NCBI RefSeq assembly: GCF_026571515.1
Contig: NW_026862067.1
Location: forward strand, 62,001 to 126,000
Direction of reading: 5' to 3'
DNA length: 64,000 bases
DNA from: Ruditapes philippinarum
Lineage: Eukaryota
Shown here: piece after piece, positions 1 to 64,000 of the stretch
Position numbering within the stretch: position 1 is the first letter of the stretch
How the letters are laid out: each line of letters starts with the position of its first letter
Program-made: the position numbers and the translations under genes
Notes under the pieces: generated by a model
Told to the model about the DNA's origin: nothing
Databases searched by the model: none
The model's input: only the letters and a program-made list of their open reading frames with translations

Positions 1-1571
1 TAAGGTTTACTCTATTTGCATAGAGGGCACAGTTATTCACATGACCCTCTCGACTCTTATTTTGAATTATCATTTTACACAAAGCTATTTCGTCAAACAA
101 CTTGTCTTTGTTATAGATTTACATTTCAATTATTCTATTCTATATAGTTTCATCAGCTGTAAAATGATCATGTTTACATTTAATAAATATAAATATAGAT
201 AATAATACAATATGGTTCACTTTGAAATTCATTTCAGTGAATTTTCATTTGTTATTGCACTGTGAATTTAGTTAAACACGCGAAATTTTGAATTCAATTG
301 TTAAATATACGCCCTAAAAATAATGTGTACAGTTATTTCAATTTCACAAAAGTATAGGATAAGCATAATGGCAAAACAAATCAATAAGACTAAAGTTTAA
401 ATTTCTAGTATAATTGCTTGTTTAACAGGTAATATAATAATAATGAATTCCCTTTTAAGCAGTATAGCTTTTTTTGGCACTTGAGTAAATAACCTAGCAT
501 ATAATTTCTCATGCATACAATGGCAGTTTTTGTTAAACATATATAAAATCGACAAATACTATCAAATGAATATGTATTTTATCTTATCTAAAAGAAATAA
601 ACTCTCCATTCATTCCGATTTGCGCAACAAAACGTGCAAAACACCGATGAACACAAATATTAAAAAGTTATTTCAACAAAACAAACATCACGCCATACGT
701 TGACAAGAAATTTAAGTCAATGTATTAAATACAATCATAAAAAATTAAAGTTTGAAAGAGAATAAACCTTCTAGAATCCATAGCTAGAATTCCAATACCC
801 GAGCGTGTTAAATTCACAATTCAACTACTCTATTTGGCACTGCGTACACAAAAAATTTAATAACTTGTGATCGACTTTTAGCCGTTTAAATTTAATAAGG
901 TTTTTAACAAACAAATAGCTAAAGCTCTGTTTAACCCAGAATTGAACCGCTGATCTATATTGTGTAAAACTATCTTGATTGGGCGAAAAGTGGAAATAGT
1001 GCAATAAAAGAGTTTAAGTTAGTGAACCACTCTTTGTTGGGTGAATACATATAATTATTCCATATAGCATGTAACAGCAAGCTTTCATTCCGCATATCAT
1101 CTAATATTGTATAATCAAGTATTTAATATTGCAAAAATACCCAAGAGAATTCTTGTAACATTTTATATGAAATGGCAAAACGAATAAAGTGCTGTGCTCA
1201 CAAATATACAAACAGAAAACAACAGTACTAAGCAACAAATCAGCTGATTTGGATTTCGAAATGTTATTGCCCGTAACATTCTTTTAAATAATCTAATAAT
1301 GCATTTGAAATATTACAATTATAATGATAACCATGTATTTTCTTATTTCTTACTGTATTGGGTGAAGTTAATGCAAACCTAAATGATCATAGAACATTAT
1401 CAAGGACTTAAGATATTGCATAAATGTGTTTATCTGGCATCAGAAATTCCGAAATCTTCATCCGAAAAAAGTTGCAACCATAATAATTGGTGCCTGATAA
1501 TGATACAAATTTGAGAATTGCAAGTGTAAAGAAGTGCATCCAGTTGTTCAGATGTGTATTATAGACAATAC

Positions 1572-1625
1572 CGATCAGTATAAGAAAATGGGTAACCCAG
1601 GTAATCGACGGCTAACGCATCAAAA
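1572..1625 (-). CDS. SPEF1: Candidate 54-nt internal or terminal exon of SPEF1-like gene
   Basis: Strong acceptor ttttattgttttcctatttcag|; FDALAVDYLGYPFSYTDR; donor CG|gtattg, or read-through to TAA at 1559-1561. Confidence 0.55.
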
Positions 1626-1836
1626 CTGAAATAGGAAAACAATAAAAGCGAATTTTGAAATATCAAATTGAATTACTTAAATTGTATTGGGACCATCTAA
1701 CATTGTCGTGCATGTATTTCTAAACAAACGTATAAGGCAGGGATACAAACATAATTAACATATACGTGTGTAACATTTGCGATGACACGTGAAAATGGAG
1801 CACGGTAGGTTTGGGAATCAACACGCACGATCTTAC

Positions 1837-1896
1837 CGTGCATCTATACTTTGACGGTTTTCTGAATTTCTCGCAGTATCTGATTTTATATCTCTT
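1837..1896 (-). CDS. SPEF1: Candidate 60-nt cassette exon of SPEF1-like gene
   Basis: ttttcatactgaag| acceptor (NAGNAG) and |gtaaga donor; phase 2-2; open, RDIKSDTARNSENRQSIDA. Confidence 0.5.
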
Positions 1897-2488
1897 CTTC
1901 AGTATGAAAATAAATAGTCATAGAAAAAAACAACAGACAACCACAGGCTTAAGTCTTTTTCAGAAATGTATGATATGAAACTTGTAATTAAAAGGTAACT
2001 TAAGTTCAATGTTAAGTTATTAGGCATTGTTTAATACATAAGCAGTAAAAGCAAAAATTTGATGAAAAAAAAACAACCTTTTCAGTATTAACTAAAGACA
2101 GAATTGACATGCTCTATTACATAAACAAAAACCAACAAGACATAATTATACTTCAAGATGCATTTGTTAAGAATTATTTTACATTTTCAGATTATAAAAC
2201 TCAACAAAACGATACCAAAACGTGTCTCAAGCAGTGAAACTAAAGTCAATATGGATAATTTGAAAGAATATACATTAACATTGTTATAAAACAAGCTGGT
2301 TTGCTTCGAAAAGACTGTCTTGATATTTTCATATAAATGCTTTCATTTGTTACGTTAGTTTTATAGCTTTGAGTACACTTTTTGTTTTATATCTTTATTA
2401 AAACACGTGTTTTATCGCCATGGAATTGTTTCCAGAAGGACAGAATTCCAGCTGGAAAATATACCAGGCGGTGCTACCAAGGTCTCAC

Positions 2489-2542
2489 CTTTGCCATCGA
2501 GGGTCATAGAATGCCAAATCTCGTTTACTCAAATGTGAGATT
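2489..2542 (-). CDS. SPEF1: Candidate 54-nt internal or terminal exon of SPEF1-like gene
   Basis: Long pyrimidine tract ending gtaag|; ISHLSKRDLAFYDPRWQ; ends AG|GTGAG, where read-through gives AGG TGA (stop at 2485-2487). Confidence 0.6.
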
Positions 2543-2796
2543 CTTACAGATAAAAAAGGAAAAGTAGAAACAATAAAAATCATTGTTACAATCACATTAA
2601 AGAGAGAATTGTTTCTAGAAAACATAAAAAACCTTTCTAACTAATTACGATTGGCACGTGATGAAATAATTTTGATCTAAATTGCATTTGATTTAAAGCC
2701 GGTTAAAACTATTTAATCTAAGAATATTGCATCCAAAATAAAATATCAAGACGAAAAAATACTACGATTGGAATTTAAATTTTAGAAAACCCTTAC

Positions 2797-2826
2797 CAAT
2801 CGTCTGACCCTTGCTGGATGTACCGG
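2797..2826 (-). CDS. SPEF1: Candidate 30-nt cassette exon of SPEF1-like gene
   Basis: tttttgag| acceptor (uncommon GAG) and strong |gtaagg donor; phase 2-2; RYIQQGSDD. Confidence 0.4.
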
Positions 2827-3883
2827 CTCAAAAATTACAAGAAATTCAAAATTAGATAAATCACTACGTTAAGAAAGTTCCGTGTCAAGAATTGTGAACA
2901 AAATCGGATTATAACGGAGTGATTTACATTGTTATTTTTACCAAAGTAATTCAGATTGTTAATCTAGGACACGTGACGTTATTACTAGAAGTGAGGCAAT
3001 GTGTACAGTGGCTCATAAGTAAGTGAAATACTGTTCGATAATTTTGATAACTCTTAAACTATCATCCAGTACAAAAATAATAATAAAAAAACTTGTATTC
3101 GTTTACGATTCATAATGAAAAGCATTTTCTTCTAACACGTTTGAAATCTAATTTAAGAAGCTTCTATTGAAAAATTAAGACAAACATTATCACAAAATGC
3201 AGTCATTTCTAAAACAGAAATTACAAATCGTAGTACTTTTGAATAAAAAAGAAACTTTGTTAAATAATAATGAACAGAAAGACACCGTGACGTTAGTAAG
3301 TTAAATAAGTACTTTTAATATGCTTTGGATTTTATCTGAAGACTCACTGAAATTTGCTGCAATCAGTAGATAATTGTTTGTTAAACGAGAGACAGATTTA
3401 GTATATGGTTGTTGTTGAACACAACACAATGAAGAACTCTGTTCATTAACTTCTACTTAAGTTAGACACCAGACATGTGCGTATGACATTTCTTATTTTA
3501 TGTATACACATGAAAATAAAATGCAATGTTAAAGAACAAAAATAGTTTCTCCATTGTTTGTTTGGCTTCAAATGACCAAGCAAGTTTTTTTTATCCAGCA
3601 ATAAGTACATGGGCAGGCCTAAATGTTACTTGACGTTCTTCTATCCTCTTATATAAATACATGAAGACACTATGCTTAAACGTAATATTAAGGGTTCATC
3701 CCAAAACAAGACTTTATGTTTACAGAAAAGGATGCAAATATGATGTTTCTATATCTAAATAATATACAAAACAAGTATGTGTAATAGAAACAACTAGAAT
3801 TACGCTAGCAAGACGAGTTTATATGTAAACTATGAGAATTTATTAAAAGCTGTATAACCACCTCGAAGCTACGCTAGACTTAC

Positions 3884-3922
3884 GGGTAATATGCAATACT
3901 TCGGTGTGATAGAAGATTAAAT
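3884..3922 (-). CDS. SPEF1: Candidate 39-nt cassette exon of SPEF1-like gene
   Basis: aatttcag| and |gtaagt sites; phase 2-2; open, FNLLSHRSIAYYP. Confidence 0.55.
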
Positions 3923-4727
3923 CTGAAATTTGTTTTGGAAATACATATCAAATATTAATTTTGTAAACGAGGAAATATTTTTGTCAACGCTTAAATAACA
4001 GATCTCATGTAATTCAAACGCGTTGTATGTTTTATTCATGGTAAAATGAAGCTATACAGCTTTTAATTTCATAAATTTGTTGTTTTTGTCTGACAGTCAG
4101 AACCTTATACATGTATATGTGTTATAAAGCTTTGAATAAATGCGTACGTATTTATTTTAGCAAAAATATATACACGCAAGTATATCAGTATTAACAATAT
4201 TTCACGAAGAATTAACTATCAAAAAGGATAAATGGAAATAATACAATATGTGGTAGATTATCAATAAAAAGTTATGCTTCTTTAATTTAAAAGAAAACGT
4301 TTACATAATAAAACATTTCTACTTGAGTATTTCCAAGATAAGAAAGACACTGAGTCTAAGACAGTTACTACCGTTCGAGGATGTATAACATTCAATAAAA
4401 ATAACTAGCATCACAAAAGTGTTATATTTACAGTTAATGGTATTTTGAAATATCTAATGCAAAAGAACGTGGTTTGCCATAGTCTTTTCCCTACAATTTG
4501 TTCATACATAAATCATACTTTTGTTCGATTTTAGGGATTTTCACATCCAGACTGAGTATTCAATCACCATTCATGGGCTTTCTTTAACGTTCTTTTTTGG
4601 TCCCCATTTGATAATAATAAAAATATCTTGCTGTCCATATACAAAACAAAACTCTAGATGATCTTAGTCGGTTATTTGATACAGGTATGTTCTATCAGTA
4701 ATAATTGTTATCTAATAATACATTTAC

Positions 4728-4736
4728 CCGTGTCCT
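4728..4736 (-). CDS. SPEF1: Candidate 9-nt microexon of SPEF1-like gene
   Basis: tttatttctag|AGGACACGG|gtaaat, after a 78-bp intron following exon 4; phase 2-2, open. Confidence 0.35.
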
Positions 4737-4814
4737 CTAGAAATAAACACATCATAATATATATAATAATTATATATATATATAACATTATTGTAACATT
4801 AATCAAATACTTAC

Positions 4815-4959
4815 GTTCTGTCTGGATGTCCATGTGGGATCTCACCCTTGTTATATTTGCGTGGTGAGGCACCTCCCTCAGATTTTGTTAGCCTATTTGG
4901 TGACATTGACCTGTTTGATGTGTCTCCACCCCTTGGGGACTTGATTCCTGGTGGGGTAT
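4815..4959 (-). CDS. SPEF1: SPEF1-like coding exon 4 (low-complexity linker)
   Basis: attcag| acceptor and |gtaagt donor; GC-richer island; open in the required phase: TPPGIKSPRGGDTSNRSMSPNRLTKSEGGASPRKYNKGEIPHGHPDR. Confidence 0.8.
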
Positions 4960-7900
4960 CTGAATATAGTATTAAAATAACGTAAAAGCCGATTATAAAG
5001 GAAGACCTATCATAGCAATAGCATAAGCGCTACTAGATTTTTTTTTCTTAGCGCATATACCATATCAAATAAGCTAAAAGCAGTAACTGCTTGGTCATTC
5101 TGTGATGATGAAACCAACAAAAGCCGTATTTGAAAAACATACACTAGATCATTATTTGATGGTACAAAAACGTCAGCAAAATTGTCCAGCAACAAAATTT
5201 ATGTTATATAGATCAATCAATCAATCTTGAAACTTTTATCACCAAATAAAATTCATTTTATAAAATAGATACATTTATCAAGTAAAAGTATGTGACATTA
5301 AAATCTTGAGTAAATATGAATGTGTGAAAGCGTGCATTTTCTCAAAACATGTGAACAAATACAGGTGTCATTATATTACTATCATTATCAGAAAAACCAC
5401 GTGTAACTGGCAACACGTGTTAAATGAATCAAAACACAATGCTAATGAAAGTAAACACTTATTTTAGTAAAAATCAAACCAAAACAAATCATGTTAATTA
5501 TCTTAAGTAATTCAAAACATGTAGTTTTGCATTACAAGTTTCAACCTAAATACATTACAACCAATCAAAGTTGATTACTAATACACTTATAGTAAAATGT
5601 GTCTCACAGATCAGACAAGTCGATTGGTTATATTCTTATAATATTAAAAATCAAATAAAACCATTTGGTTATATCTTAATAAAATCTACAATCCAGTAAA
5701 GTCGTTTGGTTATAATTTAATGCAATCCACATATATATGTTCTAAGTATTAGCAGAGTGAGTCTTATGTAAAACGACACTTAGTGAGTGAACAAGCAATC
5801 TAAACATAACATTTTATAAAAGTTACTATATTTATCATCATTGAAATTCAATTTAAATTCTAACTAAGCATCAATAATCATTTTATGAATATATCAAATG
5901 CTAGCTTTGACAATACTACGTTTTTGTTGAGTATTAGGTGGTAAGTTACACAGACACTATAAAGGTTATATTGTGGCTTTACAACTTTAACTGTGGGGGT
6001 AAATCTAAGGAACCCCTCTGTGCGTTATTCAGGTACGAGCGAGTACAAGATATGACAACCAGATCTTCCGTTAACTAGCTGGATAGCTCCATAACATGGG
6101 AAGAATTGAAAATTCCTGATGGTACTCAACACGCAGATGAGGACAGGTAATTATAAGTATGCGATCATAATCTCTGGGTCAGACAGAGACCTCAATCAAT
6201 GGAAAATGAAATAATAAAACTATTAACACATGCATAGTACTACTGGTATATATGAACTCGATCATTCGATCACTATGGTCGGCTTTCTAACAAGAGTATC
6301 CCGTCATTCGTGACGTCATTCTATATGATGGAGAAACCATGCAAAACTACTAAACTGCTTTATACAAAGTGACGATATATCACTCCATTATAATGATGAG
6401 TGCTACTGAAGCAATAAATCTAAATTACTTTTTCTTGTTAAAAGTGACATTTTTAATGAAGTACATTATTTGATATTTAGAAATTATAAGAATAGTAATG
6501 TGTTTTTCTATTGTGAACTTTCTACATCTAAACGCTAATTGTTTCTGAAAACAGCATTCTTATTATATTAATACACAACAATACAGAAGTATATAAACCA
6601 TATTGCATTAATGTTTATAATATGATACGTTCGAGTGCGCATGCGTGGTTGCAAAAAGCAGTTGAATGTAGCAACACTGAATTCTAGAACACTAACCCAT
6701 AGCACCTTGATACACACTTAAAACACGCTGAAAATATCAACAATTTGTCAATATTTGAATTACCTGACATATTAACATGAAACACTGCAATTACATTGAA
6801 CTGTATCAATAAATATAACACACAAACTTATTTATAAACTTCCTATTTTTGTTTTTTATTTAGCAAAATTGTTTAAAGAAGCCATTTTAAAGTCTAAGAT
6901 TTCATAATCTTTTTAAATATATTTGTATTTGACTATGTATTTTGCTATTATTTACTTAACAAAAGTAGATATAAACATATTTGTAACATTTAAACTTTAT
7001 CAATAAGAAATAAACTATTGAACAATGCAAACTGTTTGACTTGTTGCTTGGTGGCCGCAGAAAAGAGAAACTATTATTACCATTGTCTCCAATACACTAC
7101 AACATCTCACCCTTAATTCGAGTTTCAACAAAATTGCAATCATACCTCTTTTAATACAGGCAAGTCATGCCCTAAATATGACTATTGAATAAATTTTGCA
7201 TTGTATGATTTTATTTGCCTTATCTTATCTAACTTATCAAAAGCGGTACCTTTCTCTATTCTGTTTTATTGAATTGTCATTGTTTAAAGTTTATTGGTTT
7301 GCCTCGCGTTGTCTATGTATTTCTGTGTACTAACAGCATAGCCATACATACATTGTCATCCAGTACATGTAAGTGTAATGTCTGGGTGTTAATTTTTAAC
7401 ATAGACATATTTTGTTCATGTCGTAACCTCAAAATTATTACTTACTTATCTTTCATTCAACGTAGTTCTACCTGTTTCTTTCCATTCATAATAGTTCGTC
7501 CGACACGAGGACACAATTTTAAATAAACATAGTAAGAGAGAAAGTACGAAATTCAAATACAATGTACTAGTTTTAATACTTCTATTTTATATATGACCAT
7601 ATTAATGCCTAACAACATGCTATATTAATGTGTTTTTCTTTTCTATATCATTTATTTAGTTAACTCATTTTCACCTCTGTTGGTTCTTTTAACGATATCG
7701 TCTTTGATCTTAGAAAATCAATTCCTTAAGTGGGTAACCCTAATCCATATTCTATTCTTATTCATACGTATTGGATCGTAGTTCTTAATGCAATCCGCAA
7801 CATGTCTTTTTGCAATGACGTCAACAATCTTGATTTTCAAACTCTCATTAATTATATATAAGATGTATGTTAGTTATTTATAGTTCATTACCAAAGCAAA

Positions 7901-8041
7901 CCTTTAAAGCTAGAGAGAAAAACTGTTTTAACATTGATTTGCATAATAAACTAGATTAAGAAACTCGTGAAACATTTGTATGTGAACAAACAAAGGAACT
8001 GTGAAAAAAAACGTAAATGGTAAAAAAGGCTACAGCCTTAC

Positions 8042-8050
8042 CGAGTCTGC
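8042..8050 (-). CDS. SPEF1: Candidate 9-nt microexon of SPEF1-like gene
   Basis: ttgctttag|GCAGACTCG|gtaagg; frame-preserving (phase 1-1), changes HP-N-TPP to HP-SRLD-TPP. Confidence 0.5.
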
Positions 8051-9352
8051 CTAAAGCAAAGTTAAACAACTATTACTCAAACAGAACGACAGAAGAAACA
8101 CACTATGTACAGACACATGAACACTTAATGTATTATTAACTGTATCGAAAAACAAACCTTTTAGAATTTTACACCCTATTCCACTCGGCAAAAATGTAAA
8201 ATTACTTCTAGTCCTCGGCTTATCATACTTCATTTTCAATATAAAGCACCGTTAATCACTCTTTTAATTAAGCTGTTTAAACGTACCACAATGTCACTAA
8301 GTCAAAAATGTGTGAGCCAAAATAAGTTAACTCCTATAACATTACATGTATAACTACCATAATCTTACATATAACTTTTATGATAATCCCTAACAACTAT
8401 GATAGACCCAATTCCTCCAAATTGTACGATAATTTGCAACGTATATTTTGGGATTACTTTTACATTTCTTTTATCCACTTATCTTTTCCCCTACGATTGA
8501 TATCAATGCGACAAAGTGTTTATCTTCGGCAGATTAAATGTTCAAATATACCTATGCTATTTAAAACTTCAGTGATTAATTAAAGAATAAACCATTCTAG
8601 TACAAGTAGGAGCAATTCCATATCCAAGGACAAATACAAATTTAAGCCAAACTTAGTGTAGAACAAAACAAACAGGACTAATTCTTGTCGTGACATTTAT
8701 AGAATTGCTGGAGAATGCTTGTACAGTACTACACCTTTCATGTTGATTTAATAACAGTAACACTGCCTTGTCATCGGTTATTAGAATCAATGAAACATAA
8801 CAAAATAAAATGTCCATATTATGTTTAAAGATTTTTAACATTTAAAAATAAAGGTTATAGAATATAAAGGGCTGCTATATACTATCAGATAAATATTATT
8901 ATCAACTGTTGTCTTTGACTTACAACAACAACTTTTACGCCCTAATATGAAGGTCCGTACAAAGAGCCATGTAGATGACGCATTTGTGAATTTCAATCAA
9001 AATTGCGATGTATTTTAAATTATATTTTAGATTCGCTAAATTCATAAAATTTAACGAGTTTTATTGTTAAACACTATCTAATTCACGCATTTAAAATTCC
9101 TGAATATTTCTTACTCATTGAGTTTTACGCTTGTTTGTGGACATACTGATATATTGTAAATTTGTTTTACATCATGTTTAAAATAACTTCTTCAACATAA
9201 GCGAAGAAATTGTCAATTTATCACAAAACTTATCAGATTTTTTTTATAAATATGTCATGTTATCAGCAATTTCCAAAAACATTTGAAACGTATAAACTAT
9301 TCTACAAAAGTAATGGAATAGTTTTATAAATTACTGTAAAACATATCAATTC

Positions 9353-9560
9353 TTAACCTCTAGCCTGTTGGAAATGAAAATGTTTAGCCTTCGCCACCAG
9401 AATAGAGCCAGACCTGCCTGTATGTCCATGCAGTCTGACCAGGCTTTTTCTATTCCCTGACTAACCTTTATTTCTATATTGGTATGCCAAAAATATTGAT
9501 AATGGACAGTCCTAAATGAGGGAGCTTGAATAGCCCGTTTGAGAAATACAGCAGATAATT
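9353..9560. mobile_element. Decayed piggyBac-like MITE
   Basis: Begins TTAA-CCTCTAGCCTG; carries a cagtctgaccagg core like the palindromic MITEs at 28-29 kb; right end eroded. Confidence 0.35.
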
Positions 9561-9800
9561 TCTAGTAAACAATTGGCTTTACCATTAGCATATACCGTCA
9601 GTATGATATCAGGTTAGTCGGACAGATCCCTTCTTATCAATAAACTGTTATTAAAACGACATTGGACAATTCAATTATTTTTGTTTCCGTTGTGCAATAT
9701 TGTTAATAAAACCGTATCGCATTTTGATCAAAATTCGTTAATTTCAACATCTACACGAGATCTCCGTGTACTGACAATGCTAGTTTCGTGTATCACTTAC

Positions 9801-10027
9801 TAGGGTGAGACGGTGGTGTATTGAGATGAAGCCTTAACACTGGGTCAGGATTTTGGTAATATAGTTCTCGCCGGCGCCAGTGGGAATCCCTACCTGTTTT
9901 CTCAAGAAACTTATCTATCTGGAGCCGTAACAACATAAGCACTCTTTCTATCACCTTAGGTTTACAGTTTGCAAGTGCCCGTAGAACATCATCAGATAAA
10001 TCCAGTTCCAATCGTCTGAAGACACGT
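9801..10027 (-). CDS. SPEF1: SPEF1-like coding exon 3
   Basis: tttcag| acceptor and |gtaagt donor; RRVFRRLELDLSDDVLRALANCKPKVIERVLMLLRLQI completes the CH domain; phases 2 to 1 match the neighbouring exons. Confidence 0.9.
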
Positions 10028-10424
10028 CTGAAAATAAGACAAAATCAAATAATTACTCCATTTGCTTCTAATCTATCTTTTTCTTTCGTTTTTCTTTCCT
10101 GGCAAATGATGTCCATTAATAAAATGAAAAATTATTTGTCTGATGATCCGAATTTAAATTTGATGTACTTAAAACTACTGCAGACCATCTTGACAGAAGA
10201 ATGTGTCTATTTTCATATATTTTCATAGATTTATTGCAAAACGTTACCAAAATTAAAGAAACATCTCTGTTTAATGGAAGTTTCTACAATACATAAGTGA
10301 TTGTCAAACATTTTTTTTAAATACACGTATATCTCATTCAACTTGTTATAACAGCACTTTGTTCGAAACTTATTGAAGGTATACATGTAATTACGTGTTT
10401 CTTCTATCGTGTAATGATGCTCAC

Positions 10425-10536
10425 CTATTAAGAAGGTACCAGTTTTCTAAGCGTTGTTTTGTCGATGCTGCTGGTGTGTAATTGTGAACATCTACCATTC
10501 TAGGAAAATAATGTTTTACAATTTCTGCAGCCAGAA
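10425..10536 (-). CDS. SPEF1: SPEF1-like coding exon 2
   Basis: ttttcag| acceptor and |gtgagc donor; phase-matched translation VLAAEIVKHYFPRMVDVHNYTPAASTKQRLENWYLLN is the conserved SPEF1 CH core. Confidence 0.92.
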
Positions 10537-12879
10537 CTGAAAAATAAAAAGTAGCATAAAATATATTGTACCAGTTTATCATATGGTGAACTATACGGCG
10601 AAAATTATGCGCACCATCTAATAGGGCTTACATGATGAAATTGATGATATATTAAGGATGAAAACGGAACTTTTCAAAGCGGATAAAAATACATGTATAA
10701 AAGGGATGAAAGGAGACAACTCCTCGTGAGATGTTTCTCCATATTCAGGTGGTTCTCTATATGATGCCGGACATGGTTTTCACTTTTGGCTTATTAAACA
10801 TTTACTAGGTTTTCTATTCAAAAGGATCCCATATTAGGTTTGACATACCTTGTCATAGCTCCTTTAGAAATGTATTGGTGTTGACATTACACTTATAAAG
10901 TTTCTAGATAGCCATCCCTTAAAATGCATTGTTTCGAAAAGTCTTAAGGTATGTTTGCTTACATGTTCGGGAAACCGAATATTTATGTTGCACACAGTCA
11001 TTGCCAATGATTCTGATGTTTATCCTGGTCATATCGGCGCACATTTGATTTGTAACCACATGAACAGTGGTCTCACTTTTAGGTGGGGGGGGGGGGGGGC
11101 GATATTTCAAAGGGTAGGACAGTGACCCTTAAGTTTTAAATGTCGTTTAATTATCATTTCCTTAAATAATGCAATGTTTAAGAAAACAATGTTCTAGTTA
11201 AGCTTAAGCTTACAATTGAAAGACAATGTAAGACACGACCAACATTGTAGAGGCCCATCCACGTTCCTGTTTTGACATGTTCGGTATATCAAATGTTTTC
11301 CTGATTAGATATTCCATACAGATTGATTTTAAATTTATCCTCACATTTGATGTAAACATCATTTCCGGATGCTGTACGTGACTGAAATTTGATTACGTAT
11401 AATGGGTGATTGTTATACAATAACTTAATTTTGATATGTAGGTGTGATACATATAATTTTCAGAACAATATGTAAGAAAATATAGATTTATATTGCTAAG
11501 ACTTTCCTAAACAATGCATTTTAAGAGGCAACTTATTAGAAATTGGGTTAAGTGAATTTGTCTTGATCGTCACTTGTATTTACACAATAATCGTTACACC
11601 ATAGTTCACGCATAAAAAACAAGTGTACTGTAGCCTATGTAGCAACAATAAGCAGCATAAAAAGAAAATCCCGCCAATAAATTAATGTAATATATATCAA
11701 TATGTTATAACGTTATTGAGGTGTTAAATTAAATCGACTTGAAATTTGTCTAGTAATTCAAGATCGTTATTATTTGTGCCTTAATTAATGTCATAGCAAC
11801 CCTGTTATTTATCTTAAAGTCTTTGTGGAGATATAACCGCCGAAACCTTCCAAATTAAATATTTTATATGACAGGAGTGTTAAGCGTGGCCGTGAACTAC
11901 TGAAAAGAATGTCATTTATAAAAGTATCAATTCAAGATCTATTCCTTTAGAAAGTTTGAAAAGAATAAAAAGTAAATGTTTTTCGATGTTGTACGAGACG
12001 CGATTAAAATGTATATGCGGTTGTTAAAAAGCATAATAGGATATTTTATCAATATTTATAAATGTCCTTTGGGAATTAACAGTTGTAAGATTGTACAAAA
12101 GGTTTTAGTCAAGATATTTACCCCCAAGTTTACACATAATATATTTTTATGAATTCTACTTGTTGCATTTTAAAGAGTGAAAGAATAGTCATAGAAACAA
12201 CTGTATATCGGTATGTTGTCCGTTGACAAGACCCTTGTAAATCAATGCACCACAAAAAATTAAAACTCATGAAATTGAAAAAGACAACTGTTTCACTGTT
12301 AAAACATATGCTTTATAAATCTATCGTTTCAAAAGAGAGTTTTATTTATTTAGACAAAGATCGAAAACCTACAAATTAATAACGACTAATATAGGGTTAC
12401 AAATGAAAGCTAATACATATACTCGTGGCTAGATCAAATATTAAATTCAATATCAATGTTTATATAAACGATCGATTAGGGAAAAAGGACGCGGTTTGAG
12501 AGTGGGAGCATTAATTAAGCGGATCGGGCTACTGTTTGCTGTCAGGTATATAACTTAAACAAGGCCATGTTTAAGATATAGACTCTACCCCCTGCAGCAA
12601 TTTAGCATGTCTTGTCCCACAAATTAACGGGTATTTTTTAAAAAAAATCTAATATTTCTTCTTTCTAATACTACACGGAAGCGTATTCAATTTAATAAGT
12701 TTATTAATTTCAAAGAATAAATATGTAAAGTACAAATTTTCTTGTCTTTGTGAACAGCAGGGCGTTAATTAAAATATTGTTTATATTTCAGTAGGGTTAC
12801 CAGTAAAACCAGTATATCTTAATTAATTAGTTTATTCTATTATAATGCACTGTACTGTCATGTCATAACAGAACAAAAC

Positions 12880-13012
12880 NNNNNNNNNNNNNNNNNNNNN
12901 NNNNNNNNNNNNNNNNNNNNNNNNNNNNNNNNNNNNNNNNNNNNNNNNNNNNNNNNNNNNNNNNNNNNNNNNNNNNNNNNNNNNNNNNNNNNNNNNNNNN
13001 NNNNNNNNNNNN
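12880..13012. other. Assembly gap (N run) in SPEF1 intron 1
   Basis: Run of n characters. Confidence 0.99.
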
Positions 13013-14965
13013 AGTGGAAATGAGATAAATACACTGGTACATGGTAATCTAATAATTGGATAACTAACGTCAAAGAAAGACCCCAGCGCAAAAAAATATT
13101 TTGTCCATGTTTAATATTTTAAAAAACATAGAAGTTTAAAAAAAAATATTTGGCGGAATCTTTTTGCAAAAATTAGATAAACATAAGTGGCACGTCAAAG
13201 TTTGACATACAGGTTATGAAATATTTTAACAGAGAGTTTGATGTCAGGTAGATCTTGTCAGAAACGGGTCGAACCTACTTAAGAAAAAAAAGATTGAATG
13301 CCATACAAGTTCTTGTTGAGAGTTATACATGATAGCACGATAAGGTTTGGGTTTAAAACGACTTCTACTATTAAAGTCATTAATGATCCAATTTAAATCC
13401 CTTTAAATTCGTTACCCGATATCACCTGTACTGGGTGGAATTAAGTCATATTTTGTTATCAAAAGCGGCCATACAATCAATGATTATTATATTAAGGGGG
13501 GAAATAGTGTATCGCTTTTTAGAAATAATCTTTATACTTTATGTACATAGTTACGGTGGAATGTGGTTGTTTTGTGAAAGAATGAAGATATTGTCTGAAT
13601 AAATTAACCTGCTATATGACTTATGTTACGTAAAAAACAACTTTAATTTATTTTGTCATTTAACATCTGTTAACAGAAATGTTTCATGTCTTTTTTTATC
13701 ATATGATATAAGTTAAAAAAAATTATGATATATTTTGAACTAAGGTTCATGCTGCGTTTTAGAATAGTGTCTTAATATTGTATATGCGTTTTCCTTCGAT
13801 TGTCAAATATAGCACAACAGAACAGAACAGAACAGACAACACTACTCATGTATCTGTACTTTTACACACTAACTACTACGGTATCATGCTTACGCAGTTG
13901 ATATTTGTTTCTACACATGAAATAGTAATATGTGTAAGGTTTTCTAGAAATGGTAAAACAGGGAACATTTTAAGAAAGTGACAATGATAATATAAATGTC
14001 TTTTTAAGTATATGAATATAATAGAACCGTATTAACACGTATATTAACCATTGGCTTGAACAGTACAGTTTTTAAAAAAGTTCGTTAATTAACATTGGAA
14101 CAGAAAAATACTTTAAATATATAGAACAGACTTGACATGTTGTTTACAAAGATAGAAATAAGAATGCCAAAAAGAAAACTACGAAACTTAAAACCTTTGA
14201 CAATAATGTATAGAAATTGATACATAAAGTTTTAAAATTGTTCTTATTCAAATGATCAAAATAACAGTAATTAAGTCATTATGATTATATATACTGCTCT
14301 ACGGAACCAATTTTCAACCATAATTTTTCGTAACTTAAGAAAACATTTTTGAAAGTAGCAGTTTAGAGATCACTAAAACTAGATCTATAATCTAGCGATA
14401 TGCTTGGCGAACTTTCTTTTATCTAAAACGAACAGTGGAATTAAGATAACTATTTGTACGCATTGAATGGGATCATTGAATTAAAGCTATTCAATATTTA
14501 AGTATTTGGCAAATGTTTTATAGTATGATTTATAACAATTTAAGCGTCGTTATTTTTTATTTTGTTAGCGGTGCAAAACAATCTGTCCTCTTGTTTACAA
14601 ACGAAGAAAAGAAAACAAACCATGACTTCTTAAACAAATTGCTGATTGATTAACATTTTTTGGTTGAATCACGGCCATTGATTTTTTTTTCTGTCACAAG
14701 TGTGATTTGTATTGTTAATGTGCACGGCATTGAACTATGTACGCTGTTCAGTTATCGCATGCACTCAACTTAAAACCTTTTCGTTGCAAAAGATGTGCTT
14801 TATCAGACACTCGTAAAAACTCGTATAGATTTATAAAAAAAACTTAAGTTTGCAATCTAAATAAGCACTATAAATTAGAAAAGTGCATCGTATTGATTCA
14901 ATAATATACCGAGAAACACAGCTACATGTTAAGCTTTATCGACTATCTACATATATATATATTAC

Positions 14966-15125
14966 CTGCATCGGCGAAGTCTTTAGAAATATTTTTCTTA
15001 GGTCTTGACAATGGTATTCTGTCTATCCAGCTATAAAGTGACTCCACCTCTACATCATCGAAATATTCCTCCATATCCACTTTCGTCATCCCGTTCATTT
15101 CTCTTCTAGCTGTAATAGTCTCCAT
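14966..15125 (-). CDS. SPEF1: Sperm flagellar protein 1-like, coding exon 1 (start of CH domain)
   Basis: Encodes LYSWIDRIPLSRPKKNISKDFADA, typical of the SPEF1/CLAMP CH domain; ATG at 15125; donor G|GTAAT after 14966 (phase 1). Confidence 0.9.
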
Positions 15126-16113
15126 TGAATTTTAATTATATTGTCTTTTTATACTTATATTTTGCTTGTATAAATACAGACAGAACCTTTGTTTTAACGT
15201 CAATATCTTATCATATCCATTGTTTTTTCCTTTATTTTCGGTTTATATATATCACCTTCATGTATAGCGTCCTATACCACTGCTTATAGATCGTTCACTT
15301 AAACCTCTCACCGGAAATCGGTATTGTTGTATGTAGTTACCAATAATGTTTACTTTAAACTGTCTGGTGTGTTCCATTAAGTACGTTAAACGAATCGAAA
15401 AAGTATCATTAATGAAAATCAAATAGACTTTTATTTTCTGTGTTTTATTGTGCGTGTCGTTTCCACTTGAAAACTAATTTAAGCTGTCAATAATGATGTT
15501 TAAAAAGGTTAAAAGGTTAAAATGGTAAAGATGAAGATTTTACGTTTGAAACTAGATATGGAATATTTCGTATAACCAGTATAAGTATTGTAACTTACAC
15601 GTATTTACAGTTCGCCAAAGGTTGTCTGTCAATGAAATTGCTCTATTTTGCTTGAATTTTGCCGAAATGTTTACAATACACAGCTGTAACTCATCTGTAT
15701 GTATTAAATCTATACGTTAAATGAGCCGATTCAATGGACTTCGTTCGTTCGAAAATTAATTTCTTAAAGCTGTATATAAACTGTAACCTATACTTATATT
15801 GTATCGATCTATTAATAATTTATGAGATGTATTGAAATTTATCAGAAGTGTGCCCTTTTTCATTATTTTTTTGCGAGTATTTAATGCCATGTACGTATAT
15901 GTGCTTATACCAAATTTAAGAGACCCAATCAAATGGTTGTAAATGTAATACACGCTGAAGAGTTACTTACCTTGTTTAATACATTCGGACTATCTTAATT
16001 TCATTATTTCTAAATAAATATTTTTCAAAGATTGCAACGTTGTTGTTTATATTTTAGGATGACCATATGTACAACTGCCTCGGTTTATAAAAACTTGTAA
16101 TTCACAGACATGT

Positions 16114-16125
16114 GGGGATTTTCCC
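16114..16125. promoter_or_regulatory. NF-kB-like site overlapping an E2F-like TTTCCCGC
   Basis: GGGGATTTTCCC matches GGGRNWYYCC; lies between the divergent SPEF1 and Deltex genes. Confidence 0.35.
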
Positions 16126-16739
16126 GCGCAAATGGGGATTGATGGTAGCACCTATTTCCGTCTATGCCTTTTAATTACTTCGGTATATAACTTTTATTTC
16201 CTAATATATTTTTTATTAAACTTGGCGCATTTTAAGCAATATAATGTTGAGTTTGGAAATTAATTAGTACGTCCTGTGTTTGAACATACGTATTAGTTGC
16301 AATAATAGTTATTTATCAGGCAAGCTAAGCAGAATAATTTTCTGTCATAATTATTAGTTAGTTTGTTTAAACTTAATTTATTTCTCTGAACATATGTTTC
16401 AATATACAATATACAAGTAGTCTTTCAATGGAAGACACACAAGGTATTCACAGGTATGGTAACTAGCGCCACAACAGAATTCCTAGATTTCCCTTTTAAT
16501 AATGCACCTATATCAACTATAACCACGCCCCTACCATGGGCAAAGCACCACTTGCGAGTACAGTCAGACCAGATGATAAATACGAGTTGGACATATCCCC
16601 GCAGTTTGGTGACACAACAAATGCAGAGCACTTATTTAGGGAACAATGCTTAATCCACGAAATCAGGGGATACAACTAATTGGATCGGACATAATAAACT
16701 TGTACATTAGAAACTTATATAAGTTCAAAACTGCACTGC

Positions 16740-17330
16740 ATAGAATAGAAAAGAATAGAAAAGATTAGAATAAAATAAATTAGAATAACTTTTATTTCCA
16801 ATCAAGGATCATGTTAAATGAACTATAACAAAATAACTGATAAACTAACCTTTTCTAACTAGACTAGACTGTTGTATCTTGTATTTCTAGATTTTCTTTT
16901 AAATAACACTTAAGTTTTTACAAAAATAAGATAAAGATTATACGTATAGTGTAGGTAGCTCTACAGACTACTGTAAAGAAGCATTCTCAAAATAAACTAG
17001 CCAAAATATACAGTAGGTGATAATGATCTGTATTCAAGGTCTCTCAAAAGCACAAATACCGAGTTACGTTAATTCATTTTTTCTCAGTATTATTTCTGAG
17101 TTGATAACAAGTAAAAATAACGTCTTCATATATTGTTTTACGATTATTTCATCTTTATTGCGCATTAAACAAATGAATTTGCTCATCTCAGACATTTTTA
17201 AAAGTTTAAATTCCTATCTGTTATTGTATTATATAACATGATGCGTTGACAAGTAAAAACATAAACTTCATTCACAGAATTTTCTACAAGACTTGATTTT
17301 ATTAATCTTGTTATTTGTGAGAACTTCATA
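16740..17330 (-). mobile_element. Decayed 3-prime fragment of a CR1/L2-like LINE
   Basis: Minus-strand broken peptides ...NEVYVFTCQ... and ...KFICLMRNKDEIIVKQYMKTLFL resemble a LINE ORF2 C-terminus; followed by a (TTCTA)n-like tail at 16741-16785. Confidence 0.35.
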
Positions 17331-17399
17331 TAATCACGAATAACTACAGTATAGAATATATTCATTACATGTATGACTCCCATTGCTTTCTAATTATTT

Positions 17400-17560
17400 C
17401 ATATTACACGCGTGTTATATTCTTTTATATTATACACACGTGTTATATTCTCGTGTTATATTCTTTATATTTCACACGTGTTATATTCTTTTATATTACA
17501 CGCGTGTTATATTCTTTATATTACAGACGTGTTATATTCTTTATATTACACACGTGCAAT
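17400..17560. repeat. ~26-bp minisatellite (ATATTACACGCGTGTTATATTCTTT)
   Basis: About six imperfect head-to-tail copies. Confidence 0.9.
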
Positions 17561-18076
17561 ATAAAGGCACTTTTGTTATATATTAAGCGTCTGTTGATAA
17601 ATAAAATTAAGTTAACTTAAGTGATATGATAAAAATAACCATTTGAAAAATCGTCTAGCCAAAATATTTTTAAACTCGTTTTATAATAATTGTGAACACC
17701 ACTCTGAGTTAAACAGTATTTCCTCAGAAATAAAATCAGTCGCGAAAGTTAACGAATATTTATTAATTCATAGCCTATATACGTAAAGTTCTAAAAATAG
17801 ACATTCGGTATCGACTAAATTTACCAGTGGTTGTGCAAGACTGAACGCGCAGAGCGTAACCGCAATGTTTCGGATATTTACATTAACTTCCTACAGTATT
17901 AACAAAGAATATCCGATTACTTTTTGCCTATAAACGGATCATTCATTCATTTAAAATATAGTGTTATTCAAAAAGAGAAAGGAAAAGTGTTGGTTTAAAA
18001 AACAAATTTCAATCTGGATTTATTTGATCAAGGTATTCATGCTTATTTCGTAGCGTTATACTTATTATTGGATAAC

Positions 18077-18095
18077 GTTTCTACTTTCGCTTTCT
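18077..18095 (-). promoter_or_regulatory. ISRE/IRF-element-like motif near the Deltex 5-prime end
   Basis: GTTTCTACTTTCGCTTTCT; the reverse complement contains AGAAAGCGAAAGT (GAAANNGAAA); a second GAAAGGAAAAGT lies at 17977-17988. Confidence 0.45.
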
Positions 18096-18132
18096 GCTGA
18101 TATCTATGTGACATTGATAAAGCCAGTTAGGC

Positions 18133-18256
18133 CACAGGCACTAGATACAATTAATTTACCTCTATATGCTCATAATACTATATATAAAGATTATTCTTTA
18201 TATATATATAGTATTATGAGCATATAGAGGTAAATTAATTGTGTCCAGTGCCTGTG
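18133..18256. mobile_element. 124-bp palindromic MITE with 8-bp target-site duplication (hAT/P-like)
   Basis: CACAGGCACT...AGTGCCTGTG near-perfect hairpin; AGTTAGGC duplicated at 18125-18132 and 18257-18264. Confidence 0.85.
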
Positions 18257-18661
18257 AGTTAGGCCGGGTGTTTCAGAGAGAGACTGTTAAAATAGCTATA
18301 GGTATCCCTTTTTAATATTTGTTTGAAGTTATTTTAATATAAACATAATAGGTAGGTGTAACAGTGGTAAAAAAGTTTCTTACGTTGATATATGGTACAC
18401 TAGTGACATACACGTATTCAACTGACTGACCAATTTTTGACCAATACGTACACCATAGCAAAATAGCTACAGCTAGTAGGTAGGCATAATATAATAATTG
18501 TTAGGAACTCAGTCTCCGTATGTATGTCATAAGGCTGTGTAGATTTATCAATATGTTAGTGCAACAATGGATACAAGATTGTTTTCATATAATATAAGAT
18601 AGATTGAACCCAACACAGCTGTTTTAAAACTTACGTACATCTAGCTAAGCTAGCTATACTC

Positions 18662-18779
18662 GTATAAAAAGTATTTTAAATGTTTCAGATACAAAAGGCA
18701 ACATAATACATTCAAGTTTGGTATAAAAAGTATTTTAAATGTTTCAGATACAAAAGGCAACATAATACATTCAAGTTTG
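18662..18779 (+). repeat. Perfect 2 x 59-bp tandem duplication containing a splice acceptor
   Basis: Units 18662-18720 and 18721-18779 are identical; each contains TGTTTCAG|ATAC. Confidence 0.95.
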
Positions 18780-18791
18780 AAGTATGTGAAA

Positions 18792-19733
18792 ATGGGGACC
18801 ATGTCTTCTAGGGAAGAAGAGATTTTCAACAACGCTAGGGAAGAAGAGATTTTCAACAACGCTAGGGAAGAAGAGATTTTCAACAACGCTAGGGAAGAAG
18901 AGATTTTCAACAACGCTAGGGAAGAAGAGATTTTCAACAACGATTTAGATGACAACCACATAGACACTATGCAGGAAGATATCGAAGAAGATGAATTCAT
19001 GGCAGGTTTTGCAAATTTGTTTATTGAAACAAACTCTTCAAATGAAAAGGAAGAAAATAAAATGGACATATGTTTTGGGTTTTCAGACGAATTTTTTACT
19101 GACAACATGGAACAAGAAAATGATTTAGGACAGGTTGCAGCGTGTGCATTGAAAAATAAACAAACAAACGTTATAAACGATTCGGACTCGGATTCTGATA
19201 TTAAGTTTAATTTATTTGGTGATAGTGACGACGACGATGACCGTCCAACTTTAGTCAGTAACATCAAAACATTACCCGGAAGTATCTTAACAAATTCTGA
19301 TAAACATTATGGGTCACAAGGTTCGGAAACGAAACCGAAAGTGAACACTAGAAGCACAATGTTTCCGCAAAGTTCTGGTTTGAATCAAGTTAATAAGGGA
19401 ATATTGGGACTTTCGTTAAGTGATTCTCAACTTACGAAACCGGAGTATACCGGTCCAAAACCAGAGGACGACGACTTTTGCAGCATATGTAGAGATTCTC
19501 ACACAAATCCGAAAACTTTGAAAAAATGCTCGCATAGTTTTTGTACTGATTGTATAGACGAATATTTTAAAATCAAACCAGAATGTCCGAATTGTTTCGT
19601 TGCCTATGGAGTTATAAAGGGTAACCAGCCTGAGGGGTATATGAGTGACAGTATATCAAAAGTAAAACTTCCTGGATACGAACAGTATAATACTATTGTT
19701 GTATCATACGGTTTCTCCGATGGAACTCAAACT
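18792..19733 (+). CDS. Deltex-family (DTX3/DTX3L-like) RING E3 ubiquitin ligase, coding exon 1
   Basis: Acidic N-terminus; C3HC4 RING CSIC...CSHSFCTDC...CPNC; then YGVIKGNQPEGYM...LPGYE, the start of the Deltex C-terminal (DTC) domain; donor ACT|gtaagc. Confidence 0.92.
18808..18942 (+). repeat. 5 x 27-bp perfect coding repeat (REEEIFNNA)
   Basis: CTAGGGAAGAAGAGATTTTCAACAACG repeated five times in frame. Confidence 0.97.
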
Positions 19734-20288
19734 GTAAGCTTTATTCTTCTACATTGTACTTATACATAGGAAACTACATTGTACTTATACATACGAAATA
19801 TTTATTCGAAATATGTAATGATTCAAACTATGTAATGATGTTTAGTGCGTGAACGAAAAAGTGAATGTACAATCGGTTTTATCAACCTGATATATGATTA
19901 TTAGTACACTACATATATACCACATAATCATTGTGTAAATAACCAATATAAATTTGTTCAGTTGCGTGTTTCAGATTTAATGTAGTTATTTAATGGCATT
20001 TTAATTAAACGTCACGTGAATTTAACCTTCAATTTGACAGTTTAGTACTGGTTATTATCAAAGCTAGATCTCAATTAAGGAGATTCGTACATATCTGTTT
20101 TGTTTGATTTAATAGGCCGCGTAGGCCTACATTAAAAGTTTTTGAAAGGTTATAAGGCCCTAGCTATATAAACGGAAATATATAAATGGAAATATAATTC
20201 GAGTCGCTATTTTGCAAACAACCGTTTATGTGCGGTTATATAATCTGTCAGAAATATTTATAACGAATTTATAATACAGCAAACTTCC

Positions 20289-20954
20289 TTTTTTAGCTCA
20301 CTTGTCTTAAAGTGACAAGGTGAGCTTTGTGATCGCTTTTCTTGCGGCGTCCGTCCGTCCGTTAACTTTTACTTTAAACGACATACCCTCATAAACTGCC
20401 AAGCCAATTTCATCGAAACTTCACAGTCCGGAATATTAATGTTCCTTTGGTGGTCACCTTTGAAAATTATTCAAAGTATTAAATTCCATGCAGAAAAATT
20501 TGTTGAAATTAAAGCCCTGGGGTCAAAATTTTTCTTTTCTTTTTTTTTTTTTTTTTTTTTGGGGGGGGGGGGGGTCATTGATTTTCCTTATATGTATATA
20601 GTACAATCTTTAAAAATCTTCTTTGAAAAAACCCATAGAGCTAGAGTTTTGATATTTGTCAAGAAACATTTTCTAGTGGGTATCTACCAAGTTTGTTCAA
20701 AGAAAAGCCCGGGTCAAAATTGACCAGCCCTGTGGGGTCATTGATTTTCCTTATATTTATATAGTAAAAACTTAAAAAAAATCTTCTTTTAAGACACCAA
20801 AAGAGCTAGAGCTCAGATATTTAGCAGGAAACATCTTCTAATGGGTGTCTACCAAGCTTGTTCAAATAGAAGCCATGGGGTCAAAATTATTCTTGTTCAT
20901 GGAGAGTTTTCAGATTCAGGTGAGCGATTTCAGGGCCATCATGGCCCTCTTGTT
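20289..20954 (+). mobile_element. Helentron-associated non-autonomous element (HINE/DINE-1-like, pearl-type) in a Deltex intron
   Basis: TTTTAGCTCACTTG...CAAGGTGAGCT 5-prime stem; (GTCC)n microsatellite; two ~170-190 bp core repeats; 3-prime CAGGTGAGCG plus AGGGCCATCATGGCCCT palindrome and CTTGTT; T-rich insertion site. Confidence 0.8.
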
Positions 20955-21836
20955 TAGAGAAAAAATGAGATTTTTGCATAAATTGACAGCAGCCGTTTAA
21001 ATAAAACTATATACACTTCATGGTTGTCCAATGAAAACCTACGTTACAAACGTGCAATATTATAAGACAATTTATACATAGTATCCTATCATATTTAATA
21101 TCTACAATCGTCTGCTTAGTCCCTTTTGTCAATCACAGTTCTGAGTATGTGTCTGCTTTCCGGTCCTCACTCAAATGCATTACAATTTAATTATTTGTTA
21201 CCAATCACTGCACCATGTGATCTTCCAATTTAAAACATAATTAGGTTAAGCCTCGTTTTCATTTTCCATGTCCAAAGTCCAAAACATTTGTATCAAATTC
21301 TTATTGAATTTTCCGTCTGGTCTTTTTCCCAAAGAATTAGTCATATCTAATCCATATTGCGCGCTTAGTGTCAAAGTTCTGTCAAAATAGTGTGTAAAAT
21401 GGTGATGTGAAATAAAAGGTCATTTTTAGTACAAAACTTGACTGGATACAGCAAAATTTGACTCGCCTAGCGCCTCTAACTACAGAACTCAATAATATGC
21501 TCATGTATTTACCTCATAATAAAGGGGATTGACTAAGGATTTAAAAATAACTCATCCCTCCAAAACAGTGCATCGTATATCATTTGATTTTTTTTAAAAT
21601 TTTTTACTTATATATAACTATCTATTTCACAAATTTATCATCCTCCAACGTTTCGAGTGGTTAAACCCCTCTTAATCAAAGAGTTTGCTGTTTATTTTTA
21701 TAAATCTCGTATTTATCCTCTTTTTTCTAACACTTTGTTATAGCTTTCTTCTTTTTCATAAATAAATTCATCTTTTTCAGATATATGTTAGCATTTTAAA
21801 ATAGTAATCGTTCGTATTTTTTCTGTGTATCTTTAG

Positions 21837-22133
<297 letters not shown>

Positions 22134-22392
22134 TAAAATATTTCAAGTCATTTCTGCAAAACGTACCATGTTAACTCACTAGAAAGGAGTTTATAAAGAC
22201 CAATATCGGATAGATAACCATGACCATTAACCAAGGTTTAACTAGTACACATCTGGAAAGCAACGTTCCGTTCTCTTTATAAACAGTATAATTAACTATT
22301 TGTTAATTTTGTAAATTATTTATTCTAGGTTTAGGATATTAAAACCGATGACAATCAGAATCAACTTATTTCAATGTTTTAATGTATTTTAG

Positions 22393-22486
22393 TTTCGGCT
22401 ATCCAGATCCGACATATTTGACTCGAGTACAACAAGAACTAGCAGCAAAAGGTGTTACAGAAGAAAGTGTTGATGAAAATCCGTAA
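22393..22486 (+). CDS. Deltex-family ligase coding exon 3 (end of DTC domain, stop)
   Basis: ttttag| acceptor; FGYPDPTYLTRVQQELAAKGV... then TAA at 22484-22486. Confidence 0.95.
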
Positions 22487-25400
22487 TGTGTGTTTAGTTG
22501 TAACTTTATCTGTGATACACAAGGTAAATGCCCTATAATGACTGTTTGAAGTTTCAGCAATAAGTTACAAGTATAATGTTTTAATCTGACTGTTCTGTTG
22601 ACATGCTCCGATGTTTTCTGACGTCCATAATGACAAAAATGTATCCAAATATCAGGTACATATTAGAGAGTGAAATGGCAGAAACATTCCGGCTTTCATT
22701 ATGGGCCATTTACCTTATACTGGTCAATTAAGTGTAGTTACATTTATGCAGAATGATGTTTACAATAGGCTTGCTAATATGTGTAAATTTATGTTTAGAA
22801 TTATCCACATTTACCACATTATTATGACCTAGTACATATAATCCAGCTAAATTGACCGGCAAAAGTTACTAACCGGCTATCGCCTCGGTCAATATGACAT
22901 TAACAGGTGTATATCGCATCATATTCAGTGGCTCACTAGTCAAACACTGTTTAATATTCTATGCATTATAACCACTGGGATTAATGTAAGCATACTTTAT
23001 AATGTCACGTGCTCACTGCTGATGTGTTATAATCTTTATTCTGCTGAATTTCTTAAATTGTCTTGTCGGTTCTTACAACCTGGACAAACTTCATAATTAT
23101 TAGAGAAAATATTATAACGAGTACTGGACTGAATAACAAACAGTGTACTAGCAAAATACGAGTAATTATAGTTTTATAAAAACAATGAAAATAAAACCAG
23201 CATCATTTCATCCGGATCCTGATCTTTTCTTAATGGACACGTGACCGGTTCTAACCATAACACACTTCGAGATCGCAGAATAGATGACAAAGTGACATTA
23301 TGCTCATTTTTTTTCACTGTTGATCAAACTGAGTTGAATTAGTATATATTACAAAAGATTGATTTTTATTATAGTGATTGACCAATAATTGATAATTGGT
23401 TTTAAGAACTGAACAGTACCAATTCATGCTGAACGCTATTTATAGAAATGTCTGTTAGTCACTGTATTATTGATCATTCTTATAATGAAATATGAATTTG
23501 AATACAATTATAGTAAAATGTCTAGTTATTTCGACTTTTACCTGCTCATTGACTATATACTTTTGCATTGGCATAATGTTAATGGCTTTAATAAACTATC
23601 TTTAAAAAAGAATAAACTCTTAAGCAAACAGATACCGAAAAGAGCTTTGTCATTGTTAGCATTCATATTAGATTGCAAAATGCTCGTGATAATGTTAAAT
23701 AAACATATTTTGGTAAGCTTTTCGTTTTATTTATTTCATAGTTTATATGTGTGTTATATTTTTGTATTTTTGAGATACTTATAAACGTTTATATTAATAA
23801 GCATTGAATGTAGTCAATGTACATATAAAGTAATGTTTCCGACGATTAGTTTTATGTCTACAGGAATTATTTAGTATGCGGCTTATTTTTGAATTATCTC
23901 CCTTATTCCATGTTTTTTTAAATTTTAAATCTTATCTGCTTTTTAACGCTGTCAGAAGTCAGTGACTTAGTCAATCATGGTAACATAGATACAATGGAGC
24001 GTATTTTGAAGACAGTAGATGACAAACACGTTATATAGTAAAAATTACGAAGATTTTATGGAGAACGAATACTTGTTTACAAACATTTTGTTATTAGAAT
24101 ATGTATGATGTTTTAGTGACATTATATGCATTTATTAGAAAATACAGGGGAGTATAATTCAATGTAAAATGGCTGACAATCCGCAACTTGTAATTAAAAA
24201 CAGTCACTAATGGGGTCACTTTAGAACGACATAATAAATAAACGGATTACGAGTAAGTTTTTGTTTGCAGTATTTAATTTCATTTATGTTATTGTTCGGT
24301 CATTTTCATAGCATGATATTGTATCACATGCGTTGCATCAGTATTGTAGATTACGTGAAATATGCTAATCAAAATACATGATAATATTAACTTATTAATA
24401 TTTTTAAAAATATTTTATTACTATTATTATTATGTTATCTATTATCATAGAAGATTGCAGAACTAAATTTACAAACGTAACAAATAAAGAATATTTATAG
24501 ATAGGCCCATGATAACGAGTTATGGCTTTCTGTCCAGTATGTAGTAGACCTTCAAATCTTGTAGACAAATCTTGATTGAGGTGTAGATTGTGCTTAGTGT
24601 TGGTAGAAAATAAATTAAAATAAATATCAGCCGCATGATTTGAAATATAAACAACAAACAATATTTTGTTCGCTTTTGTTTTAAAAAATGTCCTCGACTT
24701 TTCAAATTATCACATTTTGAAACTGGTTTTCATCGTTTATCTGGAAGAAAGGTGATGGTTTGATTTCTATGGTGATATAAGTCCTAACACATAGAATGGT
24801 TTTGTTCTTACAAAAGTAAAACCTGATACTTAAATTGATATTACTTTGATAAATATTTTGTCAGTCCGTTTGAACAATAACATATTTCCATCGTCCTTCA
24901 AACTGGTGGTAACATCAAGTTTAGTTTAAACATATTTATTTCCCGAATAGTGACAGTGATACTTCATAATTGAAACTGTTCCCTTAAATATACTTAATGT
25001 TCACTTTATAAGTTATAACCGTTATTAATAAGCTTTCATTTGGGATATTTTTGAATCCAAGTTTTAATAATAAAAATACAACGTTTTGTTTATTTTAAGA
25101 ACATACTTCCATTTTTATTTTACAACTACATTTGTACATTGTATTTTTATCTGTATGTTAAATAATTTTGGTTGTTATGTTTTGCTTTGTTATAAAAACA
25201 AAGATGATGTTTATACATAAAGTCTTATGCAATAAATGAGTTATTCTTTTACACGTATTCACTTACATAACTTTTCTGTCTTACCAGATGAGAATTTAAT
25301 CGACGTTTCACAAATTCGCTTGTAGTGCTCTTTTATATTCTGTATGAAAGATAACGAGAAAATAAATTATAAGACATCACTTTAGAGTGCCTCGTTGACA

Positions 25401-25848
25401 ATCTCTGGTACCTCGTCTTGTATTCCCTGTATGAGGGACGAACGGCAACTCTTCTTGAAGATTGAAAAAAAAAGTTGAATTACCTTGAGCTGAAGTTTTT
25501 TCAATGACGTGACATTTGGCGTGCAGATAATTATATCGTGTAATAATACATTTAACTTCCTTGTGTGTTAAAGATGGGAAAAGTTTGTAGCTTGTTAGAA
25601 TGTACTTTAATAAAGAATGCTAGGCTGATTGATCCTGTGAAATGAAATTAGGATCATCTGAGATTTCCCTCCACCAGTAAAACTTGAATGTGATTATGTG
25701 ACAGTGTCGATTTAATATAAAACCAAATAAAAGAAGATATAAGAATGAATTATTTTATTAGATAAAAGTCACTCCTTCTTTTAGTCACACTTCCTTTCCT
25801 TACTCCATGCATGTTCATCTATTGACTTATAACTGGTTATGATAAATA

Positions 25849-25970
25849 TTGGTTGTATATTGTCACATTTGGTTATATGTTGTCACATTTGGTTATATGT
25901 TGTCACATTTGGTTATATGTTGTCACATTTGGTTATATGTTGTCACATTTGGTTATATGTTGTTACATTT
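25849..25970. repeat. 20-bp minisatellite (TTGGTTATATGTTGTCACAT) x6
   Basis: Six head-to-tail near-identical copies without spacers. Confidence 0.95.
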
Positions 25971-26422
25971 ACTCATTCGATGTTCGTTAAAGTTATATAT
26001 GGCAGCATCCATCTTTGAAACCAATATTCTTGTTATATTGTTATCTTACATATGTTTTAAAGAAACAGTTTGACAACTACTTTGTTTACATTTTGCTTCC
26101 TGTGCGGTAAATAATTTCTCATTTAGTTGCATACATTTAATTTCCTCTCAAATGAAACATAAAAAAGAAATTACAAACACTAGGGAAAGAATTATGAAAA
26201 AGGTAGTAAAGCAGTTTATCATGTATATAACAGTGCTCCTGCAAAAGTGGCACACCTGTAGAGATCAAGTTTCGTACTTGAACCAGAATTTCTAACAGAT
26301 AGGACGTCAATCGACACATTCTGTCTTGCAGTAGTATATACATACACACATCCATTGTCATAGACTATTTATAGTTACTTTCTCTCTAAAAACAAGAAAG
26401 AACTCACAAGAATAAATTCAGA

Positions 26423-26841
26423 TTAAAGCCTATTTATCAAAGTGCCGGAAAACGTATTCCATCTGTATTTATCTTGGTATATGATATCGCCAGTACTGCT
26501 ACCTGTTTGTGCCTCGACCCAGACGTCTTGTCCGGCCGTCACTATGGCAACTGTATCAGCTGATGAACATCCACGGCCATCATCACCATATATCAATGGT
26601 GCTGAATAGTTATTCCCGTCAATCATTATATTAACAACAAAGTATTTTTTTATGTAAACACAGAAAGCTATACTGAACATGAACGTCCCATTGACGGATG
26701 CTGTAAACTTTCCGGTATCAGTGTTATATGCGCCTCCTTCTCTGAAGACTACTGTAGGAAACACGATGATCCGACCTCCCAACACTGCTGTATTTTCATT
26801 CAGCCTCGCTTTAAATGTAACTGTTGGTGTTACGGCCATAT
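26423..26841 (-). CDS. C1q domain-containing protein A, exon 2 (globular C1q head)
   Basis: FKARL...IVFPTVVFREGGAYNTDTGKFTASVNGTFMFS...WNTFSGTLI are gC1q motifs; acceptor ttttccag|, phase 1. Confidence 0.93.
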
Positions 26842-27172
26842 CTGGAAAAATAATAGAATACATTCACCGCATGCTGTAAATTCACAATGAAACCTTTATA
26901 CCAATGATTTCTATCAAACGACTTTAAATATCTATTTAAGACAAAATATTTATATCAGATTAATTTAATTTTTCGAGTTTTTCATAATTTATGATGCTAG
27001 TATTCAGAGGAAAAAATAAAATGCCAATTTTTCTTTTGACATTATCTTACCAATATCTATCTTTACTATTTCAGCTCTTACACATATATTCAATGTTGTC
27101 ATGGAATTCAATGTTAAGGAATTTTAAATGCATGTTAGAAAATCAATGGGGGACACATGGTTGAAAGTTTAC

Positions 27173-27488
27173 CTTTGAAATTTTGTAGTTCAAGAAGCTT
27201 TGCCCTAACCTCCGATGTAACATTACCGACTTCTATCATACTGGTCTCGAAGCCATTTTCTAGCTCTTGTTGTTTTGTTTTCATTTGATCGCTAACTTCC
27301 GTCTTGATATTTTCAACTCTGTTAACACATTGCTCTACCTCAAGTTTCAGTCTCTCCATTTGAAACTCTATGCGTACCATTTTTTCCAGCACCTTTTCCT
27401 CAAAATCATATTTAGAACAGCGAGGTTCTTCACAATTCCTTCCATTTGTCAACAGAAATAGAAGAAACACTATTTTAGAGAGCGACAT
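27173..27488 (-). CDS. C1q domain-containing protein A, exon 1 (signal peptide + coiled coil)
   Basis: Hydrophobic leader MSLSKIVFLLFLLTNG, then CSKYDFEEKVLEKMVRIE and heptad-like helix; donor G|gtaaac; 331-bp intron; 244 aa in total. Confidence 0.92.
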
Positions 27489-27699
27489 GTCTCACGAATA
27501 ACAAACCTGTTGCTTTTGTTGTTTGCAAGTGAATGAATTAGACGACCTTCATTTTTGCCACGATGTATTCATTAACTTAAAATCATTTTACGGAATCCAA
27601 TTCATGCCACCATGTTACAATCAATGTTGCCTACCTTCTGTGTTGTCTTAGAATAAGAAAAAACAATATAACAAAATTAAAGACTGGTGTTAAATTGTA

Positions 27700-27792
27700 T
27701 ATATAGTTTTCCGGACCTAAAAAAATGATATTGACCAAGGGAAAAAGTCCGAAGTTAGTATAACTTTTAAGGGGTCTGAAAAACTATGTATT
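27700..27792. repeat. Imperfect palindromic repeat fragment (possibly Crypton-like non-autonomous)
   Basis: ATATAGTTTTCCGGACC ... GGTCTGAAAAACTATGTAT inverted arms. Confidence 0.4.
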
Positions 27793-28189
27793 GGCCTTAA
27801 GTCTATCATCTTTGGAATATCACGACTTAAAAAAACCCATCAGGTCAACTCTACACTTCTTTTTGCGGCTAATGACGTCATCGCAAATCAGTCAATCTTG
27901 AAACGGTGCTTTCATGAACGGTATTAGGTATATCGATAGTTGGCATCTTAACTTTGTGAAATTCTATAAATTCTATAATGTGTGTCAATGAGTGATCAAA
28001 TGTCAAACAGTAAAATATTACATTTATTACTTACATTTTTAATACAACAAAAAAGATAAGAATTGTATAAATGTAAACGAGGAACTCGTAATAATATTGC
28101 AATGAAATATCTACTTGAAACAATTGGAGACGAAGCGACTAAGCTAATCTTAACAATTGATATCAAACTAAGTCTACGAAAAAACATAT

Positions 28190-28425
28190 GAGCCGCGACA
28201 CGACAATACCAACGTAATGCGTTTGCAACCTGCATGGATCCAGACCAGCCTGCGCATCCGCGCAGTCTGATCAGGATCCATGCTGTTCGCTTAAAAACCC
28301 TATTACAAGTAGAGAAACTGATAGCGATCAGCATGGATCCTGATCAGATTGCGCGGATGCGCAGGATGGTATGCATCCATGCTGGTCGCAAACGCATTAC
28401 GTTGCTTTTTGTCGTGACGCGGCTC
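28190..28425. mobile_element. Palindromic MITE, Sola2-like
   Basis: GAG...CTC termini, ~100-bp inverted arms, ATAT on both sides. Confidence 0.8.
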
Positions 28426-28951
28426 ATATGAATATCAAGATATCAGTTTAAAATCAGAAGGCCATTATGCTGAATTATCGAATGTGCATATGCTGGATCA
28501 AGACAACTGCAAGGCAATGGATGCACATTTTGCAACATTTACATATTGTGTGAATAGGGCAAGTGAAAACTTAACATTATCAGTTTAAAAATTAATAGCA
28601 AAGACAATATTCCATACTTTGGGCGATACGAAATATGACGCTGAAAACTTATTTGTTCTCCTATACATATGTAAAATATTATATTAATATGATACACGGT
28701 CGTTGTATAATTATGTTAATCCTCTTTTATAGTTATGTTAATGTTTATTCCATCTTTTTTTTATTTTCTACACTGACTTTCTTTCGTTTTTTTTAACCAG
28801 CACACGACTGTGAAATATAAATTTCTAAAATGAATGAAGTATTAACTTCACGGTGATGATCATTAAGACATCAAATATAATTAAATACTTGTGAGTAGTT
28901 TCCCTACGCAGTCAAAGATGTCATACGAAAGATCACAGCAAAAATACATAT

Positions 28952-29186
28952 GAGTCGTGTCACGACAAAACCAACATAGTGGGTTTGCGAGCAGCATGGA
29001 TCCAGACCAGCCTGCGCATCCGCGCAGTCTGATCAGGATCCATGCTGTTCGCTTACCAACCCTATAACAAGTAGAGAAACTGATAGCGAACAGCATGGAT
29101 CCTGATCAGACTGCGCGGATGCACAGGCTGGTCTGGATCTATGCTGATCGCAAACGCACTATGTTGGTTTTGTCGTGACGCGGCTC
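28952..29186. mobile_element. Second copy of the Sola2-like palindromic MITE
   Basis: Same family as 28190-28425; flanks ATAT / AATT. Confidence 0.8.
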
Positions 29187-30411
29187 AATTATCTTGTGAA
29201 TTCGCAAAATACACAATATGTAAGAACACCCGTAGTTTTTAGTTTTAAAGTAAAGATTCAATTACGGATCTAAAACGGAGAAAAATTTGTTGGAATACAT
29301 TTGTGAAATTATAATGTCTTATGAATTTTAAAAAATATTATATTGCAAAATTTTGTCAATTTTTATGCTTACTAAATTAGAATAACATGTTTCGGTTATA
29401 ATTTATTCTTTCCCCATTTCTATTTCATTTATCATAACATTAAGGTACATAAAGGCTTAAACTATATTGGAACTTGTTTTTTTTTATCTCTGCACGACTA
29501 AATTGATGCAAATTATTGGAGTGTATGCATCGTTTAGCTAAAGCTTAGTGGTTTTGACACTGGTCCCGTGTTCATAAACAAAAGATCATGATCAAATGAT
29601 CCTGATTTTATTTCCATTGTTCTATAAAACTAAAATTGATCGTGTTTTTCCTAAAATTAAATGGTACATAGACAAATTGTTAACAAATAACTGATTTGCA
29701 CAGAAACAGGCATTTTTCGGGATGATATCGACAAATAACAAAACAAATACAGAAATAATTGGATCAAAATAAGGTCAATTATAGGATCAGGATTAATATT
29801 TCGATCAACTGTAAAATGTCTTTTTAAATAACAATGTTTTTTTCTCTAAAATTGGCCAATTTCGAGTTTTACACTATTCATTGCGAGAAAACATGCTTTT
29901 TGTGTACATGCTATTATCATATTATACCACCAACAATGCTTTGGTTATCCCGCAAAACTAAGAGATTAGTAGGAACTTTTGGTCAGTATATCTTGAGATG
30001 TCAGACCTGACAGTAACTCTATTTTGTGCATATTTTCACACGGAGATAAAGAATTGCCACTTTATTAAAACATTTACGTACATTACTGTCTTACTAGAGA
30101 GATGTTGATGATAACGAATCGTAACTCTGCAATATTATATATGAATTTCTCTATTTATATCCATTTGAACCAAAGTAAAAGAACACGTGATGTTCTTATT
30201 AAAACGTTTCAGTTTTATGAGGAATAATTCTACCACAATGGTTTAAAATATTGAAGAAGACATTTATATTTGGGATATCAGAAAAGCAAACACCAACAAA
30301 AATATCAAAATAAATATTTTACATGAACAGTCTAAGGAACACTTTATTGAATGAATAGATATCCAATGGCCCCTATTACAGAGACCCCTACCTTACTTCA
30401 AACACAGTGAT

Positions 30412-30663
30412 GTTAGCTTTTTTGTTTAGTATTACGTCGCATTAACACAATATAGGTATTATGGTGACGTTCCAGCTTTACTGGTTGAGTAAGACCTCAT
30501 GTGTCTTTCCGAGCATTATGACATCTGAGAAGAACCATCGAGGTTCCGTAAACTTGCTGGATAACTCCCTCACATAACAGAAGTTAAGGTACCTGTCAAG
30601 ATTCGAGCCTACAGCGGTAGGGGCAAGTGGTTTCACGTCAACGACTCGGCCACGAATGCCCCC
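30412..30663 (-). mobile_element. tRNA-derived SINE
   Basis: Minus strand: A-box TGGCCGAGT, B-box GGCTCGAATC, body with AAGCTGGAACGTCACCAT and A-rich tail. Partial copies at about 25590-25735, 33865-34047, 37990-38150, 40065-40165, 48835-49000, 51875-52060 and 55565-55720. Confidence 0.75.
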
Positions 30664-32401
30664 AGAGACATTAGCTAGAATGGACTTAGAATATGGTTTG
30701 CATATACGAAAGAGAAAAGGCTGAGCAATAGAAATATTAATGAGAAAGTTTAGAAATATCTTATTCAAAAGAAGGTACGTAACATATTAATGAAGATGGT
30801 TACTGACTTGAAGGAAGACATTGTTTAAAAAACAAAGGAATGAAATAGACAAAAGTTGACACAAACGATTAAGCGATATACTTTCAAAGAAAAAAATGGA
30901 TTTCAATTTATAAGTGTTATCTTAACATTATATCTGATATTGTTAAATATTACACATTTATTTCATCAAGTCCAACAACATCATTGACTCGTAAATTATT
31001 TTATTTTTAACGCGTTTTTACATTTAAAATTATAAATTTCTTAAAATAATCAATTTACATACGCCCGGATCGGAAACATGGAAAAATGGTTCTGGTTGCG
31101 ATAAACACACATTTTAAATTACGGCCGAATAGCTTTCGGAACGTCGTTGCCTCGCTGGTTCAACCCCGGTGAAATAATTTATGGAGGGGTATATGAAGTC
31201 TTTTTCCACGACTAAATAGAAAGTCGACAAATCAAATATCCTTAATAGTGTCACTCAAACTGAGCCTGCAACATTTCTTTTCAATTTTGCCGTGCTGGGG
31301 CTTACTTTAGGGATTCTATTCTCTTTATTTTTTTACTTAACCCCAAATGAAACAAACAACCGAGTAAACGTTTAACGGGACAAAAGCTACTGCTATGTAC
31401 TATTTGTATACCGCCTGCCTTCCTAGCAAAACAATCAAGAATCATTACTTCTGCCTAATGTTTTATATATTCTTCTACTGGTGTACCAAATGCCATTTTA
31501 GACAAGTAATTTTTGTCGTATTTTTATACTGCTACCTCAGTAGAACCACCGACCTATCGTATGCTAGCAAAATACCTTCCTCACATTAACAAAATTCTTA
31601 ATCCTCGACAGGATTCAAAAAAAAAATATTTCAACAAAGAAACATTTATATATCAAAGTTTACTGATAAAACAAAAGTTACCTTGGTGTATTCTTTCCAT
31701 TTCTTTATTAAATAAAAATACGAACTACAAAACATATGTCACCAAATTAGCACTACAACAGCGATTTATATATTACAATAATTTGAATATACCAAATGAA
31801 TAAACCAAAGAAATTATTTTTAATAGCAACAAAAGGTAAAAGTACATGTATAGTTACAAGATAAACACCGCTGAGCCTAATTAATCAGTGCATGTCTCCA
31901 GATGAGCCAAAATATTTCAAGATAATCAATATTGAGAAAAATGTACAATCATTGTAAGAAAGGTAAAACATTCAAGATGCAAGTAAAATTGTGCATGTTA
32001 TATGCGGTTTAAGACTGATTTTGCAGTATTTCATTACTATATTTCATCTGCGTTACTAACGCAGTAAGGGCTGATTGTGGCATATGTTGACCACTTTTTG
32101 GTAATTTTCTTGGATTGTGAGCGCTGATTGCTATATGTAAATTACATTATTTGTTCACCTCACAATATTTTACTTACAAATACATTTCTAATTTTTTATG
32201 AAATCTGACATGAATCTGGAGACGTGCTGCTTTAAAAAGTATTGCATCAATAACAATAAATTCTGCATAATATATGCACTATTAATTTTTTTTTCTGCAT
32301 TAGATCTTACAATATAATAAATGCATGTACGCCCATACACATGTACATCAGAACACTTGGCTATTTAATAAACAATTGCCTGAAAGAAAGTTCACAAAGA
32401 A

Positions 32402-32826
32402 TTAAATCCTCCTATTTATTAATGCCCCGGAGAATGTATTCCAACGGTATGAATCACTATGGTCTGTAATGGTACCAGTACTAGTACCGCCTGATATAAC
32501 CTCGACCCATACCTCCTGTCCGGCGGTCACTATGGCAACTGTATCAGCAGATGAACATCCATGGCCATCATCACCATCGAACAATGACGTTGAATATCTT
32601 GTTCCTTCAACCATTATACTAACAGTCAATGACTTCTTTGAATAGACACAGAAAGCTAAACTGAACATGTACACCCCACTGATGGGTGCTGTAAATTTTC
32701 CGGTACCTGAGTTATACGCATCTCCTTCCTTGAAGATTAATACTGGAAACACTATGGTCTGACCTCCGACCACTGCAGTCCTGGACTTTAATCTTGCCTT
32801 AAATGCAACAGTTGGTGTTACAGTAT
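32402..32826 (-). CDS. C1q domain-containing protein B, exon 2 (globular C1q head)
   Basis: VAFKARL...YNSGTGKFTAPISGVYMFS...WNTFSGALI; acceptor tttctag|, phase 1. Confidence 0.93.
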
Positions 32827-33419
32827 CTAGAAATGAAAAACATAAAGAATTCACAAGCAAGTCATTATATTTTCAATGAAAACTATCTTTTGGTACAACA
32901 CATAATGTTAATTCACAATGAATTTAAATGTTAGATCAAATATTTGTAACAAATTGAATTTAACGAAATAAGTTCATATTCATCGATTTCGAGTCCGTTA
33001 ATATTAAGTTACATAAAATATAATGGGCAACTTCCTTAACCGTTAAAACTGTGAAAAATGAAAGGCTTAAGAAAAATGAAAATAAAGTATATATTTGTTT
33101 TGGGCTGTTTATGACTTATAATACATTTGAATTGTATTTTACACCGAAAACACATCATAAAATGTATGTAGATCAAAAATTTATTGACAATATGAAAGTT
33201 CCAAATTTTTTTTTCGTGAAAGTATGAATAATGAATAGACATGCACCAGTACAAGGGGTATAGTTATTAAGTACCAGTACTTATTAGTACCAGTACTAGA
33301 TCTTGGTTAAGTACTGCAGTGCCAGTACTTTTATTCGGAATTATTTAGTGCCAATACCAGTACTTTCATATATTCACTGTATGTTGCACACTATTAAATG
33401 AAAAAAACATATAACTTTG

Positions 33420-36400
33420 GTGGCGCTTTTATATGTCGCAATGCCGCTAAATGTCGCACTGGTGCTAAATGTCGCACGATTGCCGCTAAGTGTCGCAAAC
33501 TCTGCTACCGTTAAATGTCGCATGGTTTTTCCTTGCCGTTGAATGTCGCAAAACTACCGCTTAAAGTCGCATGATGCATTATGTTTTTTATAAAATTAAG
33601 TTAGCTAGTGGTATTATGTTACAATAGACATTGAGTAAATGTTCGTACATATTTAGTAACTTTATGGGACATAAAGAAATGTCCCGATTCATCTGCTCAC
33701 TCAAGACGAAATATGCTTTTTAAATATCCTTTTTGTTTGAAATTTAAATGTAAAAGCGATTGATTAAGGTATAGTATGTAACTATGATAGGTGTTATGTG
33801 CATCTAATATTAATCTTTTGTAAATTGCTTTGCGTACATAGACAAGTTTATATCTATACAAATGCCCATCCACTTGCCCCTCACCGCTGTTGGTATTCTT
33901 TCATACAAGGAATATGCAACACCTAGTTTACGACAAGTCGCTGGTTGAAATAAGGCGAGGGGGCACCAGAGGTATTTCTTCACTAGCGAAGCTGGAAAGT
34001 CGCAATGTTACCTTACAGCGTTGGTGCAGAGTAAAATCCAACAAAGAAATGTATCAGACTGCTTACTTCGTATATCATACTGTGAGTACAGGCATTCTAC
34101 AATCTGAATATCAACTTGATTATTTTTACAGGTGTCACAGGCACATTCAATATATTCGATGAGTTCTATCCCCAACAAAAATTAATAATTTACGGTACCT
34201 GTTCGATTGTGTGTGCGTGAGTGTTTAAATTCCACTATAACTAGCAATAAACATCTGGGATCACTTATTTTTGTAGGTCTTATCATTCTGTCACGGCTAG
34301 CCGTTAGAATTTCATACTGAAGAACGCAATAGAAAATAACCTAAAACTCCTTAACAATCCGATTGTTTTCCCTTGCTCGAACTCCAGCTTTCACCAAATG
34401 GCCCAAGCACTCAAAATGGTTTTCATGTCAGTAATTACAGATGTCTGTGATTTATGGAATTCAATGTTTTCAAATAGTGATAAAATATTTGAAAGGGATT
34501 TTCTATGTAACATACACTAGTCTACCTACATTTGACATAGATAAGTGACCTGTCATTTTACATAGCAGGCTAGTACAAATTCAGGCGATACCAAAGTCTA
34601 ATAAATATACCATAAACATTTTCATCCTGTAAGACTCATTATATGCAATTTTTGGCATTAGTTTCAACGGCATCAAACTGTCAGAAATGGAATACATGAT
34701 ACAACTTCGCGAAATTTCTTTTCATGTGGATCACCATTAAATGCTCTCGTTTTGTTTTCCGTTCGGAAGGACCAGTTTGAAAATATGTCATATACTAATA
34801 GGATGGATTAAACGGAAGAATTTTACTTTTTCATCAATAATTATCAAAGAAAAAATGTTTAAGGTAGAACGCGACACTTTGCGAACTTTCGAGTAGTGTC
34901 TTGAAAATTGGCATGCAAAAAATGACCATATTTCTGATTGGATTTCGTTGATTTTATTTCAACAGTTTCAGCCAATTTTTGTACACATGACGTCAAAGTT
35001 GACTATCAAAGCCCGTTTTTTAACATGACGTCGTTGCGTATCCTTGGCAACTGTTACGGGTATTACAACGCCATAGGCGGACAAAATATCTTAAATCCTA
35101 CAGCATTCGTTGGAAATTATTTTTTCCTTTAAGCAGACATAAAATTTATTGTTTTACGCCGAAAATTGTTTGAGAAATGGAAAGAAAATTGTCAATTTTG
35201 TGTAAAATTTGACGTTCAGTTTAGCCGCAATTTTCGGCTTTAAAGCGGCTTATTTAAAAATTCCTGAAATAAATTTTTGATTTTTTTCTTTAAACGTCCT
35301 TTAAAATGTATACTTAGTCAAAATAACTAAAAAAATTAGGGGGTCACCGACTCAATTTTTTCGGTACACGTGATTTTATTTCCCCCACCCCTTTGGATAA
35401 AAGTCACGCTATCACGGGGCGTTTGGTTTTTTGATGTTATTAAAACGATCGCCCTGTGTCAAAATCCCGCTTTTTACGGCATTTTACGCTATTATGACCA
35501 CTGCGGAAAATATATGGATACAATAAAGGGTACGGAATTCCGTATATTATAGATAGACAGGTAAAAATAAGTGAAATTTGATGTACGGGACCGTATATCA
35601 TGCAATACGTATATGACTAATATACCGTGATCCGTACACTCGTAATATGCGGGAACTTTGAATGAAGTTCGTATTTACTAAAATACGTATTTTTTTAAAT
35701 TACACGATCAGATATTACCAAAATATGTTTTTTTTATTCTTGTAAATACAGATTTTGTATATAAAACAGTGAATAAAGATGTACTTCAGAATTACCCACT
35801 TTCTACAAGAGGAAAGAAATAATAGTCTGATCTGACATTTGTCAGAATAACATTAAATAGTAAAACTTTGAGTAAAATGTAATATTTCTCGGTTTTATTA
35901 ACATGTCAGTTGCATACTGATTAAATAGTTAGTGAAACATCGACAGATCCTCTACAGTGCCCGTAGCATGTACAGACAAAAAAATGACAATATATATTGA
36001 ATATCTTTATTTTGTATAAAGATTTACAACGCAACACTCCTTTGTGCAGTATCTAGCTCAGGGCCGCCGGTTCGCTAAAATCCGCAGACGTGTATTTACA
36101 GCGTTTCATTATATTTCATGTTTAAAATAATGTTTCTAAATTTTCCTGTTCCTAAAATAAATTCTACCATAAATTTGGCTATACAGTGAATAATGAATAT
36201 TTGCAAAGGCCGATTTGTTAGTAATGTTTTTAATACAGCGTTTATGGTGAATCCTCAATTAATCGTTATTTTTAACATTATGATATTCTAAAATGATAAG
36301 CAAAACGAGAGAATATGTATTACAGATACTTGTAGAATCGAAAGTGCTACATCTGTAATCCAACACCCACTGAGCTAACGTTTCAAGCATGACTGTTTGC

Positions 36401-39400
36401 TTCACGCTAATATAATTGACTAAGTTTCATTTATGAACCGTATATTTTAATTTGTCAGTATTTCGCCAATTCTGTCAAATTGTTGCAATAGTTTTTTATT
36501 ACAAGTGAAATTCAAATTCTGGGTTTTAATAGGTGAAATAAAATACATATCACTCACAGTATATCACTCATAGTGTGGGTAATGCAAAATGTATAGATTT
36601 GCAGAATTTCTTGTAGACTACGTATTAATTTATGATTGAATTTCCGTAAATTTCTAAATTTACATAAAAATATATACATTTTGTAGTTGCTTTTTGTTCC
36701 TTAAGGCATATTTCTCGATTCAAGTTTATTAATCTAATCTTATTGTATTACAATATCAAAAAGGAACACCGCAAATGATTACTCTCAGCTGTATTTATTT
36801 TTGTTTGCGCAGCGTACGCGTTGCCGTTGAACGCCTGGCGTCATTTTCTTTACATGCGTCTGTTTACAATTCCTTATGAAGTTATTAACATGCTTAAAAA
36901 CAAGAAAAAAAAATCGTTTTTTTTTTCCGTACAATTTTAAGAATTTGCAATGGAACAATGTTGTTGTTGGTTTATATGTATTAGTAAAACTCTAGAACTA
37001 TTCTCCTGATAAGCTGAACATTATTGCCGCACTTTGAAGTCTCAGACGTATCTGCATACGTAAGACTTTCGTTACAAAATTACTCACGGGGTTGGTGAAA
37101 TAAAATCACGTGTACCTAAAAAAAATGAGTCGGTGACCTCCTAATGTTTTTAGTTATTTTGACTAAGTATACATTTTAAAGGACGTTTAAAGAAAAAAAA
37201 ATCAAAAATTTATTAATAAGCCGCTTAAAAGCCGAAAATTTCGGCTTAACAGAACGTCAAATTTTACACAAAATTGACAATTTTTTTCCATTACTCAAAC
37301 AATTTTTGGCGTAAAACAATAAGTTTTATATCTGCTTCAAAGAAAAAATAAATTCCGTCGAATGCTTTAGAATTTAAGATATTTTGTCCGCCAATGGCGT
37401 TGAAATACCCGTAACAGTTGCCAAGGATACGCAACGACGTTATGTTCAAAAACGGGCTTTGATGGTCAACTTTGACGTCATGTGTACAAAAATTGGCTGG
37501 AACTATTGAAATAAAATCAACGGAACCTAATAAGAAATATGGTCAATTTTTTGCATGCCAATTTTCAAGACGCTACTCGAAAGTTCGCAAAGTGTCGCGT
37601 TCTACCTTAACTCAAACGAAAACGAAAAGTGTAAAATTTTGAAGAATTGAATCAATAAAAATAAATAAATAAATAAATAAATAAAGAAAAAAATAAAGAA
37701 AAAAAAAGAAAAAAAAAAGAAAAAAGGAAACTAAAAAAATGTACAATGTGTCTGAGTCCTTATAAACTTGAATCTACAAACCAAGTGAATCTTGAAAGGA
37801 TACAATCTAAGACGGGTTCACTCATGTATACAAAAAGAGGGTTGACAATAAAAGAGGAGTGACACTAACCATTTAACCACGGGGTCCATAATTTTGAGCA
37901 ATGAGATATTAAATGTGTTGAAACACATATTATCTCATTGCCAAATACCTAAATTGTGGGTGTGAGTGTGTATGGAGAGGGGGGGGGGGGAAGCGTCGGT
38001 GGTTTACAGAACGTCGGTGGTTTTACCCAGGTGCCTATTCGTGCCTGAAATAATGCGCGTACACTTGAGGTCGCCTCAAGTCGCCAAATGACCTATTTTG
38101 TGTCGGTGTGTCGTAACGCCCAATCAAACATAACCAAAGCAAAATAGAGAAAACCAGAATCCCTTAAGAAAGGCTAACACTGCAAAATGGACAATGTTGA
38201 TAGAGCCTGTTCATGAACGGCACTGGAAAGTGCAAATTACCGGATTTGTTCATACCGTATGTGTTCATACGGCGATTATCATGGAACCCTCAATGTGACA
38301 CAGTAGTGCCATATGACATTTATCAAAATCATTTATAGTGACTGCAATTAAAATCCGATGGAAATTTCAAAACGAGGTAATTACATAATCATACGTGCAT
38401 GTACATGTGTAATTAAATTAATAAGAACTAACATAAATTTCAGTCTTTCAAATCTATGTAACTAATGTAAACGATATGTCTTGCAATACGATTATATAAA
38501 ATACTTCAATGTATAATAATTAAGGCAAAGCGGAAATTTTCTTCCTAATGTAGATTATTTTAAGCAAGACTTTTGTCATTGAACTGGAACGTTAATCCGT
38601 GCTAAATCCACGGAAAATGCGACTCCTCACTTGAATACTGTTTGTGTGACAAATGACTGGTCTCTTAACGCGCAACAATGTCCTATTACATCGCTTGTTG
38701 CCATTAAATAAAACATGAACTTAAGTAACTAGAAACAAATCATATTAAATTTGACATGTAAGTATCATCTTGTGTAATCACCAGACCGTCAGGTTAGACC
38801 AATAAGTAAAGTGTCTGTCGTACTTGTGGTCAAGGTGGAGAAGTTCAAAAGCATAAACTGGGAATGAAGATACTTTTTACTGGCAATGAAAAAAAATAAA
38901 TAAAAAAGCAAAAAAACGAATAAGGTTTGTTTGCATCAATGAAATTTATAAAACTGTAATCCAATTGTGACAATATAATAATACCTATAAAATAATTCTT
39001 ATAATACCTTTAAATCCGAAAGCATACATGCTTGTATGTGGGAGGCCGACACACAGTATAAAATACTGATCTATAATTAAAAACTAAGTCTATTTTTTAA
39101 GATAATCTTTTAGGCGTGTTAGATCCATCTCAAGCTGATGCTGTGGCTTTAACCAACAACATCTGGGTTGCTAAATGGGGAAAAACAAATGAGTTTTATC
39201 ACTAAGAGGCCCTTAATATTGACATAAAACATTTGTTTAAATTGCGATGTTAAACGGTGGTGTTGTGACATTTAACGGTAAGGGAAAATCGTGCAACATT
39301 AAACGGCCGTGTTGCGACATTAATTTTATGATACAAGATTTTGCGACATTTACGGCGTCAACGACATTTAGTGGCAATGGTACGACATTTTGCGGCAAAT

Positions 39401-39425
39401 GCGACATTTATCGACGTTAAAACAT
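33420..39425. mobile_element. Old DNA transposon with long inverted ends built from AAATGTCGCA repeats (intron of gene B)
   Basis: Array at 33430-33571 is the reverse complement of the TGCGACATTT array at 39243-39415; present in both duplicate copies; superfamily not established. Confidence 0.6.
34863..37606. mobile_element. Non-autonomous Kolobok-like DNA transposon, 2744 bp, ~520-bp TIRs
   Basis: TTAA|GGTAGAACGCGACAC...GTGTCGCGTTCTACC|TTAA; the paralogous site at 55201-55204 has a single TTAA; GG...CC ends with a TTAA TSD fit Kolobok rather than piggyBac. Confidence 0.88.
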
Positions 39426-40371
39426 TTATGACACATTCACACCTTCATTTAATTGCAAATACTTTATTATTCTTTGACATCTGTTTGCATTTATCAGATA
39501 CACTTACAATCTGTGACTATAGCGAAAGTAAATTCAATTCAATACTAATCCACATGATAATTTCTCTAAAGCTTCATTTTCATGTAGTACAATTTCATAT
39601 ATTAATTTCTTTACCATGGTTGTCTTAAATGAAACGAAAGATTTAAAACAAATTATTAAAATAATATATGAGATTAAAGTTATCTCTTTACATATATTTC
39701 TGAAAACCAATGAACTGCCTTGGTACTGCAGTACAAGTTCCGCATTTTGTATACTGTAGTGCAGTACCATTACTAGTAGTAGCAAAATATGGTGTGAGTA
39801 ATTTTCAGTACCCCCAGTACTTACAAAAAAGACTGCATCGCGTACTGTACTACCAGTACCGCACGTCTAATACAGGTTGTTTAATGTTTTAATACTTAAT
39901 ATTATATTTTACATGATCATTTATATAAATATCAGCGGACGTTCAAAGATAAAAGTAAATCAGTATGTTCTGTTAAAATGCAGTAAATATAAAAAAGCCG
40001 CAATGCTTCGGACCTCATAGCATTGTAGTAACCCTAAGTCAACTCCAGACCTTAAACATACTTTAGCCTTTTTTGGGCACCAAGCCTTAGCCTATGGCGA
40101 CTTTTCAGCTTTACTGATGGAGGAAGATCTTACGTTAATTTTTCCTGGCACGCACGGACCCTTCAATGCTACGAGGACCATAGTGCTAGGTAATAGTCAT
40201 AAAGTTAGTCATTACTTTACTCCAGATTTGATTTTTTTAACTACTGTTAAATGCATTCTTATTTGTATCATCTGTAATACACATCTTCAATAATTCAACG
40301 AAAATAAAAACAACTCAAAGATTATGTCTTACATGCATCGTAGAAAAACAGTAAATGTGACGTTATTTTAC

Positions 40372-40681
40372 CTTGAAGTTCAAGAAGCTTTGCCTTAACT
40401 GCCGATGTGACATTACTGACGACTTCTTTCATACTGGTCTCGAAGCCATTTTCAAGTTCTTGTTGATTTGCTTTCATCTGATCACTAACTTCCGTCTTGA
40501 TATTTTCAACTCTGTTAACACATTGCTCTACCTCAAATTTCAGTCTCTCCATTTGAAACTCTATGCGTACCATTTTTTCCAGCACCTTTTCCTCAAAATC
40601 ATATTTAGAACAGCGAGGTTCTTCACAATTTCTTCCATTTGTCAAAAGAAATAGAAGAAACACTATTTTAGAGAGCGACAT
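40372..40681 (-). CDS. C1q domain-containing protein B, exon 1 (signal peptide + coiled coil)
   Basis: Near-identical to exon 1 of gene A; donor G|gtaaaa, phase 1; 7545-bp intron; 244 aa in total. Confidence 0.9.
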
Positions 40682-43600
40682 GTTTCACGAATGACTTTTC
40701 TGTTTGCGTTTCTTGAAAAAATAGCATTACTTCTAAGAGCTATTCGTTTGTTTCATTATACACAAAATCCTAATCATGCTATTATGCTATACAGACGTAT
40801 GCCAACATTTTTACACGTTACTTGTCTTTTCAATTACACTTTAATGGTTTTCTCTGTCACAATATTTACAAACACAGTGTTTTGCAGGAAGTTTTGGCAG
40901 ACGTCTTCAAAAACATAACTTCAGTTTCCATTATTGTTTACTTTGGCAGAAGTTCCATGGAAGATATTTTGGTACATCAAAGCATTTTATTAGATGCTAT
41001 GTACTGTTTGCGACGATAACTTCAACTGCAGGTCTCTATCCTTTTCATACCATCAAACAATCATACATACCGTTTAATTTCTGTCGGCAGAAGGTTGGGC
41101 CATTTCCAAATGAGTCTTTGGATATAACTTTCAATTAAAATATCAAATATTTCCAAAATGTCGGCTTTTCTGTATTATTTTTTTTTCTGTAAGTAGGAAG
41201 AGACATTATTTTTAATATTCAGTTTGTGTTTCATGCGCAGTGCAATGACCCATGCGTTTTCTGCTATGTGAAACTGCTTTTAAAACACAGTAAGTCTTAT
41301 TATACATGAATTTAAATGCCTTTATCACCAGTTTATACCTTTGAATTGTATAAGATTCTTCTTCATTGCCCATCTGACCACATACATGATTATAAAACAT
41401 AAACTTATATACCATATATTTGCAAAGATATCAAAAACTCTTGCTGATCATCAAATGAAATGATCAGTTGTTAATCGATATAGATATTGATAATCCATCA
41501 GCTATGTCTGTAGGGTTTACTTTTGCCGAGAGACATATATATATTATATATATATATAATGTTTTTGTATATAGGACATTTTGAAAATAAATAAGACTGG
41601 TGATGGTATTTTCCATAATGTTAAAAAGTTCTGAAATTACTGTGTAAATTATTTAGATTTCCTAAATAAAGTGTCTTTTTGCTTTAAAGGTATGGCATTA
41701 ATTTTAGAAAAAAGTTGACCCACTTCCGAATAATAAGAAAAATAAATATTTGCTTAAGAATAATCATGAAACATTCACTGTCTTGGTTATATTGTCATGA
41801 AAGTTGCTTTAAATCTATGGTTATAACCGAATTGGTTTCATTACAAGGAACGTCTTTGTTCTTTTATCCTTATTATTAATAATGTGTAATATTGTTCTAT
41901 GGTCTATTTTTGACCACTATCAAGTAATCTGTGTTTACTGTAAAACAGGTCTTGTATGCACTAATCACATTTCTTCTATTTACCAGCACTATTAAAAAAA
42001 TAAACTTTTCTTACTCTGTTTTTCTTGTTTTATATTAGATATACTAATATCGAAGCAAAATCCGTCGGTATACGATCATACGCTTTTTTTTGGTAACAGT
42101 AACTCTTTAAAATTAAAAAGAGAAATAGCAATCAAAAGAGGAAACTTATTGGTTTGTGTATTTCGTGCTATACGTTGCTGTTGTAAGACATTTAGGTTTT
42201 TTGTTTAATTCTACCAAATGACACATTTATGTATTCAAAATTTTTGATGAAACAAAATATTCTCTCTTTATACAATAAATAGTTCAGGAAACTCATATCA
42301 GACAATCTGCAGCTTGTGTTCCGAAAGCCGTACAAACTCAAGTGACATTCCGGGGTGAATATTCATGCTCAGTCCGTACAGACTTGTACTTGTGGGCTAT
42401 AAGGTTGATTATTGGGTGCAAATATGTTGCTTATGAGGTTTAGATATCAAACAAGATCAAAGAAAAAACCCCAAAATGTCAACTCAGAAAGAAGGTTCGG
42501 TGAGCCAGGACAGAGGCAGATGCAGAATATTAAAGTTTTTGATGATTTCTTTTTAATTTTTGACGGGCATATTAAGATACATAAAGTTATTGACAGGACA
42601 TCTCAGGAGAGAGATCAAAATTTTTATTTTTCAAATGTAAAAAAAAGAAATAAGATTTTCATAGCAGTAAAGTAATTAACCATTTCATATTAAGATATAT
42701 TTCATATAGCATGTCCACGTGATGTTAAAACAATAAATGAAGAAAATGAATTTAAAAACATTGTCACAGAACTGGATCTTCTGTAAATAGCTGTAATACC
42801 TTCTTCCATAATATTTTGCAGGTTCGTTTGCTTATGTCGACTTTGTTATCAGTCTACAATATATTATCTAATCTGTAATATGAAAATTAAATTTTTTACA
42901 AACCTAACCATCACGGATTGCATTGATTTTTAATTTATAATTGTAAAAACTAATTAAGGTGTTCAGTTGCCAAGGAACATACTTGTCAGGGAAGGAATGT
43001 GCCAGAATAAAGGTTCCTGAATATGGCCAAAGTCTGGTCACGTGTATGAGAAAAATGTTTTAAGCTATGACCACGTGACAGATTATTCTACGTACCAGCG
43101 ACGGAAGTTTTATTACCACTAGCATCATTTATAAGTGTTCTCCTGTGAACGTTACCTTTGCCTTGTTGATTACTGTTCTCATTTTTTTGTATTCCGCACC
43201 GTAGTTACATAAATGGTTTTCCAGGTAAACTATATCTTTTATTCGATTTTGTTTTAAGACCGACATCTACCAATAAACGTAAATATTATCAGTTTCTTAC
43301 ATATAAATTATTATCTACATGAATATCGACTACATGTGCTCTTCTTTTTCCACATATTTAGCTATTGCCCTGTAATGTATACCTTAAATAGTATAAATGT
43401 GAAAAGGGAATATTTTAAGAATTCAAAGGTAAAATATGAAAACAAAGGTCAACAAGAATAGGTGGCGTTTAAATTAACTGCGTCTATGAATGAATAATTA
43501 TCTGTAATATTTTCAGTTGGCAACAACTTTACCAAATATTTTAACGATGCGTAAAGCATCAAAAAATAATTCATAACGTTATTAGCAGATTCTCTATCCC

Positions 43601-45040
43601 GTTATGTACACATTGTTAAGCAATGGTGTAAGTTGTTGCAGTATTTTTTACTGTTACTTTATTGTAGCATTAAATGATTGTAATGAAGGATTATTATATG
43701 CTTGAAATAGAATACAAAGAAATAAATGATACTGACAATGCTTGTTAGTGTCTTGCATGATGAAAGTATTTTATTCTTATATGCCGATCTTATTCAAGCA
43801 TTTTTATCAACCTATATCTTTTTGTAAATCAAAGTATGTATAAATCTATAGAACTGTAATTATAGAAATGAGCTATGTCAATTAGCTGTTTATTATAAAA
43901 AGGCTATGAAAATTAGAACTTAGATATTAAATAATTTTCAATGATAAAACAACATATTGAATTTATCTTATTTTTTAAATTTGTTTATCCTCATTTAACT
44001 TAAGCTTAAACTACCAACTTATGTTTAATAGCCTGCATTATTATTTAACTGTTATATTGGCTGATTGCCCTGATATGTACCTGTTACTCAACAATTATGC
44101 TGTAAATGACGATGCAATATGTATAAATCAAACAAACAAAACGTTCTGTTAAACCAAACATGTTACTTTTATAAATACTTTGTCTTTCAGTTTGAACAAT
44201 AACACATTTCTATTGACCGATGTGAAATCCTTATAACTGGCGGTTACATAAAGTTTGGCAGTAAAACTACATGTTTGGAACAGTTATATCTACTATATTC
44301 AGCTACAAACATCTTTCCTGGTTCGGCGCCGTATCACCTAAGTTGTGTTCGTGTTCCTTTAACCAAACAGCAAACAAAACATTGACTGATCGTTCTCTTT
44401 ATAAATTATAGTCATTATCATTTACCTTCATTTGTAATAAAGTTATTTTTGTATCCAAGTAATTTTAATAATTAAAATGGCAACGTTTTGTTAATTTCAA
44501 ATACACGATTTTATTTAATCCGTATGTTTAAATGATATTGGTTGTTACGTGTTACTTTCTTATAAAAACATAGATGTTGTTTTTAAATAATGTATTAGTG
44601 TGTAGCTTGTTCAAAAATAAATTAGATGACAAAATGTTAAAAATAGTTATGACAAAATGTTAAAAATAGTTATTACTGACATACATGTAGAAAACGAATC
44701 TTTAGATTGTTTTCATTGTACTGTCAATCCGTCCCAGCTGTTAACATCTTATAAAGGTAGTAGAGCAGATTTCTTGTTCCTGGTTTCTGAAATATGATCA
44801 TGTATTTTTTAAATGAATAAATCAGGTATTTCTTTTGATCAACAGGACATACAGTTTTATGTTAAAAACAAAATCCAATTATTTTGATCAAAAGACATAC
44901 AAAATATAACATGTCTTTGGAAAATAAGATTAAAATTAAATAAATTGCTCTCTCTATTTTCAACTTTTAAAGTACTAAATACCATTATGATGTGGTTATG
45001 CTATTGTGTCATGTTAAGAACGTAATGAACGTTCAAACGC

Positions 45041-46088
45041 ATTTTTGGCTCAACTATTTCTCGAAGAAAATAATAATAGAGGCATTCTAACAGTCATTGT
45101 GCCGTTACTGTTACCGTCCGAAAACTTTAACCTTAATCATAACTTTTTAAGTTCTTGGTTTATTGGTGTATTGTCTTCATACTTGGCATCAAAAACACTG
45201 GGGACAAGACCTTCATGTAAATCAAATTAAACATGACCATTATTCATAGATGACCTTGTCGTTTAAGGTCAAATGTCTACATTTTGCTTGTCTTTTGCCA
45301 TTTCTGGCTAAAACTTTGTTATTTTTTATTGAATTGTCTTCAAACATGAATACAACATTTTTACATTAACGAGACAGACTTTGGCCCTCAGTCATAAATG
45401 ACCTCGTCCTTGAATGTAGAAATCGTCCTCCTTTTTTGCTGTCACTTTGTAATTAATGAATGGATGGACTTCATTTTAAACCATAACATTGTCTATGATA
45501 AGACCTTCATATATATCAACGATATTTTAACTCAAAGTGACCTGGGTTCACTTATGACCTAGACCTTGATGGTTTAATCATTGAATCTTCGCTGAATTTG
45601 GCTATAATTAACAGTAACTTTGTAATTTATGAAATGATTATCTTTATACTTAGACAAAACAACTTTTTAAAAAATTGAACTGACCTTGGCGTTAAGGTTT
45701 AAATGATCTTGACAAGATTTCGGTAAAGTTGTCATAATTTTGTTATTTATGTACGGATTTGATTCATACGGGGACAAAACAAAAACTCCTGTGACCAAAC
45801 GGACATGCTGAACAATTTAATTATGATCTTGACCTTTAAAAGAACTTGACCGTCAAATGATTGAATTTTGGCTACATAATTTAAATCTGTCATTTATTTA
45901 TGGAAATGATTCATAGTTGTACAAAACAACAAGCGTGACAAGACAAAGCTCTTAAAGTAAATAAAAGGGAAAACACTTATTTTTTCTTTCGGTTTCTTTA
46001 GATTTGTTTGAACCGTTTATTCTTTGCTTTAAAAAAAGTAAAAACAAATAGTGCGTTGCCCCTATCCCCAGGCGGCACTGGCTCTTGT
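45041..46088 (+). mobile_element. Decayed Helentron-like HINE element
   Basis: TTTTTGGCTCAACTATT 5-prime end; degenerate GTC microsatellite; TGACCTTG-rich core repeats; CTCTTGT 3-prime end. Confidence 0.6.
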
Positions 46089-46759
46089 CAAATTAAGAAG
46101 CTGTTTTCTTGTGATAAACAGACTAAATACAGCCATTGTCGCCGGATCAAAATGTAGAGTTATTGACTAAGAATTATTTAAAAAGGACCATAATAATTTG
46201 TCTCCTAGATGCTGAACAAAAACTCCAACTGTCTTATAGATGTCACTCATAATCATCCAATTAGTGTGATTAACTGTATCTAGTCGTTACGGTATATTTA
46301 TATGCAGTTAAACTTGGATTGTATGTAATTTGGGCAAACCTACTTGTATATTGTTTACGTATGTACTTATCATGGAATGGCGATTGATTGATTATATAAT
46401 TTGAAAAAATTTCAAATAATAAATTGGTTAATTCTGCCATACTCTTCCCAGAACGTCTGTATTTCGAGATTTTTTATTTGCTATCATATCATACAAGCTA
46501 ACTCTCATTAAAGTAGGCGGTTGTCGGAGGTAAAAGTGCCAGTTTAAGAGTTTGTCTTTACTGGTTTACCTATTTATTAAGCTAAGGTTGCTTCTCCAGT
46601 GTCGTCAAATGAATAAATTATTCAACTGTCTCTGTTTGTTCTTGATTGAGTTTTGTTGCTTTTAAGCTTAAAGTATTAAAGGGATATTTTCTTTGAACAT
46701 GGACCGTGAAACGGTCTGTACTACATTACAATAAAGATAACAAACCGTAATAATGACCT

Positions 46760-46952
46760 ATGTTATCAGATGAATATCATTGCCATCAAAGTAAAACCAT
46801 TCCAGTCAATCATTTGACTAACAATCTTTTACTGAATATGTGCGCCCAATTGACGGATGCTGTAAACGTTCCGGTATAAATTAGGATTATACACAGACGC
46901 TACACCACTGTCGTATGATCGTTTAATTTTGCTTTAAATGTTACAGTAAATG
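46760..46952 (-). pseudogene. Decayed C1q head exon (A-type relic)
   Basis: tttttctag| then FTVTFKAKLNDHTTVV* and ...TGTFTASVNWAHIFS; ACTGAATATGTGCGCCCAATTGACGGATGCTGTAAACGTTCCGGTAT aligns to gene A 26673-26718; stops and deletions; no exon 1 found. Confidence 0.75.
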
Positions 46953-47463
46953 CTAGAAAAAGATAGATTAGAACAAATTTTCCGGGTAATTTAAAGTGAC
47001 ATTATGCTCATTATTTTTGCTGTCAAATTTGGCTGAATTAGTACTATATTTCAAAAGATTGTTAATTATACTAGTGATTGACCCATAATTGATATTGAGG
47101 AATGTTTAAGACAAAATGCAAAAACTACCTTAATACAAAAAGACTGTCCCACTATGATACTGATCAAACTTGTAAACTTGTGACATAATTATTATGTTCC
47201 TAGTTTTGCGGTCCATATTAACCCTATTAAAAAACTGTATCAAGAAACAGGAACCATGGTATGACCATAGCTTAAGAGACAATGACTTTAACTTCTAAGT
47301 TTTAAAAGAAAGTTTAATGTTTTTACTTTAACTGACAAATGTAATGTATGCTTTCAAAATATGAATTGGCAAACCAAACATATATTAAAAAAAGAATGGT
47401 CCGTGGTCACGAGAATCAATCCGTTAATGTATGTTTTCTTATCCATTAATATATACCAGCTAG

Positions 47464-47636
47464 CGCAGTTTTTATGCGAGAATATAGTGCTAATGTACCC
47501 CTTTTTTCGTGCATTAATCTCTGCAGGAGCACGAGGACGCATTTTTTCGGACTCGAGCTATAGTAAGTCCGAGGGCTACTGCATGTGTACCTGCACGAAA
47601 AAGGCACATTAACGCTATCCTTGCAAAAATATGCGT
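47464..47636. repeat. Palindromic repeat (possibly Crypton-like non-autonomous)
   Basis: Inverted arms ...TTTTTCGTGCA / TGCACGAAAAA... around a CGGACT...AGTCCG central hairpin. Confidence 0.5.
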
Positions 47637-50416
47637 ATAAATCGGTTATCGGCAATTCCACGTTTCGCTATCTGCTATCTGTACATTTAGAAACCATTTT
47701 GTGTGTGATGCTTTCCCCGTGCTAGTGCCATGCCAGTTAGCAGTGATATTTACATCATTTAGAAGTACTGATCCGGTTATTTGCAATGTGAGGATAATCT
47801 ATGGAAACGACTGCGTTCCGGAAGCGTGAAAAGAAAACTAAACCTGCAGCGTTCTTTTCATCACAATCGGACTATTATGATGGCATCTCACCAAGGTATT
47901 CATGCAATTGAAAACTTTACATCAAAGAAATAATAGCAAAACATTCATGAACGGGTCTGAAACAAACAAATTATCTATTTATAATTGTTCCTTCAAGTAT
48001 TATAAAGTTGTAGATGTTAACAACATTACACGGAATAATATATTCTCAACAAAAGTTCCAACTAGACCTTTAAGTTGTGTAAAATTATCAGAATATTGGT
48101 AGTTACATTAAGTATGGACAAAAATGATATCTCAATAGCGCATTAAATAGTATGATAATCAGTTTTTTATGACGTTGTGTATCGAAGGTAACACTACCTT
48201 ATGAATAAATTCATTTTTGTGTGTGTGCCGATTGACCGTCAGAACGTGAGGACAAAATCGGTAGAATGTATTGTCGGAATAAACTTCTTGTAAACATTAA
48301 CTACATGACGGGACAGCCAGCAACGTATCAGACTATACTTCTCGGTTACTTCAATTCAAATTTGACAAGAGTTAATAATCCAAATTAAAAAGAAACATGA
48401 GGTATTAGAATGGTATTTTTTGGGGGGGGGGGGGGGCGGTGGAAATATGGGGAAATGGGGAGGGGGGTATCTGTAGAATATTGTAATACAGATCCTGAAA
48501 TGATAAATTATGAAACTAACATCACAAAATTAATTTTTACTCAATTTGATGTGTGAAAATTTTCCCTTTTATGCTTATACCACCAACGATACTCTGGTTA
48601 TACCGCAAAAACTAAGGGGTCTAGTTGCAACTTTTGTTCAGTATAATATATAATTTCCATTCTTGTGATTTTAAACACTGGTAGATCTATTTGTCTGTAC
48701 AGTCTATCTTTATATAGAATCAGATAATTGTCATTTTAATCAAAACATCTACGTGCATCACTGTCATACTAGAGAGATGCTGAATACGAATCGTAACTCT
48801 GCAACATTAAGGATGGAGAAACCAGAGACATTGGCTTCTTTGTTGTGTTTTACATCGCACCATCACAGTATAGGTCTTATGGCGACATTCCAGCTTTACT
48901 TGTGGAGTAAGACCTCAGGTGCCTTTCCGGGTATTATTTCAGGCACGAACAGACACCCGAGTAGAATCATCGCGGTTCCGTCAGCCAGCTGGATAACTTC
49001 CGTTGTGTCAAAGACAAGGGGATAGAGTAGAAACAATCGACACAAAATATTATGAAGCGATATATTTTCAAAGGAAAAAAAGGATTTTGATTACATTATG
49101 TATTGGTATTCTCTTATCATTATATTTTTAATTGATAAATACTTCACACTTATTTCAACAAAATAAATGGCAAAAATCCAACGAAACAACAACAACAACA
49201 AACTCTTCTGAGATTATTCATATTGCAAAATATATACAAAAAGTTGTATTTCAACCTCATCATTTGCTGATAGATTCTTGTTGACCAGCAGAAAAACAGA
49301 TTGCATTAAAAAGGAAGAAAAATGTGTAAACAATAATTTTAAGAAGAGGGATTTGCAGGTAAGCGGCATGCTAAATTAAACAGTCCCAGAAAAGATATAC
49401 TGAAACTTGCTGTTTCAAAATTGCAACATTGTTTTCAGAATGTCACTAAAGCTAGACCGTCACTGAAGTAAGGCAGCCTACGATGACTATGATTCGCATT
49501 AATGGTCTCAAATCCTGTGTCACCAAAGTAAACTCAACTCATTTTTGTTTAATTATGTAAAAATAATATATTTTATTATTTGAATTGTCTGTTTAAAGTT
49601 CGTATGCCTTGAACTTGATACGCATATCATTTTATTGGCGAGACAATTATTGTCTTTTCAATGCGATTTTGCTTGAAGAGTTCGAACACAATTCATCCTA
49701 CTTATTTGTTAGAAAATCCAGTTTCGTATGCCTGGATCAGAAACATGAAAATATGGTTTTGAATGCGATAAACACACACGTACAATAAGTGTGTGTTAGT
49801 TATTTTGCTAGTTTTTTTTAAATGTCGTTGGTGCCGTCTCGTGTCCGAGATAAATCATGGTGGGGTATATGAGTTCTTCTTCCGCGACTAGATAGAAAGT
49901 CAACATATGAGCATTAAAGTATTTGTTTTGACTTAAATTCCAACTCAAACAAAACAACAAAACTCTCAAACATTACACGAGGCAAAGCTATTGCTCTGTA
50001 CTATTTATCTACCGCCTTATATGTTCTGCTATCCGTGTACGAAAGATAATGGTGCCATTTTAGGATAATGTGTTATTTTTTTTATAATTGTATACCACCT
50101 ACTTTAATAGTTTATGTCTTCATACAGTTTGAACACAATTTATTTTAAAAGAAATAAACCAAACAAAGAAATTATTGATAATAGCAACGAAAAAGTTATA
50201 AATACATTGAAAAGTAAATGATTAACTTCGCTAAGTTTTATTAATAAGTGTTAAGAAGTATTGCATCAATAGCAATAAATTCGGCATACAAATGCACTAG
50301 TAATTTTGCATAAGATCTAACAATATCAAAATGCATGTTCGCCTATAATATTCATCATATCAGAGCTTTCTACTCACTACTGGTATACAACTAGGTGAAA
50401 CAAAGTTAACACAAAA

Positions 50417-50835
50417 TTAAATCTTCCTGTTTATTAATGTCCCGGAGAATGTATTCCAACGCCATGTATTATGTTTTATTATGGTGCCAGTATTACCGCC
50501 TGGTATAACCTCGACCCATACCTTCTTTCCTGCGGTCACTATCGCAACTGTATCAGCTGATGAACGACCACTGCTACCATCACCATTGAACAATGACGCT
50601 GTATATTGTGTTCCTTCAACCATTATCTTAACAGTCAATAACTTGTTAGTGTAGACACAGAAAGCTAGACTGAACGTGTACATCCCACTGACGGGTGCTG
50701 TAAATTGTCCGGTGTCTGTGTTATATGCGTCTCCTTCCTTGAAGATTAATACTGGAAACACTATTGTCTGACCTCCCACCACTGCAGTATTGACATTTAA
50801 TCTTGCCTTAAATGCAATAGTTGGTGTTACAGTAT
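50417..50835 (-). CDS. C1q domain-containing protein C, exon 2 (globular C1q head, open)
   Basis: IAFKARL...YNTDTGQFTAPVSGMYTFS...WNTFSGTLI; same acceptor context as gene B. Confidence 0.88.
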
Positions 50836-52341
50836 CTAGAAATGAAAAACATAAAGAATTCACAAGCAGGGGATGATATTTTTCAAATTCAACTTAATAT
50901 CATTTGATACAACACATGCTGTTAATTATCAATCAATTTAAATGCTAGATAAAATATTTGTATCAAATTTGATTTAACGAAATAAGTACATGTACATATT
51001 TATCGTTTTCGAGTCCGTTTATTAGTTTCATGAAATATAAGGGGCAACTACATTAACCTTTTAATTGTCAAAAATGAAAGGCTAAAAAAATGAAAATAAA
51101 GTATCTATTTGTTTGGGGCTGCTTATGATTTATAATACATTTGAATTATTTTTTACACCGAAAACATATCATAAACTGTATGTTAATCTAATATTTATGG
51201 ACAATATAAAGGTTCCAAAAAGACTGTTTGTGAAAGTATGGATACTGAATAGACATGCCCCAGTACAAGGGGTATGGTCATTAAGTACCAGTACTCATTA
51301 GTACCAGTACTAGATCTTGGTTAAGTACTGCAGTACAAGTACTTTTATTCGGAATTATTAAGTGCCAGTACCAGTACTTTCATATATTCACTGTATGTTG
51401 CACACTGTTAAACGAAAAAAACATATAACTTTTGTGGCGCCTTTATATGTCGCAATGCCGCTTAATGTCGCACTGGTGCTAAATGTCGCACGATTGCCAC
51501 TAAGTGTCGCAAACTCTGCTATGTTAAATGTCGCACGATTTTCCCTTGCCGTTAAATGTCGCAACACTACCGCTAAATGTCACATAATGCATTTTTTTTA
51601 TAAAATTAAGTTAGCTAGTGGTATTATATTACAATAAACATTGAGTAAATGTTCGTACATATTTAGTAACTTTGTGGGACATAAAGAAATGTCCCGATTC
51701 ATCTGCTGACTCAAGATGTAAAATGCTTTTTAAATATCATTTTTGTTTGAAATTTAAATGTAAAAGCGATTGTTTAAGGTATAGGTCGTAACTATGATAG
51801 GTGTTATGTGCATATAATACTTATCTTTTGTAAATTGCTTTGCCTGCTTAGACAAGTTTATATCTATACTTCTGTCCATCCACTTGCCTCTCACTGCTGT
51901 TAATATTCCTTCATACGAGGAAGATGCAACACCTAGTTAACGACAAGTCGCTAGTTGAAATAATGCGAGGGGGCACCTGAGGTATTTCTTCACTAGCAAA
52001 GCTGGAAAGTCGCAATGTAACCTTACAGCGTTGGTGCGAAGTGAAATCCAACAAAAAAAAAATTGTATCAGACTGCTTATTTCGTATAATTACATTACTG
52101 TGAGTACTAGCTTTCTACAATCTGAATATCAACTTGATTATTTTTACGGGTGACACAGGCACATTCAATATATTCGATAAGTTATAGACCCAACAAAAAT
52201 AATAATTAACGGTACCTGTTCGTTTGTGTGTGCGTAAATTTGCGTGAGTGTAAATGTATGTGTTATTTAAATTCCACTGTCACCAGCAATAAACATGTGA
52301 GATCACTTATTTTTGTAGGTCATATCATTCTCCGTTAGAAT

Positions 52342-54686
52342 ACAAGGTTAGCTTTTAAAAAAGCTAGTAGCAACTCGCTTCGTAATTTTTTTTTCAAGGG
52401 TGTGTTTAAATGTAAAAAATGATAGTTATTTTAGCTGAAGAGACTTCAGCGAACATCAAAATAAAAGTGACATATAAAGTTATGGAAGCCAGTTCTCTCA
52501 GTTTAACAAAGAGGAATATGAGAATATATGAAGATGCAAGTAAACAGATAGAATGAAGTCCCTATGTCTATTCACAATTACTATATGGCCTGTTGACCTT
52601 GACCAAATTTTTTTTTAGATAGGTAGAATTCATAAAGATGTCTTTTTATACGAAGTTAAGTTGTAATATGTTATTTAGTATTAGAATGAGTGACAGACAC
52701 AAGTCCTAAAGTCAACACAAGTTGTCAATCAATTCAGCCAGAAAAGCCGGGATCGTATTAAAAAATATAGGGATCCCGGAAATTGATGTTTTTCAGATAA
52801 GCTGGGATCGTATTAAAACATATAGGGATCCCGGGAATTGACCAATTCAAGAATATAGTTTTCAGAAAAGCCGGGATCGTATTAAAATATATAGAGATCC
52901 CAGGAATTGGTCAGTTCAAGAATGTAGTTTTTAGAAAAGCTGGGATCGTATTAAAACATATAGGGATCCCGGGAGTTGACCAATTCAAGAATATAGTCTT
53001 TGATTTTTCCAATTAATTAAGCATATAATTATAAGTATTGTGATTTCCGAATTTTAAGTTTGTTAATAAAAAGCTCTAATATATCTATATCCTAAGTTAA
53101 ATTAATTTAACGTTCATAACATACAATAAAAAAATAAAAACTTAACGTTTAATGGCCTTTCATTACGACAATAATCAACACAAATATAGTTTATTAGTTT
53201 TTCCTCTATATCTAATACGATCTCGGTTCCCGGGCGTCCCGGATCCCGGGATTTCCCCCCACCAGTAAATACATACACTAAATACCGGAAAGGATAAAAT
53301 GACCGGAAAAAAGAAAAAGAAAAATGCACAGAACCAGATGTACACTTATGTTAATTAACCAAACGAAAACTTACTAGAGAGAAAACAGGTGAAATCGCTA
53401 AATCAAAAGTCAGTGTAAATATGATTTATTGAAAATAATTCATGAAAGCAAACATTTTAATCATCATTATATCTTTGCGTCAAAGCAATACTTGCTGCTT
53501 TTTAAAAATGGCGTACAAATTGAAGGTTTTTTGACGCTATGTAAGATTAAATTTGCTTGGCTAAATAATTTTGGATTCCAGCCTTGACAGATAAATTTTG
53601 TAGAAAGCTGGAAGCCAAGCTTCGATTAAATTTTTGGATGGATTCGGAGTTTTAGGTTGTTTCTCAGTAAAATCCTAACATAATACCGGCTCACCGAGGC
53701 GAGCCGGCATAATACTGATTATAGCATAAAATCGGCTATTTTTTCCCTTTTTTGCCTATGTTATAACGGGACCAAAACCATGTGTTAACATAGTCACGCG
53801 CTCTTGATATAGCCCGGTTTTACCTATGCGCAATACATAAAGGGCCAAGTAAATAAACAAAAAAAAAAAAAAAAAAAAAAAAAGACGATTTGGCCTGTTT
53901 GCCAAAGTGATATATTGAAGTTATTGATTCGAGGGCCTCAATCGCATAACGACGAGCAGAATTCAAGTAACTAGATCTATGCCGGAAATACGGCGTATAG
54001 ACATCGCCGCTAATCTTGGCTGTCGCCCTTTCTAAGAAACGGACAGTTGTCAATGTAAACAAATAAATATCATTCAGTTTAACCCTCAAATCAACTTACA
54101 AAACAAGATAACATAAAATGAATATGAGAAAATATTGTTTTACTGATGTTTATATCGATAAATGCTCTTTATATTTCTTTAAGAGAATAATGTTTAGTGC
54201 CTGATATTCTTTTATAAAATTGTGAGCTTGAAAAAAAACCGATTCTGGGGTCACTGATCTTTTTTCTACCATAATCTGAAATCATTCTAGGAATTTCTGA
54301 GGGTCATGTTTTGTCTTGGCAGAGTAATTTAATGTTTTTTCTTGAGTTAATAAATCTCCAATGTTAAGCTTTGTTAAATCAATTAAAATTCGAATTTTCG
54401 AACGGTTCTGAGCATTTGAATTTCCCAAGTAGTTGGCCCCGGAAAAATAAAACGCATACGTAAAACATGAAGAATTGGATAAATACCGTCCAAGCAAAAG
54501 GATTTAATGTATATGTTTTGTATTAAATATACACCATGAATCTTTTTTAAATTTGTATCCTATAATAGCGTCAATGCACATTTATTTCGTGTTATAAAGT
54601 CTGCAGAGTCCCTTGGAACTGTTGGAGCCCTCGCCCTACCGTCTGCAAGACGTTATAACACGAATAAACGTGCGTTAACCCTATAA
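52342..54686. mobile_element. Composite ~2.3-kb segment specific to copy 2 (HINE-like end, 69-bp repeats, hairpins)
   Basis: Absent at the paralogous position ~34310; contains GC hairpins at 53229-53250 and 53685-53708 and a palindrome at 54561-54686. Confidence 0.6.
52739..52997. repeat. 69-bp tandem repeat, ~4 copies
   Basis: GGGATCGTATTAAAACATATAGGGATCCC core; units start at 52739 (short), 52794, 52863 and 52932. Confidence 0.9.
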
Positions 54687-57629
54687 TAACGCAATAGAAA
54701 ATAACCTAAAACTCAGTGCCAAGTGACAATCCAAATGTTTCCTCTGGCTTGAACTCCAGCTTTCACCAAATGGCCCAAACACTCACAAATGTTTTTATGA
54801 CAGTAATTACAGACGTGTGTGATTTATGGACTTCAATGTCTTCAAAAGTGTTTAATATAAAATATCTGATTGATTTTGTCCATGTAACATACACTAGTAT
54901 ACCTACATTTGACATAGATAAGTGACTTGTCATTTAACATAACAGGCTAGTACAAATTCAGGAGATACCAAAGTTTTAATATACCATGAAAATTTTCATC
55001 CTTTAAGACTACTTACATTAGTTTTAACTGCATCAAACTGTCAAACTTCGCGAAATTTCTTTTCATGTGGATCACCATTAAATGCTCTGTTTTTGTTTTC
55101 CGTTCGGAAGGACCAGTTTGAAAATATGTCATAATACTAATAGGATGGATTAAACGGAAGAAGTTTACTTTTTCATCCATAATTATCAAAGTAAAAATGT
55201 TTAACTCAAACGAAAACGAAAAGTGTAAAATTTTGAAGAAATAAATAAAATAAATAAATGAATAAAAAAAATAATGAAAAAATAAAAAATAAAGAAAGAA
55301 AAAAGGAAATAAAAATGTACCATGTGTCTGGGTTCTTATAAAATTAAATCTACAAACTAAGTGAATCTAGTTAGGATAGATTCTAATACGGGTTCACTCA
55401 TGTATACAAAAGAGGGTTGACAATAAAAGAGGAGTGACAATAACCATTTAACCACAGGGTCCATAATTTTGAGCAATGAGATATTAAATGTGTTCAAACA
55501 CATATTATCTCATTGCCAAAAACCTGAATTGTGGGTGTGTTTATGGGGAGGGAGTGGGGGGGGGGAGCGTCCGTGGTTTACGGAACGTCGGTGGTTCTAC
55601 CCAGGTGCCTATTCGTGCCTGAAATAATGCGTGTACACTTGCGGTCGCCTCCAGTCGCCAAAAGACCTATTCTGTGTCGGGGTGTCGTAACGCCCAATCA
55701 AACAAAACCAAAGCAAAAAAGAGAATCAGAACCAGAATCCCTTAAGAAAGGCTAACACGACAAAATGGACAATGTTGCAGGCTTGGTTTGATAGAGCCTG
55801 TTCATGGACGGCACTGGAAAGTGCAAATTACCGGATTTGTTCATACCGTATGTGTTCATACGGCGATTATCATGGAACCCTCAATGTGACACAGTAGTGC
55901 CATATGACATTTATCAAAATCATTTATAGTGACTGCAATTAAATCCGATGGAAATTTCAAAACGAGGTAATTACATAATCATACTTATTTAAATTAATAA
56001 GAACTAACATAAATTTCAGTCTTTCAAATCTATGTAACTAATGTAAACGATATGTCTTGCAATAAGATAATATAAACTACTTCAATGTATAATAATTAAG
56101 CCAAAGCGGAAATTTTCTTCCTAATGTAGATCATTTTAAGCAAGACTTTTGTCATTGAACTGGAACGTTAATCCGTGCTAAATCCACGGAAAATGCGATT
56201 CCTCACTTGAATACTGTTTGTGTGACAAATGACTGGTCTCTTAACGCGCAACAATGTCCTATTACATCGCTTGTTGCCATTAAATAAAACGTGAACTAAA
56301 GTAACTAGAATCAAATCATATTAAATTTGACATGTAAGTATCTACTTGTGTAATCACCAGACCGTCAGGTTAGACCAATAAGTAAAGTGTCTGTCGTACT
56401 GGTGGTCTACATGGAGAAGTTCAAACAAAAGCATAAACTGGGAATAAATATACTTTTTACTGGCAATGAAGAAAAAAGAATAAAAAAGCAAAAAACGAAT
56501 CAGGTTTGTTTGCATCAATGAAATTTATAAAACTGTAATCCAATTGTGACAATATAATAATACCTATAGAATAATACTTATAATACTTTTAAATCCGAAA
56601 GCATACATGCTTGTAGGTGGGAGGTCGACACACAGTATAAAATACTGACCTATAATTAAAAACTAAGTCTATTTTTTTAGGATAATCTTTTAGGTGTGTT
56701 AGATTCATCTCAAGCTGATGCTGTGGCTTGAACCCACAACATCTGGGTTGCTAAATGGGAAAAAACACAAATGAGTTTTACCACTAAGAGGCCCTTAATA
56801 TTGACATAAAACGTTTGTTGAAATTGCGATGTCAAACGGTGGTGTTGTGACATTTAACGCTAAGGGAAAATCGTGCAACATTAAACGGCCGTGTTGCGAC
56901 ATTAATTTTATGATACAATATTTTGCGACATTTAGTGGCAATGGTACGACATTTTGCGGCAAATGCGATATTTATCGACGTTGAAACATTTATGACACAT
57001 TCCCACTTTCATTTAACTGACAAATACTTTATTATTCTTTGACATATGTTTGCATTTATCAGATACACTTACAATCTGTGACTATAGCAAAAGTAAATTC
57101 AATTCAATACTAATTCACATGAAAATTTCTCTAAAGCTTCATTTTCATGTAGTACAATTTCATATATTAATTTCTTTACCATGGTTGTCTTAAATGAAAC
57201 GAAAGATTTAAAACACATTAATAAAATAATATATGAGATTAACGTTATCTCTTTACATATATTTCTGAAAACCAGTGAACTGCCTTGGTACTGCAGTACA
57301 AGTTCCGCATTTTGTATACTGTAGTGCAGTACCATTACTAGTAGTAGCAAAATATGGTGTGAGTAATTTTCAGTACCTCCAGTACTTACAAAAAAGACTG
57401 CATCGCGTACTGTACTACCAGTACCGCATGTCTGATACAGATTGTTTAATATTTTAACACTTAATATTATATTTTACGTGATCATTTATATAAATATCAG
57501 CGGACGTTCAAAGATATAAGTAAATCATTATATTCTGTTAAAATGCAGTAAATATAAAAAGCCGCAATGCTTCGGACCTCATAGCATTGTAGTAACCCTA
57601 AGTCAACTCCAGACCTTAAACATACTTCA

Positions 57630-57848
57630 GCCTTTTTTGGGCACCAAGCCTTAGCCCATGGCGACTTTTCAGCTTTACTGATGGAGGAAGATCTTACGTT
57701 AATTTTTCCTGGCACGCACGGGCCCTTGAGTAGAAGTAAGGTATCTGACATAAAAGAATTCAAAGTCCCTAGCAGAATTCGAATCCACATCGGTGTGGGC
57801 TGGTTGTTTGAGGTCAGCGACCTTAACAACTCAGCCATGGAAGCTTCC
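57630..57848 (-). mobile_element. tRNA-derived SINE with intact head
   Basis: Minus strand TGGCTGAGTTG A-box and GATTCGAATTC B-box; the head is missing from the paralogous copy at ~40160. Confidence 0.7.
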
Positions 57849-58072
57849 TAACTGATCGGTTTCTACAATGCTACGAGGACCATAGTGCTAGGTAATTGTC
57901 ATAAAGTTAGTCATTACTTTACTCCAGATTTGATTTTTTAACTACTGTTAAATGCATTCTTCTTTGTATCATCTGTAATGCACATCTTCAATAATTCAAC
58001 GAAAATAAAAACATCTAAAATATTATGTCTTACATGCATCGTAGAAAAACAGTAAATATGACGTTATTTTAC

Positions 58073-58378
58073 CTTGAAGTTCAAGAAGCATTGCCTTAAC
58101 TGCCGATGTGACATTACTGACTTCTTTCACACTGGTCTCGAAGCCATTTTCAAGCTGTTGTTGATTTGTTTTCATTTGATCACTAACTTCCGTCTTGATA
58201 TTTTCAACTCTATAAACACATTGCTCTACCTCAAATTTCAGTCTCTCCATTTGAAACTCTATGCGTACCATTTTTCCAGCACCTTTTCCTCAAAATCATA
58301 TTTAGAACAGCGAGGTTCTTCACAATTCCTTCCATTTGTCAAAAGAAATAGAAGAAACACTATTTTAGAGAGCGACAT
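58073..58378 (-). pseudogene. C1q domain-containing protein C, exon 1 with a 1-bp frameshift (real or sequencing error)
   Basis: Near-identical to exon 1 of A and B, but the T6 run is T5 at 58271-58275; ATG at 58378 and donor G|gtaaaa are intact. Confidence 0.75.
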
Positions 58379-61300
58379 GTTTCACGAATGACTTTTCTGT
58401 TTGCTTTTCTTGAAAGAATAGCATTACTTCTAAGAGCTATTCATTTGTTTCATTTTACACGAAATCCTAATCATGCTATTATGCTATACAGACGTATGCC
58501 AACATTTTTACACGTTACTTGTCTTTTCAATTACACTTTAAAGGTTTTCTGTGTCACAATATTTCCAAAACAATGTTTTGCAGGAAGTTTTGGCAGACGT
58601 CTTCAAAAACATAACTTCAGTTTCCATTATTGTTTACTTTGGCAGAAGTTCCATGGAAGATATTTTGGTACATCAAAGCAATTTATTAGATGCTATGTAC
58701 TGTTTGCGACGATAACTTCAACTGCAGGTCTCTATCCTTTTCATACCATCAAACAATCATACATACCGTCTATAATTTCTGTCGGCAGAAGGTTGGGCCA
58801 TTTCCAAATGAGTCTTTGGATATAACTTTCAATTAAAATATCAAATATTTCCAAAATGTCGGGTGTTTCATTCGCAGTGCAATGACCCATGCGTTTTCTG
58901 CGATGTGAAACTGCTTTTAAAACACAGTAAGTCTTATCATACATGAATTTAAATGCCTATATCACCAGTTTATACCTTTAAATTGTATAAGATTCTTCTT
59001 CATTGCCCATCTGACCACATACATGATTATAAAAAAATAAAATTATATACCATATATTTGCACTCTTGCTGATCATCAAATGAAATGATCAGTTGTTAAT
59101 CGATATAGATATTGATATTCCATCAGCTATGTCTGTAGGGTTTACTTTTGCCGGGAAGCATATATATAATGTTTTTATATATAGGACATTTTGAAAATAA
59201 ATAAGACTGGTGATGGTATTTTCCATCATGTTAAAAAGTTCTGAAATTACTGTGTAAATTATTTAGATTTCCTAAATAAAGTGTCTTTTTGCTTTAAAGG
59301 TATGGCATAAATTTTAGAGAAAAGTTGACCCACTTCCGAATAATAAGAAAAATAAATATTTGCTTAAGAATAATCATGAAACATTCACTGTCTTGGTTAA
59401 ATTGTCATGAAAGTTGCTTTAAATCTATGGTTATAACCGAATCGGTTTCATTACAAGGAACGTCTTTGTTCTTTGTTCTTTGTTCTTTCATCCTTATGAT
59501 TAATAATGTGTAATATTGTTCTATGGTCTTTTTTTGACCACTATCAAGTAATCTGTGTTTACTGTAAAACAGGTCTTAAATCAAATTATACGTTATACAC
59601 TAAACACATTTCTTCTATTCACCAGCACTATTAAAAAAATAAACTTTTCTTACTCTATTTTTCTTGTTTTATATTAGATATACTAATATCGAAGCAAAAT
59701 CCGTCGGTATACGATAATACGCTTTTTTGGCAACAGTAAAGAGAAATAGCAATCAAAAGAGGAAACTTATTGGTTTGTGTATTTCGTGCTATACGTTGCT
59801 GTTGTAAGACATTAAGGTTTTTTTGTTTAATTCTACCAAATGACACATTTATGTATTCAAAATTTTTGATGATTCTCTCTTTATGTAATGAATAGTTCAG
59901 GAAACTCATATCAGACAACCTGCAGCTTGTGTTCAGAAAGCCGTACAAACTTAAGTGACATTACGGGGTGAATATCCATGCTCAGTCCGTACAGACTTGT
60001 ACTTGTGGGCAATAAGGTTGCTTATTGGGTGCAAATATGTTGCTTATGAGGTTTAGATATCAAACAAGATCAAAGACAAAAAAACCAAAATGTCAACTCA
60101 GAAAGAAGATTCGGTGAGCCAGGACAGAGGCAAATGCAGAATATTAAAGTTTTTGATGATTTCTTTTTAATTTTTGACGGGCATATTAAGATACTTAAAG
60201 TTATTGACAGGACATCTCAGGAGGGAGATCAAAATTTTTATTTTTCAAGTGTAAAAAAAAAGAAATAAGATTTTCATAGCAGTAAAAGTAATTAACCATT
60301 TCATATTAAGATATATTTCATGTAGCATGTCCACGTGATGTTAGAACAATAAATGACGAAAATGAATTTAAAAACATTGAAACAGAACTGGATCTTCTGT
60401 ATATAGCTGTAATACCTTCTTCCATAATATTTTGCAGGTTCTTTTGCTTATGTCGAGTTTGTTATCAGTCTACAATATATTAACTAATCTGTAATATGAC
60501 AATTAGATTTTTTACAAACCTAACCATCTCGGATTGCATTGATTTTTAATTTATTGTAAAAACTAATTAAGGTTCAGTTGCCAAGGAACATACTTGTCAG
60601 GGAAGGAATGTGCCAGAATAAAGGTTCCTGAATATGGTCAAAGTCTGGTCACGTATATGAGAAGAATGTTTTTAACTGTTATATTGGTTGATTGCACTGA
60701 TATGTACCTGTTACTCAACAATTAAGCTGTATATGATGATGCACTATGTACAAATCAAAGGAATAAAAGTTCTGTGAAACCAAATAGAAAACTTTGATAA
60801 ATATTTTGTCATTCCGTTTGAACAATTACACCTTTCCATTGATCGGTGTATCATCCTTAAAACTGGCGGTTACATCAAGTTTGGCAGTGATACTACATTT
60901 CTGGAACAGTTATCACTACTCTATTCAGTTACAATCATCTTTCCTGGTTCGGTGCCGTATCACCTAAGTTGTGTTGGCGTTCCTTTAACCAAACAAAGCA
61001 AACAAAACATTGTCTGATTTTCTCTTTATAAATTATAGTCATAATCATTTATCTTTCATTTGTAATAAAGTTATTTTGTGTATCCAAGTAGTTTTAATAA
61101 TTAAAATGACAACGTTTTGTTCATTTCAAATACACGATTTTATTTAATCCGTATCTTTAAATGATATTGGTTGTTACGTTTTACTTTCTTATAAAAACAT
61201 AGATGTTGTTTTTAAATAATGTATTAGTGTGTAGCTTGTTCTAAAATAGAATAAAATCATAGTTTTTATATAAACAGTTCAAAAACTCTGATATAAATCA

Positions 61301-61772
61301 TGATTGATTGCAACTGAATGCAATGTCGTTATACAACCCTGAACATAAACATAAATTATATGTATAATTAGATGACAAAATGTTAAGAATAGTTATTACT
61401 GACATACATGTAGAAAACGAATCTTTAGATTGTCTTTATTGTTTTGCAAATCCTTCCCGGCTGTTAACATTTTATAAACATTTTTTAGGTTGTAGAGCAG
61501 ATTTCTTGTTTCTGGTTTCTGAAATATATCATGTATTTTTTAAATGAATAAATCAGGTATTTCTTTTGATCAATAGGACATACAGTTTTATGTTTAAAAC
61601 AAATCCAATTATCTTGATCAAAAGACATATAAAATATAACATGTTTTTGGAAAATTAGATTAAAATTAAATAAACTGCTCTCTCTATTCTTTCGCCTTTT
61701 AAAGTACTAAACACCATTATGATGTGGTTATGCTACTGTGTCAAGTTTAGTACGTAATGAACGTTTATACGC

Positions 61773-62197
61773 ATTTTTGGCTCGACTATTTCTCGAAGAA
61801 AAAAATAATGGAGGCATTGTAACAGTCATTGTGCCGTTGCTGTTGTCGTCCGAAAACTTTAACATAAATCATAACTTTTTACGTTCTTGGTTTATTGGTG
61901 TATTGTCTTCATACTTGGCATCAAAAACACTGGAGACAAGACCTTCAAGTTAATCAAATTAAACATGACCATTATTCATAAATGGCCTTGACTTTCAAGA
62001 TCAAATGTCTACATTTTGCTTGTCTTCTTCCATTTGTGGTTAAAACTTTGTTAATTTAGATTGAATTGTCTTCAAACTTGAATGCAACACCTTTACATTA
62101 ACGAGACAGACTTTGACCCTCTCTCATAAATGACCTCGACATTGAAGGTAAAAATATTGAAATTTTTCTTCTTAATTTGCTGTCACTTTGTAAATAA
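61773..62197 (+). mobile_element. Paralogous HINE copy, interrupted by the DIRS-like element
   Basis: Matches 45041-45455, then similarity stops abruptly. Confidence 0.6.
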
Positions 62198-62426
62198 AAT
62201 TATTCACGTTTCCCATTGTTATTTCATTCCAGTCCATAGTTTAGTTTATGCTTTGATAAGTCTACAACATATTTTGTTTCATGCATATTTTATTACATTG
62301 CACGGTTTTCACGTGTTTTGTACCAGTGTGTAGGTATATATTCGGTGTTTTACTATTGTTTCTCACTCGAGGCAGTATTTGACAGCTTTTAACACGTTCT
62401 TTAGAGTTATAGTTATTTAGAATACT

Positions 62427-63248
62427 ATGTCGCGGGAAAATTCGCCACTACGTGCAAGTTTTTCAACAGTTCCAAGGGATGAAGTTGTCTCCGAATTGAA
62501 GGGTTATTTTGATGACAAATTTAGTTCGCTTCAACGTGATTTGAAACGTGATGCTGAGTGGACTGTTTCTTCAGCGACAAAGAAGGTAAAAAAGGATTCT
62601 TTAATTTCATTCAAGTCTTATCAGAACAGGAAACAGTTCGAGTTCAATAACACTGTTTTAGACTTACTTGACAATATTGATAAGGCAGTTTCCTACAGAG
62701 AGGCGTCTAAAGCTAAGGACTTTCTTGCTGAAGCTAAGGATGCTATAACTCATAGAAATAAATTGATACGTATTGCTGACGGTTCAGATCTTGGGTGGTC
62801 TACCATAAATGAGTACGAGTTACTGGAAGTAGCGTCTGATTCAGATGATGATAAAAGAATTCGTCGTGCTGAAGAGCGCGCTAAAAAGAAGGCTGATAGA
62901 AATGCTTATTTTAATGATAACCGTTTTGCTAGTTCTTTTCGTAACAGCAGAATTTCCAGAGCCGCAGAAGGCCGTCGTTTTGGTCACGGAGACGTGGAAG
63001 GACGACGTTACGTTCAGGCAGACTTGGAAGGACGACGCTCCTCTCTTGGATACCTGGAAGGACGACGTTTTGTTCCGGGAGAAGTCATTTGTTTCAAGTG
63101 TGGCCAAGAAGGGCATTATGCCAATTTCTGTTCCTCACACCGAAGAGCTTTCATGGTGCAGCAATCCAGGAACAAAACAGCTTCAGCAGCAGCAACAAAT
63201 TCTGATGCCACCCAACTCCTCGCACCAGAAGACAACAAACAAGAATGA
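62427..63248 (+). CDS. Gag-like protein with CCHC zinc knuckle
   Basis: 273-aa ORF; RNKLIRIADGSDLGWSTINEY...ASDSDDDKRIRRAE resembles DIRS/Ngaro ORF1; CFKCGQEGHYANFC knuckle. Confidence 0.85.
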   Translation: MSRENSPLRASFSTVPRDEVVSELKGYFDDKFSSLQRDLKRDAEWTVSSATKKVKKDSLISFKSYQNRKQFEFNNTVLDLLDNIDKAVSYREASKAKDFLAEAKDAITHRNKLIRIADGSDLGWSTINEYELLEVASDSDDDKRIRRAEERAKKKADRNAYFNDNRFASSFRNSRISRAAEGRRFGHGDVEGRRYVQADLEGRRSSLGYLEGRRFVPGEVICFKCGQEGHYANFCSSHRRAFMVQQSRNKTASAAATNSDATQLLAPEDNKQE

Positions 63249-63334
63249 TCTGTGTGTAAGACTATCAAAATATGATAAGTATTTATTTTTTTGAACAATT
63301 TTGTCAGTTAGATGAATGTACTGTTTTTTTTTTT

Positions 63335-63710
63335 GCGAATACAAAGAATCTCAAGTAACTGTACAAACAAACTCTGTTAAAGGTAGATTAAAAAGTTGTA
63401 TTTCGTTTGGAAGGACACTATTCGGCCTTCTAACAATGAAATAATTTCTTTTATAGAACAAGGTTATGTTATTCCGTTTGTTGACAAACCTCCGTCTTTT
63501 TATTTAAAGAATAACAAGTCGGCTTTAAAGAACAAAGAATTTGTAGATTCAGCTTTACAGGATCTGTTAGATAAAAAGTGTGTGTATGAAACAATTTTTA
63601 AGCCATATAACATTAATCCATTATCTGTTGCCGAAAATTCGTCTGGCAAGAAACGTCTCATTTTAGAATTTTTGGTACGGAACATTTCACTAGTAAAGTG
63701 CTTGTTATAC
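63335..63710 (+). pseudogene. Truncated, frameshifted pol (RT N-terminus joined to a probable pol C-terminus)
   Basis: SVKGRLKSCISF/WKD...GYVIPF...NNKSAL...NPLSVAENSSGKKRLIL, then a switch to IFGTEHFTSKVLVIR; RT catalytic core and RNase H absent. Confidence 0.8.
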
Positions 63711-63797
63711 GCAATATTGTAGGGGAGATAACTGTAAAATGGGTTTTAATTTAACACTCGTTTATTATTACCTTTGTATATTTTTGTCAATTTGCAG

Positions 63798-64000
63798 GCT
63801 TGTTTGATTTATGTAGATGGAAAGACTTAACAGACACATGCAACAGTTCTGGTCTTCCGATGTCCGTTGTTCCAGAAGTAAAACGCACTATTTTGGGTAG
63901 CAGAGAACATAGTACAGTGAAAAATTATATGTATGCTTTTGAAAAATTTTGTAATTGGTGCGATAAATGCAAGTTATCTTCTTTGCCAGCTTTGCCTGTC
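63798..64000 (+). CDS. Tyrosine recombinase N-terminal (core-binding) region, partial
   Basis: After tttgcag|: LFDLCRWKD...ILGSREHSTVKNYMYAFEKFCNWC...LPALPV, matching the SR..ST...Y...F..F..WC pattern. Confidence 0.75.

What the first reader, a model, noticed from the sequence alone, without database searches (positions are those of the whole stretch)
26423..58378. Constant stalk, variable head: exon 1 homogenised across C1q paralogues while head exons diverge
Seen: genes A and B differ at only 3 of the first 195 coding nt, silent sites included, yet their sequence diverges within ~10 bp upstream of the ATG, their introns show no clear similarity, and their heads are only about two-thirds identical by eye. 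Head residues are mosaic: C shares NxNTAV, YNTDTG and SGTLIN with A, while B shares GKF, GDDGxGC and YRW with A. Known: coiled coils trimerise bivalve C1qDC proteins. Inference: gene conversion keeps stalks interchangeable, which would allow heterotrimers with mixed recognition heads, a combinatorial innate-receptor system.
Basis: partly seen in the sequence, partly recalled or inferred. Interest (0 to 1): 0.7.

Follow-up and report, generated by a model that had tools for sequence, protein, structure and literature searches.

The report
Recombinant clam C1q gene, selected heads
Three clam C1q-type genes share a near-identical stalk exon, likely because selection conserves the stalk while diversifying the head loops and because gene A likely arose by recombination that put a relative's promoter and stalk on an old, unique head; mixed trimers are only predicted, and the case is mostly ordinary gene-family evolution.

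Summary
In detail: A and B differ at 3 of the first 195 coding nt and their heads are 66% identical. It is not an assembly collapse; independent contigs and 10 spliced reads support gene A. Stalk-specific homogenisation does not hold. Across ten close relatives (L group), silent divergence is equal in exon 1 and exon 2 (dS 0.184 vs 0.197; exon 1 lower in 24 of 45 pairs). Only amino-acid divergence differs (dN 0.045 vs 0.120). Head loops are under positive selection (LRT 66) and the stalk is not. Both exons show recombination. Gene A is the exception, a chimera: its promoter and exon 1 are L-type, while its intron and head are old and unique (dS 0.21 vs 0.66, 10 of 10 pairs). B and C carry a second breakpoint just before the ATG, so A and B overlap in exon 1 only. 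The 'mosaic' head motifs differ at silent sites. C is frameshifted in this assembly. A B2A head trimer passes prediction (0.77 vs 0.00), but by likeness to solved C1q trimers. Tandem bivalve C1qDC arrays with selected heads are published; the chimera is the new detail. The scan's notes held no earlier report of this.

The parts
27173..27488 (-). Gene A exon 1: signal-peptide-like N-terminus, C-x5-C motif and coiled-coil-type stalk; L-type up to about nt 300, ancestral-type 3' end (QNFK)
   Evidence: nested in the L clade, UFBoot 100
26842..27172 (-). Gene A intron, 331 nt, phase 1, GT-AG, no homologue found in the genome
   Evidence: splice in 10 RNA reads
26423..26841 (-). Gene A exon 2: C1q head of an old lineage, single copy in the assembly (best other match 76% nt)
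   Evidence: Pfam PF00386 55.6 bits
27489..29430 (-). Gene A upstream region, homologous in blocks (70-84%) to the upstream of alpha-type L genes on other contigs, not to B or C
40372..40681 (-). Gene B exon 1 (alpha-type exon and intron start behind a gamma-related upstream)
32827..40371 (-). Gene B intron, 7545 nt, with a 2.74-kb TIR insertion absent from C
32402..32826 (-). Gene B exon 2: C1q head; positively selected sites R15, S65, D83, G87, H88, D121, S123, Y126 (exon-2 numbering)
58073..58378 (-). Gene C exon 1 with a 1-nt deletion in an A-run near 58271-58275 (frameshift, stop after 39 codons): pseudogene allele or assembly error
50836..58072 (-). Gene C intron, 7237 nt, homologous to the B intron
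50417..50835 (-). Gene C exon 2: intact C1q head

Best explanation
A, B and C are two-exon coiled-coil (type II) C1q-domain genes in a tandem array in which purifying selection likely holds the stalk constant and positive selection likely diversifies the head loops, and gene A is likely a recombinant that joined an L-type promoter and exon 1 to an old, unique intron and head. How it works: (1) Shown: exon 1 codes for a signal-like helix and one long helix with heptad character; exon 2 codes for a C1q beta-sandwich. (2) Shown: within the L group silent divergence is the same in both exons, while amino-acid change is about 2.7 times higher in heads and concentrated in about 10% of head codons. 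(3) Inferred: unequal crossing-over and gene conversion act in both coding exons, which are the islands of homology between otherwise diverged repeat units, and shuffle upstream, stalk and head. (4) Inferred: one such event, resolved in the last ~15 nt of exon 1, made A; a second, just before the ATG, gave B/C an alpha-type exon 1 behind a gamma-related upstream. The two genes therefore overlap in exon 1 only, which looks like stalk-specific conversion. (5) Inferred: A's head, about 25% diverged, has escaped further exchange. (6) Inferred from family knowledge: the products are secreted trimeric pattern-recognition lectins; mixed trimers are possible but untested.
For: Pooled dS/dN: L-L exon 1 0.184/0.045, exon 2 0.197/0.120, exon 1 lower in 24 of 45 pairs; A-L 0.207/0.043 vs 0.658/0.236, 10 of 10; sister array 0.269 vs 0.216, exon 1 lower in 34 of 105. 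Trees: A exon 1 inside L (UFBoot 100); A exon 2 outside L+S38/S109 (97); AU rejects swapping the trees. At L-vs-S diagnostic sites A is L-like through nt 297 and carries the ancestral 9-nt 3' end. A upstream matches five alpha genes and not B/C; B/C upstream is gamma-related but the intron start is alpha-like, 90-92%. Site models: L heads M2a vs M1a LRT 65.7, omega2 5.8 at 10% of sites; exon 1 LRT 0; sister-array heads LRT 138.9 in the same loops. With simulated heavy recombination and no selection the largest of 58 null LRTs was 14.9, against 59.5 observed. PHI: L exon 1 p about 0.001; L exon 2 p 0.007-0.011 at two of three window sizes (0.12 at the third); sister exon 2 p 2e-4. Fixed silent differences between intron-defined lineages: exon 1 0 of 49 vs intron 23 of 174 (p=0.003); exon 2 0 of 100 vs 11 of 163 (p=0.008) and 1 of 100 vs 23 of 168 (p=2e-4). 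The stalk-start motif is conserved in protein where silent sites are saturated (L vs sister array pS 0.83, pN 0.04), in Mercenaria and Mactra proteins, and at 150 or more loci of this genome.
Against: Codons 20-49 of exon 1 have lower silent divergence than the head within L (dS 0.083 vs 0.197; about 17 silent sites per pair; four-fold sites of codons 20-66 0.089 vs 0.155), so some extra exchange in the stalk core is possible; the sister array does not show it at four-fold sites (0.188 vs 0.148). In A vs B the 5' part of exon 1 is less diverged at silent sites than the 3' part (2 of 41 vs 7 of 22, p=0.006), and A shares long identical runs with L13a and C (Bonferroni p=0.03); this fits repeated conversion of A's exon 1 rather than one event. 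The expressed A allele of run X24 carries three exon-1 variants (nt 30, 48, 97) found together in L13b, L51b and L51z (unphased). The fixed-difference statistic is biased low (controls gave only 3-9 fixed silent sites), and two other exon-1 contrasts were not significant (p=0.18, 0.15). Some copies on other contigs may be alleles or haplotigs (C5177/C8459 94.8% over 5.6 kb). No donor for A's head was found.
Confidence: 0.75

Rival explanations
1. One reading: ongoing gene conversion specifically homogenises exon 1, selected so that stalks stay interchangeable and mixed heterotrimers form a combinatorial receptor repertoire.
For: Low silent divergence in the stalk core within L; no fixed differences in codons 18-104 between alpha and gamma lineages; 5'/3' heterogeneity and long identical runs in A exon 1; paralogue-type variants in an A allele; B2A head trimer 0.77 vs best control 0.00, a mark reached by 51 of 78 solved and 2 of 108 mismatched pairs in the tool's calibration; A and an S84-type paralogue are both expressed in run X24 (10 and 7 reads).
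Against: Family-wide dS is equal in both exons; exon 2 is equally stripped of fixed silent differences and is recombinant; the sister array has higher dS in exon 1 and large stalk length changes (exon 1 196-571 nt); C is frameshifted and B nearly silent in X24; the complex pass needed no stalk and can come from likeness to solved trimers.
Confidence: 0.15
2. No recombination: exon 1 is simply more constrained at the DNA level, or mutates more slowly, and A's head diverged fast.
For: Strong purifying selection on the stalk core (omega about 0.09); A's head has a long branch and the reference allele carries several private changes.
Against: A's head differs from L heads at silent sites as much as the S lineages do (dS 0.66 vs 0.52-0.64); A's intron and 3' flank are unalignable to L while its upstream is alpha-type; silent sites of the core are saturated against the sister array, so they are free to change; AU tests reject one tree.
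Confidence: 0.06
3. Assembly artefact: exon 1 copies were collapsed or polished towards one consensus, or A is a mis-join.
For: The assembly is fragmented; two of 13 L/A exon-1 copies (C, L51b) have one-base frameshifts in A-runs, typical of long-read error.
Against: Independent contigs bridge A's head-intron-exon 1 and exon 1-upstream; 10 spliced reads join A exon 1 to A exon 2; the exon-1 copies differ from each other by a median of 10.5 nt in the first 195.
Confidence: 0.04

Closest known systems
Bivalve sC1q-like type II (coiled-coil) C1qDC tandem clusters, Crassostrea virginica (PMC6835236; passages and section 2.4 read)
   Same: Signal peptide + coiled coil + C1q head; two exons; same-strand tandem paralogues ascribed to unequal crossing-over; positive selection at roughly 5-10% of head sites with the rest under negative selection (here 10%).
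   Different: That paper's text has no occurrence of 'conversion' and the passages read report no chimeric genes; here exon trees conflict, both exons are recombinant and A is a stalk/head chimera.
Vertebrate C1q/CTRP/adiponectin/cerebellin homo- and heterotrimers (PMC9952994 and PMC6409975, passages)
   Same: Same head fold (best Foldseek hits Caprin-2, Cbln1, C1ql, C1QTNF5, C1q); heteromers are known and seem to form among closer relatives.
   Different: Collagen rather than coiled-coil stalk in CTRPs; the gC1q head can be sufficient for heteromerisation there, which argues against the stalk as the gatekeeper; heteromers are shown for only a few of 120 pairs.
Domain-restricted gene conversion in clustered protocadherins (PMC2764143, passages)
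   Different: Converted fish clusters show dS ratios of about 38 to over 1000 between domains, and little-converted clusters 1.6-3.4; here L-L is 1.07 and A-L 3.2.
CEACAM32 escape from concerted evolution (PMC7042247, abstract only)
   Same: A paralogue whose leader exon still takes part in conversion while its ligand-binding exons escape, like gene A.
   Different: Ig-domain vertebrate receptor; in A the shared part includes the promoter and the whole stalk.

Membership tests
Bivalve sC1q-like type II C1qDC | C-terminal C1q domain | tested here: met
   PF00386 at 55.6, 62.5 and 60.3 bits for A, B, C, cut-off 23.7; the model of paralogue P0001 matches solved C1q heads
Bivalve sC1q-like type II C1qDC | Coiled-coil region, no collagen, before the head | tested here: met
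   One helix, residues 26-102, in the P0001 model; hydrophobic residues at 8 of 10 a/d positions in A residues 28-60, weaker after; no Gly-X-Y repeat in the exon-1 peptide
Bivalve sC1q-like type II C1qDC | Signal peptide | tested here: inconclusive
   Hydrophobic N-terminal helix, residues 3-17; no signal-peptide predictor was run
Bivalve sC1q-like type II C1qDC | Tandem same-strand cluster with positively selected head sites | tested here: met
Bivalve sC1q-like type II C1qDC | Lectin or microbe-binding activity | not testable with these tools
   Family knowledge only (PMC6835236, PMC10672478 passages); database names for relatives say 'heavy metal-binding protein HIP-like'
Domain-restricted concerted evolution (protocadherin type) | Silent divergence much lower in the homogenised domain across the paralogue group | tested here: not met
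   L-L dS 0.184 vs 0.197; sister array 0.269 vs 0.216; only the 30-codon core is lower (0.083)
Domain-restricted concerted evolution (protocadherin type) | Exchange confined to one exon | tested here: not met
   PHI and fixed-difference signals in both exons
Domain-restricted concerted evolution (protocadherin type) | Homogenised domain groups by species, free domain by orthologue | not testable with these tools
   No close-species DNA held (one search says G000 has no relatives here); only distant Mercenaria and Mactra proteins were returned
Chimeric (recombinant) paralogue | 5' and 3' parts, flanks included, have different phylogenetic positions with a locatable breakpoint | tested here: met
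   junction in the last ~15 nt of A exon 1; supported in independent runs
Heterotrimeric C1q/CTRP complexes | Different chains co-assemble | tested here: inconclusive
   Prediction only: 0.77 vs best control 0.00, runs agree in at least 91% of contacts, partner pLDDT 78; like complexes are solved and close cousins usually pass
Heterotrimeric C1q/CTRP complexes | Co-expression in the same secreting cell | not testable with these tools

The most novel reading that the evidence does not exclude
These arrays work as a combinatorial receptor kit. A stalk-start motif kept at 150 or more loci and a conserved trimer core let different paralogues co-assemble, recombination swaps promoter-plus-stalk cassettes onto old heads (gene A), and selected residues at the seam between subunits (D83 and Y126 lie in the predicted interface) build composite binding sites that exist only in heterotrimers.
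Probability: 0.2. Interest if true: 0.65.

Novelty: new member of a known kind. Interest (0 to 1): 0.33.

Why it matters
Bivalves carry hundreds to over a thousand C1qDC genes (PMC6835236, PMC10672478, passages), explained so far by tandem duplication and head selection. This locus adds direct evidence that the arrays also recombine inside the coding exons, and that a head can acquire another lineage's promoter and stalk, a quick way to re-wire the expression of an old specificity. It also warns that whole-protein trees of C1qDC genes can mislead. If heterotrimers were shown, the functional repertoire would exceed the gene count; A, B and the S-type genes make a compact test set.

Tried and rejected
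Head-motif mosaicism as recent conversion: rejected; five of six motifs differ at silent sites, and no pair involving A is among the ten best exon-2 runs, none of which is significant after Bonferroni. Exon 1-to-foreign-exon 2 cross-splicing in this window: no such joint was listed for A in X24; the joint table was swamped by a repeat at 28.2-29.2 kb, so B-to-A splicing was not properly tested, and C was never laid. No RNA holder was listed by the run search. Runs X21 and X22, filed as RNA, gave depth in all 30 bins with loose ends at GATC and look like proximity-ligation DNA, so they were not used for expression. X23 gave low depth on A exon 2 and none on A exon 1; not used. Allele variants as proof of ongoing exon-1 conversion: 9 of 10 exon-1 variants match a paralogue, but so do 9 of 11 exon-2 variants, mostly as ancestral states; only the variants listed were examined (63 more were not shown). 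Search for a donor of A's intron and head: none. Tree-free count of head changes: 4 of 138 codons had 5 or more replacement steps where about 1 is expected if all codons were neutral, weak on its own. Rows left out: S13b and S84p (decayed) and O97j (extraction failed) from all codon alignments; L51z, L84z and S13c lack a usable exon 2; L13d (75-nt deletion) from the exon-1 PHI, run, site-model and exon-1 fixed-difference tests; O12a and from alignments A1/A2. The L51b rows are wrong (frame slip) and are replaced. Literature searches for C1qDC + bivalve + gene conversion (1 review listed, not read), C1q domain + heterotrimer + mussel (5 listed), chimeric gene terms, concerted-evolution lectin terms (none) and C1qDC + recombination + paralogous + clam (3 listed, not read) showed no report of this in the listings; subscription journals are not searched and no supplements were read.
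Full report
Anatomy. The window holds three minus-strand, two-exon genes: A (exon 1 27488-27173, intron 331 nt, exon 2 26841-26423), B (40681-40372, 7545 nt, 32826-32402) and C (58378-58073, 7237 nt, 50835-50417). Each exon 2 is a C1q domain. Exon 1 codes for a hydrophobic N-terminus, a C-x5-C motif and a long helix; the model of the full-length paralogue P0001 has a helix at 26-102 and a beta-sandwich that matches solved C1q heads. Protein names returned for the relatives say Ruditapes philippinarum. B and C are an ~18-kb tandem duplication with alignable introns (82-96%). C lacks one A in a run near 58271-58275 and stops after 39 codons. No contig or read showed a deletion at the matching place of A, which weakly favours an error or a private allele.

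The observation. A and B differ at 3 of the first 195 nt, two of them silent, and at 13 of the next 111. Heads share 90 of 137 residues. Similarity stops about 10 nt before the ATG and at the donor site. Independent contigs bridge head-intron-exon 1 and exon 1-upstream of A, and 10 RNA reads make its splice, so the structure is real.

The wider family. A genome search with A exon 1 gave 37 matches. I fetched the arrays and built codon alignments for 18 exon-1 and 15 exon-2 copies of the near family (A; a long-intron L group that includes B and C; short-intron S genes) and 15 genes of a sister array. Some copies may be alleles on separate contigs.

Is exon 1 homogenised? Not as a rule. In 45 L-L pairs pooled dS is 0.184 in exon 1 and 0.197 in exon 2, and exon 1 is lower in 24 of 45; dN is 0.045 against 0.120. 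In 105 sister-array pairs exon 1 has the higher dS (0.269 vs 0.216). Only pairs with A differ: 0.207 vs 0.658, in 10 of 10. A's exon 1 is as far from L genes as they are from each other, while its head is as far from them as the S lineages are.

Gene A is a chimera. Its exon 1 falls inside the L clade (UFBoot 100) and its exon 2 outside L+S38/S109 (97); AU tests reject exchanging the trees (p about 1e-5 and 3e-5). At sites that separate L from S genes, A is L-like through nt 297 and then keeps a 9-nt 3' end that L genes lack. Its upstream aligns in blocks for about 1.9 kb with five 'alpha' L genes on other contigs and not with B or C; its intron aligns with nothing found. B and C have a gamma-related upstream (67-73%) but an alpha-type exon 1 and intron start (90-92%), which places a second breakpoint just before the ATG. 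A and B thus overlap in exon 1 only. Repeated conversion of A's 5' exon 1 remains possible: silent differences to B are 2 of 41 in the 5' part and 7 of 22 in the 3' part (p=0.006), and runs shared with L13a and C pass Bonferroni (p=0.03).

Exchange acts on both exons. PHI detects recombination within L exon 1 (p about 0.001), L exon 2 (p 0.007-0.011 at two of three windows) and the sister heads (p 2e-4). L-only exon trees also conflict, and exon-1 and exon-2 dS are uncorrelated (rho -0.02). Lineages defined by adjacent intron sequence have almost no fixed silent differences in either exon (0 of 49 vs 23 of 174; 0 of 100 vs 11 of 163; 1 of 100 vs 23 of 168), although the statistic is biased low and two further exon-1 contrasts were not significant. 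Silent divergence regresses on flank divergence with slope 0.53 for exon 1 and 0.20 for exon 2, so heads are, if anything, the more shuffled part.

Why stalks are constant and heads variable. The stalk-start motif has pN 0.04 against the sister array where silent sites are saturated (pS 0.83). It is nearly unchanged in Mercenaria and Mactra proteins, and a 44-residue query finds the search's maximum of 150 loci among 323 candidates. This is purifying selection. In heads, M2a beats M1a (LRT 65.7; 10% of sites, omega 5.8); exon 1 shows nothing; the sister array shows the same in matching loops (LRT 138.9). Simulated recombination without selection gave at most 14.9 in 58 runs. That these loops lie at the tip of the head, away from the stalk, rests on the alignment to adiponectin and C1q and on recalled C1q topology. 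Five of the six shared 'mosaic' motifs differ at silent sites, so they are best read as ancestral or convergent residues.

Heterotrimers. Two B heads with one A head scored 0.77 against a best control of 0.00; the runs agree in at least 91% of contacts and the partner's pLDDT is 78. The mark was reached by 51 of 78 solved and 2 of 108 mismatched pairs, but C1q trimers are solved and close cousins usually pass, so this shows likeness only. Interface positions are slightly less variable than others (1.62 vs 1.97 states, p=0.056); A equals B at 34 of 47 of them; two of eight selected sites (D83, Y126) lie in the interface. The prediction used no stalk. In vertebrate CTRPs the head can suffice for heteromers, which form only on co-expression (PMC9952994, passages). 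In run X24, A is expressed at low depth, B's head is near zero, and 7 reads match an S84-type paralogue (matched by eye).

Comparison with what is known. The genes are sC1q-like type II C1qDC genes. Tandem clusters, unequal crossing-over and selection on 5-10% of head sites are published for oyster (PMC6835236, passages and section 2.4); the function of the coiled coil is described as not established experimentally (PMC10672478, passages). The family fails the per-domain dS test used for protocadherins (PMC2764143, passages): ratio 1.07 here against 38 or more in converted clusters. Gene A works like CEACAM32, whose leader exon converts while the binding exons escape (PMC7042247, abstract). 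Searches listed no report of conversion or chimeras in bivalve C1qDC genes; the library lacks most subscription journals. The scan's own notes gave one transposon note in another C1q intron of this genome and nothing on this pattern.

Verdict. A real observation and a real recombinant gene in a known kind of array. The constant stalk is mostly selection, exchange is not stalk-specific, and the combinatorial-receptor idea is plausible but untested. Interest 0.33; the most novel reading has probability about 0.2 and would deserve 0.65.

Noticed in passing
window 34859-37610: 2.74-kb insertion in B's intron with long terminal inverted repeats (about 530 nt, 90%), a TTAA target-site duplication and GG termini; the site is empty in C at 55201-55204. 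Kolobok-like by recalled features; not classified by any search.
   Followed up: partly
G000:C9746:103274-144290: Database isoforms X1, X3 and X4 (P0026, P0014, P0027) join three different upstream exon 1s to one exon 2 whose own exon 1 has a GA donor in this assembly. Could be real cross-gene splicing into an orphan head or an annotation artefact.
   Followed up: partly
G000:C9746, C3896, C12137: The sister array varies stalk length widely (exon 1 196-571 nt, with 40-residue repeats), while the first 30 stalk residues stay fixed and the heads are selected in the same loops as in the L group.
   Followed up: partly
window 26423-27488 (alleles in runs X24, X1, X4, X10): Gene A is highly polymorphic: the X24 allele differs at 11 or more head positions, 8 of them amino-acid changing, and 10 or more exon-1 positions.
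   Followed up: partly
window 18654-22136 (+): Deltex-family E3 ligase gene (RING and DTC domains over their cut-offs) next to the end of the C1q array, with 59-nt and 27-nt perfect tandem repeats in its first large ORF.
   Followed up: partly
window 28179-28433 and 28941-29187: Two copies of a palindromic ~250-nt MITE-like repeat upstream of A, very abundant in reads.
   Followed up: no
window 62421-63722 (+): Gag-like ORF with a CCHC zinc knuckle and overlapping ORFs, likely the start of a retroelement; observed only.
   Followed up: no
window 46830-46877; G000:C10554:129878-129939; C13434:60358-60585; C5177:102600-102854; C8459:109066-109240: Decayed C1q head fragments recur in the repeat units of the array; several short-intron S-type genes are broken.
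   Followed up: no
proteins P0009, P0010, P0006-P0008: Database models of B, C and three relatives start at an internal Met and omit the signal peptide and cysteine motif; the model of C also ends in a different exon.
   Followed up: no
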